Shown: positions 1 to 64,000 of the stretch, piece by piece | Layout of the letters: each line of letters begins with the position of its first letter | How positions within the stretch are numbered: the stretch's first letter is position 1 | Source of the DNA: Dimorphilus gyrociliatus | Taxonomy: Eukaryota > Animalia > Annelida | NCBI GenBank assembly: GCA_904063045.1 | Contig: CAJFCJ010000057.1 | Location: forward strand, 1-64,000 | Direction: 5' to 3' | DNA length: 64,000 nucleotides | Position numbers and translations under genes: made by a program | Notes under the pieces: model-generated | Told to the model about the DNA's origin: nothing | What the model saw: only the letters and a program-made list of their open reading frames with translations | Databases searched by the model: none

Positions 1-629
1 GTTGAAAATCTGACACAAATTATCCAAGAAGCACGAAAAATCTTAGAATTAGACTTAAAACCTGAAATGATTGAAATATTTGAAAAAGAAAGTTTATTTC
101 ATCATTCTTGAATGAATTCACAAATTTTTTACAAATATATATAATTAGAATTTCAGATAAAATTATAATTTTTTTGGCAATTAAAATATTAAAACAAGAT
201 TCCTTTGGACAGTGTCTGGTTTCAGAACAACAAAAGTTGATTCCATGATTTTTATTTGAGGGGGTGATTTCAGAATCAAAAAAATTATTTTGAGTCATTT
301 TGCCTGATGATTGGCTAAGTTGTTGATCTAGAAGGATCATTTATTAGATTGCCACTGTGATATTGTACTATTGAGGGTGTTAATTTCTATTAATTAACAA
401 AATATTGTGTTTGTTAATTTGTGATTTCATCAGTCATCTGCAAAATCCAGACTATTGAAACTTGGGCATCTAGTTATCACACTGAATTCATGAATGGATT
501 GATCAATTGTCTGACATTTTTGCATATGATCAGCAAAAATTGTTGTTGATCTTTCATTTCTTTAGCTCCAAGAGCATTCTTGAACTTATTCCTTAACCCT
601 AGAATTCAATGCACAAATTGATTGGTTGA

Positions 630-2432
630 TTATATTTTAATTATCTTTAGAGCAATACTCTCTATGATTAAATCGTCAAGAAAACAATTTTGTACATCAG
701 AGAGAGAACATAAATAAACATCTAATTCTAAAAGGTGTTGGCAAAACTTTAAACAAGTAAAAATCTTTTCAAAAGATTCACCCAATCTTTGATTATGACT
801 CAAAAATAATCTCTCTATATGCAGAGTGTTCATTAGTAAATTATACAAATAAAAGCCATCTTCCTCTGATAGATTACAACTGGAAAAGTCAATTATTGTT
901 AGGGAAGAAGATGAAGATTTTAGTGCTGAGCAGATCTTTTCAAAGCCCTTTCCCATAGAATCATTAGAGGACAGGTCAATTTCTTTTAGTGCATTACAGT
1001 TTTCCAATAATTTAGCGATCCAAAAACATTGTATTTCTGACAAGCTGCACACAGCAAAATCAATCTTATTTATAGAATGAGATGATAGTGATAATCTAAT
1101 TCCGTGATATAATTTTTCAAAACCATTGCAAAGATTTCTATTGTAGCTTAAATCAATTGTTTCCAAATGCTTGCAGTTTTCCAGTAAGTCACTCAATGGA
1201 CTGCAATCTTCTTTTGATAAATTACAGTGACAAAAAGCGATGTCCTTTAGAGAGGACGATGATGATTTTAAACCTTTCGAAATTTTTTCAAATCCATTTC
1301 CCAAATTATCATTGAATCCTAAATTAAGTGTTTGTAATATAGTACAATTTGTTAATAAATCACCAAGCCAATTAGCCTGAAGTTCTGATAAATTACATGA
1401 TGAAAACTCTAATTTAACAATTGTAGAACTTGACAATTTTAGACTGGTAACAATGTCCAGTAATCCTCTGCCCATATTTTTATTATAGTCCATACTCAAT
1501 TTTTGTAGACAACATTTCTGTAATAAATTACTTAAGAAAAGGCAATCATTCTCAGAAATAGAGCACCTATGAAAGTCGATCTTTGTTAAGGAAGAAGATA
1601 AGGATTCTAACGATTTACATATTTTCCCAAATGATTTTCCATTGTAGAGGAAACCACCAAATTTGATTGATTTTAATACAGTACACTTTTGGAGATATTC
1701 AATCATCCAATCACTTTGCTTCTCTGTTAAACTATTACAATCACAAATATTTATTTTTAACAGAGATGTTGCTGAAGACATTAAACCTTTACAAATCCAC
1801 TGATATCCATCATCCAATTCTTTATTTTGGTTTAGGTAAATTTCTTGTAATTGAGTACATTTCAACAATAAATACCCTATCCAAAGGCAGTCCTCATTGG
1901 AAAGGTAACACACTGAAAAGTCAATTTTAGTTAAACAGGAAGAGGAAGATTCTAATCCTTTGCATATACTCTCAATTCCTCCACTTGCTCCACGTGTACA
2001 GCTTAAAGTAAATGACTTGATGCTATGACAATTTAACAATGAATTTCCTAAGCAAATGAAATCTTTGTTTGAAAATCTACAATTTTTTATTTCAATATTT
2101 TCAATGCAACTATTTAAATATAAGTTTGGTAATTTTTCAAATTTTTTAATGCTTAATGTTTTAATATTATGATTTTTTAAGAAAAACAAATTATCAACAT
2201 TACAAAAATTTTTCCCTTCGAGAGTGAAATTTGTTAAATTTGAAATATCACTTGAAAAAAAATTCAACTCTTCCTTTGTGAAGTTTTTATTCTTCCCACA
2301 ACAGTAATCCAAAATTTTTGCTGTCAAAGATGGCGGCATACAATAATTGTGTTTTTTACACATTTCGCTCATACAATGTAAGTTCTTTCCCACATATTTT
2401 ATTAAAAGAATTTCCAAAGAGGTGGCAGCCAT
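630..2432 (-). CDS. Intronless RNI/NLR-type LRR protein (600 aa) with N-terminal BC-box/Cullin-box-like motif
   Basis: Uninterrupted ORF with alternating ~28/29-aa LRRs (e.g. SSSCLTKIDFSVCYLS / CTQLQEIYLNQN). N-terminus SLEILLIKYVGKNL...CMPPSLTAKILDY resembles the ZER1/ZYG11-type VHL box. ATG lies in a CAAAATGGC context. Confidence 0.85.
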   Translation of the reverse strand: MAATSLEILLIKYVGKNLHCMSEMCKKHNYCMPPSLTAKILDYCCGKNKNFTKEELNFFSSDISNLTNFTLEGKNFCNVDNLFFLKNHNIKTLSIKKFEKLPNLYLNSCIENIEIKNCRFSNKDFICLGNSLLNCHSIKSFTLSCTRGASGGIESICKGLESSSSCLTKIDFSVCYLSNEDCLWIGYLLLKCTQLQEIYLNQNKELDDGYQWICKGLMSSATSLLKINICDCNSLTEKQSDWMIEYLQKCTVLKSIKFGGFLYNGKSFGKICKSLESLSSSLTKIDFHRCSISENDCLFLSNLLQKCCLQKLSMDYNKNMGRGLLDIVTSLKLSSSTIVKLEFSSCNLSELQANWLGDLLTNCTILQTLNLGFNDNLGNGFEKISKGLKSSSSSLKDIAFCHCNLSKEDCSPLSDLLENCKHLETIDLSYNRNLCNGFEKLYHGIRLSLSSHSINKIDFAVCSLSEIQCFWIAKLLENCNALKEIDLSSNDSMGKGFEKICSALKSSSSSLTIIDFSSCNLSEEDGFYLYNLLMNTLHIERLFLSHNQRLGESFEKIFTCLKFCQHLLELDVYLCSLSDVQNCFLDDLIIESIALKIIKI

Positions 2433-3123
2433 TTTGAAATCGGTAAAGAGTGTAAATAACCATTCTGGACACTGCGTTCAATTAGAATAGAATTCAACAA
2501 ATAGTCTTTGTTAAACTGTAAAGAAATGACAAATGAGACAGTAGAATAAGTTTTCTCATTCTATTAACTTTGAAGACCGTTAATTGAGAGAATTAAAATG
2601 ACATGATTATTTTAGACATTGGTTATATACTTTATTGTTTTGTGATTGATTCAATTGAGAGAACTTTGACTTAGTTCATTCTGATAAAATAAACTAACAA
2701 AAGGATCAAGAGGTTTTTAAGAGTGCTTAAGGATCAAGAAATTTGCTGTAGAAAATGTGGACAATTTTACCTTTTTACTGCCTTTTTACTTCAACCCTAA
2801 CCAACCAGTTTTCAGACCACTTTGAGTAGTAAAGAGGAAATAAATTGTATATATTTCTCAGACCTTAGAAATACCTTTAACCATGGCTTACATTCTCTCC
2901 TCCCTCCGTTGTATTCGCTATATCTTTTCAGAAACATTTCTATTATTGTAAGAACTGCCAAAAGAATATTGCAGATTATATTCAGGATTATAGGTGCCAC
3001 TTATATTTCTCTGTCCATTCAGTTCCATATATTCTGTTATATCTTTCAATTGTTGCTCAACAAATGATATCATATATTCTGTATTTTCTCCATCAACTTT
3101 CATTTTTTTCAATTGTTCGTATC

Positions 3124-3952
3124 CATCTAAAACTGCTAAACGATGGAGTTGAAGAAATTATAAATAGTTTAAAAAATTGTCCAAGCCATTTAGAGAAAAT
3201 TTCAATACAGAATATGGATTTTAGAAGACTAAATTCAAAACTCTTTGGGGAATGTCTTGCACAATTATCATTCATTATTGTATTTTGGATTTTATAGCGA
3301 AAATAACATTAAATCCGGATTTAACAGTATAATCTCAGGATTATCTTCTGCATCTCATTGTTTAACAGTCATCAACTTATTCAATTATAATTTATGCGAC
3401 AGTAAATGTTCAAGTTTGGCAAATTTTTTGAAAACTTGCTCCAATTTACAAGAGATTCACTTGGCTACTTTTGAAAGATTACAAAATGGAGCTGTAGATA
3501 TATTCAATTCACTTCAATCTTCTACTCATTCGCTTAAAGTATTACATTTACATTTCTACGGTGCAAGTGTCAGAGACGGTATTCAGTACGGAAATCTTGT
3601 AGAGAAATGTCACTGTTTGCAAGAAATTGACCTTAGCTGTATGAATTGGTTACAAACTAGCTTTGAACATATATTTCACTGTCTAAAGTCCTCATCCAAT
3701 TCCCTATTGAGAGTAAACATGGCCAACTGTCTCACAATGAACAACAACAATGATTTAATTAGAATTCTTTTAGAAAATCAAACCAAATTAGAAGAGTTAA
3801 GAGCTGGAGGAAATGGCGCATTTCTCAATATTGAAACTATGATCAAGAAAACTGGTTGGAGGAAAACATGGCAAACTGCCAATCCATATATTAAGGAAAC
3901 AAATTCAATTTATCAAAGCGGGAACCGTTTCCTCCTATTCCGTGATATCTAG
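3124..3952 (+). pseudogene. Frameshifted, 5'-truncated RNI-type LRR gene
   Basis: LRR text NDGVEEIINSLKNCPSHLEKISIQN...GECLAQ continues in another frame as YHSLLYFGF...LTVINLFNYNL (shift near 3260-3270). The last ~35 codons are non-LRR and overlap an antisense TIR relic. Confidence 0.7.
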
Positions 3953-4650
3953 CTAACAATTAAATTCATTTTTCCCCAGTTTTTCATACGGATATTTAAT
4001 TTCCAATTGACTATCCCATTGATAAGAAATAAAGATAATCGGACAACTTTTATCAAACTCCTGATTTCCTACTAAGGATTCAGATGATTGGTGTTCAATC
4101 TTAAAAGAAGAATGGATATTCAATCAAAGTATGGAGGGTCTTTTGAAATTAGGTTCGTGTTGGACGCTATGGAGAAACGAAGTTGCATTAAAAGTTCACG
4201 GAATTTTCTGTTTGTCAAAAAATGTTTCTAACGTCATTTTCCATCATTTTTCCACAAAAGAAATCAATATATAGATACTCAGTTAAACTGAAGCCTGAAG
4301 GGCCGCTAGGTGGCCAAGATAATTCTTCCATTAACAAAGGAACAAGTGGTTTTCCAAGATTGATTGAGAGATTAATTTCATGACAACAATTTGCCGATTT
4401 TATGTATCTTAAACTTATACAACCTGAAATAAAATGAGCTGATCTAATCCCGTTGTCTATTTTCCAGGATAAGCTGTCATCACCACCCATCTATCCAATA
4501 TCCAGGGTTATGCTTCACACCCGGCTTCCTCCGACTGTTTACAGAGTAGTTTAACTTGCTTTTTATGACCTCATTGATAACTGATAAAAACTTTTGATTT
4601 TTCAACTATTTCCATATTGTCATCATCTTCTACAATAGGTTTAACAGACC
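3880..4650 (-). pseudogene. Decayed tandem TIR-TIR coding segment
   Basis: Minus-strand translation gives KVFISYQ*GHKKQVKLL...EEAG, LDIG*MGGDDSLSWKIDNGIR...YIKSANCCHEINLS...GKPLVPLLMEELSWPP, then a second IFISYQWDSQ...YEKLGKNEFNC*LDI. These are TIR_2-type motifs with stops and frameshifts. Confidence 0.75.
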
Positions 4651-4655
4651 CTGAG

Positions 4656-4686
4656 AGGATCGACAGAAAACGTCCATAAATGAGAA
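4656..4686 (+). mobile_element. Solo terminal inverted repeat of MITE family A
   Basis: AGGATCGACAGAAAACGTCCATAAATGAG matches the termini of the MITE at 29310-29516. Confidence 0.6.
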
Positions 4687-4739
4687 TCTGTTAAATAATA
4701 AAAGAAAGAGATGACTATTTACAGTTTTTATGTTAAAAC

Positions 4740-4950
4740 TAAAGTGTCTGACCAGTTTCAACCATATTTAAAATACAAATTTCTTTAATGTTGTAAACAC
4801 CTTTCAAGACAGTATACCAAGAGGGACTGTCTACTGAACAAGTAGTAGAGGAATAATCATAGCTTGGTTCATCTGATATTGCAAATGAAGCTAAACTATT
4901 CTCATCTTCTGTACAAGTTTGATGAGCTCTACCAGATCTTAAAATATTTT
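4740..4950 (-). mobile_element. Tc1/mariner-superfamily transposase HTH-region fragment
   Basis: LRSGRAHQTCTEDEN...AISDEPS...SWYTVLK resembles the RSGRP...ISxDP...VWxILK HTH linker. Confidence 0.45.
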
Positions 4951-5204
4951 CTGACTCCAAGATAAAACAAAGCTTTAAAGATAAAAAGCTTTCTAAAATA
5001 TAGAATATGATATTTATCTTTAAATTCATTTTAGAATATTCTCTATAGATATCTTTTAGTTTAATGAAACATAAGGTAAATGATCCTGCATTGATTTTAA
5101 GGCATCAATACATATTATTTGAATAAAGTTCAATAATTATTCAATTAATTACCATATAGGCCTTTAGTCTATTCTATTTAATGTGCATTTGTACTGTTTG
5201 AAGT

Positions 5205-5400
5205 GTGGTACATATAAGAGGCTGAAGGTGGCCATTGTGCCTCACCCCTCATACAGCCCTGATTTGGCTCCCTCTGACTATTACCTTTTTGGAAGATTGA
5301 AGGTCCATATCGGAGGATTCCATTGTGGAAATTTGGAGGAATTAAAAATAGATATAAAAGATTTTCTTAGGAGAAAACAACCTCTTTTTACCAGAACAGT
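5205..5400 (+). mobile_element. Mariner transposase C-terminal fragment
   Basis: PHPSYSPDLAPSDYYLFGRLK matches the mariner HPPYSPDLAPSDYxLF motif. Confidence 0.85.
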
Positions 5401-5739
5401 ATTTGTGTACTTCCTAGGAAATGACAGGCTTGCATTTTATCTAAATTTCTTCATATTTGATCATCATTGGACCTTTCAAGTTATTTTTCAAAGCTAACTG
5501 ATTAAACCTTAAGTTTAAACACAAAGCAATTAGTAAAATTTATTAGATTAAACCTTTGTTGTTCTAGTGTATCAAAGTATGATAAAACCAAGCAGTTAAT
5601 AAAGTTATTCATCCTTTTATGTTGAACAATATTGATCACATGATTCATGGTGTATCACGTGATTAAAATGGCTACTGCTAAAATATTTTATCACAAAAAA
5701 CATTGTTAGATTTGTTCCGTTGATATTTTACCTAAAAAG

Positions 5740-7152
5740 ATGAACAAGAGATTAAATAATATTTTTAAAGGAATTTTAAAATCATCTAACACTCTAAAAT
5801 CAATCAGTATCATAAATTGTAATTTAAGCGAAACTCAGTGTAAAAATATTGGAAATCTTATGAAAGGCTGTTGCAAAATAGAAAAAATAGAGCTAATTGG
5901 CAATTACAATTATGAAAATGGATATATGAATATTTGTGAAGGACTTGTTCAATCATCAAACACCTTAAAAGAGATTAATTTTAAAGAATGTAATTTGAAT
6001 GAAAAAGAATGTAGAATGATGAAAATTTTTCTGAAATATTGTTCAAAAATAGAGATAATCAATCTAAAAGGGAATAATGAGATGGAAAATGGATTATTAG
6101 ATATTTGTGAAAGTATTCTTCCATCATCTCCATCATCATCATTGTCATTGCACACTCTTAAGAATATTAATCTGGGATGGTGTAATTTAAATACAAAACA
6201 GTGTAGAAAAGTGGGACATGTTTTAAAAAATTGTCCTAATATGGAGACAATCAAACTAGAAGGAAATAAGTTGATGAAAGAAGGATTTTCATATATTTGT
6301 AAAGGACTCAGTCAATCACCAAATAATTTAAAACATATAAAATTTAGTTGTTGTAATTTAACTGAAAACCAAGGTAAAATTTTAGGAGATTTACTACAAA
6401 CTTGTTTCACAATAGAAACAATAAATTTAAGAAATAATACAAATTTAAATAATGGATTAAATAATATTTTTGAAGGATTATTAAAATCATCAAAAACATT
6501 AAAATCAATCAACTTGGCTTGTTGTAGTCTAATTGAAAATCATGGTAAAATGATTGGCAAACTTTTACAAAATTGTTGTAATATTGAAAGAATTAATTTA
6601 AAATCTAATCAAAATTTAAAAAATGGATTGTCAGATATTTTTGGTGGACTTTTAAAATCGTCAAATAATTTAAAATACTTGAAATGTAAACATTGTAATT
6701 TAGATGAAAAACAATGTTTATGGATTGGAAATTTATTGAGATTTTGCCACAGTATTGAAGAATTTAATTGTGGATATAATTCTAAAATTGGAAATGGATT
6801 AATTATTATTTGTCAACAACTCCTCAATTCATCAAACACTTTAAAATCTTTGAATTTTAGTTGGTGTTCATTGGAACAACATCATTGTGAACAGATACTA
6901 AATCTTTTGCAATCTTGTACTAAACTTGAAAAACTTCATTTAGGAGGTAATTTAAACATTGGAAATGGATTAGTGAATATTTCTAAAGCTCTTTGCAATT
7001 CAAAAAGTTCTTTGAAAATTATAAATTATTGGGGTTGTAATTTTAATACAAAAACTTCATTAACAATTGAAAATATATTTGAAAATTTTACTGGAATAGA
7101 AAGATTAAATTTAGATAGGAATGAACTCATAGAAGAAGAAGAGTGTGATTAA
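5740..7152 (+). CDS. Intronless RNI/NLR-type LRR protein (470 aa), LRR-only
   Basis: Regular 57-aa (29+28) super-repeats, e.g. SSNTLKSISIINCNLSETQCKNIGNLMKG/CCKIEKIELIGNYNYENGYMNICEGLVQ. An upstream in-frame ATG at 5668 is separated from it by a TAG. Confidence 0.85.
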   Translation: MNKRLNNIFKGILKSSNTLKSISIINCNLSETQCKNIGNLMKGCCKIEKIELIGNYNYENGYMNICEGLVQSSNTLKEINFKECNLNEKECRMMKIFLKYCSKIEIINLKGNNEMENGLLDICESILPSSPSSSLSLHTLKNINLGWCNLNTKQCRKVGHVLKNCPNMETIKLEGNKLMKEGFSYICKGLSQSPNNLKHIKFSCCNLTENQGKILGDLLQTCFTIETINLRNNTNLNNGLNNIFEGLLKSSKTLKSINLACCSLIENHGKMIGKLLQNCCNIERINLKSNQNLKNGLSDIFGGLLKSSNNLKYLKCKHCNLDEKQCLWIGNLLRFCHSIEEFNCGYNSKIGNGLIIICQQLLNSSNTLKSLNFSWCSLEQHHCEQILNLLQSCTKLEKLHLGGNLNIGNGLVNISKALCNSKSSLKIINYWGCNFNTKTSLTIENIFENFTGIERLNLDRNELIEEEECD

Positions 7153-7299
7153 ACAATACAATTTATTTAAATATGAATTTTCATATGTTTTTAAATAAAT
7201 TTCTACCTTTCCATTTATTAGTGTTACATGATGACAAAACTCCTCAAATTAACAAAGTAGCTATTCAAGCATGTGATACAAACTAGCTTTTTTTTGGCA

Positions 7300-9050
7300 A
7301 TGCTTTCCATTGTCCTTTTTCAAAATTGCTATGATCAAACAAGAATATCACAAAACAATACTTTATCACTGATATTCTCTAGAACAATGTAAATATAGAG
7401 TATATTTGATGCAGTTTGAGAAAAATGATTGCAGTTGAATGAATATACCATAAACAAATTGCTATTGTTACTGAATTCTTCAATTGTACAAAATTTTCTC
7501 ATGATTCTCCTATTGATTCTTGTATCATAGCTGACTTGAACATCAACATTTCCTTTTAAATTGATTACTTTTTTAAGAATTACATGATGCTTTGATGTTC
7601 TTGAATAGAACTCTTTTGAATTGGCTAATTTATATTGAAATTGTACTGGAAAGTGTTTAATAACTGTACAAGTTTCAATGAGATTATCAAGTACACCATT
7701 ATAAATGTTTGTTTGACAATTAGGATTGTCTGATATGGTATAAATGTTTCTTGTTCTTTCTTTAAAAAAATGATTATTGAATTATTAGAAGAGATTTAAA
7801 TAGGTTTGCTATGTTTTTCTTACTTAGGACATACATTTGGAACACTTTCATGGTAGCATCAGCATCTAAATCTAGAGCTTTAATAGTTCCCCTTACTCCA
7901 CTTTCAATTGTAGGCCTAAATGTATAATTATAACAGTGTCTATAGCGGTCCTCCACAGGATTTATTGTATTACATTGCCAGAACTCCATTTCACTTCCAG
8001 TACTTTGATATAAACTGTAGATCTGTATTTGTTTATAAAGCTATTATTTAGCTATAAAAAACATAGTGATTAGAACTCATTAACCCAATAGAAAGGCAGT
8101 AAAATTGTGGTTGAACAGGAAAAGGAAATAGTATATCAATATAATGACCAATGCAAGTACCCCGAGAATCTGATATTGAAGAACACTCAAGCCAAACATA
8201 GTTGGATACATGACGAAGTGCTGTTTCGCATTCGTATCCTGCAGTTGTGGCTGTTGATGTACATGTTGCTCCTAAATTAATATCAGCAATATTGAAATAT
8301 ATATCTTCATCTTCACTTTTAAGTAGATCTTCTACAGAAAAAGAAAAATAATTGAATAGAACTCAAAAAGAGGAGAAATTTTATATTACTGTCTTCATAC
8401 GCAAATGCTAAAATTGCTTGAAACCCAGAATTTACATGGGTGGATGGATATTCTTTAATTTGAGTTTTGAGTTTAGGTGGATTATCACCAATTCCTTCTT
8501 CAAGTAGAATGCAAGTTTCAAAAAAATTCAATTTGACAACAACATTGTTGCCATTACCAATTGTGAGATCAATTGAATATATTTTTCTAATATCTTCAAC
8601 TAATATTTGTTGGAAACAAATTTCAACAATATCATACAATTATGAAAAGGCTATGTCAATCCATTCACTGTGACAAGTTCCAGCAGGGCATATCCCAGCA
8701 TAGTCATAATCATTAATCCATGTAGGTTCCATAGCCTGCTCACAATGATAGATTGATGGACTTTTTGGATATACAGAGTTTGCTGTACAAGTTGCATTGA
8801 ATTTTATAGTTGAAACAATAATTAGTTTTTCACCTAAAATTTCAAAAGTTTAATAAGGACCAAGAATTTTTTTTATATTACTTTTTACCAGTTTTTGTTG
8901 ATGTTGAATACAAAATTGTCCATAAAGAAGTAATATAACTTTTAAATGAAAAAATTCAACAACTCTAAAAAGATTAATCATATTTGGATGATGATGCTGG
9001 AATGATAAATATGAAAAAGGAATAAACATGCTTAAAATTTCATGTATAAC
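7300..9050 (-). pseudogene. Degenerate multi-exon secreted protein with galactose-binding/discoidin-like domain(s)
   Basis: Exon ~8830-8380 reads ATCTANSVY...CEQAMEPTWINDYDYAGIC...SEWIDIAFS*LYDIVEICFQQ...ETCILLE and aligns by eye with 37366-37703. It has an in-frame TAA. A hydrophobic first exon lies near 9050-8890. Confidence 0.5.
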
Positions 9051-9366
9051 ACCTAATAAAACTTTGATTACTGATAATCAATGAATTATTCAACATTTAT
9101 TTAAAATTTTGATGAAAATATTTGAAATTAACACAATAGAAAAAGAATTTTATTTCAATAATTAAAGCTTAATTTCATAAAGTTTAACATGAACAGTAGG
9201 CCTATATCAACTGAATTATGCAGAAACCTCTACAAGCACGAAATATCAATATTGAATGTTTTGAAAGTCTTATACAGTATTACTATTGACACCCATATTT
9301 ACCATTTTACCACTTTAAAAAATACATAACAGTCCAAAAATTAATGACATTATCAGTTTTTAAATA

Positions 9367-9470
9367 TGGGGTCAGGACAATTCGGTCTGGGACAGTTTGG
9401 CCTGTTTTAGGACAATTTGGTCTGCTTTCTAGGACAATTCAGTCTGCAGTCTAAGACACTTTGACCTGTG
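9367..9470 (+). repeat. Short tandem subrepeats (GGACAATTYGGTCTG), probable DNA-transposon terminus
   Basis: Four to five degenerate copies after a GGGGTC start. The layout parallels the subterminal repeats of the MULE at 33017-35698. Confidence 0.45.
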
Positions 9471-10369
9471 CATTTATATTCAAAGTTGTAATTGTAACAA
9501 TGCTTATTTTTATTAATATTTAAATTGACAATGATGCTAATAATATATAGAATGATAAATAACAAAACACAGATTGTACTAATAAAACTCATTAGAGGTA
9601 AGTTGAAAATTTATTTTTTGTTGTTTTAAAAGCTAGGTTATAATTTATTTTTTAATGTGACTTTGTATTTTTATAATAAAATCATTGTCAAATTCTAACC
9701 AAAAATATGACAATTTTAATGTGTTTTTTATCTTTTTTTTATTTTTACATTGTAAGGCTTGTCATAATATTATCCATGTTTGTATATATATATATATATA
9801 TCATGAAATAATTCTGACTCTTCTCATAAATTCACTATAACAAATAATTATTTACTAAGGTTTGATAAAAAGATCCTAATCTTTCAATAATGGAAAACAC
9901 ATGCTATATCTGCAATGGTCCTTTCATTGGCAGTCAAATTAAAGGCAAATGTTGCCTCTATTTTAAAACACCAAAAACAATGACAAACCTTACTCAGGGC
10001 TGTCACGATTGGTGTACACATACATTCGTCAGCTATATTCTACAATAGAGAAGTAGTATTGAACCAGTATTGTACTATGCAGATAGCACTGATAAAGATA
10101 AGCAGTAGTGACCTAGTTTCACATAGGGCAGTGCATACACATTATGCAGCAATAAAACCTATTAAATTATATAAAGAATATTTGCTATTTGCAACCTAGC
10201 ATTAATATTACAATTTATTAATCCATACATTTATGATTTCGAACTAAAACTAGTTCAATTAATTATCAATTTTGCTTAAATTCTAAGTTTAGATTATATT
10301 CACTATTCAACAGTATTGTATACACAATACTGTTCTTTTTAACATGCATTAATCAGATATACTTCCTCC

Positions 10370-10946
10370 TTATATGCTGATGCTAAATTTACTAACTCAA
10401 TCAATTGAATATCATTATTAAGGTAGAATATAAAAACGGTCAAATATACAATCTACATGTTTTCTTGATTGTTGGACTTGTCCTACTAAAATTGTTACAT
10501 CTTATGCAACTCTCCAACCTGAGAAATTCAACTATTATTTAGAAGAGGAAAACAATAAAAACATGACCATATTTACAACTTTTCTTTGTCTTCAAATGTT
10601 ACTTTTGTTTTTGTGAACATTGAAATTTGTCAACTATCAACCCTTAAAAGAGTATATAAACCCTACGAAATTAACAGTTGATAGTTCAGTTTTCTAACCG
10701 TCAGCTAGTTGTTTAAACTAGCTTGTTTAGAACTAGAAGCTCATTTTACTCAATACATATTCTTTGGACGAAATACTCGTGTTTTGTTAATTAATTTCTA
10801 CCAAAATTGCCTTTGTTAGACTATTTGTGGACGAACTTTAAAGGTTCTATTTGGACCAGTACTTTGGCAAGTTGGTAAATGATTGGAAAGGACGATTACA
10901 GTTGTGACGAACCAGAAATTCCTACAATTACAATACAACAAAGTAC
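10370..10946 (+). repeat. Dispersed repeat family R, copy 1
   Basis: Closely similar to 27330-27778 and, inverted, to 17728, 25510 and 29906. Ends in CCTACAATTACAATACAACAAAGTAC. Confidence 0.85.
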
Positions 10947-11188
10947 AATTGGATTTTTTGTTTTTTATGGTACAAATTTCTATTAATACTAGAAATTGTT
11001 TTAATTTTAAATTCAAATTCACTTTCACCATAATACTTCACCAGTTTTCTTAAAGAAAAACGAAAGTAAAAGTAGAAAAAATATTTGCAATTTCATAGTG
11101 ATTGCAACATATAAAATAATTATCTTCCTATAAACATGAATGAATGATTATTATGTAATAAAATATATTTTTTTCTTTACATTTCAAA

Positions 11189-12253
11189 ATGGCGCTGTAC
11201 TCTGTCCTCTTCTTTGTATTTTATGCAATTCTATATCAATATTCGTTAATAACATATGTAAATCCTGGAAATAGCATCACTACAATTCTAGACAAAACGA
11301 ATAAAGAAGGTGTAAACATTCAGAATGTTAGCTATGTCATAGATTTTCATAGCTTGGTAGAAATATATGACACCAACTCAAATTTAGTTAAGAGATCTTT
11401 TCAACTGTTTTTTATCGCAAACGATGGAAGAAAACATGAGAGATTGAATGATTTATGGCGTGGATATCAGCCTAAAAGTTTTAACAAGGAGACTATGATT
11501 GATTTGAAGAAAAAAGAGAAAGTTTGCTTTTTTAACACAGCAGATAGTGTTTGCCAACAATTATCAAACAGACATACACAAATTTCTTAGGTATTTTATG
11601 ATGAAAATAACAATCCTCACATAATTAGTTCATATTCTGAATATTCAACAATTCCAATAGGCACTTGGTTCAAAATAATAGAATTTCTTATGAAATTCAA
11701 AATAATTGAAATCCAAAATATGTTACAAGAATTTATTAAACAACCAGGTAGAAATTTGTTGATTTCCAGTTCAAATCTATCGAAAATTTCCCTACAATTG
11801 GAAAATTTTAATTATGATTACGATAATTATGGCTTATTGATTGCATTCGGTGAAGGAGGTTATGGATATTATGGAGAATTTGAAAAGTTATACGTAGAAG
11901 ATTAAGAATTCAAACTTGAAAGCAATAGTGAATACATCCTAGAAAGAAAACCTCTTCAGGAAAATATGATTTTTATATTGATTTTTGTCTATTACATAAT
12001 CAGAATAAATGACTACGCAATCGAAAACTCTTTTAGTGAGTTGAGTAGATATTTGTCTCTTTTGATTTTTATTGGTTTATTGATTAAAAATCTGTTGAAT
12101 GATATGTATTTTAACGAATGTTATTTATTGTGTGGATATTGGATTAAATTGGATACACTGGCGATAATAATCTTTTTAATCAATAAACCAATAACTCTTT
12201 TTCAAAAACAATATGTACATTCTTCCACAATATACAATGAAGATTATAAGTGA
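11189..12253 (+). pseudogene. Intronless signal-peptide/multi-TM gene interrupted by in-frame stops
   Basis: ORFs at 11189, 11690 and 11966 share one frame (offsets 501 and 777). The start is hydrophobic and in a CAAAATGGC context; stops at 11588 and 11903; hydrophobic segments near the 3' end. Confidence 0.55.
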
Positions 12254-12938
12254 ACAGTATTCAGACAGTACTCTAAGATCATTATTAAATGATCAAAATA
12301 AAGATGATATTAAGAACCTTAAAAGTACAATTTTCTACTCTAATCTTAATATTACAATATCTCATTTGTAGAAGTTTTCCTCAGATATAAATTTTTGTTT
12401 ACTTTAGTTTTATGGAAACATAGTCTTACATTCAAAGAAGATTTTAAAAATTACTAAGAACTGATATAATTGGATCAAAACAGTGTCAACAATCATTTTT
12501 GGTCCATATCAAAACCGTGAATATTAGTTGTATTAAAGTTACTTTTGAAAATTGACTCTGTCCTATTTTTGTTTGAATTTCAATATCATTTGCATGTTTT
12601 TAGGGATAATTATTATATTTATATGTAAAATTAATGCTCCAATTAGATGAAATAGAAAAAAAAAATAAATAAAATAGTATTGATACTTAAATTATAATGA
12701 CCTTGATTTTTTATTGTATTAGTATTATATTCTCCACTAGATTTTATATATGTTTCGAAACTTTCAATTATCAGCTCCACATGAACTAAAAATTAAAAAA
12801 TTTTCAAGCCTTAAAATGCCCAATATCTTATTCTAAACTGTAACCTAGAGTGTTGTTTTCTCTCAACCATGAATATTATGAAAGAAATTATTCAACTGTT
12901 ATTTTGGATTGGAACTAAGTTAGGGTATACACTAAAAT

Positions 12939-13145
12939 GGATGCCACAGAAAATGGCCCCAAAAGCATGGTTCTACCATAACCCTAGACCATCCCTTATG
13001 TATCCTTAACCATTTCCATTTCCCCTAACCCTTAGATATGACCCTCCTAACTACAAATCAATAGATGCCTTTTTCGTCCTAACCATTTCTCAACCCAAAA
13101 AGTTGCCTTCAAATACCCTACTTGGGGCCGTTTTCTGATGATCCT
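12939..13145. mobile_element. MITE family A (MULE-type)
   Basis: TIRs GGATGCCACAGAAAATGGCCCC / GGGGCCGTTTTCTGATGATCCT. Flanks CACTAAAAT and TACTAAAAC form a 7/9 TSD. CCCTAA-rich interior. Confidence 0.75.
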
Positions 13146-15329
13146 TACTAAAACAATTGTTAAATAATTAGGTGGGTCCAAACCTAAGGTTTAGCAACAA
13201 TGAACAACACAGAACAGGCATCAGGAAATAGAATTCTCTACAAAAAAGTGTTGTCAATGAAAAAAACGTTTTCTTTCAATATTTATTCTTATTTGTTAGT
13301 TAAATAAATAGTAATTTATTAATAGTCCATGACTATCAACACGAAAAACATGTGAATGCGGTTCAAACAAAAATTGCACTGTTTCCAATGTAGTTGAATA
13401 TCGGATTTATTTCATTGCTATAATGATGTTTATCAACCTCAAACCTGTCCTTCCGGCTACTTTTATAGTCCAGATTCAAAGTCAAGAGAATATTCAATTA
13501 GATTGTGTGTAACAGAAGCAGGAGCAAAATGTCCAAGAGCAGCGAAGAGGGAATTCAAACTAGAATCAGAAGATACAATAATTCCTCACTAGTCAATGGT
13601 TCCAGCGATTTACTTAAAGTAAAAATAAGTCGTCATCCAAATTATTTTGTACGCCTAAACATTATTGCATTGGAGAAATGTCATCAGTAACTGGTCATAT
13701 TCACAATCTCTTATTCAGTTAGGAATCTAGGGAAGCTATTAAAAAAATGTCTTTTGGGGAAGAAATGAATTTAAAAGCAGGAGGCAGACTGTTGTCATCG
13801 TCTCAACTGGATACTTTTTTCTTACCTTTCAAATTAACAAGTCATTTACCTGCAGTTGCTGTCGAAGAAAAGAAAAAAGTTCTCTCGAAAGATATAGTAG
13901 AATTGGTTTTGATAAAAAGGGGTCCACAATCTGAAATTGAAGGATATATTGAAGCCAAAGATAAACTATTGTTTAGGTTGGTGAAATTGGGCCATAGACG
14001 TTTTCGAAGTGAAGTAGTTTCAGGAGGAGCATTAATCAAATTGAAGAAAGATGATTTTCTACATTGAACAAATAAGGTTATGCATGTATCTAATGTTTAA
14101 TCAAGATAAACAGTAAACCTGCAAAAAGCTATAGATTTTGAATAGAAAATGAATTGTTGGGAGGAACATAACAGCAATTGATAAACCGCTAATAAATAAT
14201 TTCAAATTCATTACTTATTCTGGCATTTTCTATTAGATTGATTATTTCCACTTTTCAACAATGCATCAATGGCATACAAATCTTCTTGCAATCTTCACAA
14301 CTAAATTTACAATACTTCTGTTATTGCCCTCTGATCGACCAAAGTGATCCTGGGATATTCCAGCGCGTCCAGTTTTCGAAGAATTCCTTTATTCTTTCTT
14401 GCTGACTTGCCCTATGCTGTTGGCTTATTACTCTTTCCAGTTTATGACTTTTCGCATCCGCAAATTCCGTCATTACTCTTAATGTTTGCTTTGTCGTCAC
14501 TCTTGCTATTTCGTCAACCCAGTCTTACCATAATTGGTTATTTATATAGAACTTGCTTGCGACTACTAGTATTGCTTCTAGTTGCTTGCATTCTAAGTCG
14601 TCTCTTTCTTCCCAGTCCGCGTATATCTCTCATAGCATTGTGTTTGACCTTAACATCATCTGGTACTCACCTCAATCTTGAAAAAGAATTGGTACATTTC
14701 CGCTTTACTTCCCTATATCGTCTTCTCAAAAATTTCATTTCCTTTCCTGGAGAATCTGTATACTTCCTTTTTGGCACTGTAGTATCTAACTCATAGGAAG
14801 CTGATAATTTTTTGTAGACTTTTCTGTCTTTTTGTGGAAAAAGAAATTCAGAGGACATTTTCTTAAAACAGATACATGGAAAAGAAAGATATTTATTATA
14901 GATAGAAGTCGCCCACTACCTATTGCAAAAGTCGCCTCTCATAAAATACGAATACCTTAAATGCTCTGTTGATTTATGGGCATTTTTGAGGGATAATATA
15001 CAATATGTTTGACTAAGTTTTCTCATAGAGGACAACAGGGTTATTCCAATTTCTTTGCAAAAAATTCCAAAGCCTTCCGTCTAAAACCTTGTTCGTTCTC
15101 TGCATTGTTGATCCTACTTTTGCAATAGGTGGTACGCAAGTTCTGCCAATTTCTGGGCGACTTCTATCACATTCACATACAAAATATATGTAGTCGATGG
15201 TCATATCAGCTAGGTGTGGCACATTGCCAAACTCACATTACGCTTTCATTATATTATCAATCCCCAAACCAATACCTCACCCCTGCTCTTATTTTCGTCA
15301 CCTTACAGTTTTTCTCACTATCATTTGAA

Positions 15330-15620
15330 GTCATCTGGTTCACCCAGTGATAATCTAGCCTCATCACTAAAAATTAATTTAGGTCAGTCTAGATTATCAC
15401 TGATCATTTTAAGACAATAGTGTTTTCTTCTTTTCCAATTGCTGAATGTGAGATCAGTTTCATGCCTTATTCTCTTACACCTGAAATTTCGTCTTTTCAG
15501 CTCCCTGTGAATCGTTTTAAGGCTCACATCTACCTCTAAGTCCTTTAAAATCTTTGCTGCTGGCACGTTCTCCTTGTTATCTTTTAGTTTCTTCACAATC
15601 CTTTTCAACTTGCCTTTGCA
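15330..15620 (-). mobile_element. Tc1-like transposase fragment
   Basis: ILKDLEVDVSLKTIHRELKRR...LD*PKLIFSDEARLSL: HTH plus the first catalytic D (FSDE motif). Confidence 0.8.
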
Positions 15621-16019
15621 ATATTGTGGAGCTGTTCTAATCCATTCAAGATATGTATTATCAGCAGCACATTGTTAAGATTCCGACAAGTAAATCAATT
15701 TACAAACAAATTATTTGTAAATGTAGCTGTTGACTGACTCTTACTAATATAATGAATGATACTATAAGGTTTATACTATAAAGTTATACTAATAATATTT
15801 AAATAAGTAATTAAAGGTAGTAATTCATCGGTTGAAAGATGAAGAGGGAATGTTATTGTCTTAACTATAAGAATTTAAATGTACAATAATAACTTAACGT
15901 AATGTATAACGTCAAAGAGAGTTTACCACTTTGCCAAACTTAGGCGATACATTCATTGACTACACTGTATATACTGTATATCATAATAATACTTGTTTTT
16001 CTGTAGAGTGATCACGAAA

Positions 16020-16180
16020 ATTTCTATGTTATCATTGGTGCTTCTAAAATGTTTACTAATGAAGTAAATGTACCTGTTGAACAGATTTATGTTCATAAAC
16101 CTTATAGTAAATACAGTTCTCGTAATGATATTGCTTTAATGAGGCTTACACTTCCTATTTGTTTACGAGAAAATGAATAC
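16020..16180 (+). pseudogene. Isolated trypsin-like serine protease exon fragment
   Basis: VIIGAS...VEQIYVHKPYSKYSSRNDIALMRLTLP contains the catalytic-Asp motif NDIALMRL. Confidence 0.7.
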
Positions 16181-17109
16181 ATTTCTAATCCAGTTTAAGT
16201 ATTCTATACTGTAATTGTAGAAATTCCTACAATTACAATACAAATAAGTACATGAGATAATATAGGTAAGTTGTTGGATGTGTTTTTAAAAGTATTGAGT
16301 CATTAATTACCCATGATTTTTTTAGCAGCCATTTTTATTAATTGTATAATATTTTAAAATTTAGCAGTTGATTATTAATAGAGATTCCAAATTGATTATG
16401 GCACTAATATGTTATATTTGTAAGGAGAGAATGTATGGAATTCACAAAAAATGTCAGCCTTGCTGTCATTCATTTAAAATATACAAGAATTGTTTAGAAT
16501 ATAAAAGTTTGTTTAACTATTTTATGACTATTTTTACAAATATATGTTTACATGTTTTCACAGATCAATTAATATTATGAAACATTTGTTGTGATATATT
16601 AATAAAGAAATGCACTGCTACACTGCAAAGGCTACCTTCTAGTGCACCTCTTAGTGCAGAAAAATGGTCAAAGACTAAATTTGTATATAGCAAATAACAC
16701 AAATGAGCATGCTTTGTTTGTGAAAATCAATTTGGAAACGCCAGTCAAAATGATAGTAATGGCAATATTTTGGAGTTAAATAGTAGTTCAACATCTTCCA
16801 GATCAACATAATAATTTGATGGAAGTATAATTTTTAGCTTCTTCAAAATCCAATTGTGAGCATGAGAATTATTCATTTCTTAAAGGAAATGATCCAAAAA
16901 GGAGAGGATTGACTATCTTTTAACAATTTCTGCTACAATATTAAAGAAAACTAAAGCAAGACAACATTCTAGATATTCTGAAAAATTATTGAACAACAAT
17001 CAACCAGCATGGGAACAACTTTTATCCTGGAAAAATATCACATTCTAATGAAAAATTACCAGATCTTGAAAAGAAAAAAATGATCAGGAATGAAAAATAC
17101 TTGCAATAA

Positions 17110-17600
17110 AGATATTTTTAGCTCTGGAAAATTTGGTTCTGGCAGGAAATGACAAACAAAGGCTGAGGAAAGTGACAGAAAGGGTGCTAAAAGCTCTTGC
17201 AGGTTACTTCTACTTGACAAAAATAGTGATAAACAGTAACGCAGCTAAGGAAGCAGTACCTCAAGAGAGCAGGGTAGATGTCCAATATAGGCATATTGGG
17301 ATTGAAGTACAAAATGACGGAGAAAATGTTTGTATGCAAGCTGGATGACCTAACAATAAAAAAAGATGTCTATATAGAGAAGCACTGGCCTTAATAGCTA
17401 AAGTCTATGATCCTTTGGGCATGATCAAAATAATAAGTATGCCGCTCAGAGTGCTGTTTTCTCACCTTGTATATGGAAAGAAGGAGGTCTGGAAATGCAA
17501 CATTCCTCAAATTGAAATCGCTAAGTGGAATAGATTGGTCAACGGAATGCCTATTGAAGTCGAGATTGATAGACATGGAGAGCTATCAGGTAAATACAGA
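17110..17600 (+). mobile_element. BEL/Pao LTR retrotransposon pol fragment
   Basis: LALIAKVYDPLGMI...LFSHL...W is the hallmark BEL/Pao motif downstream of RT. In-frame stops are present. Confidence 0.8.
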
Positions 17601-17727
17601 CGATAGTGACAAAAGTTCTTGCATATGTGTAGAAGAACAATAACTATTTAATGACAGTAATCTGTAATGACAGACATTCAGCCTTGAATGAAAAATTAAC
17701 AATTCTTTTTTTAATACTCCCTGTACT

Positions 17728-17880
17728 TTGTTGTATTGTAATTGTAGGAATTTCTGCTTCTTCTGAACAGTATTTGTCCTTTCCAATCATTTATCAACTT
17801 ACCAAAGTACTCACACAAATAGAACCTTTCAAGGTCCTACACAAATAGTCTTAACAAATGTAATTTTGGTAGATAAGTTA
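17728..17880 (-). repeat. Dispersed repeat family R, short copy
   Basis: GTACTTTGTTGTATTGTAATTGTAGGAATT... is the reverse complement of the copy-1 end. Confidence 0.8.
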
Positions 17881-19780
17881 AAGATGAAATGAAATGATTA
17901 TTTATCTAGTAGAGATTGATAATGTTCATATACATTCATCAGTTCTATTCTACAATAGATAACTAGTATTGAACCAGTATTGTACTGTGCTGCATCAGAA
18001 GTCATCCCTGATTGCCATCTACCCTTGACTAAGCAATAATTCATTTAATGTTTTCCTATATTCGTCAAGAGTAACACTAAACTATTCGTTGGGATCAAAA
18101 ATAAATTGGACTTATTGTATTTATGTGGTCGCAAACAAAGGCATATTAAACATCTGGCCAGTTGAACTTAATGAACTTTAAGCTACTCCAATACTGGATT
18201 TTTGACCAGATGATCTAATAACCAAAGGAGTTTTGGAACAAAGAAATTGATAAACAAAGCTTTGATTACATTGAGCATATAAGCTGTAGCAGAATGAATT
18301 GACATAAAAGAGCTTATTGGTCTACAAATGAACCATGTTCCGAATATTTGTCACCTAGTACAGGGCTCCAGATATGGAGGGAAGATTTCGTTGAAATTGG
18401 TGGTTCTCTCTATATCTAGAATCTCTAGGGGTTTACAATTGAAGAAATTTTTCTTTTCTTGTTAACAAAAAAGTTAATAATATACAGCTTGCTATATTTA
18501 ATAAATTGACTAGAAAAGAAGACATTCAACTTTTTCCCACTGCAAAGATTTACTATTCTTGTACAAACTTCAATGAAGACTTATTCTCAGGTTGTTTGAG
18601 GCCTTTTTTTTGTAAAAAGTTTTTTTAATATATAATGCAAAGATGAGTTAGTCTTCTGCATTGGTTGTAATTATATTTTATAATTCAATAATATAGCACT
18701 TTTTGTTTTTTGTCTTCTAAAAACACATTAAATTAAATATTTAGTTAGCTGTCCAGATATGAATACAAAAGTCTAAAAATGGCCAAAAATTTTACATGAA
18801 TATTATGAAAACCAATAAATCCACCGAATGATGAACCAAGGTCTTGAATCAATACAATAAATTTACAAACATCTTTTGATGATTTTTATGAGAGATTTGG
18901 TATCAATATCAAATAGTGAAAATGGCAGAAAAATTGCTAATTAAATAATAAAATGATTGTTTGCCACCAAATCAATAGATATTAATAAAAAATTTTTACT
19001 TTATTAGATATTTCTCTATCTTTAGCTTAGCTGAAATTTTCTTCCCTATAGAGGAGGGGAAGTAGATTAATTGATTTTTTAAAACCTTTAACAATAACAT
19101 TTAATTTACTTATTTTGAAATTTTAGCATTTTCATTCTTTCAAATCATTCTCTAGGCTTATTTAGTATTAGATTATGTTCAGGTATAGTGCTGACTTAGT
19201 TTGGTTTAATTGAAGCTTCAAGAGATTTCTTTTACTGAAAATCAACAAATCTTCGATTCAGTCAATTTGTTCAAAAGTAATGTTTGCAAATTTAGCTCCA
19301 TCACTAATACTTTAGTATTGACAAACTAGTTGGGAGATAGATGAGTTAGCTGTTGCCAAGCAACGATTACCCATAAACTGAACAGAGGCAATAAATTTTC
19401 TAGCCTTCTACTTACCATTATAAACTTCACCTCTGCCAATACTATTGTATTATTTAATAAGATTAGCATCCATTATGTCTATAATTATATCATATCTTTG
19501 GCTTTATTAGGCTAAAAACATCAAGGAATATGTTAGGAGAATATATGATTCAAGAATTATGGTACAGAGATTGTGTGAGAGGAACAATTTATAACTAAAT
19601 TCTATAGAATTCTATTGTAATTCAAAGCCTTGAATAGTAATTTGTCATCTATAATTGATGGCTAAAGACCTTAGTTTGCATTGATAATTCGAAACATCTA
19701 ATTGTCAGGTCATAACCAAAAAAATCCAGTCATTCTGTTAAGAAAAAAAGCCAAAAGGTTTCCTTAAAATTCTACATTTT

Positions 19781-22752
19781 TTATCTCATTTTTGCAGACA
19801 ATGAATATGAAATCTGAAATTCAATGACATCAATTTTTAAATTAACTATAAAATCATACAGAGATTTGTCATTTGTTTTGTTTACCTTGTAAGCAAAAAA
19901 ATCAAGAAATTCAAACAAGGTTATAACGGAAGCACCTAAAACTAGACCCAAAAATCCACCAATTTCTGATAAGAAAGATAAAAAACCAAATTTCTCATGT
20001 TGAATAATTCTTTGGAAATTCATTTCTTTGTAAAAAATATCCACTTTTGCAAAATTTTTTCTGTTGAATATTAAAAAAATTGTTTGTTTAGAAATAATGA
20101 AAGAAAATGTCTTATGAAAGTAAAAATCTTACAAGAGAAATTCTTTATTTATAAAAGAATTTCTATGAAATGTATACATAAATTCCTGAAGATCGTTGTA
20201 CTTAGAGAGAATATCACTGAGTTTCTGATTGAAAGATATAGGATAGTCAAGGGTATGTTTAGCCACTGCATTTCCCATGATCATAACACACCTGTACCAA
20301 TCTTTTATCTGTTGTAAATCATCTTTTGAACAAGAGAAATAAATGTCATATTTGACTTTCATTTCATTGTATATGGTATAGAACTGATTTATATCTTTAT
20401 ATTTGATTGTCTTATTTTGTGCATCATTTTTAGGAAAAGGCCATCTTAAGGATAGAAATCTCTCTTCCAAAAAAAAAAATAATGTAGCAAATTCGTCAAT
20501 TCTGCCAATAAATGTTCTGTATTCTAATGGCATATTTTCGCTAAAACCTATCAAACTCCTTAAATCCTTGAGAAAATCTTCCAACAGTAGAGGATCGGAT
20601 AAATTTTGTTTCTTTACTGAAGAATTCACTTCTAAATAAGATTCAAACATTAGAATTTTTTCGATAGCATCTAGATGAATTTTAGTAATTTTTTCTATAT
20701 TTCTCTGAACACCTTTGATATACCAATGAATAGATACACCATATCTTGCAATATCTTCAATTGATCGATATATTCTTTGAAAAAACTCTTTCTTTCTATT
20801 CAATAAACAATAAGATTGAAAATTTTCATTATTCAAAATTTTCTCTATTCTAAAATATGTTTGCAGGACAAATCTAATTTTAGCGTTTGTATCAACATCA
20901 GTATCATTTTCTCTTAGAGTAATTAGATCATTGTAGATTGGATTGCAATATTCCATAAATGGTAATCTTGTATCATTTATATCTAGTCCAAAAATTCTCT
21001 CAATTTCATCTATGTGATAATTTTGTAAATTCTGTACAGATTTCAAATGATGAATTAAATTCTGTACTGATTTGATAGCTTTATCCCAAAATTGGTGAAA
21101 ATTTTCCTCCTCTACTTTAAAAGAACTAAATTGAAAATGTTGCATAAAATCATCGCAACCTCTCCAAGTTCCATTCGTTTTGTTGACATTATCCGTACAA
21201 CTATGGAAATCATCGAGAATTCTATTCTCATTTACTGGAGATGGGCCAAACAATTGTCCCTTAAAATGATTTTCAACTTGCATTAAATAGGTGAAACTTT
21301 TGTAAACGTGTACAATTTTAGGTGACTGTAGAGCTGTTTCCATTAATTCAACGTTATGCAAGATATCTGTGCAATCATTTCGTATTTTTGCCAATATTCT
21401 TGATACAAATGATTCTCCATCGCCCGTTTTATTTATCTCGAATGCGTCAAAAGTATTTATGAACTTTAGAAAAAATGGACGCATTCCTTTCGTAAATGCA
21501 GTAATGTATTGTTTGTTTAGATCAAAAAGTTCTTTACTATTCTTCTCACCTATTTCTAATACTTGTAGATATTTTTCTCTCAACTTTAACATTCTTTCCG
21601 AGTCCTTTAGTATTAATTTATTAACCGTAAATCCAGATATAGCTGAAAATGAAAGATTTGGTTCATAAACAATTTGATGACACGGAACGTGACAAGAACA
21701 ATTGTTCTCATTACTCTTTAATTTCTCTAGTGATCTTCTAATACATCCGTGATTCTCGGATAAAGAACATTTTCTATTGTAATCGTTTGTACTTTGCAGG
21801 ATTGCAGTTGCTATGAATGGAATACATTTACATATTGTTGCAACTGCTTTTAACTGACAATGATCTATGCATTCGGCATGAGATTTATACTTCGAATTGA
21901 CACAATCTCCATAAGGTTCACCAAGATTTTGCGATTCAATTCGCTTGATACCAACCAGCGTGTGCATTCCTGGGGCTACCGCAAAACCGAGATTAGACAT
22001 GAGTGGCTTTTTAAAATCATCATGCAACAATATCTTAACTCCAGCATCATTACGAGGTCCTGGCATATGCTCGTACTGTTCAATGTTGACGAGGAATGAG
22101 AGACTTTTTTCCATTCCAGGTTCGGTAACAGTTACAGGTTGAAGTGGATAACTTGAGCGAGGAGAATTGAATGTAAAACATATACCAAATTCAGTAATAG
22201 TTTGTGCGATATATTGAGATGGACATTCTTTACCATTCCAATGGCAGTTGAATAGGAAATCAGATTGTTGGTGTCCAATATAGTTGTAAACATATTTGGC
22301 ATCGTCATTCATGTTCCTTGGTAAGTATTGATTGTGCGAAGCAGTTCCATTAGTATTAGTGTTATAAAGGTTGTTAAAGTATTTATACACTTCCAATTCT
22401 ACAGTACTTTTCATCCTTTTAAACGAATACACCTAACCAGATTATATTCCTTACAAATATTTAAATATGCATACCTGAACTGGTTTTGATTGCATACTGT
22501 AACTGATGGAAATTGCAGACTCTTTGCATATATCACTTGAACACTATCTGTTACCTCTTTTTTGCTGTAGTCTAAACCTCGTTTAACCACTTGAAAAATG
22601 AAGAGAAAGATTGCTCCAAACACAATAAGAATCCATCCAATTCGTCGAAACAGTGAGGATTCTTTAGCAAAAATATTTTTAATTCCATGAAATGTTGTTT
22701 CATTGCAGAAATTTCTCCAAGTTTTCACTTTACCTTTCCCATCCTTTGCCAT
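19781..22752 (-). CDS. DEG/ENaC-family ion channel with large extracellular insertion
   Basis: TTFHG motif, TM1, FPSVTVCNQNQFR, GICFTFN, Cys-rich thumb, and TM2 GGFLGLVLGASVITLFEF (GAS filter). Phase-compatible introns at about 22474-22416 and 20130-20062. Confidence 0.92.
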
Positions 22753-23439
22753 ATTTTTCGAAAGCAATAAATGTCAACGGAAAAACACAAACTATTGTTT
22801 GTTATATACCAAGAAAATAGCAAGAATATAGACATTAATGTTTTACAAATCCATAAATATTGTATATTATTTTTATCCTCACAAGAATAACAATGTTTAA
22901 TAGATAACCAATCTGTTGCCAAATTATATGAAAATTTATTAATAAATTGCAACATATGCACCAGTGCGTTAGAAATGTACAAAATGAATAAGATATGTTG
23001 GCGATTAGTCTACATAGTTTATTGTAAGGAGTACAATGGCTACATTTGCATAAAATCGATTGAGGAGTTTATCTATTCTAATCCATTGTATCCAAACTAG
23101 ACAGGAAAGCTTCAAGAAGGCTTGATTTCTCAAAAACAAAAAAAAATCAAGCGACAAAGAGGCAAAATAGATATCAAGAAAAAAAATTAATTGCAAACAA
23201 CATAAGTTTAGTTTATAGAGTAGTTTATCACACGAATAAATTAATGTTTGTCCAGGAGAGGTTGTACAACGGTTGTCTTTATCATTCCAACATCAAATGT
23301 ATAACCGTTGTAGATAAGGAGATCTTTTAAAATTAAAAATTATCAGTGTTATTGAAATTTACAGGCAGTTTTCATGCCAATTCTTAAAAAAATCATGTTA
23401 ATTGTTCTTCTTTTAACCAACCCTAACCCTGTAATCAAT

Positions 23440-23900
23440 CAGATTGTTATGGAAATGGTGTATGCATTGAACTAAATATTTGTGAATGTATGAACGAAGG
23501 GAGCGACAAAAAGCATCCTTAACCCTAATCGTAACCCAGCCCTTGTCATTTTCTAACCATGTTTATTACTGCTAACGCTTAGATGACTTGCCCATAAGTA
23601 CAGATCAATAAAGCTCACTGCTTAACATCATAAAGAATTTACTACAGTCATCATAACAATTTGTCTGTAGTCACATTACACATCTTCAATGATATATTGG
23701 GTAGTATTCTACATGATGTAGAAAGATACAACACTGCTCAAATGTTTCATTCTTGACTAAACTATCTATTTTAAATATTTAAAAGGAGTAATTATTTTTG
23801 TTTGTTAATGTAACTTCAGTTATTGAGCATGTCACAGGTGTAAGCGATAACAGTTATTGTGCTTCAACAATCATTAGAGAACACTGGATAATGTTCTATT
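23440..23900 (+). pseudogene. EGF-like and trypsin N-terminal fragments
   Basis: CNQSDCYGNGVCIELNICEC (~23440-23500) and SYCASTIIREHWIM (~23850-23895). A CCCTAA-containing MITE-A remnant lies between them. Confidence 0.4.
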
Positions 23901-23999
23901 ACAAAAGCTTCACAACTGCAATATTTGCTTTTTTTCCAGTTACCTTTATCAGTAGTTATTCCAACCTAAAAATTCTCAGATATCTTTAAGCAACTAACA

Positions 24000-25130
24000 T
24001 AACAACTACTGGAAAAGTAAAAGTGGAAAATGTTAAAACCTGGACAAAATTCTCCAGCAAAATGACATTTCATGGAATAAAAAATATTTTTACTATATAT
24101 ATAGCTATATAGCTATATACAAAGATTGTGTTATTCTCTAACCCTAACCCTAACCCTAAATCCTAAATTAAAAACAATGAGCATATGGGGATAGACCTCT
24201 CTCTAATTAATATCACTGTGTATTGAAAAAACTTCAATTATCCCAATGTCCTTTTGTTAATTTAATAAATAATCTGGTCAATCAACTCAAAACCCTATGA
24301 CAATTCTGACTATATTTTCTATTATGAATAAATAACAAGATTCTCAGAAAATGTTCACAATAGAAATATTTCAAGACTATATTATGTTTGGTGGACAAAT
24401 GATTAGCAAGAATAAAACAGCAACTTGTGATTTTACTTAAAGAGGTCTTATCTAATGGTTAAGGTTAGGGTTAAGGTATTCATTTTTTGAACAACGGCTT
24501 TATTTATAATCTAGCCAACATGTTCATTTTCAAGGTTAATAGTGTTGTTGAATTGGAGCTTTAAAAATAGTATAATATGGAAATGATTTACTTGTGAATA
24601 CTTACCAAAATATTTGGATGATCATGCTCAATATGATTAAAATTATACTGGACATCAACAATCCGATTTCATATTCAGCTGCTTTTGGAATGGTATCAAA
24701 TGTCCCTCTGAATATATTACAAAAAAAATCAGTGAATTCAGTTTCTGTTTCCCATTCAATTCTCCCCTTTCCATTCATCCACTCAGACCACTAACCGCTG
24801 CTGAACTTGGAATTGAAAAGGGTCTTTCATTCTTATTCAACATTGAGCAATATCAACATATGATTAGAGGTGTCAAAATTTTGGGACCGGTCGAAAACGG
24901 CCATAAATGAAATATTTGAAAGTTAGATTTTAGCCTGGGAAATGGTTAGGAGGAATTAGATAACTGTTGATATGTTCTTAGGAGGGTCCCATCTAAGGGT
25001 TAGGGGTATTCAAAAAGGTTAGGCAAAAACAAGGGCTGGGTTAGGGTTAGGGTAAAACCATAGATTTATGGCCGTTTTCTACCACATCCCAAAATTTTCA
25101 TACACAATGATTATAAAAGGCCACAATGTA
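24000..25130 (+). pseudogene. Inverted, decayed partial paralog of the DEG/ENaC gene
   Basis: VKTWTKFSSKMTFHGIKNIF (~24030-24085); EYLPKYLDDHAQYD*NYTGHQQSDFIFSCFWNGIKCPSEY...LSFLFNIEQYQHM..GVKI, split by a MITE, then IHNDYKRP. Confidence 0.85.
24883..25089. mobile_element. MITE family A
   Basis: TIRs GGGACCGGTCGAAAACGGCCATAAAT / ATTTATGGCCGTTTTCTACCACATCC. Perfect 9-bp TSD CAAAATTTT (24874-24882, 25090-25098). Confidence 0.9.
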
Positions 25131-25139
25131 CCTTTGTTA

Positions 25140-25509
25140 AAGGAAGTCAACAGCCTAATCATGAAGGAAAGAAAGATCTAAAAGTTGATGTTGAAATAAA
25201 AAGGGAACTGAAAAACTTATGCCAAAAAGACTTCACTACAAGTGGAAGAAAGCTGGCAGAAACAGTTCTTTTTAATAACAAGAAAAATACTGATTTTCTA
25301 CCAAACCCGAAATATTTAAAAAGGATGGCCAATTCAACCAAACAAAAGAAGAGACCAATGGAACCAAAAGATTATGACTTTGAATTAAATATGGATTTCA
25401 TACCCAACAACTTTCTGAAGAAAGACATCTGTGAAAAGAATGAAAGGATTCTTATATTTGGAACAGACTATCAGTTTGAATTGTTGAGTAAATCAGGGCA
25501 TTTGTTTGT
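25140..25509 (+). mobile_element. MULE transposase fragment (resumes at 27191-27330)
   Basis: YLKRMANSTKQKKRPMEPK...ERILIFGTDYQFELLSKSGHLFV, continuing at 27191 as ...DKKLRIVKEPFYQLLTIQSYVKKNG...PLAFIFMTSKH. Homologous to 33969-34775. Confidence 0.85.
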
Positions 25510-26150
25510 ACTTTGTTGTATTGTAATTGTAGGAATTGCTGTTTCTTCAGAACAGTATCTGTCCTTTCCAATCATTTATCAAATTACCAAGGTACTCACA
25601 CAAATAGAACCTCTCAAGTTCCTATACAAATAGTCTTAGCAAATGTACTTTCGGTAGAAATAATTCAACAAAACACGAGAAATTCGTCCAAAGAATATGT
25701 ATTGAGTAACTTAGTTTCTAGTTCTAAACAAGTATGTTTAAACAACAAGTTAATGGTTAAAGAACTGAACTGACAAACTGGGGAAATGCATTTCCTTTTA
25801 TACATTTGCCAAAGCTTGGGTTTAATTTGTCAAAAGCTTACATAGTTGAAATCTGATGGTCTCAAGTAACAAAAATATGAAAGACTGTTATGTCACACAT
25901 ATAAAATATAATCTTCAGATTAGGCCCATTTGGCCAACATGCCCCACTGCAAACTAATCCTGCATCTTCAACATATGCTATTGAATAAGATGTAACAGCT
26001 TTGACATGCATCTTTTCCATGTTAATTCCCAAGTAGCCACCATCTCTTCTGGTCAAACAGTCTATTTCCTATAGAAAAGAGTTTTTTCTTAAGTACTAAA
26101 ATCTAACTCTACAAAAGAAAAGTCTTTCTAAAGTTCCACCATTAAAATTA
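25510..26150 (-). repeat. Dispersed repeat family R copy
   Basis: Same terminus and body as the copies at 17728 and 29906. Abuts the gypsy protease. Confidence 0.8.
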
Positions 26151-26169
26151 CTACGAAATAGAAGTATTT

Positions 26170-27050
26170 CTATAGTTGCACCATTCTAATTCCTATGAAA
26201 TAGAAGAATGGGAATGAAACTTGTTTTATTGCAAAGGTGATAATGGCTCCACCCTTTCGTAGGAAGTCACATCCAAGTATTATTGCCATATCCAACTTTT
26301 CCATCATAAAGAATTCTTGCTCCATAATTCTTCCAGAAAATTGAATATTCAAATTTGATCTTTCTTTTTGCATATTTCCATCTGCTGAAGTAATTATTGG
26401 TAGGCCAGAAGTTTCATTCTTTATAAATCTTGGATCCAATAGTTTAATTTCCTTTTCTATTATAAATGACATTAATGCTCCAGTATCACATAATGCAATT
26501 ATTTCTCTTTCATTATGGTTTTTCATGCGAAATTGGAAATCTTCTCTCTCTTTAACCTGCGATGTATATTTTAAAGTGTGCAACTTTTTCTTCTCTTAAA
26601 GTTAAAAATTGCCATTTTTCCTTTATTTGTTTCTCTATCATTAGGTTCAGCATTAATAAGCCTGTTACAGACTGCTCTTTCTTCATACCTTCCATTTCTA
26701 ATTCTTTGGTTTGGTTGATATCTATTTTGAGAAAAAGATTTAAATTTATTTTCAATTTGGTTTGTGTAACTGTTATTGTTATCAAATCTCTTTTTGAATT
26801 GTTTAAATTTAATTTCTTCATCTTTTCTTGAGTTTTCAAAGAAAATTTCAGCTCTTTTTGCCAATTTAATGTATTGTGAAACAGAATTAACTCTTCCATC
26901 TCTCTCAACATAATTAACAATCTTTCATTTAAACCATTCTTAAAAATACTCAGGAGTTGAATTTCTCTAACTCTTTTTAGGAACAATGACCATTTCAGTA
27001 GATTTGAATGGTAGGAATTTTTCCACAAGTTCTTTAATTCTTCTAACAAA
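26170..27050 (-). mobile_element. Ty3/gypsy-type gag-aspartic protease fragment
   Basis: ALCDTGALMSFI...IILGCDFL is a retropepsin motif pair. An upstream frameshifted gag-like region lies at 26560-27050. Confidence 0.8.
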
Positions 27051-27329
27051 ACTTTGAACAGTTTCTTTTTTAAACTGCCTTAATTTATCAATATCCTTTT
27101 TGTAGAACGTAGGATCTGGATTGAATTCTTCATCTAATGCATCCTACATTTCATTTTCTGTGGTATAAGCAGGAAGGCTTTCAATTACTTAATCAGGGCA
27201 TTTGTTTGTTGATAAAAAATTGAGAATTGTAAAAGAACCATTTTACCAATTATTGACTATCCAATCTTATGTGAAAAAAAATGGGATCATGAAACATGAC
27301 CCCCTGGCCTTCATTTTCATGACATCTAA

Positions 27330-27778
27330 ACATATGCAACTGTCCAACCTTCGAAATTCTACTATTATTCAGGAGTAGAAAACAATAAAAACATGAGCAT
27401 ATTTAGAACTTTTCTTTGTCTTAAAATGTTACTTTTGTTTTTGTGAACATTGAAATTTGTCAACTATCAACCCTTTAAAGAGTATATAAACACTACGAAA
27501 TTAACAGTTCATAGTTCGGATTTCTAACCATCAGCTAGTTGTTTAAACTAGCTTGTTTAGAGCTAGAAGCTCATTTTACTCAATACATATTCATTACACG
27601 AAAAACTGGTGTTTTGTTGATTAATTTCTACCGAAATTACATTTGTTAAGACTATTTGTGGACGAACTTAAAAGATTCTATTTGTGTAAGTACTTTGGCA
27701 GATTGGTAAATGATTGGAAAAGACGATTACAGTTGTGATGAACCAGAAATTCCTACAATTACAATACAACAAAGTATA
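27330..27778 (+). repeat. Dispersed repeat family R copy
   Basis: Near-colinear with 10500-10946. Confidence 0.85.
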
Positions 27779-27822
27779 TTTTTACTAAAACATTCGCAAA
27801 ACACTACACAGCTTTACAAAAA

Positions 27823-28035
27823 TTGATAGAAAAAATAAAAAAAAAAGATTTCATAATCAAACCAAGCAAGTGTGCTTTCCTACAGGAATCAGTACAATTC
27901 CTTGGTCACAAGATTACACAAAATGGTATTGAAACTGATCCAGAAAAGATTCAGAAAATAAAATATGCTGAATTTCCTAAGTTTTGCAAATATCACTTTA
28001 GAGTCATTCAAAAATTCTTATTAGATCCAACATAA
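27823..28035 (+). mobile_element. Ty3/gypsy reverse transcriptase C-terminal fragment
   Basis: IKPSKCAFLQESVQFLGHKITQNGIETDPEKIQKI matches the KCxF...V.FLGH.I...G..PDP.K motif. Confidence 0.85.
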
Positions 28036-28045
28036 ACATATTCTC

Positions 28046-28400
28046 TTACTGAAAACAATTAAATGTTTCTCTCAGATATTGAATTTGTTCACCATTAAAA
28101 TTCCAACCGAAGAATCCAATATATTTCAGGGAGTTTGAAGAAGATTTGAGTCCATCATATATCACTTTAAAGCCATTCCTCATTTTACAAGCTAGTTCAT
28201 CATTCAAATCACAATCAGCAACTTTAATTGTTTTCATAGAGTTTGAAGGAGATTTGAGTCCATAACATATCATTTCAAACCCATCATCCATATTTCTGTT
28301 TGTGGATAGGTTAACATATTTTAATGATGCACATTTTTCAATAAAAAATGCTTTTCAAATTTGAAAAGAAAATTTAAGAGGTGTTTTTTGATAGTTGTAT
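28046..28400 (-). pseudogene. RNI-type LRR gene fragment
   Basis: KYVNLSTNRNMDDGFEMICYGLKSPSNSMKTIKVADCDL...GLKSSSNSLKYI. Confidence 0.75.
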
Positions 28401-28669
28401 ATATTTTGCAAGTCTTAACTAAAAAGCCTTTTTCTAATGTGTATAGTATAAAGTAGACTTCATAAAAAATGGACACTGTAAAAATATTTCAACTTGAAAG
28501 TTTACGAATGTAATTAATTTCCACATATTGTTCTTTTTAAAATTGTCTTTCTTATAGGAAATGATGGAAAGAAATTGATTACATTTGCAATGGAGAGGAC
28601 AAGAGACTGTTTGACAAATATTTTTATCTCTGTTATCCTTGTTATTTTTATTATATTTATTTAAATATG

Positions 28670-29010
28670 ATGTGGAGTGAGGACATTAGGGATCTTGTAT
28701 TCAAGAAATGCAATGAATTAGGAAAGCTACAGGTTAAAGCAAGATTTTAGGAATAGCATCCTCTTCTGTCAGACGAGGAGAATGGGGTTGTCTAAAGAAA
28801 CTTACAGAGAGAGATATAGGCAGGATGAGGAGAGCTATACAGAAAATGAAAAAAAATAGGGACAGCGTGATAGCAAGAAAAATTTTGAAAGAGTTAGATG
28901 TAGATGTTAGCTTATTAACCATTCAGAGGGAGCTGAAATAACAAAAAATTAGGTATAAGCGAGTTAGGCAAACACCTGATCTTACAACAAATAATTGTAA
29001 GAGGAGAAAA
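28670..29010 (+). mobile_element. Tc1-like transposase N-terminal fragment
   Basis: KKLTERDIGRMRRAI...ARKILKELDVDVSLLTIQRELK; homologous to 15330-15620. Confidence 0.7.
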
Positions 29011-29024
29011 GTGAAAATGATAAC

Positions 29025-29660
29025 GGCTTTGCCATATCTGCCATATAGTGTGATTAAAAATCAATTCAATGACATTTAGAATGAACTGGCAAAAGAAAAT
29101 AAACTCACTAATTTGTATGAATATGTTTCTAATACATGGATAAAAAGTTCATTTTGGCCTCCAGAGACTTAATCTGTCTTTGGTCAAAGTATCAGAAGAA
29201 ATAATGATCTGGAAGGTTACCATCACAGGCTCAACAAAATTATTGGAGAAAATGCTTCTTTCTATTTTGTCATAGATGAATTGAAGAGGGAGGCAGACCT
29301 AATTTATCTGGGGTCGACAGAAAATGTCCACAAATGAGAAATTTCAAGACAAAAATTTGGATTGAGAAATGGTTAGGGAGTAGAAAAGAGCAACTGATTT
29401 GTACTTAGGAGGGTCTCCTCTAAGGGTTAGGGGTAATGTAAAAGGATAGGTACAGCTGAGGGCTGGGTTAGGGTTAGGGTAAAAGCACTCATTTGTGGAC
29501 GTTTTCTGTCGCATCCAATTTATCTTTATAACAAGCATTTAAGTGGAAGAAACATCATTAGACTTCAAAGGAGGATTTATACCCATATTCAAAATGATCT
29601 TTTCTTAATTTGAGAAAATTTATAAAAGGGTGAAATTACTGCGAAACAGCTTCTTCAATT
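29025..29660 (+). mobile_element. MULE transposase C-terminal fragment split by a MITE
   Basis: ALPYLP...YVSNTWIKSSFWPPET*SVFGQSIRRNNDLEGYHHRLN...DELKREADLIY; homologous to 33228-33680. Confidence 0.85.
29310..29516. mobile_element. MITE family A
   Basis: TIRs GGGGTCGACAGAAAATGTCCACAAATGAG / CTCATTTGTGGACGTTTTCTGTCGCATCC. Perfect 9-bp TSD AATTTATCT (29301-29309, 29517-29525). TTAGGG repeats inside. Confidence 0.92.
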
Positions 29661-29739
29661 GCACTTTGAATTGTATTATTGAAAAATAGCTGACTATTAC
29701 TTGATATCAATAAAACTTCACATGAAAAAAATTTTCATT

Positions 29740-30710
29740 AAAACATTTGGTTAATAAGTTTCCCAACTTTTTACAAGTTTGCTGATTTAAGTTGCACCAT
29801 GAAAAATGAATATTCTTTAGTATATTTGAAGCAGAAAGAATATCTTCACAATGACTTCTAATCCAATTCCACAATTTCTGTTACCATCAACATTAATTTT
29901 TTCTGTACTTTGATGTACGGTAATTGTAGGAATGTCTGCTTCTTCTAAACAGTATTCATCCTTTCCAATCATTTATCAACTCACCAAAGTACTCACACGA
30001 ATAGAACCTTTCAAGTTCCTACACAAGTAGTCTTAATAAATGTAATTTTGGTAGAAATTAATCAACAAAATGTCAAAATTTTGCTTAAAGAATATGTATT
30101 GAGTAAGTGAGTTTCTAGTTTAAACAATCAGCTGATGGTTACAGAACTGAACTGCAAAACTGAGGAAATGTATTTCCTTTTGTACATTTACCACAGCTTG
30201 GGTTGACTTGCTCAAAGGATTACGAAGTTGAAATGTAATGGTCTCATAATGCACATATAACAAAGACATGAAAAACTATTGCATCACTTATGGCTAACAT
30301 GTGGCACTGCAAAAACAAGCCTGGCTCTTCCACATCTGTTGTTAATAATTTGTAACAAGTTTGACAATATTATAATTCCTACAACACAAAAGCCATTCTA
30401 TAGTTCCGCCATTACAATTGATACGAAATAAAAGCCTTTCTAAAGTTCTATAATATCTAAAGTCTGAATATCATTATGCTAATATCTCTAATTTCACAGT
30501 TTGAATTCTTGAACAATTTTTCAACATATTTCCTATCTGTTCAAAATGTTTGTTATGTAGATAACAACTTGAAAAGTTGATATGCTTCAAAGTATTTGTT
30601 GAAAGGAGAAGTCCTTTACAAATATTTTTTATCCCATTTTCAATATTTTCATTTCCTCCTAAATGAATTGTTTCTAATTTTGAACAAGTTTTCAGTAATT
30701 TTTCATACAT
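29740..30710 (-). pseudogene. RNI-type LRR gene fragment interrupted by repeat R
   Basis: 30710-30480 reads CSKLETIHLGGNENIENGIKNICKGLL...CSRIQTVKL. After the repeat, 29905-29740 reads EKINVDGNRNCGIGLE...LKNIHFSWCNLNQQTCKKLGNLL. Confidence 0.7.
29906..30440 (-). repeat. Dispersed repeat family R copy
   Basis: Starts GTACTTTGATGTACGGTAATTGTAGGAAT; colinear with 25510-26150. Confidence 0.8.
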
Positions 30711-30989
30711 TGTTTAAAATACTGCTAACCTTGTGCTGAAGAGAGAATTTAAAATATTTTATGCATTGACAAAAAATCTATCAACTTAATGGTTGTCAAT
30801 AAGTATACAATCATACAACATATTACCTTTCTAAAACTATCAACATTAAGCAAAACTAATGTCAACACATCTATATATTTTTGGGTATGCCTGTAAACCT
30901 GTTTTTCTTTTTTTTTGTCAGATACCCACCATCTTACTCACTAAAAATGCAAAAATCATTCATTGATCAGAATGTTTAATTCATAACAC

Positions 30990-31090
30990 TCTCCCAAAGA
31001 TTTTCATCAATGTGTGGGAAATCTTGTGGCCATCCAATGTTGTTTTCTAAAGTAGAATATTGTCTGTTGTTGAATACAAATATTTAAAAT
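30990..31090 (-). mobile_element. Possible Tc1 C-terminal fragment
   Basis: IGWPQDFPHIDENLWES resembles the Tc1 WPxxSPDLNPIENLW motif. Confidence 0.4.
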
Positions 31091-31420
31091 CTTTAAGAAA
31101 TAGAAACAAGTGTAAATCATTTCTGTTTTGCCCAAAATATTAATTTCCAAACAGATATGAATTGCTATAAAATTAATTGTAATTCTTCCAACAGAGATGT
31201 TTGAAAGGTTTTGCATAATGTACTAAATGATTAAAATATCCCTACGAATGATTTATATATTAGTTAACATATGCATGATATGTACTATGAGTACACAACT
31301 CAGTTTTGAATATCTATTCAAAGTTCATTACATATGTCAATTCAGTCCATGTTTTAGTAATACATACTGTTCTAAAAATAGAAAACAAAAGTAAAACGAA
31401 ATATAAACTGTGGTTTTTAA

Positions 31421-33016
31421 ATGGCGGCAAAACAATATGTCATCAGTGAAAATGATCTTAAATGTGCAATTTGCTTAGATTCAGTGGTGGGAAAGGATCC
31501 AAGAATACTACTTTGTCAACATACGTATTGTTTTGGATGTATTCAACAATTGGAAATGAAAAATCATGAAATCTGCTGTCCAGAATGCAGACAGACTATC
31601 AAAGTACCAAAAGGGGATATTAATCAACTTGAAAAAAATCGAATTGTATACTTAAGAATATACTTAAGATTTAATAAAGAGCAAAAGCCTTTGCAAATAT
31701 CATGGGGAAGCAACAGATATGTATTGCCAAACACATGGTATTGAAAGTTTATGTGTTTCTTGTTTGGATGACAAACATGAGACTTGTAGTATTATTTCAA
31801 TGAAAAAATTTAAACAAATGAAAGAAAAATTTGATAGATTTTTGGAAAAAGACAAAAAAAATACAACTGAGATTTTGAATAAAATTAATGAATATGAAAG
31901 AAAAGCAATAATAAAAATACAAAGAGAATATGATACTCTGAGGTTAAAGTTTTATGCACTAAATAGATTAAAGAGAGAATTTTTCCAGACATTTTCAAAT
32001 CAACAAGAAACACTTGAAAAACTTTCACAAAGATCAAATGAAAAAGAATTAGAAATTCACACAGATATTCGAGTTCGCTATAAATTTAACAATTATTTTG
32101 ATACTGTTACTAGAGGTGAAGTAAATAAGTTTAATGATTATCAATTGAAAACGTATTCAAATCTGAAAAGAGAATTAGAAAATGATAAAACTCAAATGTC
32201 TGAAACATCTATAGTTTTTCGTAAAGTTGAAGAGATGGAATATTTTTTATCAAAATATCCAAAAATATTTGTCAATTTTAAGGATTGTAAACTCAACATG
32301 AAACAATGTGAAATTATAGGAAGTTTACTACGGAAATTTTCTACGATAGAATCTATATGTCTATCCTCTAATTTGGATATGGATAATGGATTTTTGGATA
32401 TTTGTAGTGGGCTTCGATTATCATCAAACAGTTTAAAGATTCTACAGTTAAGTAATTGTTCTTTTAATGTTATACATACTAGAGAGATTGGAACTTTGCT
32501 ACAGCGTTGTACCTCAATAGAAACCATACATCTATCTGGGAATACAATGATGGACAATGGAATAGTGGAGATTTCTCTCGGACTTGTACATTTAAAACAC
32601 ACTCTGAAGGATATTGATTTATCATTCTGTAAATTAAGTAATGATCAATGCACAGAAATTGCAAAAGGGATAAAATCCTGTTCCACACTAGAAACAATAA
32701 ATTTGAATGGGAATAGAAATATGGGAAATGGAATCAAAAATATATTTGAAGGACTTCAAACTTCATCAAAAACCTTAAAGAATCTTCAAATTGAACTGTG
32801 TGATTTGAATGAGCTACAAAGCAAAGACATTGGAAATTTGCTAAAACATTGTTCTACAATAGAAACAATAAATCTATGTGGGAATACTGAAATGAAAAAG
32901 GAAGTAATAAATATTTGTAATGCTCTTCAAATGTCATATAACACTTTGAAAAATTTAGATTTATCTCGTTGCAAATTGACTAAAGGAAAAAGATCACTGA
33001 TTGAAAATTTGTTAAA
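31421..33016 (+). pseudogene. TRIM-like RING - B-box - coiled coil - RNI-type LRR gene, frameshifted and 3'-disrupted by a MULE
   Basis: C3HC4 RING CAIC...CQHTYCFGC...CPEC. B-box CKYH...YCQTH...LCVSC...H lies in the +1 frame, followed by a helical region and LRRs. A 12-bp tandem duplication (GTATACTTAAGA/ATATACTTAAGA) sits at the shift. The ORF runs into the MULE TIR at 33017. Confidence 0.8.
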
Positions 33017-35698
33017 GAGTTGGGGTGCGAACGTACCTGGGTGTGAACGTACCCGGGTGCGAACGTACCCTGGGCGGGTGCGAACGTACCCAGGTACGTT
33101 CGCACCCTATTTTTATATTTATTTTATTTTTGAATTTTTGAATAAAAGATTTAGCTATAAATCTAAAAGTATGTATTTAAAAGACTAAATATTATACTAA
33201 AAAACAATAAAGCTTGACAAATGATATTTATGCTGGAGAGTAGATATGGGATGTCTGCATTAATAGATCAATTGATGTCAATTTGTTCAACTTGAAATCA
33301 TCCCATAAATCAAAAATTTTCTTTTGGATGTCAATATACTTTTTCTTTTGATGTTTGTAAATCCTTTTTTCTGACAGTAATTTCTCATAAACTGCAATCA
33401 ACTCAGACTCTTTTTTTAGCTCATCAACCAGCATGTAAAAAGAACCTTTAGCAGGCAGCTTACTATTCATTCTTTGATGCCATCCTTCACAATCATTATT
33501 GGTCCTAATAGACAAACCAAAAACTGACCAGTTATTTGGTTTCCATAATTTATTTTTGATCCAGTTTGTTTGGAAGTATTGCAGCAGGTCCAAAAATCTA
33601 TTTTTTTCACAAAGTTCTGCATTTATGCTGTCAAATGTTGGTTGAATAATATGTGCTGGCAAGAATGGCAGAGCCATCAATTTTCTGAAATCTTTCCAAT
33701 CATTTCCTTTTTCTTTGTATTTCTTTACATAGCCAAGAGCCTATTCAATAATATAAGTTATTTAATAGATAATGTTATATATATTTGAATGTAACTGACT
33801 TGTATTTTCCTGTATACTGCTTGTGTGAAATGAAATACACAACCTTGAAATTCAGTGAGGGGATATACTTTTGATAATGCTTTCCATAGTCCTTTTTCAA
33901 AATCCATTGTAATTCTTTTTGGATGAAAATCATTGATAAGATTGTTGATATGCTACAAAAAAGCAACTTTATTTATCATCACTTTTGAAGAGATAATATG
34001 AAATATTTACTTGAAATGCTTGTAAGTATGCTTTGGTATGCTTTGAAGTCAGAAAAATAAAAACAAGAGGAACTTGCTTCATATCACCACTCTTCTTAAC
34101 AAATGAGTGAATAGTGACAAGTTGATAAAATGGTTCTTTTACAATCTTGAAAGTACCATCAATGTACCAACAGTTGGATTTTGATAATAAATTCAGCTGA
34201 TGGTTTGTTGCAAAGATTAAAATTCTTTCTCCATTTTCACAAATATCTTTCTGCAAAAATTCATCAGGCAAAAATGTTTCATCTAAATTAAAGTTGTACA
34301 CTTTAGGTTCCACTGGCCTAAACTTTTGTCTATTTGAGTTTGCCATTCTCTTCAAATAGTTGATATCAGGAAGACAAGTTGCATTGGGTTCATAGGATAG
34401 AAGAACTTTTTCAGCAATGCTTCTTCCAGATGTTTGATTATCACTTCTGCAAACAATTTTCAAATCTGTTTTCACTTTAATATCCACTTCTAAATTCTTT
34501 TTTCTGTTGTGATTATGTTCCAAATTGCCTTTGAGAAATAAATTTCCATTTTGTCTTATTCTGGCCACACATCTTTTCTTCTTACTTCTCACACTGCACA
34601 CCCAAATAGTACTTGATGGTGTTTTATGTTTAACAACAAAAGAATATCCATCATTCAGTAAAATGTCATGTCCCTTTCTACTTCCTCCTTTTACAATCTC
34701 AAAATCACTTTTTGTGGATGATTCACAATATTCTTCAGCATTCTCTTCAACTTCCTCCAAAGAGTCTAGGTCCATTGATTGTCATTCTGAAAGAACATGA
34801 TTTTCATCCTCCAATATTGATTCCTCAACTGCAGCAATCTTATTTCTTTCATCAATAAAGCTTTCTTCAGAATTTACTTTGAATTGATGAATTTCCAGAT
34901 TAGTTAACTTCTTGAGCATGACAGTACATTTTCTTTTGTTACAAGGTTTGCAAATTGGTATGTTATGTGTTTCTATAAGAATATGTTAAAAAATATAATT
35001 ACATGAAAGCTGATTAAAGAGTTACATACCTGTGCATTTCCTATGAATAAGATTCTTACAAAGGCTGCATTTCAAATATTTTTGCCTTCCATAAATTGTT
35101 GAATGACAATTGTGACATTTGAAAGCCATTTTTTAATCTTCAATCAAATGTAGATGGTTATCTAAAAATATTTCCAGTTATCAATAAATTTCCTTTCCAA
35201 ATATTCAAAATGGCTGAAATTTTATTTATGAAAAATATTCAGCTTTTTCACAATTGAATATAGTATATTACATCAAAATATCATGAATCAACAATCTCAA
35301 TGATTAGATATAAATACTCACTTCTGTTGAAGCTTCCAAGAAGAACTTTGTCCAAATTTATTCAGTAAATATAGCTTTACTTTTGCAAGGATAAATATTC
35401 CAAGTGAAAGTTTATTTAATAAAACTATCACTATTAAAATGGCTGCTATTTCACTTTCAACAACATTTTCTTTTAAAGTAGTAATAATATTGTTGGGATA
35501 TGTATTCTATTTAATATCTGCATTCTATCTAATCAATATATTAACAATTATATTATGAAGGAAAAGAAGGAAAACAGGGTGTCAATGTACATGTTTATTC
35601 AAAAATTCAAAAATATAAAAATTGGGTGCGAACATACCCAGGTACATTTGCACCCACCCAGGGTACGTTCACACTCAGGTACATTCGCACCCAACCCC
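33017..35698 (-). mobile_element. Near-complete MULE (Mutator-like) DNA transposon, about 2.7 kb
   Basis: Inverted ~85-bp termini are built of GGGTGCGAACGTACC subrepeats (33017-33106, 35624-35698). Imperfect AATTT(A)GTTAA flanks. Contains a spliced transposase gene. Confidence 0.9.
33228..35129 (-). CDS. Spliced PHD - FLYWCH - MULE DDE transposase (one in-frame TGA)
   Basis: Exon 1 CHNC...CSLC...HRKC plus exon 2 CKPC form a PHD. FLYWCH GYSF...WVCS...C...HNH. Catalytic motifs YIDGTF, MDFEKG, GCVFHF, NNDCEGWH. TGA at 34782-34784 just before the ATG at 34775. Confidence 0.85.
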
Positions 35699-36279
35699 AA
35701 TTTAGTTAATTTCAACAAAATTATAGCAAGATGAATAATTCAATACATAGTTAATCAATCTCACTTGCTTTCTCTCTCTCTCTTCTCTCCTATAAATAAG
35801 TTTCCATTCAACCTCAAAGATGGATAAGGATTTACATAGGCCTAAAATGTTTATAAGTGTGGATTTTTTTATAAGAAAAAAAAAGGGATTTTTTACAAAC
35901 ATCTCTCCATTTTCTGTCAAATTATCTATCTGAAATATTAAATGTCCCAACTGGACAGAAATTATCTCTAGTTATTTCCATTTGCCCAACTAATCATACT
36001 ACCTGCAACTCTTAACTGACCATTTATTTCACTATGTATTCTATTGCCCAAATCGACTAAAGCAGTGAACCTTAAGATATCATCATAATCATTGCTACTG
36101 TATGAAGCATATACAGTAGTAGGAATTGTTAAAAATAATCTAAGCCAATAGTACATGTATGTTTAAAAACTGGTAGATATGACCCTACAGAGGTATGTAT
36201 GTATCGATACATATACTACCAGTTAATTTATTTCCTCCCTCCACAACTATTTCAAACATTACAAAGTAGGTGTTATTAC

Positions 36280-36800
36280 TTAATGCCCTTTGCTTCTATT
36301 ACAACTTCTATTTACAACACTGGCGCTGGATTTCAAAAATGGCCTTCTTTTGTGAAATACTCTAAATTGATCTAATAATATTGAAATGTGGACTTTTCGC
36401 TTATGCCCCTCCTCTTCAAGTACTTTTTCCTCCTGGGATAGTTCATTGGCCTTATAGTTTGGAACAACATGTCTGCTCACAATAAGGCTCCATTCACCAT
36501 TGAATTTGATGCAGCCAAACACCATAGTGCTCCCTGCCCCAAAATTGTATGATGTTCAAGGTAAATGTTGGATTTTTCCTTACAAATCCTCTCCTCATGT
36601 AGCGTCCTTTGGATTCACCTGAAAAATTCACATTTTCCACCTTTCTGTTTCCCACTTACTGTTCTCTGTTTAGAACTCTATTTTGTGTGGGTGATACTCT
36701 TTAACTAATGCGGCATCTCCAAACAAATTCTAAACTAACCCTGCTATTAATTTTCGCATTCCGCCTAGTGTTACCTGAATTCCTCAGATGTTTACATTCA
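36280..36800 (-). mobile_element. Tc1-like transposase fragment
   Basis: FGAGSTMVFGCIKFNG matches the Tc1 FGGGSVMVWGCI motif. Confidence 0.7.
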
Positions 36801-37010
36801 ATGCTGAAATACACATAAATATATATATATATTTGTGTAATATCGCTATGCACTGGATAGTGGAGAATAGAACCTATTTGTGTTGTCCAGGCTTCAAAAT
36901 TTCATTGCTTAATTGAAAATACATGTTTAATAGGATAGTAAGTTAGAGATTAAAAGAAAATAGAATAATGAAAGATGCATTGACTCTTTTCATATTGGAA
37001 TAAATCCCAA

Positions 37011-37270
37011 GGCAGAAGCTGCCCAGAAATTGATTGAAGCCGCCCAGAGCTGTGATAGAAGTCACCCACAACTATGATAGAAGTTGCCCAGAGCTATAAA
37101 AGAAGTTGGCCACACCTGTAACAGAAGTGAACCTGTGTCAAATTTTCAAACTGCTCCGATTTACTTGAAATTTTGTACAGAGTAAGGTATAGAACACACC
37201 AATTACTGTACAAAATTTGAGCCAAATCGGCCCAGGCGTTTAGGAGCTACGGCCGTTTGAAATAAACGTA
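37011..37270 (+). repeat. About five degenerate 22-bp tandem units followed by a non-autonomous-element-like segment
   Basis: GAAG(T/C)xGCCCAGAGCTxTxATA-like units. Then CCGATTTACTTGAAATTTTGTACAG...CTGTACAAAATTTGAGCCAAATCGG, an imperfect inverted repeat. Confidence 0.5.
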
Positions 37271-37365
37271 GGTCACAACAAGTTGTCATGTGTGTGTGAC
37301 TGCCACCAACTTTTTCTGATATTCGTCCTCACCTTCTACACCAATTAGAGGGTAACCTATCAAGT

Positions 37366-37828
37366 TTATTCAAGTAGTAAGCAAGTTTCAATAAGATTTA
37401 TATTGTATATCTTTATTGGATTGCTGCCAATTTTAATTTCAATCTTTTTTAGCAAAGCAGAAGATTCAACTACTCTTTGAACAACACACACTTGAATAAC
37501 ATCATAAGCTTTTTTAAAAGTGATCTTTATCCATGATGATTTACAGTCTAGATTTGATGAACATGTTGCTGCCCAGTCATTATGATTAATCCAGAAAGGC
37601 TCTTGTGCAAATTCACATTTCTGATCAATTGGTGTAGTATGTACACTTGAGGCTGTACAAGCTGCTCCATTACTTTTGCTAGCAATATTTATTAGTTTTC
37701 CATCTATGGGCAAAGAATAAAGCTTATTATACTTTAAATTTATTCATATAATATAATTTACCAGTTATCATTACACTATTTTCAACTAGCAGAAGAAATA
37801 GAGCGAAAATGATGAACATTTTCAACAT
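37366..37828 (-). CDS. Small secreted galactose-binding/discoidin-like domain protein (2 exons)
   Basis: Signal-peptide exon MLKMFIIFALFLLLVENSVMIT (37828-37762), a phase-1 intron, then exon 37703-37366 GAACTASS...WIKITFKKAYDVIQVCVVQR. Confidence 0.75.
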
Positions 37829-38129
37829 ATCTTTCAATATTTATAAATATAAATGTCGTTGGAATTAGATTTCTATATATATTTATAAGATATAGAGATA
37901 TTGAATTATTGAATATATTTCCTCTTTATTTACCAATTTCTATCTTATGCTGACAAAAAAAGCAAAGTTTAGCTATTCTTAATTCTTTCTAGAAAATTGA
38001 AGTCTAAAGATTCATTTGGTTGGTGTAATCAATACATTTCTCCTCTGTATTAGGCTTAAAGATTGATTGATTAATATGAGACTTTTTTCTAGACCTCTTG
38101 TCAATCATGCTCCAGTAGATGGAAATTTA

Positions 38130-38336
38130 GGGGTTGGGTGCGGACGTACCCATTTGCAAGTATAGCCTACCCTGATAACATTTTAGGGGAGGGTTAGTTT
38201 GTTAATTTAGATGGATTTATATTTAGAGGGGTTCCAATTTACGATTAGGCAATATACATAACACAGATATTACGCTCAACTTCTGATATATTAGGGTATG
38301 CTTCTATCCTCCATGGGTACGTTCGCACCCCCACCC
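38130..38336. mobile_element. MITE family B, non-autonomous relative of the 33017-35698 MULE
   Basis: TIRs GGGGTTGGGTGCGGACGTACC / GGTACGTTCGCACCCCCACCC. TSD GGAAATTTA / GAAAATTTA (8/9). Confidence 0.9.
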
Positions 38337-38934
38337 GAAAATTTAGAGGCTATGGAATGGGAAGAACAAAAATGAATTACACAAAGTTACAAAGGGTTTC
38401 ACGGTAGCACTAACTCATTTTTATGCATTTTGAAATTGCTGTTCTAAAATCATCATTTCTTATAAATTGCAAGAACAAAGATATTTTTATACATGAAAAT
38501 AGATATAAATCAATGCTTATATTCCTATAAATTGATATGCCTATATTCTTTCTTTATGAATATATGATGTTTGTCTGGTAAAAAATGTAATTTTTGTGAT
38601 ATTGTTCTACAAGAATTATTGAGGTTTATCAATCAATTTTTCAACAAATAGGAAAAGTTTGCTAGATAGTTTCTCTGTAGCAGAATGATCAGAACATGTA
38701 TTCATTAATATTAATAACATAAAATGTAAATAGGTCGTTGATACACATAAATAGGTTCCGATGGGTGCAATTTCAAATAAGTTTGGCTACATCAAGTTAC
38801 GATTTTCCCCTTTCCTTTAAAACTGTCGTTTGCCTATGTGCTTTTATTAATTGTTCGCAGTTCAATACAAAATGAAGGCCTATAACTTCAATATTGACAA
38901 TGAATTGAATTTTTTAGAAAAAGCAGAAGTTAAC

Positions 38935-39444
38935 ATGGCAGGCAAGGGAATGGACTATTGGATTTCTCATTTAAATTTAAAACCACATCCGGAAGGTGGA
39001 TATTATACTGAAAGTTTTAGGAGTAAAGATTTCATACCAAGTAAATGTACGGAAGGAAAATTTGATGGAAAAAGAAGTTATTTAACTTCAATTTATTTCC
39101 TGTTATCGGATGGTAATTTTTCTGCTTTTCATCGTTTAAAACAAGACGAAATTTGGAGTTATCATACTGGTTCAACAATTTTCGTTCATATTATTAACGA
39201 TGATGGATCCTACGAGAAACATAAAGTTGGTTTGAATATTGAAGACGGTGAAACTCCCCAATTTGTTATCAAAGCAGGACAATGGTTTTCCTATCACGTT
39301 GAAGAGGAAAATGGTTTTACTCTTGTTGGGTGTGTCGTTGTTCCTGGATTTGAATTTGCCGATTTTGAACTTGGTAAGAGGCAAGATTTAATTGCCAAAT
39401 ATCCTCAACATAAGGATATTATAACAAAATATACAAGAAACTGA
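38935..39444 (+). CDS. Cupin_5 (DUF985-type) cupin protein, intronless CDS
   Basis: LKPHPEGGYY, TSIYFLL, SAFHRLKQDEIWSYHTG, PQFVIKAGQWF and LVGCVVVPGFEFADFEL are the family motifs. Confidence 0.9.
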   Translation: MAGKGMDYWISHLNLKPHPEGGYYTESFRSKDFIPSKCTEGKFDGKRSYLTSIYFLLSDGNFSAFHRLKQDEIWSYHTGSTIFVHIINDDGSYEKHKVGLNIEDGETPQFVIKAGQWFSYHVEEENGFTLVGCVVVPGFEFADFELGKRQDLIAKYPQHKDIITKYTRN

Positions 39445-39914
39445 CATAAAGCTTTGAAAATAGAGAAGATATCCATACTACACCAAGAACATCAGTATTT
39501 ATGAACACAATGAGAACACTTTGAACAAAAATTCAAAATGCAAAATTTAATATCTCAACCATTACATTTTGACAGTAAATTTACAAAATAATCGTTTGAA
39601 TTTTGTGAATTTCAACTATAATTCTTCATGAAAACTGTTACAATTTTTACTATAACTAAAAATATAAATATAGAATCAGTTTTTCATGTATTCAATTTTT
39701 TGAAAGTATGTCATTCTATTCAAAAAAAAGTAACATCTGTCGTTCAAACAAGTTAACTATTATTTACCATAATACTATTCCAACATAACCCAGTGTCCAT
39801 GATATTTCTGGACACTGCCCTATAATTGAAACTACTTTTGATATGTTATGCAGATAATAAAAAATTTGTTTCTTTAGATAAAAAAAAATAGATATTTAAC
39901 CCTAAAAGAAGATA

Positions 39915-41144
39915 ATGGCTGAGAATTGTCTGACCCTGATTTGTTTAAAAGAAATTGGAAAGAATTTAATAGCATTAGGTGAATATTGCTCAAGTCAAAA
40001 ACTATTTTTACCTGATAGAATATCTCATCTTATTATTAATTATGTTTTTACAAATAACAAATTATTAACAACAAAAGAATTAAAATTCTTTTTATCAAAT
40101 ATTTTAAATATTTCAAACTTCAATTTAATTTATGAACAATACGAAAAAGATGAAACATTTGAATTTCTACAAAATCAACCAATAACTGTTTTACAATTAA
40201 AAAATATTAATTGTTTTAATGAGTATTTCTTTTCAAATAATCTACAAGAATTATCTCTTTATAATTGTCAAATTAAGGATTTTAATGAAAACTTATTACA
40301 TCAGTTTAAAGGCAATTTAAACATGTCCCATTTAAAAATTATCTTACCGGAAATGGATTTTCTCTTTCCAGCCAAATCTCCTAATTTTTATCATAAACTA
40401 TTTTCAATTATGCAATCATCATCATTAATAAGTTTTGAATTTGAAACTGCTTGCGTTTACGCTTCTATTATCAATTTTTTTGAAAACTGGTTAGAACAGT
40501 GTATAAATCTGGAGAGATTGATTCTAATAGGAACGTTTAATTTTGCAAATTTTCGCCATATTTCTTCTGCATTTAAAGCAATGGGACATTCGCTAAAAGA
40601 ATTAACATTACAAGTTTTAAATCTTGAATTTGATGAAATTCATATGTTTGAAAATTCACTTCAGTATCTTACAAATCTTGAAAAATTCAATCTAACAATA
40701 AAAATATACTCTGCTAGCTCATTTACATATAATTTAAATGAACTAAAATCATGTGGACATTCATTAAGAATATTTAAATTACATGTAAATAGAGTTAGTA
40801 TTTTATATTTGTGTAAAGCTTTGGAATGTTGTACAAGTCTTGAAATCATTGAAATTCTGTCAAGAATTCCAATCGATACTCAAGTCATTACTACTGCATT
40901 AAAATCATCAATAAATACTGTAAAACAGTTAAATATTGGAGTTGTACCTAAAGAAGAACATTGGTTTTCTTCAATCGTTGATTTCTTGGAAGAGTGTTCC
41001 TCTGCTCGAAAATGTTCAATATTTATAAAATATTTTCACAAACAAAGAGCAAAAAATATCTTGAAAAGATTGATATCGCTATCGTCATCGCCTGATCATT
41101 TAAATAATATAATGATATCAATTAAACGATTTCGGGATGAGTAG
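39915..41144 (+). CDS. Intronless BC-box/Cullin-box-like LRR protein (409 aa)
   Basis: NCLTLICLKEIGKNL...FLPDRISHLIINY aligns with the N-terminus of 630-2432. Divergent LRRs follow. Confidence 0.8.
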   Translation: MAENCLTLICLKEIGKNLIALGEYCSSQKLFLPDRISHLIINYVFTNNKLLTTKELKFFLSNILNISNFNLIYEQYEKDETFEFLQNQPITVLQLKNINCFNEYFFSNNLQELSLYNCQIKDFNENLLHQFKGNLNMSHLKIILPEMDFLFPAKSPNFYHKLFSIMQSSSLISFEFETACVYASIINFFENWLEQCINLERLILIGTFNFANFRHISSAFKAMGHSLKELTLQVLNLEFDEIHMFENSLQYLTNLEKFNLTIKIYSASSFTYNLNELKSCGHSLRIFKLHVNRVSILYLCKALECCTSLEIIEILSRIPIDTQVITTALKSSINTVKQLNIGVVPKEEHWFSSIVDFLEECSSARKCSIFIKYFHKQRAKNILKRLISLSSSPDHLNNIMISIKRFRDE

Positions 41145-41263
41145 CGTACTCTGTGAACCTTAACCAACTTAGCATCTTTATCAACAAAAGCACACTAAAC
41201 TTGATACAATGATATTTTAGATAAGAGAAAAAAAGGGGCGAGGTTGTCAATGTCATTTTTAAA

Positions 41264-41824
41264 ATGGCTACTGCAATATCTAATAAGGAATATTTAAAAT
41301 ATGATGTTGAGCATTGTAAATCATCAGTTACAATTCTAATATATCACGTAGAAGGTAGATGTGCTGGATATGCCATTTTTATTGATGAACAATGGAAATA
41401 TACAGTAAATTATAGACCAACAAAATATGAAAAGGCAGTCGTTAGTCTTAATTTTGTTAGTAACACAGGAAATATGACAACCAAAGAAATTCAATGGAAA
41501 TTTACTTCCAATGAAAAAACTTGGAGGAAAAAAGCTTGGAAAGTTGTAAAACAACTTTTAAAACCCACACCAAAAGCTTATGATATACTCTCTCTTAATG
41601 GAGCATTCAATATTGAAAATGGTAGAAATATACAAGAATCAGGTGGACATACTACTGAAGATAGAGAAACGAAAAATGGTAGGCAACGCTCCAAAAGTTT
41701 TTGTAATAGATTTGTTTCAATTTTAACGTCAATATGTCGCTGTTCCTGTACTTTTCGTCTAATTCAGTGTTGTAGGAGAAGACTTGATCAAAAAAGACTG
41801 GTTGAAGAATATAGAATGCATTAG
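41264..41824 (+). CDS. Hypothetical intronless 186-aa protein with Cys-rich basic C-terminus
   Basis: Open frame in an AAAATGGC context. No family recognised. Confidence 0.6.
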   Translation: MATAISNKEYLKYDVEHCKSSVTILIYHVEGRCAGYAIFIDEQWKYTVNYRPTKYEKAVVSLNFVSNTGNMTTKEIQWKFTSNEKTWRKKAWKVVKQLLKPTPKAYDILSLNGAFNIENGRNIQESGGHTTEDRETKNGRQRSKSFCNRFVSILTSICRCSCTFRLIQCCRRRLDQKRLVEEYRMH

Positions 41825-42022
41825 ATTTCTATTCTCTAAACATCTATCATTCAATATATATTGTGTAGCAGCAAGAATTTAATTGTTTGTAAACAAAACT
41901 ATGGACACTAAATCTTTCATTTGGAATGGCTTTTGTTTGGTCACGTATAATCTATTGGCTTGCTTAAAAACGAATAACTGTAAAAAACTATTGAATGCCA
42001 GAAAACGAATTTTATTGAACAT

Positions 42023-42082
42023 GAGAGAGAGAGAGAGCGAGAGAGAGAGAGAGAGCGAGAGAGAGAGAGAGGAAGAGAGAGA
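42023..42082. repeat. (GA)n microsatellite
   Basis: Direct reading of the sequence. Confidence 0.95.
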
Positions 42083-42939
42083 ATGCTCTTGTTTTTCTCA
42101 TTCGAATCTATTCAAATGACATATGTTCATGTTTGTAATGTGTACATCCATAGTTTTAAAGGAATATTTACAATAAAACTGATAAAAACGTTTAGAATTT
42201 TCTAAAGAGTATACTGTTTTCAGCTAAGTTATCGTACAATTATCCCTTTGCCCATAGCTTGGGTAAGCATAAACTGAGGTACAGTAGTGATTTTTTGAAT
42301 CTTTGACAAACAACTACTTTACAGTAAAACCATAACCAAATAAACATTAAAACATTCAATATTTATCTTTACCCTCCTTATTTTGAAAACTTACCTGGAA
42401 GGAATTGAAGGTTGTAAAGATATAAACTAAAGTCATCTATAAGAATTTTGCAGAATGGCTCAATCTTTGGAAGTGTAATTTCTTTAAAAGTTTGACAAAA
42501 TGTATAAGGTACACTCGCGATATTGTAGACATTTTGCTGTAATTTTAAAATGGTCTAACTAATACTATTGATACTTTCCAAATATATAACTTAATCTATA
42601 AACTTTCACTGTGAAAACTTTCATTCGGTTCTGTGGGTTATCAACATAAAAAGGAAGAAAAAATTTTGAAGATTTGCCAAGATGTGGTTGTCAAAAGATA
42701 TCTCTAACAGATCAAAATAAGGAAACTATCTTTAGATCATACCAAAGACTTGAGTTTCAGTAATATATATGATAATAATTATCAAATTGTTGAAAAATGA
42801 AACATAAAAGGAAAAGATACTTTATTGCATAAGAATTTTTCATATTCAATTAAAAACATTGCCAGTACCTCAACAACATGAAGATGAACACAAAGGTCAA
42901 AGAAAAAATTTTTCCCAGCAGATGTTCCCAAAAGGGTTC

Positions 42940-43420
42940 AAAGTTTCTTACAAAAAAAGAACTTACCCACTCAAATGAAGGAAGGACTCTTAAATACCAA
43001 ATTTTCTATCCATGATTTCATTAAGAAAAATGGTGAATATCAGTAAATTCCCTTAGTGTTTGTTTTAATGAGTGGCACAGAAAGAAAATAGCACTTTGAA
43101 TGTTCTACTGGTATGTTGCCAATAATAGTTTATATTTTATTAAAAGTAACAAAATCAATATTTAAAAAGGAAGTTATATGGTTATATAAAAGACTTTAAA
43201 GATTATGAAGAGAGAGCCTTCCATATCTTCCAAAAGAATTCATTACTTCACCAAATTTAATATAGCAGTGGATATTGATGAAAATTTCTACAATCTTATC
43301 AAAGAAGTAGAAAGAGAAGCTGACCTAATAGAAATTTATGAGAAGTTGTTATCAGAGGGAAAATTGAAAAAACTATAGAAAAGAAAATATGAAAATCTAC
43401 AAGGTAATATTTCTGAATAT
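42940..43420 (+). mobile_element. Decayed MULE transposase fragments
   Basis: IHDFIKKNGEYQ*IPLVFVLMSG and NFYNLIKEVEREADLIEIYEKLLSEGK are homologous to the 33228-34775 transposase. Confidence 0.7.
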
Positions 43421-43735
43421 ATATTAGTTGTTTGAATGGAGCTTATTAGTTATTAAGAGTTGTATATGACATCATTGGAGACGATTGACAATAAAAAGAA
43501 TTAATACTGAAAATCTCTTTATTCAATAAAATTGAATATAATAAAAATATTAAGGATCCATCTCTTTGTTGATACATATGGTTTTGATCTATAAATCATA
43601 TTTTTGTTATTTTACCTTGAGATTTGATCCATAGAAATCAATGTATAGAACAGAGTTTACAATGAACTATGATAAAATTAAGTGTTAAATTCACCACAGT
43701 GTTATAGCTTTTGCTGAATTGTTAAATAATACACA

Positions 43736-44375
43736 TTACATTCTTTTACAAAGGTAGTAACACAGAAAAAAACAACAAACACCACAAGCAATACAAAATA
43801 TTATTGGGATTATGATGATTACAGCTAATGCAGCTGGTAAATATTTAAAAAACAGATTATTTTCATAAGGATCTGCTTCATTTATTAATCCAGCTATAAA
43901 TTCAATTCCACTACCAGTAATTTCGTCATCATTAGCTACCAAAGCCAGAAGAACTGGGTTATTTGTTAATTTAAGTATTGAAGTTTCATTTCCGCATAAA
44001 GGTCTATGAATCTCTTCAGTTCTATTGTCATTCAACCAGTACACACCTACGAAATCTTTGTCGCAGTTTTTTGATTTTTGAATATCCATTTTAATGTAAA
44101 TCCTAATATGCTTTTCGGGTTCTCCAATAAGTTTCCAACAAGTTGTTGTCTTTGGAGAATATCCGCCATTTTTATAGTTATCACTATAGTATTCAGTTGA
44201 AAGTGTAGTAGTTAGTTCAAGATCTTTAGTTTTGTTGCAAATTAGCTGACAGTTCATCAGTGGAAGTAGTACGACAAATTCTAAGATAAAAGAATGTAAT
44301 CTTATAAGATATTCTAAAAAAGTTAGTTTTAATGAAATTATTTAACTTACCAAAGTAGATAGTTAGTCTTGCCAT
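43736..44375 (-). CDS. Signal peptide - CUB domain - TM - Cys-rich tail protein (2 coding exons)
   Basis: MARLTIYF|EFVVLLPLMNC across a 44350-44281 intron. CUB motifs YSPKTTTCWKL, CDKDFVGVY, LCG, F..DDEITGSG. TM AALAVIIIIPIIFCIACGVCC. Confidence 0.85.
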
Positions 44376-44658
44376 ATTTCTCGTATGAAGCAATGCCGTT
44401 CAGAAAAAGGCTTACCTTTCCAGGAACTTCTTTGAAATTTTCTATAAAGACTACTAAAAGAAGGATTAATGACTCAATTATGCTCGTGTTTTCAGTTTAC
44501 ACAAATTTTCAGTCATTTTTCTTTCTTGTTATTCAGTTTCTCTCTCAATACACGACTCAAATGCACCGACAATACAGAAAAGCGCATTCGATGCTTTCAT
44601 TTATTCGTTTCACAAATTTTTTTGTTTTTTTCCTCATGTTTAATTTAGACACATTCCG

Positions 44659-44676
44659 CTAGCGCCATCTGACGAG
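44659..44676 (+). promoter_or_regulatory. CTCF-like motif in a divergent promoter region
   Basis: CTAGCGCCATCTGACGAG resembles the CTCF core (TAGCGCCAyCT). It is a rare GC-rich patch between divergent genes. Confidence 0.4.
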
Positions 44677-45544
44677 AAAAAAGACGAGGAGAGAGAATCA
44701 TTGCCTAATCTTTATATCATTAATTGTTTTACTATCTGTAAATGTTTGTTGACATTTAAGTTAAAGTATGTGGTTAAATTAACCACAAAACTATTAAAAC
44801 ACTCATTCAAGAATCGTGAAAATAGCTATTTGAAATAATAAGTACTAATCTCTGATTTATTTCCATTTCTTTCTGCGAGATTTTTGAAAGAAACTAAAAT
44901 AAATGAAATCCAAAGTTTATCAAATACTACTATACCAGCATAGTAAATATTTTAGAAGTTGAGAAAAAATTGATTTTGGGATTTTTTTGGGTCAGGAAAC
45001 TTTTAATTTGAATATTTTTCAGATAATATACGGCTGAACTGAGGTTTAGGACGCATAAAGTGGAAAGGATCTTGTTAACTGTTAGGTTAGGGTTGGGGTA
45101 GAACACTAAAAACTTCTCTCTTTCGTAATTTTTGTTAATTTATATATTTGAACTCTAAGATGATAAACAATAGAAAATGCATATTTTTGTCAGTAAAATA
45201 AAGGCATAGAGACTGATAACTTATCTCTGCTTTATCTTTAAATGTTTACTTTTTTTATCATTTTTTTGTCAATTCTCTATCTATTTTCTATTATTATTTT
45301 TGTAAAATTTCTTTAATGTCATGGTATAAAGTTCACGAAACTCAGAAAAGATAACCATTTTCAAGGTATAGACATAACTTAATCCTTTTTAAAATTGTTT
45401 TAATACAACTTTTTACCGATAGGGGTTTTTTCGTTGCTCATGATTGTTTACATAGTTGTCAATGGAAACAGGATGTTGTACTTTGCACATGTGCAGAACA
45501 AACCTTCCGGTAGCAGAAAATATAATTTATAGAATATTGTAATA

Positions 45545-48500
45545 ATGTCTGATAAACAAAGAGAAGATATTCAACTTGCTTTAGCTAATATAATAAAATC
45601 TCCCGTTCTAAATGATCAACTATTAAGGAATTTGCCATATCAATATGTTAAAGATATATTAATTTCGGTAAATATTTTTTTGAATATTCAACCAAATATT
45701 GTATTTTTTTTTTCCAATTTAGGTTTTGAAGGCAACTGACCTGAAAGATATTCTAACAGATGATGATTTAAAGTTTAAAATTGATGTATGACTGTAGTTT
45801 AGGGCCAACAGAAAACGTCGCCAAGCGAGATAATTGAAAACTAATTTTGGATTGAAGAATGATTAGGAGGACCAAAGTAGCTTTTGATTTGTAGTTAGGG
45901 AGGAGGGGATTTTCATCTAAAAATTAGGATGAAACAATGCATTTGGAGACGTTTTCTGTCGCATCCTCATAGTTGTTATTCCTAAAAAAAATAAATGATT
46001 CTAATAATGTTAATTATGACTATTTAGACTTTCGATCAGAAAATTCAACTTTTAGAAAAGATAATTAAAGCAGTTGGTAAGTTTTTTTATTTATGCTTCT
46101 TCTTTTCATGAAAAGGAAACATTTTCTCTTTAAAGGCAAAGAATTACACGAATCAAATTTTGTTGATGCAAATGATATCGTTTCTGGGAAAAATGTCAAT
46201 AAAACTCTGCAGTTTTTACTTATGTTAACTAGACTTAACAGGATTACAGAAGATGGTAAAATGTTTTATTATTTAAATTGTTATATATTGTAGGAATAGT
46301 TGATTTTTCTACTTTTGAAGAGTGGATGCAATAGTCAATTATCCCTATGTCTATCTATCCTCAAAACTTATATTTTTCTTGTTTCTTTCAAATAGAAAAG
46401 AGTGAACTAAAATTAGGTTCTGAACAACCTATAGAAGTTGAAATTGGCTCTAACATAGAAAATAAACATATAGTACAAAGAAACAATATGCCATTAAAAT
46501 TATTGTTCAGTAAAAGTTTAGAGGTTAAAAAAACAATTTTGAATAATTTTTGAATAAAGAAAAACAATTATATTTCATTTATTGTAACTTATAGAATCCC
46601 GTATATAAAGTCACTGAAAACAAGAAAACTTTTCAAATTAATTCAATAACATTGGAAGATGTAGACTTCTTAAATGATTACTTTTTTTGTTTAATCTTTC
46701 AAATTAAAGGAATAATTAAAGAATTTGATGAAGTAACTATAATTTTTTAAAGAATGGCAGTATTTTAAATGAAATCAATTATATTTTGTCTTTCACAGTT
46801 ACCATGGATACCCCATTCATCTAAAATTACAAATTGCAAAAATATTACTGATTGGGCAGTATTTTGGACAAGCAAATCAGAAAAACAAACATTTTTGAAC
46901 AAATCAAAAACATTGAGAGCGGTAGACTTAAAAGAAAAAAAATACAAATATATTCATTTTTCTTCATTTTGTTTTTAGGTTAATACTTTTGCTGGATGTA
47001 ATTCTTTGAGCACTTGGAATAATGAAAACTCTGCAAAAAGTAGGTTTAAGACACTTAAGAATTCGACTCGGATAGAGTAGTCATATATTTATAATCTCAC
47101 TTTGTCTCTTTCTCCAGCTCAAATTGCTTCTGACGGATCATATTGGAATGATAAAAAGGCTGTTATAATTCATTTTCACAGCTTATATAAAGATAAAGAA
47201 CAAAAAGGATCTTATGATAGAATATTCCAGAGAATTAATTTTGAATCTTTAATGATAAATCAAAAAATTGAATATTGTACAAATGTTTTAAATTATTGGA
47301 AAGTAAAAAATTGGACATTTTATGATTGTTACGAAGTAAGATACAAGTTTCGTTTATCTTTTCTTCTCTCTCTCTCTGTTATATCAATTTTTATTCACAA
47401 ATTTAGGATTATGTTCACCTTTTATCTCCGAAACAATCACTTTTTATCATTCCATTCAATTTAACATGCAATGAAGAAAATCTTTCAAAATATTTCATGG
47501 ATGTAATTATTGGACTTTTGCAAATGGTAAAAACTCGTTTCTTCCTTTACTATGACTATTAAATCCAAATATTTATCTGTTATAGAATTTGTGTCCAAAC
47601 ACTCTACCAGTTGTCATTTTTATTGGATTTGGAACTAAGATAAACGAAATAGCAGCTAAATATGCTCTAATTACAATGATTGAATCATTAATAGAGGATT
47701 TTCACGATGCTATAAGAAAAAGATCAAGGTAATTCAATAGATTTAAAAAGGATTATTAAAGCGATAATATAGATTGTTCTAAAAATAGTATTGAAGAACT
47801 CTCCAAAATTAAATTCAATGATCAAAATAACATTCACAACTTAGTGGCTTTAACTGAATTGTTAAAAGAATTGAAAGAAAATCTGGAGGATAATAATTCT
47901 CATATCATTTCTTTCCTTAATTATGACAATCAAAAGGATCTTAAAGTAAAACTATTTAAATTCCTTTTTTTTTTAAAGATAGAGTTGTATTGTGATCTTT
48001 AGGACTTGGTGGAAAATATGAAAATATCATTTCAAAATGTTACTCATAGGAAACAAAAGTTTAAAGTAGTTTTTTTTCTATTCAATTATCTTTTCCTACT
48101 TCAAAGATAGTGAAATTTGATTTTTGTTTTCTATAGTATTCTGATGATATCATTGATAAATCTATTGCTAAAATTGAGAAAATACTTGACGAAAAGGAAG
48201 ACTTTTTAACGGTAACTCAACTTATGAAGGAAATTAATATTGAAGGTAAGTTTTTTTTATATAGTTATTAAAATCTCTCATCTTCTCTTCACAGATCTAC
48301 TTGCCCTGGACATAGATGATAAAAAAGAAAAATGCTATGCTGAAAAGATATGTCAATTTCCATTTTTCGATGTTTTCCAACTATGTTATACTTTAGTTTG
48401 TAGTTTTATTTTTTATATTATTTATCAACGTTTGCTCCATTTTTAAAATCCAGGGACATATAGTACTTTTGAGAAGTTTTGCTTGTGAAGAATGGTTTGT

Positions 48501-50777
48501 TGCCAATCCAAAATGGTTTACAAACTTGATACAAAAATTGCATAACATCTCTGAAGAGTGTAATGATCGTGTAGAAGATGATTTATTCTTTTTTCGCAAG
48601 AAAACAAAAGTGTGTCAGATAGCTGAATGGTATTGTTCAACTTTTAAATTTCAATCAGTAAGTTATAAAGCTTAGAGGTGTAAAAAAAATAAAAAAGCCT
48701 CTATTAAAAAATGTATTCATTTAGGACATTTTTGAAGTATTTTTTGGGGCAGAATTGTCATTGACCTTATCATCTACAACATTATTTTTTCCCATTCAAT
48801 TATCAACTTGTGAAAAAGATATGATGAAATTAATGAAGGTAATTCTTTTTAAAAGTAAAAAGAAGTGATGATCTTTTTTTCTGTAAAAAGGATGATAAAT
48901 ACACTGCTAAAGTTTCGTTAATCTATAATTTGAAAACAACACTTAATGAATGGGTTCATTGGCGAATTATCTATTATTTTCATTTCATTTTCCAGAAAGA
49001 AAATATGGATACGACTATCAGTGATCTTTATCACAATTGGATAACACTTCAATATGGACCTGTAGAAGCTTTTATTTGCTTTGATGATGCTGAATGTAAA
49101 ACCATTAAAGTTTGCTGTAGGGTTTTTGAAAATGATAATTCTCCTATTCTACTTGCAAACATTGCAAAAGAAATTGAAACTATTATTGATTATTCATTGA
49201 AAATCTCATCTGTTTATTTCTCAGTAAGCAAGATCTATTATTATAGGCACAATATTAAATCTCTTGGTTCTTTTCTTCTTTTTTGTCTTTTATTAGAAAA
49301 CTATGAAAACTCCGTGGGGAGATGAACTTGATAAAATGAAAAAAGATGACGACGACAGATACTCGACTTTAAATTTAAAATTTTGTAAGAAAACATATTC
49401 CTCTTTAAATTAACCCAATCAATTTTTTCTTGTTATTTTTTTTACAGTTAATAATTTTTATTTAAGCTTTGATCATGAGATACAAAGACATTTTTCGGTT
49501 TCATGCTCAAATAAATGTATTCTAAGAAGAGAACATTTTCTATGGAAAATGCATAAAGAGATATATCCAACTTTCAAACGTGAAATGATAGTTAAAGATG
49601 ACAAAAATGAATTTACTACAATTAAAGAAAGAGATCTTTCAGATAATTCTGCTTTTGACTTTATCATGGATTTAATAAACTTCTATTCAATTACATTAAT
49701 CAATTGTCAAAATTTAAAATTTGAATTAATGTAAGTAAAAAAAATCTTTAGTTTTTCATAGTTTTTCAAATGTTAGTAATCATAAGCTTTTCTTTTGGTA
49801 AAAATAGTGATAGTTTTCGAGGATATTCAATTATGTTCAATTCACAAGAAAACACAGTTAAAAGGATAAGAAAAGATAAGGAGGATAAACTGGTAGACTT
49901 TTCTCTAAATGAATATTCCATTGTAACTGTGAAACTATTACCACAACATGGAGAATATAAGTCTTATAATATGGCTTTTTCAGTGAGTTCTGATATATTT
50001 CTTTTTTATATTTTTTGAAATATTTTTTGTTTTTTTTTGTTTCAGAGAAAAGAAATTTGTTTAAATATTTATTTAAATGATATTTCAATACTAATGTTGC
50101 CACTGGAATCTCAATCAAAAGTTATTTTTAAATTTCATGAAGCAGATAGCAATTTGATATTTGACTTTACATATGCTCCAGTAAATATTTGTAATTATTC
50201 TCTTTATCTATTTCGTTATCTCTTTTTCTCTCCTAACCTATCAGAGACAAGAATTCAATTTTTCACATGACTCTATTGATATTGGTCAGAAGTTATTTCA
50301 TAGTTTTTCTGGAGATATTGCAACTGTTGGTATGTTAAAAATTTAATTTTGGCTAGTGAAGTTGTTTTCTAATTGAAGAATTTGTATCCCTATGCCAGAG
50401 GCCATTTTACCAACAGAAAAGTTAATTTTGGTTTCTCGAATCAATAAATCATTATCACAAGATGTTAAATCAATCGAATACATCAAATTGTCATTGAAGA
50501 ATGTTGAAGAAGTGAAACGCTTTTTTGCACAATACTCTAATGATGATGATAATGATCAACATAAGATATCAGGTAGGGTTCTCTTATCAAGTCTAATAGT
50601 TTACTCTACTAATAGTTGTATTTTTCTTAGAAGAGTTTCTTGGTTATTTAAATGCTTACAATTGCCAATCAGTTCCTAATCACTGGATAAAAAGTTTAAT
50701 GAGTGCAAATAATGAAGATGACATACCTTTACCTGATAGAAAAGGCGTTTGTCTATTTTCCAATCTAAAATTATCCA
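45545..50777 (+). CDS. Multi-exon coding region: IFT54/TRAF3IP1-type CH domain followed by a degenerate Roc-COR-like region
   Basis: Spliced N-terminus IQLALANIIKSPVLNDQLLRNLPYQYVKDIL...KIQLLEKII...IVSGKNVNKTLQFL matches the IFT54 N-terminal CH pattern. Later QL|GHIVLL...WFVANPKWFTNLIQKL and VEAFICF...IKVCCR are COR-like. Many 45-70 bp introns; the start may lie upstream (about 45462). Confidence 0.7.
45801..45966. mobile_element. MITE family A, older intronic copy
   Basis: TIRs AGGGCCAACAGAAAACGTC / GACGTTTTCTGTCGCATCC. TSD decayed (only TAGTT shared). Confidence 0.7.
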
Positions 50778-50838
50778 GTAAAATATTTATTTTACTTTTT
50801 TCCTTTCGTATTTATCTGTATGTGTGTGTGTTTTTAAG

Positions 50839-53800
50839 CCTTTGTTAGGAAAAGCTACGGAATAACACTTTTCGAATCATCGTATCGTGGTTGGCAAAAT
50901 GGGATTTTTTTCCCTCAAGAGTTGAGAAATGAGTCATTCATTTATTTAAATGAACTCATTCACTTTGATAAAATGACAGCCTATTTAATCTGTACACCTG
51001 CATCTACTACACATGATGGTCATAACAACACTCATATAATGAAAAAATCAGCTAAAACTATTTCAAGAGTTACTTTTATGAAGGATCTTGAATTTTATAT
51101 GATTTTAAAGTTGTCATTATGGTTATATTTCAATAGAAGTGATATAGTTAGTATAAAACATTAAATAAAACAAACTATTTATTGTTCATTCTACACCTAA
51201 AAGCTTGTAGACAATATTGAATCAAGTCAGCTTCAATTCTATTTTTCATTTTTGATAAATAAATATCCAGATATTGATATACTGACAACTGACCTCCAAA
51301 GTGGAAATATACAAGTTCCATTAAGTGTTCAAACAGTATGAATATTTAATGTCCTTTTTGTTTCTTTTTAATTTACTCTATTAATAAAATATTTTTCACC
51401 AGCTTCTTAAAGAATGTGTACAAACTAAATTGGGTACAGTTTCTAATCCAGATTCTGGGCGCTTTTTGTGCTATTTTCACAACAAGAACTTGAAAACTAC
51501 TAACAAAGAAAGGGATAAGTTTCTAGATTTAATATCAGAAGACAAGATACAAACTGTGGAAAATGATATTCTAAAATTTGATTATTGCCAACAGTAAATT
51601 AATTGTTTTTTAAATCCAGATAATAAAAGATTGTTTTTCAGTTTCAAACTTTTAACAAAATGGTATATTACTAATGACGAATATAATATAGACGGAAGAG
51701 AAGGAGGAGAAGATGAACTATTTGGAAGAGTAAAAAAACTAAACAGATTAAAGTCTATAGCCCTCAAAAATTGCAATATTTCTACATTTGCGACAAATAT
51801 TGACAGGCTATCATCCAGTCTCGAAAATTTGCATATAATGAACAGTCCAATTACGACAATCTCTCCTTCAATTGGAAAATGTTCCTTAGTAACAAATTTA
51901 CATTTAAACGATCTTTTATTGACTGATTTACCAATGGAAATGTCTAATTTATTCCATTTAAAGTTTTTAAACCTGGGTGGAAATTTATTTAAAAGCGTTC
52001 CAAGAGTGATTAATCAACTGAATTGTTTGAAATTTTTGCTTTTACCTGCTATTAATTTCAAACCATTTCATTTAAATATCAATCAATCTTCCATAGTAAC
52101 AATTGATGAATGGAAAAATGTATATACTACACAATATTCCCGACTGAGCCATATCGGATTTGATGAAACAAATATGCTAAAGATTTTTAAAGATGCTGCT
52201 ACTGCAACCAGTAGTGATACTTTAACAACTACAGATCAAATTGAAGATCTTCACGCAACACTTTATAAGACACTACCAAGAATCTCATCATGGAGTGTTT
52301 TAAATAATATTAGTAAACAATCTTACAAGACTCTTACCTTTTTGGATTTAAAATATCAGAGTTTTAAGATTTTGGATGACAGTATTGGGTATTTGGAAAA
52401 ATTAGAAAGTTTACATTTATCTTTCAATTTACTTCTTGAAGAGATAAGCCCTAAAATTGCTGATCTTCCTTTAAATCAAATACTTTTTTATAATTGTCCA
52501 TCATTGAGAACACCTCCTAAGGTAATGGCTAGGTCAAGTGCAAAATACATTAAAAACTATATGAGAGCCCTAAGTAAGGGATTTGTGTCATGTAAAAGAA
52601 CAAAGTTGATGCTAGTTGGCCTTGGCGGCGCTGGAAAAACAAGCCTAGTAAATGCACTAACAGAAAGTAATCAAGAGAAAAGCGAAAAAATAGTGAAAAA
52701 TACTCAAATTACAGATGGAATTTGCATTAAAAAATGGTTTATTAACTCTATTGAATATTCAATATGGGATTTTGCAGGACAAACAGTCTATTACAACACT
52801 CATCAGTTTTTTTTGTCAAATAGAGCTGTTTATTTTTTAGTTTGGAATGTGAGATCTGGAGAAGAGCACGCTGGTCTAGAATTCTGGTTAAATTCTATAA
52901 AATGTCATGCTCCTAAAGCTCCAATTTTCATTGTAGGAACTCATATTGACCAGGTGCTCTTAATACAATTACAATAGGCCTATTAATTAAATATGGTTAA
53001 TATCCAATCTTAGGTTGAAAAAAGTGAACTACCAGTAAAGAAATATCAAAAGAGATATGCACAAATAAAAGGATTTTACTATGTTTCTTCTCTTACTAAA
53101 TTGGTTGCAAATTTATTTTTTTTACTTTTTCATTTTATAGTTTGACATTTATAAACAAAAAACAAACTTTTAAACTGTACAAACAGGGTTTCAAAGAATT
53201 AGTTGATGCTTTATTAGAAATAACTTCAAAAGAAAAATATATGAACGAAAAAATACCAAGTCTTTGGTTAGACTTCGAAGAAGCTCTGTTTAAGTAAGTA
53301 AATATAAAAAATAATTAATATACACTTTAACCTTTGACCCTAAAACAGAGAAAGTAAAACTTTAAATATAATTTCAATTGATAAAGCTATGGATAAAGCT
53401 TTCCACTGTGGTATAGTTGAAAAAGCTGAGGTTGATATTAAATGTTTTTGCTTTACTTATCTCGTTCATTCATGTTCCTTGTACAGTTTTACCAAGCTGT
53501 TGAATTTCTTCATCAGTTGGGATCTGTTCTGTACTTTCAAAATGAATATTTAAGGAAAAAAATTATTATAAATCCTCAATGGATTGTTGATGTAATGGCT
53601 TGCATTGTTTCAGTTCATATAAATCCAATTAAAGTTTGTAACTTTTTAAAATTTTTCATATGTAGAAAGGATTTTTTGTTATTTTTTAATAATGTAGAAT
53701 GGAAAGTTGTTACATGATGACTTGAGTAAAATTTGGCCAGAAGAAACGTACTCTAAAGATCTTCATCAATGGCTTTTACGTTTAACTGAAGAGTTTGATT

Positions 53801-56728
53801 TGACATTTTGCTTAAAAAATGAAATGGCTAGTTTAGTTCCCTGTCTTCTTCCTGATGTTGAACCAGACGTAATAATTTAATAAAATATTAATTAATAATT
53901 GATATATTTTCATTCTGTCATAAAAAATATTACTCAGGATTTTTGGGAAGAAGAACCTTTAAAGGAAAATGAAGTGCAATCTAAGATGATGCTCAATTTT
54001 GATTATCTGCCATTTGGTCTTTTTAACAGAGCTCAAGTTAGACTTTATCAGTTTGGCGATGAATCTCTAATCTGGAAATCTGGCTCTTTTTTGAGAAAAA
54101 ATGGTCACAGGGGTATTTTGAAGAAAACCAGGTAGGGCTTTTTGTTTAATATTATCATTTCTATCATTTACCAATATATATATATATATATAATTGTTAA
54201 GCTTATCAAGCATTCTTATGGAAGTTAGAGGATTAAAACCTGAAAATGTACTTTTTCTTGTCCATGAAGTATTTGAAACATTAATTGCAGAGTCATTTGA
54301 AGGAGTTCAATTTGATTTTAAAGTACCTTGCCCTGAATGCATTTATCAAAATTTGCCAGATCCTAGTATGGTCAAAGCAGTGAGAATAAGAAGGGCACTA
54401 CAGTTAAAAATTCCTTTTATGCAATGCACTCGCAATTTCCATACTGTGTCAATAACTCAACTTCAAAGTAAATTTGCCTATACAAAGCTTTTTATAGTAA
54501 AATAATGACGTTATCTGTTCACAATTAGATATGTTACCTCCTGAGAGCAGTGAAGAATTAGACATGCATCTACAAAGTGCTGTTACAGAGTTAAAGAAGA
54601 TACAACCAGGCCCATTAACAAATGTAGTAATGTTATATTGTTTATCTGACGATCCTCCCAGTGAATTAGACAATAACAGCTATGTTTCTGCAACAAAAAT
54701 AAAAAACGAATTAGAAAAATCAAACTTTTCAATGTAAGGTTTTTCTTTCTATTTATAAAAGTTTAATTTTTAAATTCTTTTTTAGAAAAATGTATAATGA
54801 TTCTTGTGAAAGTTATTTTGAAGAGGCAATAGCTTCATTAAAATCTACACAAGTGGTACTCACACTAATGACAGATGATTTTGTTAAGAATACTACTTGT
54901 AGAAATTTATTCATTTACGTGAAAAAGAATTTAGTAAAGCAAAATCAATTAATTTTAATTAAGAAGAGTGATAAATGGAAAAAGCATACAGATGTTGGAA
55001 TGTTATGCTCGGATGATGTAAGTAAACAATTTTTTTGGTCCAAAAGAGGTTTAAAGATGGTTGACAATCTTTTTCTTAAAGATCTTTTTTGATATTTTTG
55101 ATTAATGATTTCAGTTAAAAGTTAGTATATCTTATAAAGTGATTTTTTAAAACCTAAAATATCATTCGATTGGGAAGGTCAACTGTCATTTTAACCTATT
55201 TAGAAAATGACTATTATTTCAAAACTTCCTACCTATTTAGTTATACATCAACATGCAAAACATTGAGAACTTCAACTCAAAAATGAATGATTTGAAAAAT
55301 TCATTAAATATCAATTCGAAATCATCTACTGAATGGCAGCCATGTTTTATAAGTTATTGTTGGAGTAATTCTCAAATGGCTATAAATAGAGGGACAAAAT
55401 TAAATGAAAAGGCACTTGGTAAAACAGATCCAAGACTATTGAAAGAAAAGCTTGAAGAAGCTGGAATTAAATGTTGGATGGATATTGAACAAGTAAATAG
55501 AGGTGGTTTATTTCAAGATATTGCTGAAGGTTTAAAAAAAGCTAAAATTGTTGTGGCCTGTGTATCAGATGAATATGTTTCATCTAAAAATTGCCAGATG
55601 GAATTCCGCTTTGCAGCTATTACATTGAGATTACCAATTATTCTTGCTATTGTTGGAACTGGTAAGAATTGGATCAAATCTGAAATTGGAATGATATCTC
55701 TACAATATCCAAGAGTTGACCTTCAAGAGAGAGATACTAATGTTGTAGAAATTGTTGACTTTGTCAAAGAAAGGCTTTCTACAGAAAAATTAGACGAAAC
55801 TATAAAAAGTAACAAGGATACAAATCATGAAGAATTTGCTGAACTTTTAGAATTAGCAGAACGGAAGCTACTAAGACAATTAACTATTTTACAAAACTTA
55901 TCCAGAGGATCAAATTTTCCACATATTCCAATATTAGATTTCTCTCCAAATTCAGATGAAAATTCCATAATGGAATATTATTTTCTCTTCCTTTGTGAAC
56001 ACGATCAGGTAAGGGTCAGTAAATATTAATTTCAAATATATTATTAAGATTATGCTCAGGGTTGGCATCTGCCCGATAATCACCAAGTTATTAAATGGAA
56101 TGTTCCATTTAAAAGCGAAGAAGCTGAAAAGCATTTAAGAGAATGGTCTGCTTATTTGGTTAGAATTTATGCCATTCTCCAGTACAGTCACATTCAACTA
56201 CATGTACTGAGGAGTAAAGAAGGACAAAGTTTTCTTGAGCAGTTGCAAACGACCCTTTCAAAGAAAAGCTTCAGAGATAGCTATGTATCTCTGTTGGAAT
56301 CAATAGCAAATAAAATGGATCATCAATATAACACTAGTCTGCCAACTAGTTTAGCCAAGTGTCAGATATACAATGGAAAAATTCTATGGTTGTGCAACTA
56401 TCACCAAAAACAACCAAGAGTAACAATCCTTCAGTCAGATGAAACAAATTTTACTAAGGATTCTAAGACAAATAAGGAAGAAGTACTACTTGAAAAAATT
56501 AAAGGACAGAATGAGCATGGAATTGTAAAGGAAGAAACTTCTCAATATTTAGAAAATAAAGTTTTAAATAAAGAGGAAAAGAAAGAAGAAAAATTGATTA
56601 AAGATGATACAGACAATTCAAATAAAACGGCAGCAAAAAGTCAAGAAGAAAAGGAAAAAAAGAAAGTTATCAATGACCTAATTAGTAATGGAGGTAGAGC
56701 TAAGAGTATAGCTTGTGTAATCTGTTAA
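50839..56728 (+). CDS. Roco-family protein: LRR - Roc - COR - degenerate TIR - TIR - CaaX
   Basis: LRRs, then G1 GLGGAGKTS, TDGI, G3 WDFAGQ, G4 GTHID and COR (FLHQLGSV...INPQWIVD, EEFDLTF). TIR PCFISYCWSNS...CWMDIEQ...SKNCQMEF. Ends ACVIC*. A phase-consistent GT-AG path was traced for the 5' exons and part of COR. Confidence 0.92.
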
Positions 56729-56934
56729 AACATAGCAAACTATATCAGATGTATACCATTTAATACATATGTTATTATTATAGAAAATGTAATTAAAAGT
56801 GAATGAAAAAAAGAGCCAAATACAATAAATATATTTAAAAGGGAGTCAATATAAGTGAAAATAAGGAAGTAGTGTGTTCCTCGTACTTAAATTCAAATCA
56901 CGTGACATACAATCAAAATGTTTATATTTTGCAA

Positions 56935-59900
56935 TTAAGATGGCAGGAGACTGTTTAAAAAATTTCCAGCTTTCCATATGATTTCTGGTTGTTTGATGCC
57001 TTCAATATCAAATAACAAATTTTCTCTTGGGAGGTTTAGGCCTATCCTCTCTTTCCCATTACCTTGATCCTAAATTGGAGGAAACAATTCATGTAATTCT
57101 TAAATAAACTGAAAAATACAGACGTAATAAAGAAAGGAATGTGTGCTTATATCTATTAATGATAAATTCAAATCTTGCATAATATCAAGACCTCTAAAAA
57201 TGGTTAAGCTTGTCCTAAACAACTCAAGATTGTTTTCTGGACAGAATTTTTTAGCTTTTATATAATTTTGAAAATAGATAACAAAAATATCAAACATTAA
57301 ACCAAATTCATAACATTTTTTATAAAGTTGAACAACTGAAATTGAAGAAAGTGTGGAATAAAAATTGTAATAACAGGTTAAAAAAGATGGACAAAATGGG
57401 ACATGAACTTTAACCTTTCATGTACATTTTCCATAAATAGAGACATTATCAAATAATACATACTTTTAAATTTATAATTTTTCATTACATCATCTTTAAT
57501 TGCTTTACTGAAAGGAAGAATGAGGTAAATTTTAAATTAAAAAAAAAATTGGAAGAAGAGATTCTCTTCTGACATGGCACTTAATATTTACTTGTATTTT
57601 GTCTTATTTGTTATCCATATGTAATTAATGTTAATTTGAGAATAAACAAAAGGATTTACAACAGAGTTTATTGACAAAGATAAAATGAATGCCCAAATGT
57701 AGGTGCTGTGTGTTAAAATACTCTTTTCAAAACATGCCATAAAACCTAGAAGTAATTTTTTTAAATCCTTAAAAATCATGAAAAAACAAATTTCATTTTT
57801 TAATAAACTAACTGAAATAGGATAATGGCATCCATGTGAAAATATTTGACAAGACAATAATTGTTCCCATCTTGAAAACTCTTCGGAATCTTTTACTCTT
57901 TTCAATTGGTGACAGTATAAAGCTCTGCTTCATAATGAAATAAAGAATTCGACAGTATAAAATTAATATTGTTACGCAATTTATCGAAGTGAAAATCGTA
58001 AAAACGAAAACTGAATATAGCCATCCTTCCGGTTTTTCATTTGTTAAATGCAATGAAAAGCATACTTGATATCTTGAATAGTAGGCCTGAAAAGGGAAGA
58101 GAGATCGATTAAACAGCAAGTTAACTAGCATTCATTTATATAAAAAAAACAATGCATTTTCAAAATACATACATTAAACAGCCAATATGGCAAAAACGAT
58201 ATAAATAAAGATGATAATGTAAAGATAGATATGATTATTAATGATTTTGAAAGTGTTGTATCAACAAATTTTAAGCCATTTTTAACCATAGAAAACTTTT
58301 GGCATGTTATTAATAAAATACTAAATTGTGATAGAATTGATGAGAAACTAGCCAATAGTCCAGCAGTTGTGCATAATCTACCAGTTTGCCAATTCTCTGC
58401 CTCTTCAATGTATCTACTAGAAACCAGTCTATCTTGAACTCCTATTATCAGAAAATAGATACTAAACAGCAACTCCGAGAAGTAGAGTAGTATTTGATAT
58501 CTATGAATGCTTTTCTTTATCTTATTCAGTGATGTTGCCAAGCAAAAACTATTCAAAATGAAACTGATTAATGAAAAACTGTTGGCAAAAACTGAAAAAA
58601 TTGCAACACTTTGAAATATGTTAAAGGTTATAATTTTTTTAACCAAACTTTTGACCTACTTTTCAAAAAATTTGAATTAATCATCTCTCCGCATGAATGC
58701 GTATCCATTATCTTTGGTATGCATTCTTCTATATGGAAATTCTTAATAAAACAACAATACTTGTACTTGTCACTTATTAGTCTTTTTATTGATTTTAAAT
58801 TTTTAAACACTTTTTCAACAGGTTCCCTAAATTTGAATTTTACATTTTTCATATGCATTTCTTGTAAATTCTTCAAATTATCAAAACATTGCTCGCATAT
58901 TTCAAATATATTTGAATTTGAAATATTTAAATACTTCAATTTGATTGAATTTTTAAACAAATCAGAAGAGATTTTTTGAAAATGATAAAATTTTAATGTC
59001 AATCTTAAAAGTGATTTTTTAAAGACATTAATACCAATTTCTGTTAATCTACTCTCAATTAGAACAATATTTTGAATTAAATTTAAAAATTTAAAAGTAT
59101 CCGAATGTATAAAGGAAATAGAATTTTTTGTAAAATTTAAAGCAACAATGTTATAAAAATTTCTGACAAACTTGATATTTTTTAAATTTCCATTAAAAAC
59201 AACTAATTTTATTAATTCAAAATTATTGATATTTGTTAATAAATTAACAGTTGGAAATGCTTGAAAATTTGAAAATTCAATTATTTTCCATGTATTTGTT
59301 AGATTGCTTGAAATATTCATTGCTTTCCAACAAGAGATTTTTATAAATTGATTGCACAAACAATTCATTGGGCAATCAACGTTATCAAGATTTTTATCTT
59401 CATTATCATGAAGTGGACAAGTTTTTTCGTTGTTTGTCAGAAATACATTATGGAATCTACATTTGAATAAATCTTTTGCAATTATAATTTCTATTTTTAA
59501 AAATTCAAAAGATATCTTTATTAAATAAAATTTCAAAAGAAAAGTATTTTTTATAAACTTTTATCACAATTCTCTTCATCTTCGCCAAAAATACATTGCG
59601 CAATACCATCACATACTAATTCTTTTAAAATACAATATCCTAGTTCGCTTAAATGCTGTGGAGTATAGAAATGTATTGAATTCTATTCAAAGACTTATCA
59701 TTTACATTTGTTCTACAAAGGAAGTCTTTGATTGAGTTACATTCTTGTTGGCATAAAGAAATCATATGCCCGTAAAGTGAATTACCTTCTTTCAGATTGA
59801 AGAATGTATAGGAAATAGAACATACTGGTAGAAAGGAAAATGAATTTATAGGCTTAATTCACAATAGAATACTCTATTCATTTACAATTATTTTCCTCAA

Positions 59901-62900
59901 TTGATGAGATCATTGAATCTGTACAATGTTTAAAATTAAGTAATGATGATAATATAGATTATAAATAATGATAAAATTGGATATTTAAAACTTGTTACAG
60001 CTTTCTCTGTTAAACAAAATTCTAAAATTGTTTTGGTATGAAAACATTTCAATTTTTAAAATTTTTCAAATAATTTCAATTCGCAACAAATGATATTATC
60101 ATCAATAAAAATTTTCATTAAATCTAACATTTCATTATCTATCAGAAATCCTTTCCAATTTGCATTTGCAATAAACGCTTGGCGAAAGTCTATATCTTTT
60201 AATAGGCCTAGATAGATAGATATTTCAAATGATCAATTTCTCTAATCCTATTAAAACTTATAGTTAACAATATCAAATTATTCATATTTCGAAATTGGTT
60301 GAAATTGATATAAGATAAGGAATTCTCCGATAAATGAAGATATCTTAAATCTTTTAGATACTTTAAAGAATTTTCTTTGATTTCTCTTAGAAAATTTCTT
60401 CTTAAATCTAAACTTTGTAAATTAATTGGAAATAAGAAATCTAATGAAAATCTCTTATCAAATTTGTCATATTCAAAATTGTTATCATTCATTTTCAATT
60501 CAATTAGATTAACAAACAATTCTAGATATACATTTTGAAATTTACTATCAATTTTTCCACTTTGAACAATTAGACTGGTTACAGAATAGAATTTCTGTTC
60601 ACATTTTGAAATTGTCAACTCAGTTAAGTGTAATAAAAACACGGATTTAAAAACTTTTAGTTTCATTAACTCATCGGATGAAAAAGTAGATTTTTGACAA
60701 TGAATTTTGTGGGAGAAGAGACAATTACAGTTTTGTATACAGCTGGTATTTTCACAATATAATTCATCTATTCCGTTTCGACAATCATAAATACCATTGC
60801 AAACTTTCAGCAGGCTGATAAATGATATCCTTGATTTGCAAGAAAAGAATCCTTTAGGTTTAAATTTATCTGTTGGTGAATTCAAATAGGAGTTATTTTT
60901 AGTATAAGTAATTCATATTTTCTTCATATAGGACTTTTCACAGGTCATAAGGAGGAAGGGAAAAGAAAGGAAAGTAATAGGAAACGGTGTTAATATATTT
61001 AAATTTAACAAATAATCATTCCCTTCCGTCCCTATGTCTGTTTCTTACAGCAATTCACTTCATCATCGCCCAATGGACAATGTTTTACTTCATCGCAAAT
61101 CAGCTTGATATCAACGCAATATTGATATCTTTTACAACTGTATTGTCCCAATGTACACTTCTTTCTAATGTTACAATTGATATATTCTTCGCCACTCTTT
61201 AAAGGATAAAATACCAATGTTTCAACACTGTCATATTTTATCTCACATGTTTCGCTGTAAAATTGTTTGTCTAAATATGATTTATAGACAGGAAAGGATT
61301 AAACCTATATTTCTGGCTAAAATCTCCAATGTTCATATCAATCTGAAAAAGCTTATAATCGCTAAAAGTTTCATTTCTGCAAACTTCTCTACTCTCATCA
61401 CTGAAATCGATGCAATTTCTCTCACTATTGCAATATTTATCTGCCATGATGCATTGATGATTTTTGCATTGTCTACAAGCAATATATTATATTCGCTGCT
61501 CAATTTCCAATGTTTAAACTCTTTAATTTCCAAGTCAACTTTTACCTTTGACCTTTACTTTCAATACAATTTTCAAAGTCTACAAAAATAATTTGGATTA
61601 CAATTTATTTGGTCTCGAAATAATTTATTCGAAAAGTAGAGGATGTTGATAAATTACAGCAAAATTGTTCATCGGAGTAATCATTGCAGTCATTCACAAA
61701 ATCACAAACAAATGTGGAAGAGATGATTAGGGAATTCTTACAGGTGAAATAATTGATATTCGAACAATTCGTTTCATCTGAATTATCTTCGCAATCATCA
61801 ATTCCGTTACACAAATATCTGCTATTGATACAGATTGATAGAAATCTACAAAAGAAACCATTCCGACTGTTATATTCCATTTCAATATCTAAATTGGCAT
61901 TGGGTTCAATTATTCGAAAACTGTCTCCTAAGAAGAGATTTTAAAGTAAAAAATGTAGTTTATAGAATGTTTTTCTTCTATTGTTAAACACGAACTGGCA
62001 TGTAAAACTTTTTCACAGATAATACCGCTCTTACCCAAAAGATGTGTGCAAATGTTGAACTTATAATAAAGCTCTGAGTTATCATTCCTTGTAACCTCCA
62101 TACAAATGTATCCGTCATTCGTTGAATAAAAAAATTTCCTTTTTCATATGAAGCATATAAAGTTTCTTATTTAATTAAAAGTCATATCAATTAGCTTACA
62201 TATTTTGAAAATTCATAAGTACAATAAGAAAATTATTGACTGATAAAATTTGGAATTTTTGGGCTATATTCTTTTCCAGTTTATAAACTATACAACAAAA
62301 AAATCAATATATAAATATTTTCGTTTTTTAGTCATTAAAATGTAATTTTGCAAAAAGATGCCTGAATTGTGAATCTGTTCATTTTTAAAATAGAATATAG
62401 GATCGAAATTGAAGACAATATTGATATCATTAATGGTTTTAAGAGCAAAAATTTCCAAATTTCTTTGCCGACAAAATTCTATTGTTTTATTCAAGTTGTA
62501 TAAAAATTGAAATGAAAAGGAATAATAGCAAATTGAATTGAATGATATTTCTTTTGCTGAATCTTGAACTTGAGGGCAATCTGTTTGAGGGAAAGAGTAT
62601 GATTGGAATCGGTAGGGAAGTGAGAAAATATTATCTACCTAACGTCTCTTCACTCAGACATATTAAATTAACACTTATGACGTAAGGACTAAATAAGTTA
62701 AAATCACTCGTCTTTTTTGGAGAACAATCTGCGAGCGTTTTTATTCCAGCACCAAGACAATTAACTAATAATAGAACTTTCCTAATTTTTTCAACTTTTT
62801 CAAATTCATTCAAAATCTCTCCGTTTCCGTAACCGAATTGTTTACAAAAAAGCTAATGTTTTTCTTTGCATTAGAACAACAAAAAATCCCATTAATTAAT

Positions 62901-64000
62901 TAGTTTAATTACATTGGCATTCAATTTTGAAAACTTTTCACTAGAAACTAACCACCATTGATTTTGTTGAAAAATTTCCAAAACGCCACAAATAGTATCA
63001 AAATCATTAGAATTTTCAGATGTTTTATCAGAATTTCGTATTCTAAATTGAAAAGCTAAAAAGTGTTTTTAAAGAGACAAACAATTTGAAAAGATTGATT
63101 CAAAATTATTAAATACAATTTGTTTTGAATTCTTTATATAATTCACCAAATTTATCAGCGAAATTCACTTTTATTAACCGTTTTTTATCAATATTCACAA
63201 TTTCATCTCTACATTTAATGAAATAAATCAACGATCTCTTATCATGTCTTTTATAGCATTTTCTTTTATCTATCCTTTCCGGATATCTTTCAATTTGAAA
63301 GAGTTTACTATTCTCATAAAAACTATAATCGTATTCGTTATCTGGAATTTTATTGAATCGTTCACAAGTTGAAATGTAGAAGGAATTAAAACTTCGTCCT
63401 AGATTTTATTGAATATTTGAATAAGAAAGAAAAGTACTGTCTTTCAATTCTTTCTTTTTATAAGGTAAAAACATATTTCCAAATTTAAAACAAAGAATTT
63501 CCTTATCATTGAATTTTTCCAGAGAATTAAAGAAAAAATATGATAATGGTAATAATCTCTTTTCATTAATTTCAATTATGCTATAACAATCAATTAGACA
63601 ATTCATCCACAACTCTTTTCTTCTTATCTCAATATCTATATCTTTTGATAGGAATGCAATATAGTCTTTATTGCTAGGTAGAGGGTTTTCGTAATGTTTC
63701 TTATTTAAAGAATAGACATTTCGACATAGAAATATCATTTTCTCATTGTAATTTTTGCTTTTATTTACGCAAACTCTGTAAGATTTTTGAAAAATTCTTG
63801 CATAAACTTCACGCTTTTCTATAGTCTGAGAGTAGAAATCTAAATGAGATAACCTTCCATTATTTTCTTAATTTAACATTAATTTATTATCTATTTTTTC
63901 ATGTTTTTTTTTTTACATGTTTGATTTATTTTCATGCATAAGACGGTCATTGGTGAATCTCCATCTATTGAATAAACGTATTGACAATCATCCTTTTTAC
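56935..64000 (-). CDS. GRL101/RXFP-like LDLa-LRR GPCR, 5' end beyond the window, with SRCR-like segment and kinase-like tail
   Basis: Multiple LDLa repeats (CNGIDDCEDNSDE, CDEVKHCPLGDDE, CNGIYDCRNGIDE), two LRR blocks, a CC cap, and 7TM motifs (CTTAGLLASFSS, VCFSLH, TWMPL, VNPFVY). In-frame spliced exons continue to a TAA at 56935. One in-frame TAA at 60056-60058. Confidence 0.85.

What the first reader, a model, noticed from the sequence alone, without database searches (positions are those of the whole stretch)
630..41144. One intronless NLR-type LRR family carrying swappable ubiquitin-ligase heads instead of NACHT
Seen: the same 28/29-aa RNI-type LRR family occurs at 630, 3124, 5740, 28046, 29740-30710 and 31421, with a divergent member at 39915, and no NACHT domain is present. 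Two copies start with a BC-box plus Cullin-box-like motif (SLxxLxxxxIGKNL...LPxxLxxxIL), one starts with RING-B-box-coiled coil, and one is LRR-only. Established: VHL-box LRR proteins (ZER1/ZYG11, PRAME) are Cul2 substrate receptors, and RING-B-box-CC defines TRIM ligases. Inference: a birth-and-death family of LRR recognition modules wired directly to ubiquitination by two routes, possibly a sense-and-degrade immune system, in the same window as TIR and Roco genes.
Basis: partly seen in the sequence, partly recalled or inferred. Interest (0 to 1): 0.8.

Follow-up and report, generated by a model that had tools for sequence, protein, structure and literature searches.

The report
Worm LRR genes with ubiquitin-ligase heads
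A tiny marine worm (Dimorphilus gyrociliatus) has a large, fast-turning-over family of intronless genes that join immune-sensor-type leucine-rich repeats to a head that looks like the docking site for a ubiquitin-ligase machine; in this window only two copies are intact.

Summary
All listed loci carry one family of 57-residue (28+29) ribonuclease-inhibitor/NLR-type LRR units, and I found no NACHT domain in the ORFs scanned.

The shared head of copies A (630-2432) and F (39915-41144) is a conserved module. It is found at the N-terminus of 141 protein clusters. Every cluster whose source I checked comes from D. gyrociliatus or from unidentified runs.
- Its only near-invariant residues are the Leu of a BC-box-like motif and the Pro of a Cul2-box-like motif, 17 residues apart.
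- Its predicted fold best matches the Elongin-BC-binding N-terminus of human ZYG11B (Z 6.3, rmsd 2.3 A, 64 of 66 residues).
- No binding was tested.

The window is mostly a graveyard.
- B and the 28-30.7 kb pieces are relics.
- C starts mid-repeat and has no head.
- The TRIM-type copy E has a frameshift between RING and B-box, and its reading frame runs into a transposon. It still appears to be transcribed.

An intact intronless TRIM-LRR paralog exists elsewhere in the genome. Its LRRs group with arrays that carry the VHL-like head, so head exchange is supported. An immune role is only inferred.

The scan had already noted TRIM-LRR genes and VHL-box LRR clusters on other DNA of this genome.

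The parts
630..2432 (-). Gene A. Intact intronless ORF of 600 aa: VHL-box-like head (aa 1-66), about three short LRRs (aa 67-130), then eight 57-aa RNI/NLR-type units.
   Evidence: ORF. Paralogs P0001-P0005 are 32-41% identical over the full length. Unit count.
2235..2432 (-). Head of A (aa 1-66), a four-helix module. The BC-box-like motif is at 2391-2420 (SLEILLIKYV; position 6 is Leu rather than Cys/Ser/Ala). The Cul2-box-like motif is at 2313-2339 (MPPSLTAKI).
   Evidence: AF2 models have pLDDT 83 and 81. The best PDB match is ZYG11B-EloB-EloC at Z 6.3. L6 and P33 are near-invariant across the family.
3124..3952 (+). Relic B. Three recognisable units, no head, no ATG start, and a frame change between 3124-3297 and 3245-3952.
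   Evidence: Its closest arrays are of the A type (P0004, 33%).
5740..7152 (+). Copy C. A 470-aa ORF of eight units that starts mid-unit. There is an in-frame stop just upstream, and a transposase-like fragment lies at 5183-5497.
   Evidence: Its closest array is the TRIM-type paralog P0016 (45% over 453 aa).
28028..28351 (-). Relic D1, about 1.5 units, next to an LTR-retroelement fragment.
29674..29892 (-). Relic D2, one unit.
30486..30713 (-). Relic D3, one unit, 54% identical to P0016.
31421..31645 (+). Gene E, RING finger part. The RING is at 31460-31591. The frame-1 ORF runs on to a stop at 31744.
   Evidence: Pfam zf-RING_2 at 30.1 bits against a cutoff of 27.3. 40% identical to P0016 aa 1-65.
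31668..31691 (+). Zone in which E's reading frame must shift by +1. It lies between the frame-2 stop at 31665-31667 and the first B-box Cys at 31692.
   Evidence: Sequence. Contigs of four runs from two studies are colinear here, with no gap or joint. The paralog P0016 is encoded without an intron, and its linker is 18 residues against 19 codons plus 1 base in E.
31680..33022 (+). Gene E: B-box (31686-31781), a helical region, then about 4 LRR units. The frame is cut off by the transposon.
   Evidence: RNA-like contigs cover 31430-33045.
33023..35693 (.). DNA transposon with complex terminal inverted repeats and FLYWCH-type ORFs on the minus strand. It interrupts E.
   Evidence: Inverted repeats at 33023-33120 and 35611-35693. 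FLYWCH Pfam hit. Contig depth is 40-80 times that of the unique flanks. No LRR homology lies beyond it.
39915..41144 (+). Gene F. Intact ORF of 409 aa with the same head (BC-like motif at 39927-39956, Cul2-like motif at 40008-40034) and a degenerate LRR region.
   Evidence: (23-25% identity over the full length to P0003 and P0004).

Best explanation
The window holds a decaying local cluster of an intronless gene family that I found only in D. gyrociliatus and in unidentified sequencing runs, one set of which belongs to a relative of it.

A complete member has three parts:
- a 60-66-residue four-helix N-terminal head of the ZYG11-type VHL-box kind (a BC-box-like helix, 17 residues, then a Cul2-box-like helix);
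- two or three short LRRs;
- a variable number (3 to 13) of 57-residue ribonuclease-inhibitor/NLR-type LRR units.

The most likely mechanism, which is inferred, is this. The head docks on Elongin C/B and Cullin-2, making each protein a substrate receptor of a CRL2 ubiquitin ligase. The variable LRR horseshoe picks the target.

A smaller set of relatives carries a TRIM-type head (RING, B-box and a helical region) on LRR arrays of the same sub-group. There the ligase is built in.

In this window:
- A and F look functional.
- C has lost its head.
- E (TRIM type) is frameshifted and transposon-hit, but still appears to be transcribed.
- B and D1-D3 are relics.

Whether the targets are foreign (immunity) or the worm's own proteins is not known.
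For: Shown:
- Family map, period and unit counts.
- RNI/NLR-type LRR.
- The head profile finds 141 clusters at E<=1e-3 among 1.84 billion representatives, almost all with the match at the N-terminus.
- Of the 20 clusters whose source I looked up, 6 are from NCBI's D. gyrociliatus, 13 from Logan runs and 1 from ENA. The runs traced for five of them are SRR233722xx and ERR142247xx.
- In 142 heads the consensus is [ST]-L-x-x-[LI]-[CSA]-L-x-x-[IV]-x-x-N-L.
- The published strict BC-box pattern is met in 64 heads, against 1.7 in shuffles.
- The published Cul2-box pattern occurs in 132 of 142, against 10.6 in shuffles. Where both motifs are present, the Cul2-like box begins 17 residues after the BC box in 48 of 57 heads. 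The consensus patterns come from PMC4878042.
- Apart from Met1, only L6 and P33 are at least 90% conserved in the first 66 residues.
- The 130-aa AF2 model gives 9bid_A (ZYG11B-EloB/C) as top hit: Z 6.3, 127 residues aligned, model 1-130 to chain 13-162.
- The 66-aa model gives 9lk2_A (ZYG11B-EloB-EloC): Z 6.3, rmsd 2.3 A, 64 of 66 residues. It is the only hit with Z>=5 among 48,161 chains; the next has Z 4.4.
- Other cullin-adaptor boxes appear lower in that list: CRL2-APPBP2, the SPOP C-terminal domain, the KBTBD4 BACK domain and ZSWIM8.
- P0016 is an intact, intronless RING/B-box/LRR gene of D. gyrociliatus.
- LRR units of C, E, D3 and P0016 cluster with those of P0015 and P0076, which carry the VHL-like head.
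- E is covered from 31430 to 33045 by contigs of three runs that have no depth in the flanking intergenic DNA.
Against: - There is no sequence-level link to any known VHL-box protein. Pfam finds nothing in the head even at E<=10. Profiles of 8 and 46 heads do not reach ZYG11B in the PDB. Foldseek finds nothing.
- Z 6.3 is a middling score for a small helical domain.
- A itself has Leu at BC-box position 6, and F has Cys at position 1, so neither window copy fits the strict pattern.
- I did not check that the worm has Elongin B/C and Cul2.
- Expression of A, C and F was not tested.
- That runs X2-X4 are RNA is inferred from their coverage pattern, not from their records.
- None of the window ORFs is in the public protein collection.
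Confidence: 0.6

Rival explanations
1. The head is only a helical N-terminal cap or a dimerisation/adaptor module of the LRR domain, with no link to cullin ligases. Its likeness to the ZYG11B N-terminus reflects a common small helical arrangement.
For: The Z scores are middling, and there is no sequence or Foldseek match. The shape search of the ESM Atlas gives only generic LRR proteins.
Against: The two near-invariant residues are exactly the signature Leu and Pro of the BC and Cul2 boxes, usually 17 residues apart. The ZYG11B match covers 64 of 66 residues, starts at the same N-terminal position and stands 1.9 Z units above the next hit. Other cullin-adaptor boxes recur in the list.
Confidence: 0.2
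2. The head is an F-box-like module. The proteins would then be FBXL-type receptors of SCF (Skp1-Cul1) ligases, not of CRL2.
For: The motif LPxxIxxxIFxY recalls the first F-box helix (my own knowledge). F-box-LRR proteins FBXL17 and FBXL2 appear at Z 4.3-4.4 for the 130-residue model. F-box/LRR clusters appear among weak language-model look-alikes.
Against: No Pfam F-box hit even at E<=10. No F-box protein is among the 50 best matches of the head-only model, so the FBXL matches of the longer model rest on its LRR part. The LP motif comes after the BC-like helix, not first.
Confidence: 0.07
3. The family consists of CRL2 receptors, but it works on the worm's own proteins, for instance in germline or developmental turnover or in genetic conflict (as proposed for the amplified mammalian PRAME family), not in pathogen sensing.
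For: The architecture of a VHL box plus an irregular RNI-like LRR, together with multi-copy rapid turnover, is that of PRAME (PMC4878042 and PMC3614976). No immune evidence was obtained here.
Against: The LRR units are closest to NLR and RNH1 repeats. The genome paper says the few expanded families of this worm are mostly local duplicates linked to immunity, without naming them in the text held (PMC7854359). One member fuses a PARP9/14-type macrodomain to the head.
Confidence: 0.3
4. The window copies are all dead: a pseudogene graveyard of a family that is active elsewhere.
For: B, D1-D3, C and E are visibly damaged. The ORFs of A, C and F are absent from the public protein collection.
Against: A (600 aa) and F (409 aa) are uninterrupted and keep the conserved head residues. 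Random AT-rich DNA does not keep 1.2-1.8 kb open.
Confidence: 0.1

Closest known systems
ZYG11B / ZER1 (CRL2 substrate receptors)
   Same: An N-terminal VHL box is followed directly by LRRs. The predicted head superposes on ZYG11B residues 13-83 (Z 6.3, rmsd 2.3 A), and head plus first LRRs superpose on residues 13-162.
   Different: There is no detectable sequence homology. The C-terminal half is an RNI/NLR-type LRR array, not armadillo repeats. The family is multi-copy, intronless and, as far as I could trace it, confined to D. gyrociliatus and unidentified runs, rather than single-copy and conserved.
PRAME / LRRC14 family
   Same: A VHL box at the N-terminus of an RNI-like LRR protein, in a strongly amplified, fast-evolving gene family (PMC4878042, PMC3614976). 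A PRAME_C cluster appears among the weak look-alikes.
   Different: No significant sequence match. The repeats here are regular 57-residue NLR-like units. The host lineage is an annelid.
TRIM (RBCC) E3 ligases, e.g. fish finTRIM
   Same: RING, B-box and a helical region in the usual order in E and P0016. Multi-copy diversification is described for teleost TRIM genes in the abstract of PMC2657112.
   Different: The C-terminal recognition domain is an LRR array instead of B30.2/SPRY, NHL and the like. The window's copy is broken.
Animal NLRs (NLRC3/NLRP type) and ribonuclease inhibitor
   Same: The same 28+29-residue LRR type. Best outside hits are fish NLR LRRs and RNH1.
   Different: No NACHT or other nucleotide-binding switch, and no death-fold domain.
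F-box/LRR proteins (FBXL)
   Same: The same logic: a small helical cullin-adaptor box at the N-terminus of an LRR receptor.
   Different: No F-box signature, and no F-box fold among the head-only matches.

Membership tests
VHL-box proteins (Elongin BC / Cul2 receptors) | BC box (S,T,P)Lxxx(C,S,A)xxxPhi | tested here: inconclusive
   The family consensus fits, and 64 of 142 heads meet the strict pattern against 1.7 in shuffles. The window's A has Leu at position 6 and F has Cys at position 1.
VHL-box proteins (Elongin BC / Cul2 receptors) | Cul2 box PhiPxxPhixxxPhi downstream of the BC box | tested here: met
   Present in 132 of 142 heads, including A (MPPSLTAKI) and F (LPDRISHLI), against 10.6 in shuffles. 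It begins 17 residues after the BC box in 48 of the 57 heads that have both motifs. The Pro is at least 90% conserved.
VHL-box proteins (Elongin BC / Cul2 receptors) | Helical box fold like that of a solved Elongin-BC-bound receptor | tested here: met
   The top PDB match of both models is ZYG11B in complex with EloB/C (Z 6.3; rmsd 2.3 A over 64 of 66 residues). The Z score is middling, so this is support, not proof.
VHL-box proteins (Elongin BC / Cul2 receptors) | Physical binding of Elongin B/C and Cul2 | not testable with these tools
   No complex prediction or experiment was available.
TRIM / RBCC ligases | N-terminal RING finger | tested here: met
   zf-RING_2 at 30.1 bits against a cutoff of 27.3 in 31421-31744. 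A RING is also found in P0016, below threshold.
TRIM / RBCC ligases | B-box zinc finger after the RING | tested here: inconclusive
   zf-B_box at 17.7 bits (E) and 19.5 bits (P0016), both under the 24.1 cutoff, at the expected place and with a C-x2-H-x7-C...C-x2-C pattern.
TRIM / RBCC ligases | Coiled coil after the B-box | not tested
   A lysine- and glutamate-rich stretch of about 150 residues is present. No prediction was run.
TRIM / RBCC ligases | All modules in one reading frame | tested here: not met
   In the window's E the RING and the B-box are in different frames, and contigs of four runs agree. The feature is met in paralog P0016.
NLR (NACHT-LRR) receptors | NACHT / NB-ARC nucleotide-binding domain | tested here: not met
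   No hit in the Pfam scans of the family ORFs or of the neighbouring ORFs that were scanned.
RNI-like (ribonuclease-inhibitor-type) LRR | Alternating 28/29-residue units; homology to RNH1/NLR LRRs | tested here: met
   Lag-57 autocorrelation. RNH1 at E 1e-24 and NLRPs at about 1e-11.
F-box proteins | F-box motif / Skp1-binding fold | tested here: not met
   No Pfam F-box hit at E<=10. No F-box protein among the 50 best head-only matches.
ZYG11 family | C-terminal armadillo-repeat degron-binding domain | tested here: not met
   After the head, the ORFs consist of LRR units up to the stop.

The most novel reading that the evidence does not exclude
Dinophilid annelids may have built a large intracellular receptor repertoire in which NLR-type LRR sensors are wired directly to ubiquitination instead of to a NACHT switch. 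Most would act through a ZYG11-like VHL box that recruits Elongin BC-Cul2, and some through a built-in TRIM head. Heads would be exchanged among LRR lineages, and copies turn over quickly. That would be a 'sense-and-degrade' arm of innate immunity.
Probability: 0.25. Interest if true: 0.8.

Novelty: new variant of a known kind. Interest (0 to 1): 0.6.

Why it matters
If the head really recruits Elongin BC-Cul2, this worm and its relatives have well over a hundred divergent ubiquitin-ligase receptors whose target-binding part is the repeat type used by NLR immune sensors.

That would be a natural example of recognition coupled directly to degradation. It would parallel TRIM5/TRIM21 logic and the amplified PRAME family, but with LRR sensors.

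It would also bear on how NLR-type LRR modules move between signalling heads during evolution.

The genes are short and intronless, and the genome is tiny, so binding and knock-down tests should be practicable.

I found no paper describing the family. The genome paper only mentions a few locally duplicated families linked to immunity.

Tried and rejected
- **34-nt intron in E.** I first read 31646-31679 as a GT..AG intron joining RING and B-box. I rejected this. Contigs of four runs are colinear there. The intact paralog is encoded without an intron. The linker lengths differ by one codon plus one base.
- **Joined version of E.** I did not build or search one. Its two pieces were searched separately.
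- **Pfam on the heads.** Nothing, even at E<=10.
- **Head profiles against PDB sequences.** Profiles of 8 and 46 heads gave only generic LRR hits on the second half.
- **Foldseek against the PDB.** Nothing for either model.
- **ESM Atlas.** The shape search gave generic LRRs. The feature search gave only weak leads: Zer-1-like, LRRC41 and PRAME_C.
- **Exact-sequence look-ups of window ORFs.** None is on record.
- **Run ids and the genome paper's supplements.** Nothing useful.
- **Original C-terminus of E.** I looked for a target-site duplication around the transposon and found none, so I make no claim about the original C-terminus.
- **NACHT-caspase gene next to P0016.** It shows no family LRR unit in the part fetched.
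- **P0150 as a ZYG11 orthologue.** It has a macrodomain and no ZYG11 match.
- **dN/dS.** Not attempted, because the paralogs are only 30-45% identical. Per-position entropy of the unit shows the usual variable x positions and is not evidence of selection.

Full report
**Source**

The window is AT-rich (about 29% G+C) animal DNA. Three observations agree with that:
- The closest proteins to the window's ORFs are D. gyrociliatus entries.
- The window shares several copies of short interspersed repeats (77-93% identity) with an NCBI D. gyrociliatus contig, but none with contigs of the related unidentified organism.
- One DNA run holds 90% of the sampled words of the 29600-33200 stretch.

None of the window's ORFs is in the public protein collection as an exact sequence. 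They seem to be unannotated.

**The observation**

tblastn with the window's own ORFs maps one family to these places:
- 633-2432(-), copy A
- 3239-3949(+), copy B
- 5683-7149(+), copy C
- 28028-28351(-), 29674-29892(-) and 30486-30713(-), pieces D1-D3
- 31680-33185(+), copy E
- 39915-41141(+), copy F, which is linked only to A

The repeat period is 57 residues in A, B, C and E, and barely visible in F. A unit HMM counts 8 units in A and in C, at least 3 in E, 3 in B and 3 weak ones in F. The unit consensus is GFxxICxGLKSSSxSLxxIxxxxCxLxExQxxxLGxLLxxCxxLExIxLxxNxN.

C matches ribonuclease inhibitor at 1e-24 and NLRP LRRs at about 1e-11. Outside the lineage the best hits are fish NLR LRRs. No NACHT domain was found in the 18 window ORFs scanned. 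The family, its positions and the absence of NACHT from the scanned ORFs are therefore confirmed.

**State of the copies**

- A (600 aa) and F (409 aa) are uninterrupted.
- B has no head and changes frame between 3124-3297 and 3245-3952.
- C begins in the middle of a unit, with an in-frame stop just upstream. A fragment that looks like a mariner/Tc1 transposase tail (my reading; no Pfam hit) lies at 5183-5497.
- D1-D3 are one-unit relics lying among repeats and an LTR-element fragment.

E needs more detail:
- It has a RING above Pfam threshold and a sub-threshold B-box with the right ligand pattern, but the two are in different frames.
- The shift must lie in 31668-31691.
- I first took 31646-31679 for a 34-nt intron. 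Contigs of four runs from two studies run straight through it without a joint, and the intact paralog P0016 is encoded by an intronless 2139-nt gene. It is therefore a frameshift and not an assembly error.
- E's LRR frame then runs into a 2.67-kb transposon: inverted repeats at 33023-33120 and 35611-35693, a FLYWCH ORF, and depth 40-80 times that of unique DNA. No LRR homology follows it.
- Three runs (X2-X4) cover 31430-33045 but have no depth in the flanking intergenic DNA, while the DNA run X1 covers everything evenly. I infer that X2-X4 are RNA and that E is still transcribed. Their records do not say so.

**The head**

Eight heads align well. A profile of them finds 141 clusters at E<=1e-3 among 1.84 billion representatives, nearly all matched at their N-terminus.

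I looked up the source of 20 clusters. Six are from NCBI's D. gyrociliatus, 13 from Logan assemblies and 1 from ENA. For five of the Logan clusters I traced the runs: SRR233722xx for four and ERR142247xx for one.

The SRR233722xx organism is a relative of D. gyrociliatus. It shares with it a bacterial-type diaminopimelate decarboxylase gene at 69% identity. It also carries tandem arrays of intronless 590-640-residue members.

Across 142 heads the consensus is [ST]-L-x-x-[LI]-[CSA]-L-x-x-[IV]-x-x-N-L. Where both motifs are present, Phi-P-x-x-Phi-x-x-x-Phi begins 17 residues after it in 48 of 57 heads. Against the published patterns (PMC4878042):
- The BC-box pattern is met strictly in 64 heads, against 1.7 in shuffles.
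- The Cul2-box pattern is met in 132 heads, against 10.6 in shuffles.

Apart from the initiator Met, the only residues at least 90% conserved in the first 66 positions are L6 and P33. These are the signature residues of the two boxes.

AlphaFold models give four helices followed by short LRRs (130 residues, pLDDT 83; 66 residues, pLDDT 81). An exhaustive structural comparison with 48,161 PDB chains gave:
- For the long model, human ZYG11B bound to Elongin B/C ranks first: Z 6.3, 127 residues, model 1-130 on chain 13-162.
- For the head alone, ZYG11B-EloB-EloC ranks first: Z 6.3, rmsd 2.3 A, 64 of 66 residues. It is the only hit at Z>=5, and the next has Z 4.4.
- Lower in that list are the N-terminus of APPBP2 in its CRL2 complex, the SPOP C-terminal domain, the KBTBD4 BACK domain and part of ZSWIM8.

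Against this, no sequence method links the head to a known VHL box. Foldseek is blank. A and F each miss one position of the strict BC pattern. I put the chance that the head is a working Elongin-BC/Cul2 box at about 0.6-0.7.

**Head exchange**

P0016 of D. gyrociliatus is an intact RING/B-box/helical/LRR protein.

I clustered proteins by best unit-to-unit identity. C, E, D3 and P0016 fall in one group with P0015 and P0076, which carry the VHL-like head. That group's nearest neighbours also carry the VHL-like head. A groups with P0001-P0005, P0022 and P0025 (BLAST ranks agree).

The TRIM-type arrays are thus nested among VHL-head arrays, which is what domain exchange predicts. This is a similarity clustering of repeats, not a rooted tree. 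P0015 and P0076 come from the related species.

Another member, P0150 (DgyrCDS3853), places a PARP9/14-type macrodomain in front of the head. The head therefore occurs in more than one architecture.

**Comparison with known systems**

The design works like ZYG11/ZER1, PRAME and FBXL receptors: a small cullin-adaptor box on an LRR receptor. In the second head type it works like TRIM ligases.
- It is not an NLR, because it has no NACHT.
- It is not a ZYG11 family member, because it has no armadillo domain.
- It has no F-box signature.

I found no paper describing it. The genome paper states only that the nine expanded families of this worm are mostly local duplicates linked to immunity (PMC7854359).

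Earlier notes of this scan had already reported TRIM-LRR genes (s1-080475, s1-080527, s1-080534, s1-080221) and VHL-box LRR clusters (s1-080697, s1-083776) on other DNA of the same genome. I checked only the existence of one intact intronless TRIM-LRR gene, and the presence of the family in two other sets of unidentified samples.

**Verdict**

The family is real and lineage-restricted as far as I could trace it. It is an undescribed variant of known ligase-receptor designs. The ligase link is supported by motif and fold, but untested. The immune reading is open. This particular window shows mainly the 'death' side of the family's birth-and-death turnover.

Noticed in passing
L004:599-1768 (-); D. 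gyrociliatus protein P0160 (DgyrCDS3857): A bacterial-type diaminopimelate decarboxylase gene sits among animal-type genes in the related organism. It is 69% identical to a D. gyrociliatus protein on a 4.5-Mb contig, and about 62% identical to Marinifilum (Bacteroidota) LysA. This is a candidate old horizontal transfer shared by dinophilids.
   Followed up: partly
P0150 (DgyrCDS3853, 834 aa), not in the window: A PARP9/PARP14-type macrodomain (PDB E 9e-16) is fused in front of the VHL-box-like head (aa 252-352), LRRs and a long helical tail.
   Followed up: partly
window 33023-35693: High-copy DNA transposon with about 80-100-nt terminal inverted repeats that are themselves internally palindromic. 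It carries a FLYWCH-finger ORF (33969-34775) and a second ORF (33228-33680). A deletion derivative skipping 33054-35625 is abundant elsewhere in the genome.
   Followed up: partly
window 10759-10945, 17721-17873, 25509-25696, 27589-27778, 29902-30093: About five copies of a roughly 190-bp interspersed repeat, 81-87% identical to L010:5143-5333 of an NCBI D. gyrociliatus contig.
   Followed up: no
L010:18335-22139 (+): A gene with faint NACHT/AAA_22 hits and a caspase (Peptidase_C14) domain lies 6 kb from the intact TRIM-LRR gene P0016. No family LRR unit is in the part fetched.
   Followed up: partly
L001:1-15999: Six same-strand, intronless genes of 587-638 residues within 16 kb in the related organism. 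Their reading frames carry 1-3 family LRR units; the head itself was confirmed for one of them, P0051.
   Followed up: partly
window 26170-28035: Fragment of an LTR retroelement. It has a retroviral-type aspartyl protease ORF on the minus strand and a reverse-transcriptase-like piece (my reading, not scanned) at 27823-28035 on the plus strand, abutting relic D1.
   Followed up: no
window 38851-39444 (+): Ordinary Cupin_5 (DUF985) gene lying between the transposon and gene F.
   Followed up: no

What the first reader, a model, noticed from the sequence alone, without database searches (positions are those of the whole stretch)
45545..56728. Possible single giant double-Roco gene: CH - degenerate Roc-COR - LRR - Roc - COR - TIR - TIR - CaaX
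Seen: the Roco reading frame is open 45 codons upstream of its first in-frame ATG (50973), back to an acceptor at 50838. A phase-1 donor at 50778 of the upstream gene fits it through a typical 61-bp intron (…NLKLS|TFVRKSYG…). The upstream part has COR-like motifs but no intact P-loop that I could find. Established: Roco proteins act through Roc-COR dimerisation. Inference: one protein of roughly 3000 aa (rough estimate) pairing a dead and a live Roc-COR unit, with a microtubule-type CH domain at one end and TIRs plus a membrane anchor at the other. This could be an undescribed signalling scaffold linking cytoskeleton or cilium to TIR signalling.
Basis: partly seen in the sequence, partly recalled or inferred. 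Interest (0 to 1): 0.85.

Follow-up and report, generated by a model that had tools for sequence, protein, structure and literature searches.

The report
Double Roco gene: dead plus live GTPase
This is one real, transcribed 40-exon gene of the annelid Dimorphilus gyrociliatus; its roughly 2740-residue protein joins a tubulin-binding-type CH domain, a dead copy and a live copy of the Roc-COR GTPase switch, TIR immune-signalling domains and a lipid-anchor motif, and the unnoticed dead copy also turns up in relatives from molluscs to amphioxus.

Summary
A spliced RNA contig (run X1) runs from about 45499 through every upstream exon into the Roco gene. One of its exons starts exactly at 50839. Contig length, open reading frame and depth all fit the predicted 50777|50839 junction (61-bp, phase-1 intron).

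The window is Dimorphilus gyrociliatus. The public annotation (DgyrCDS14632, 2553 aa) already fuses the two halves, but through a different junction. It omits three exons that RNA or a paralog support. My model has 40 exons and 2740 aa.

Pfam finds nothing at residues 120-1107. Residues about 280-790 are nevertheless a P-loop-less Roc-COR:
- Profile-profile comparison gives P 1.7e-6; reversed and shuffled controls score far lower.
- An AlphaFold model built without any bona fide Roc-COR sequences matches only Roco proteins at the top (LRRK2 Z 15, LRRK1 Z 14.2; the top 20 Swiss-Prot hits are all Roco).

The same dead module sits at the N-terminus of 2800-3300-aa LRR-Roc-COR-TIR-CaaX relatives in amphioxus, Lingula, molluscs and a nemertean (P 1.8e-11).

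Roco-TIR proteins are known. I found the dead module described nowhere, so this is a new variant of a known kind. The mechanism (cis pseudo-dimer, membrane-anchored TIR signalling) is inferred. The scan noted similar paralogs on other DNA of this genome.

The parts
45499..45544 (+). minimum 5' UTR; the RNA contig starts at about 45499
   Evidence: Contig length accounting
45545..56728 (+). coding region: 40 exons, 2740 aa, median intron 63 bp, stop TAA 56726-56728
   Evidence: Exons 1-28 come from the RNA contig. Exons 29-40 come from open frames, Pfam and paralog P0001.
45572..46233 (+). CH-like domain of the MIP-T3 / IFT54 / TRAF3IP1 type (aa 10-111)
   Evidence: Pfam PF10243 E 9.3e-14, above the curated cut-off. 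PDB 2eqo E 5e-8 and IFT54 5fmt/8bd7.
47156..48059 (+). pseudo-Roc (aa about 282-500). The P-loop is replaced by HFHSLYKDKEQKGS, G3 DxxG by YDCYE, and G4 by GTKIN.
   Evidence: hhalign; fold matches to the Roc domains of LRRK1/2 and CtRoco; motifs
48143..48784 (+). pseudo-COR-A (aa about 505-660) with the motif LCYTLGHIVLL...NPKWF
   Evidence: (the motif hits the true COR-A of many Roco proteins)
48999..49467 (+). pseudo-COR-B (aa about 680-790)
   Evidence: hhalign reaches template position 431 of 461. VIA alignment extends to LRRK2 residue 1858.
49495..51651 (+). middle region (aa about 800-1330), no recognisable domain, conserved only among Dimorphilus paralogs
50778..50838 (+). the 61-bp phase-1 intron that joins the two halves
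50839..51335 (+). exons 26 and 27, present in the RNA contig but skipped by the public model (which joins 50747 to 51403)
   Evidence: The exon 26 peptide is conserved in paralogs.
51679..52566 (+). leucine-rich repeats
   Evidence: Pfam LRR_14, LRR_8, LRR_4
52597..53204 (+). live Roc GTPase with GLGGAGKTS, DFAGQ and THID. It includes exon 30 (53014-53103), which the public model lacks.
   Evidence: Pfam Roc E 7e-23; exon 30 is conserved in P0001; motifs
53217..53865 (+). COR-A
   Evidence: Pfam PF16095 E 7e-31 in P0151
53971..54466 (+). COR-B
   Evidence: Pfam PF25497 E 2.7e-22
54600..55017 (+). first TIR-like domain. It is degenerate and has Asn where the catalytic Glu would sit (TTCRNLF).
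   Evidence: TIR_2 E 0.095. Its position matches a clear TIR in Lingula and amphioxus relatives.
55310..55762 (+). second TIR domain, with Glu in the motif NCQMEF
   Evidence: TIR_2 E 7e-14. Alignment A2 lists an invariant E2853 and a consensus motif NCxMEFRFA at this place.
55955..56422 (+). conserved Cys/His-rich C-terminal domain (LCEHDQGWH ... WLCNYH), not in Pfam
56714..56725 (+). CaaX motif CVIC
   Evidence: conserved in relatives from five phyla

Best explanation
Positions 45545-56728 are one gene of Dimorphilus gyrociliatus (public id DgyrCDS14632) with 40 exons. The encoded protein, about 2740 aa, has this order of parts: CH-like domain (IFT54/TRAF3IP1 type), pseudo-Roc, pseudo-COR-A/B, a 530-aa region without recognisable domains, LRR, live Roc, COR-A/B, a degenerate TIR, a TIR with the catalytic-position Glu, a Cys/His-rich domain, a K/E-rich tail, and CaaX.

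This much is shown here: the single transcript, the domain map, the loss of the P-loop in the first Roc, and the conservation of pseudo-Roc-COR ... LRR-Roc-COR-TIR-CaaX in amphioxus, a brachiopod, molluscs and a nemertean.

The mechanism is inferred. The protein would be a prenylated, membrane-tethered switch built like LRR-NTPase-effector immune receptors. The LRRs sense a ligand or partner and the live Roc changes nucleotide state. Roco GTPases work through COR-mediated dimers, so the dead Roc-COR could serve as a built-in partner in cis (a pseudo-dimer, like pseudokinase/kinase pairs) or as a regulatory scaffold. The output would be TIR-TIR association and probably NAD+ cleavage by TIR2. 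In this paralog the CH domain would add tubulin or microtubule tethering.
For: Single transcript.

Public single CDS and the organism.

Domains.

Dead Roc-COR:
- hhalign Prob 89.9, P 1.7e-6, 356 colinear columns. Reversed controls give P 0.2-0.3 and block shuffles P 0.002-0.08.
- AF2 model with pLDDT 60.2 and pTM 0.54, built from an alignment without bona fide Roc-COR rows.
- Foldseek PDB: the top 10 hits are all Roco, LRRK1 E 1.9e-7.
- VIA: LRRK2 Z 15.0 over 384 residues (1331-1858) and LRRK1 Z 14.2; the best non-Roco GTPases reach Z 9.1 or less.
- Swiss-Prot AFDB: the top 20 hits are all Roco.

Family-wide dead module: long-relative N-termini against true Roc-COR give Prob 97.3, P 1.8e-11; against the Dimorphilus module P 2.7e-6. 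The P-loop is degenerate in all of them.

CaaX conservation.

Roco dimerisation through COR: PMC6337361.

Animal TIRs with the catalytic Glu make cADPR, and the legend of that paper's figure of tested TIR proteins lists Roc and COR among the domain abbreviations: bioRxiv 10.64898/2026.04.20.719644.
Against: - Pfam's Roc and COR models give no hit in aa 120-1107 even at E 10, and the profile-versus-PDB sequence search is blank.
- The AF2 model has only middling confidence. TM-scores are 0.30-0.41. The residues holding the putative strand 1, P-loop and helix 1 have pLDDT below 50.
- The first AF2 attempt failed (pLDDT 34).
- The alignment used for folding contained the relatives' dead modules, which are themselves remote Roc-COR homologs, so the fold evidence is not fully independent of the profile evidence.
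- RNA evidence comes from one assembled contig of one run. The 50777 donor is deduced, not printed. Donor and acceptor score low on my small splice matrix (4.1 and 2.6 bits).
- The public model uses another junction (50747|51403), so isoforms may exist.
- No experiment bears on the cis pseudo-dimer, NADase activity, prenylation or tubulin binding.
Confidence: 0.62

Rival explanations
1. These are two separate genes: a CH-domain gene ending near the TAG at 50846 and a Roco gene with its own start. The RNA contig and the gene predictions would then be chimeras or read-through products.
For: The tool warns that a contig across two genes shows no single transcript. The splice sites of the joining intron score low. 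The first in-frame ATG of the Roco part at 50973 could serve as a start.
Against: The contig is spliced at the junction and keeps one frame open for 2740 codons in AT-rich DNA. Paralogs at other loci (P0001, P0004, P0005) and relatives in four other phyla carry the same N-terminal module on the same polypeptide as the Roco part. The exon 26 peptide, which lies downstream of the junction and upstream of the LRR, is conserved in paralogs.
Confidence: 0.05
2. The N-terminal module is not a Roc-COR homolog. It would be an unrelated Ras-like or P-loop-NTPase-like fold followed by winged helices, and would resemble Roc-COR by convergence or through modelling bias.
For: There are no Pfam hits. Identity to true Roc-COR is 13%. 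TM-scores are below 0.5. Generic GTPases and a SelB winged-helix fragment also match parts of the model at Z 8-9.
Against: The match is colinear over Roc, COR-A and COR-B in both sequence profiles and structure. All top hits in two libraries are Roco proteins on their Roc-COR segment. The relatives' module reaches P 1.8e-11. A plain HMM of that module hits true COR domains of unrelated Roco proteins, for example an amoebozoan one at E 3e-6.
Confidence: 0.08
3. The architecture is as described, but the dead Roc-COR does not pair with the live one. It would act as an inert spacer or as a docking platform for other proteins. The TIRs would act as adaptors only, without enzyme activity.
For: Nothing here tests contacts or catalysis. 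TIR1 lacks the Glu. The 530-aa linker between the two Roc-COR units is long and poorly conserved.
Against: The module is kept across phyla that diverged very long ago, which argues for a function. The TIR2 Glu is invariant in the ten relatives aligned.
Confidence: 0.25

Closest known systems
MFHAS1 / group-1 Roco proteins (LRR-Roc-COR; PMC6337361)
   Same: LRR, then Roc with intact G motifs, then COR-A and COR-B. Amphioxus relatives are labelled MFHAS1 by their annotators. In the fold search, the N-terminal pseudo-Roc-COR model matches MFHAS1 at E 1e-6.
   Different: This protein is 2.6 times longer. It has a second, P-loop-less Roc-COR upstream, a CH domain, two TIRs, a Cys/His-rich domain and CaaX. 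None of these is reported for vertebrate MFHAS1.
Molluscan ROC-COR-TIR proteins, described as 'TLRs/MyD88-like with ROCO domains' in Aplysia (PMC9334734)
   Same: The LRR + ROC + COR + TIR combination in a spiralian, with accessory MBT or EF-hand domains. I also see MBT in the amphioxus relative and an EF-hand-like motif in the family consensus.
   Different: That paper lists domains found by InterPro only. It makes no mention of an N-terminal degenerate Roc-COR, CaaX or a CH domain. Orthology to this gene was not tested.
LRRK2 / LRRK1
   Same: They are the best structural matches of the dead module (Z 15 and 14.2). They are also large multidomain Roco proteins.
   Different: This protein has no kinase and no WD40 domain. 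Its effector is TIR. LRRKs have a single Roc-COR.
Tandem intact Roc-COR proteins: a bacterial Pyrinomonadaceae protein (P0133) and amphioxus P0060
   Same: Two Roc-COR units in one chain.
   Different: Both units there score strongly against the Roc-COR profile (for example 458.8 and 348.5 bits in P0133). Here the first unit has lost the P-loop and is invisible to Pfam.
IFT54 / TRAF3IP1
   Same: The N-terminal CH-like domain (Pfam MIP-T3; PDB 2eqo, 5fmu, 5fmt, 8bd7).
   Different: Outside the CH-like domain, Pfam finds only Roco and TIR domains here, so the rest of the protein is unrelated to IFT54. This is domain sharing, not orthology.

Membership tests
Roco family (live unit, aa 1646-2116) | Roc GTPase domain with intact G1, G3 and G4 motifs | tested here: met
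   Pfam Roc E 7e-23. GLGGAGKTS, DFAGQ and THID are present.
Roco family (live unit, aa 1646-2116) | COR-A and COR-B directly after Roc | tested here: met
   PF16095 E 7e-31 and PF25497 E 2.7e-22 in P0151
Roco family (live unit, aa 1646-2116) | GTP binding and hydrolysis | not testable with these tools
   This needs purified protein.
Roc-COR (N-terminal unit, aa about 280-790) | Passes the curated Pfam Roc / COR-A / COR-B models | tested here: not met
   No hit even at E 10
Roc-COR (N-terminal unit, aa about 280-790) | Colinear profile-profile similarity over Roc, COR-A and COR-B | tested here: met
   hhalign P 1.7e-6 against controls. A transitive link through the relatives' module gives P 1.8e-11 and 2.7e-6.
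Roc-COR (N-terminal unit, aa about 280-790) | Roc-COR fold | tested here: met
   Predicted model (pLDDT 60). Top matches are exclusively Roco, Z 15.0 to 11.4 against 9.1 or less for others. The model is of moderate confidence, and TM-scores are below 0.5.
Roc-COR (N-terminal unit, aa about 280-790) | P-loop GxxxxGK[ST] | tested here: not met
   HFHSLYKDKEQKGS stands in its place. The amphioxus relative has VGDHTPASAQ. I therefore call the unit a pseudo-GTPase, not a working Roc.
TIR domain proteins | TIR domain above the Pfam threshold | tested here: met
   TIR2: TIR_2 E 7e-14, 52.7 bits against a cut-off of 28
TIR domain proteins | Second (upstream) TIR | tested here: inconclusive
   TIR_2 E 0.095, 13.6 bits. 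Its position matches a clear TIR in relatives.
TIR NADases | Catalytic glutamate, and NAD+ cleavage | tested here: inconclusive
   Glu is present in NCQMEF of TIR2, and alignment A2 lists an invariant E2853 in the consensus motif NCxMEFRFA. My assignment of this Glu to the catalytic position rests on motif resemblance recalled from known TIRs, not on a structural alignment. Activity is untested.
CaaX-prenylated proteins | C-terminal Cys-aliphatic-aliphatic-X | tested here: met
   CVIC at the C-terminus. CLLL, CTVM, CSLM, CSVM, CSIQ, CVIL, CVLL and CNIS occur in relatives. Actual prenylation cannot be tested here.
IFT54/TRAF3IP1 orthologs | CH-like domain plus the C-terminal coiled coil that binds IFT20 | tested here: not met
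   Only the CH-like domain is shared. The remainder is Roco and TIR.

The most novel reading that the evidence does not exclude
The dead Roc-COR is an ancient, bilaterian-wide built-in partner that pairs in cis with the live Roc-COR. These giant prenylated TIR-Rocos would then work as intramolecular pseudo-dimers, which would be a natural experiment on the dimer-dependent GTPase cycle debated for LRRK2. The pseudo-dimer would gate TIR NADase signalling at membranes, and in this Dimorphilus paralog at microtubules through the CH domain.
Probability: 0.25. Interest if true: 0.78.

Novelty: new variant of a known kind. Interest (0 to 1): 0.6.

Why it matters
Roco GTPases (LRRK2, LRRK1, DAPK1, MFHAS1) are thought to cycle through COR-mediated dimers, and how dimerisation controls the GTPase is still debated (PMC6337361).

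A conserved family that carries a nucleotide-dead Roc-COR and a live one in the same chain would offer a natural heterodimer-like system. It would parallel pseudokinase/kinase pairs.

The same proteins couple an LRR sensor and a GTPase switch to TIR domains that keep the catalytic-position glutamate, and to a lipid anchor. That places them among candidate animal counterparts of LRR-NTPase-TIR immune receptors.

Practically, the work corrects the public gene model: three exons are missing or skipped there. It also shows that about 500 residues which domain databases leave blank are a recognisable module.

Tried and rejected
- Pfam on single exons and on aa 120-1107 of four paralogs found no Roc or COR.
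- A profile of the N-terminus against PDB sequences gave only noise.
- Direct BLASTP of the upstream half against the downstream half gave only a weak COR-A hit, E 0.064.
- The first AF2 run on aa 1-1107 with 5 sequences gave pLDDT 34 and was unusable, so I did not search with it.
- My first splice dynamic programme over-split or skipped exons. I corrected it by hand using the sequence, the RNA depth and paralog P0001.
- Word-based homolog searches with P0001, P0011 and alignment A2 returned only Dimorphilus or amphioxus proteins. I could therefore not deepen the alignment or survey other annelids.
- The middle region, aa 780-1335, shows no similarity to the relatives' middle region (P 0.24).
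- No second copy of the gene lies in the window.
- A second RNA run could not be found. Only X1 holds the locus among the runs served.


Full report
**What is in the sequence**

The + strand between 45.5 and 56.7 kb is a chain of short open frames separated by stretches of about 60 bp. Frame 0 is open from 50838 to 51161. GT lies at 50778-50779 and AG at 50837-50838. The upstream frame reaches 50777 with one base of a codon left over.

**Transcript evidence**

Two searches for sequencing runs found one RNA-type run (X1) and DNA runs (X2-X5). I laid X1 and X2 on 45520-51519.

X2 holds the stretch unspliced in one piece. X1 holds a single 5161-nt contig that matches without mismatches and skips GT..AG intervals. 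Thirteen joints were printed, and pieces of the contig were listed with their contig coordinates. One piece begins exactly at 50839 and runs to 51146, and 1458 further contig bases lie downstream of it.

From the contig coordinates I solved the unlisted exons. I required GT-AG introns, an open frame and the exact exonic length. For 49448-51146 only two chains satisfy this, and both end the upstream exon at 50777.

The final model accounts for the contig length exactly: 3703 exonic bases from 45499 to 51146. It reproduces 20 of 30 depth bins to rounding, and two more bins once a 2-nt alignment ambiguity is allowed. The other eight bins carry extra depth that I attribute to repeat contigs.

The donor at 50777 is thus deduced rather than read from a printed joint. 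This is the main limit of the RNA evidence, together with the fact that it rests on one assembled contig from one run.

**Identity of the locus**

A search with the LRR-Roc exon (437 aa) against 1.84 billion representatives gave a 2321-aa protein at 66% identity as best hit (P0001) (collected). It is DgyrCDS14676 of Dimorphilus gyrociliatus.

A word search with its N-terminus returned P0151, which is DgyrCDS14632 (2553 aa). P0151 is 99.9% identical to my model over aa 1-1107 and 96% over the remainder, where the differences are model gaps.

So the window is D. gyrociliatus, and the public annotation already treats the locus as one coding sequence. The annotation differs from my model in three places:
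- It joins ...DRKG to LLKECV... (50747 to 51403). That skips the end of exon 25 and all of exons 26 and 27, which the RNA contig contains.
- It lacks exon 30 (53014-53103), which completes the Roc domain and is conserved in P0001.
- It was right, and my first model wrong, at two downstream junctions. I corrected both.

The exon 26 peptide is conserved in paralogs P0004, P0005 and P0019.

**Final gene model**

The model has 40 exons, 8220 coding bases, 2740 aa and a median intron of 63 bp. The genome-wide median is 66 bp (PMC7854359).

Exons: 45545-45667, 45723-45785, 46028-46076, 46136-46255, 46396-46523, 46595-46732, 46799-46921, 46979-47039, 47118-47335, 47407-47526, 47586-47728, 47789-47945, 48003-48065, 48137-48245, 48295-48395, 48454-48657, 48725-48838, 48996-49223, 49297-49384, 49448-49730, 49808-49982, 50046-50180, 50245-50329, 50399-50572, 50631-50777, 50839-51146, 51204-51335, 51403-51593, 51642-52953, 53014-53103, 53187-53293, 53349-53430, 53487-53633, 53698-53868, 53938-54131, 54202-54467, 54529-54733, 54786-55017, 55241-56008, 56060-56725.

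**Recognised domains**

| Domain | Evidence |
|---|---|
| CH-like, MIP-T3 type, aa 10-111 | Pfam E 9.3e-14; PDB TRAF3IP1 E 5e-8; IFT54 |
| LRR | Pfam LRR_14, LRR_8, LRR_4 |
| Roc | Pfam E 7e-23; motifs GLGGAGKTS, DFAGQ, THID |
| COR-A | Pfam E 7e-31 |
| COR-B | Pfam E 2.7e-22 |
| TIR2 | Pfam TIR_2 E 7e-14 |
| TIR1 | weak here, E 0.095; clear at the same place in relatives |
| C-terminal CVIC | read from the sequence |

TIR2 carries Glu in the motif NCQMEF. Alignment A2 lists an invariant E2853 in the consensus motif NCxMEFRFA of ten relatives. TIR1 has Asn at the corresponding place.

**The upstream 'degenerate Roc-COR'**

Pfam sees nothing in aa 120-1107 of this protein or its paralogs, even at E 10. 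Three further lines of evidence say that the module is nevertheless a Roc-COR.

*Profile comparison.* I aligned aa 260-800 with four Dimorphilus paralogs and compared this with a 108-sequence alignment of bona fide Roc-COR units. hhalign gave Prob 89.9, P 1.7e-6 and score 55 over 356 colinear columns, running from switch II of Roc to COR-B. Reversed alignments scored 17-18 (P 0.2-0.3). Twenty block shuffles scored 21-32. The HMM of the module hits the COR-A core of many unrelated Roco proteins at the same profile positions.

*Relatives in other phyla.* Relatives of 2800-3300 aa were found in:
- amphioxus (labelled MFHAS1 by its annotators)
- Lingula
- Haliotis, Pecten, Ylistrum, Sinanodonta and Bulinus
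- the nemertean Tubulanus

They share a conserved N-terminal module. That module matches true Roc-COR at Prob 97.3, P 1.8e-11, and the Dimorphilus module at P 2.7e-6. Reversed controls give P 0.4-0.6. A plain HMM of it hits true COR domains, including an amoebozoan one at E 3e-6. The P-loop is degenerate in all of them.

*Structure.* The first AF2 job failed (pLDDT 34). The second used aa 270-800 with 17 other N-terminal modules and no bona fide Roc-COR rows. It gave pLDDT 60.2 and pTM 0.54.
- Foldseek against the PDB put ten Roco entries on top: LRRK1 at 1.9e-7, CtRoco at 3.3e-6, LRRK2 at 3.7e-6 and MbRoco2 RocCOR-deltaC at 8.1e-6. Each aligned over about 500 columns.
- VIA-align gave Z 15.0 to LRRK2 residues 1331-1858, Z 14.2 to LRRK1 and Z 13.0 (rmsd 4.7 Å over 265 residues) to MbRoco2. 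The best non-Roco GTPases reached Z 9.1 and covered only the Roc part.
- Against Swiss-Prot AlphaFold models, all top 20 hits are Roco proteins on their Roc-COR segments.

TM-scores are only 0.30-0.41, and the part holding the putative strand 1 and P-loop is poorly modelled. I therefore take the fold evidence as supportive but of moderate strength.

*Motifs.* The P-loop place holds HFHSLYKDKEQKGS, G3 reads YDCYE, and G4 reads GTKIN. The unit is best called a pseudo-Roc.

**The family**

All the long relatives end in a CaaX box preceded by a basic, Ser-rich stretch. They also share the Cys/His-rich domain after TIR2.

Between the dead module and the LRRs they carry different inserted domains:

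| Protein | Inserted or N-terminal domain |
|---|---|
| Amphioxus relative | MBT |
| Haliotis relative | PLAT |
| Tubulanus relative | SPRY |
| Dimorphilus P0004 | F5/8 type C |
| Dimorphilus P0151 and P0001 | CH-like, at the N-terminus |

The CH domain is therefore a local acquisition, while the dead Roc-COR is the conserved feature.

Proteins with two intact Roc-COR units also exist, in a Pyrinomonadaceae bacterium and in amphioxus P0060.

**Literature**

- ROC-COR-TIR proteins of Aplysia have been listed as unusual 'TLRs/MyD88s with ROCO domains', some with MBT or EF-hand domains (PMC9334734).
- Algal TPR-ROCO-TIR is mentioned in PMC11378527.
- A 2026 preprint reports Glu-dependent cADPR production by animal TIR domains. 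The legend of its figure of tested TIR proteins lists Roc and COR among the domain abbreviations.
- The Roco review PMC6337361 describes three architecture groups and COR-mediated dimerisation, but no dead second unit.
- The D. gyrociliatus genome paper does not mention Roco, LRRK or TIR.

Within the library I could search, nobody has described the N-terminal pseudo-Roc-COR.

**Mechanism**

Shown here:
- one transcript
- the domain order
- an intact live GTPase
- a P-loop-less first unit
- a conserved Glu in TIR2
- a conserved CaaX box

Inferred from the named families:
- prenyl anchoring to membranes
- LRR-mediated sensing
- a GTP-dependent conformational switch
- TIR association, with NAD+ cleavage as output
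- the dead Roc-COR as a partner in cis for the live one
- tubulin binding by the CH domain

I give the anatomy about 0.85 and the cis pseudo-dimer about 0.25.

**Verdict**

The fusion is already in GenBank and Roco-TIR proteins are known, so this is not a new kind of system. The new element is the conserved dead Roc-COR, which Pfam does not detect and which none of the papers I could search describes.

Noticed in passing
window 50748-51402, 53014-53103: The public model DgyrCDS14632 skips the last 30 nt of exon 25 and all of exons 26 and 27, using a 655-nt intron that is unusual for this genome. It also omits exon 30, which completes the Roc G domain. RNA depth supports including exons 26-27, and paralog P0001 supports including exon 30.
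   Followed up: yes
window 55955-56422: A Cys/His-rich domain follows TIR2 (LCEHDQGWH ... WLCNYH). It has no Pfam model. Cys, Glu, Trp and His positions are invariant in relatives from amphioxus to molluscs. It may bind zinc.
   Followed up: partly
window 45720-46119, 46520-46719, 48120-48319, 49920-50119, 50813-50833: Short intronic segments show very high contig depth in both the RNA and DNA runs (up to 550x and 1980x). One joint, 50833 to 50011 with 9 inserted letters, is seen in both runs. These are dispersed repeats, plus a TA/TG microsatellite just upstream of the 50839 acceptor.
   Followed up: no
relatives P0011, P0010, P0030, P0004 (not in the window): The family swaps one accessory domain between the dead Roc-COR and the LRRs: MBT, PLAT, SPRY or F5/8 type C. 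The family consensus also contains an EF-hand-like motif inside the LRR region and FBXL-type LRRs at the N-terminus.
   Followed up: partly
window 43736-44257 (- strand) and 57100-58131 (- strand): Neighbouring genes on the opposite strand: an ORF ending in a hydrophobic, Cys-rich tail upstream, and GPCR-like transmembrane ORFs downstream. The Roco gene fills the interval between them, which leaves no room for further exons.
   Followed up: no
X1 loose end at window 45941: Another RNA contig that matches from 45941 onward is preceded by TTAGGG-type telomere-like repeats. The intron 2 repeat therefore also lies next to such repeats elsewhere.
   Followed up: no
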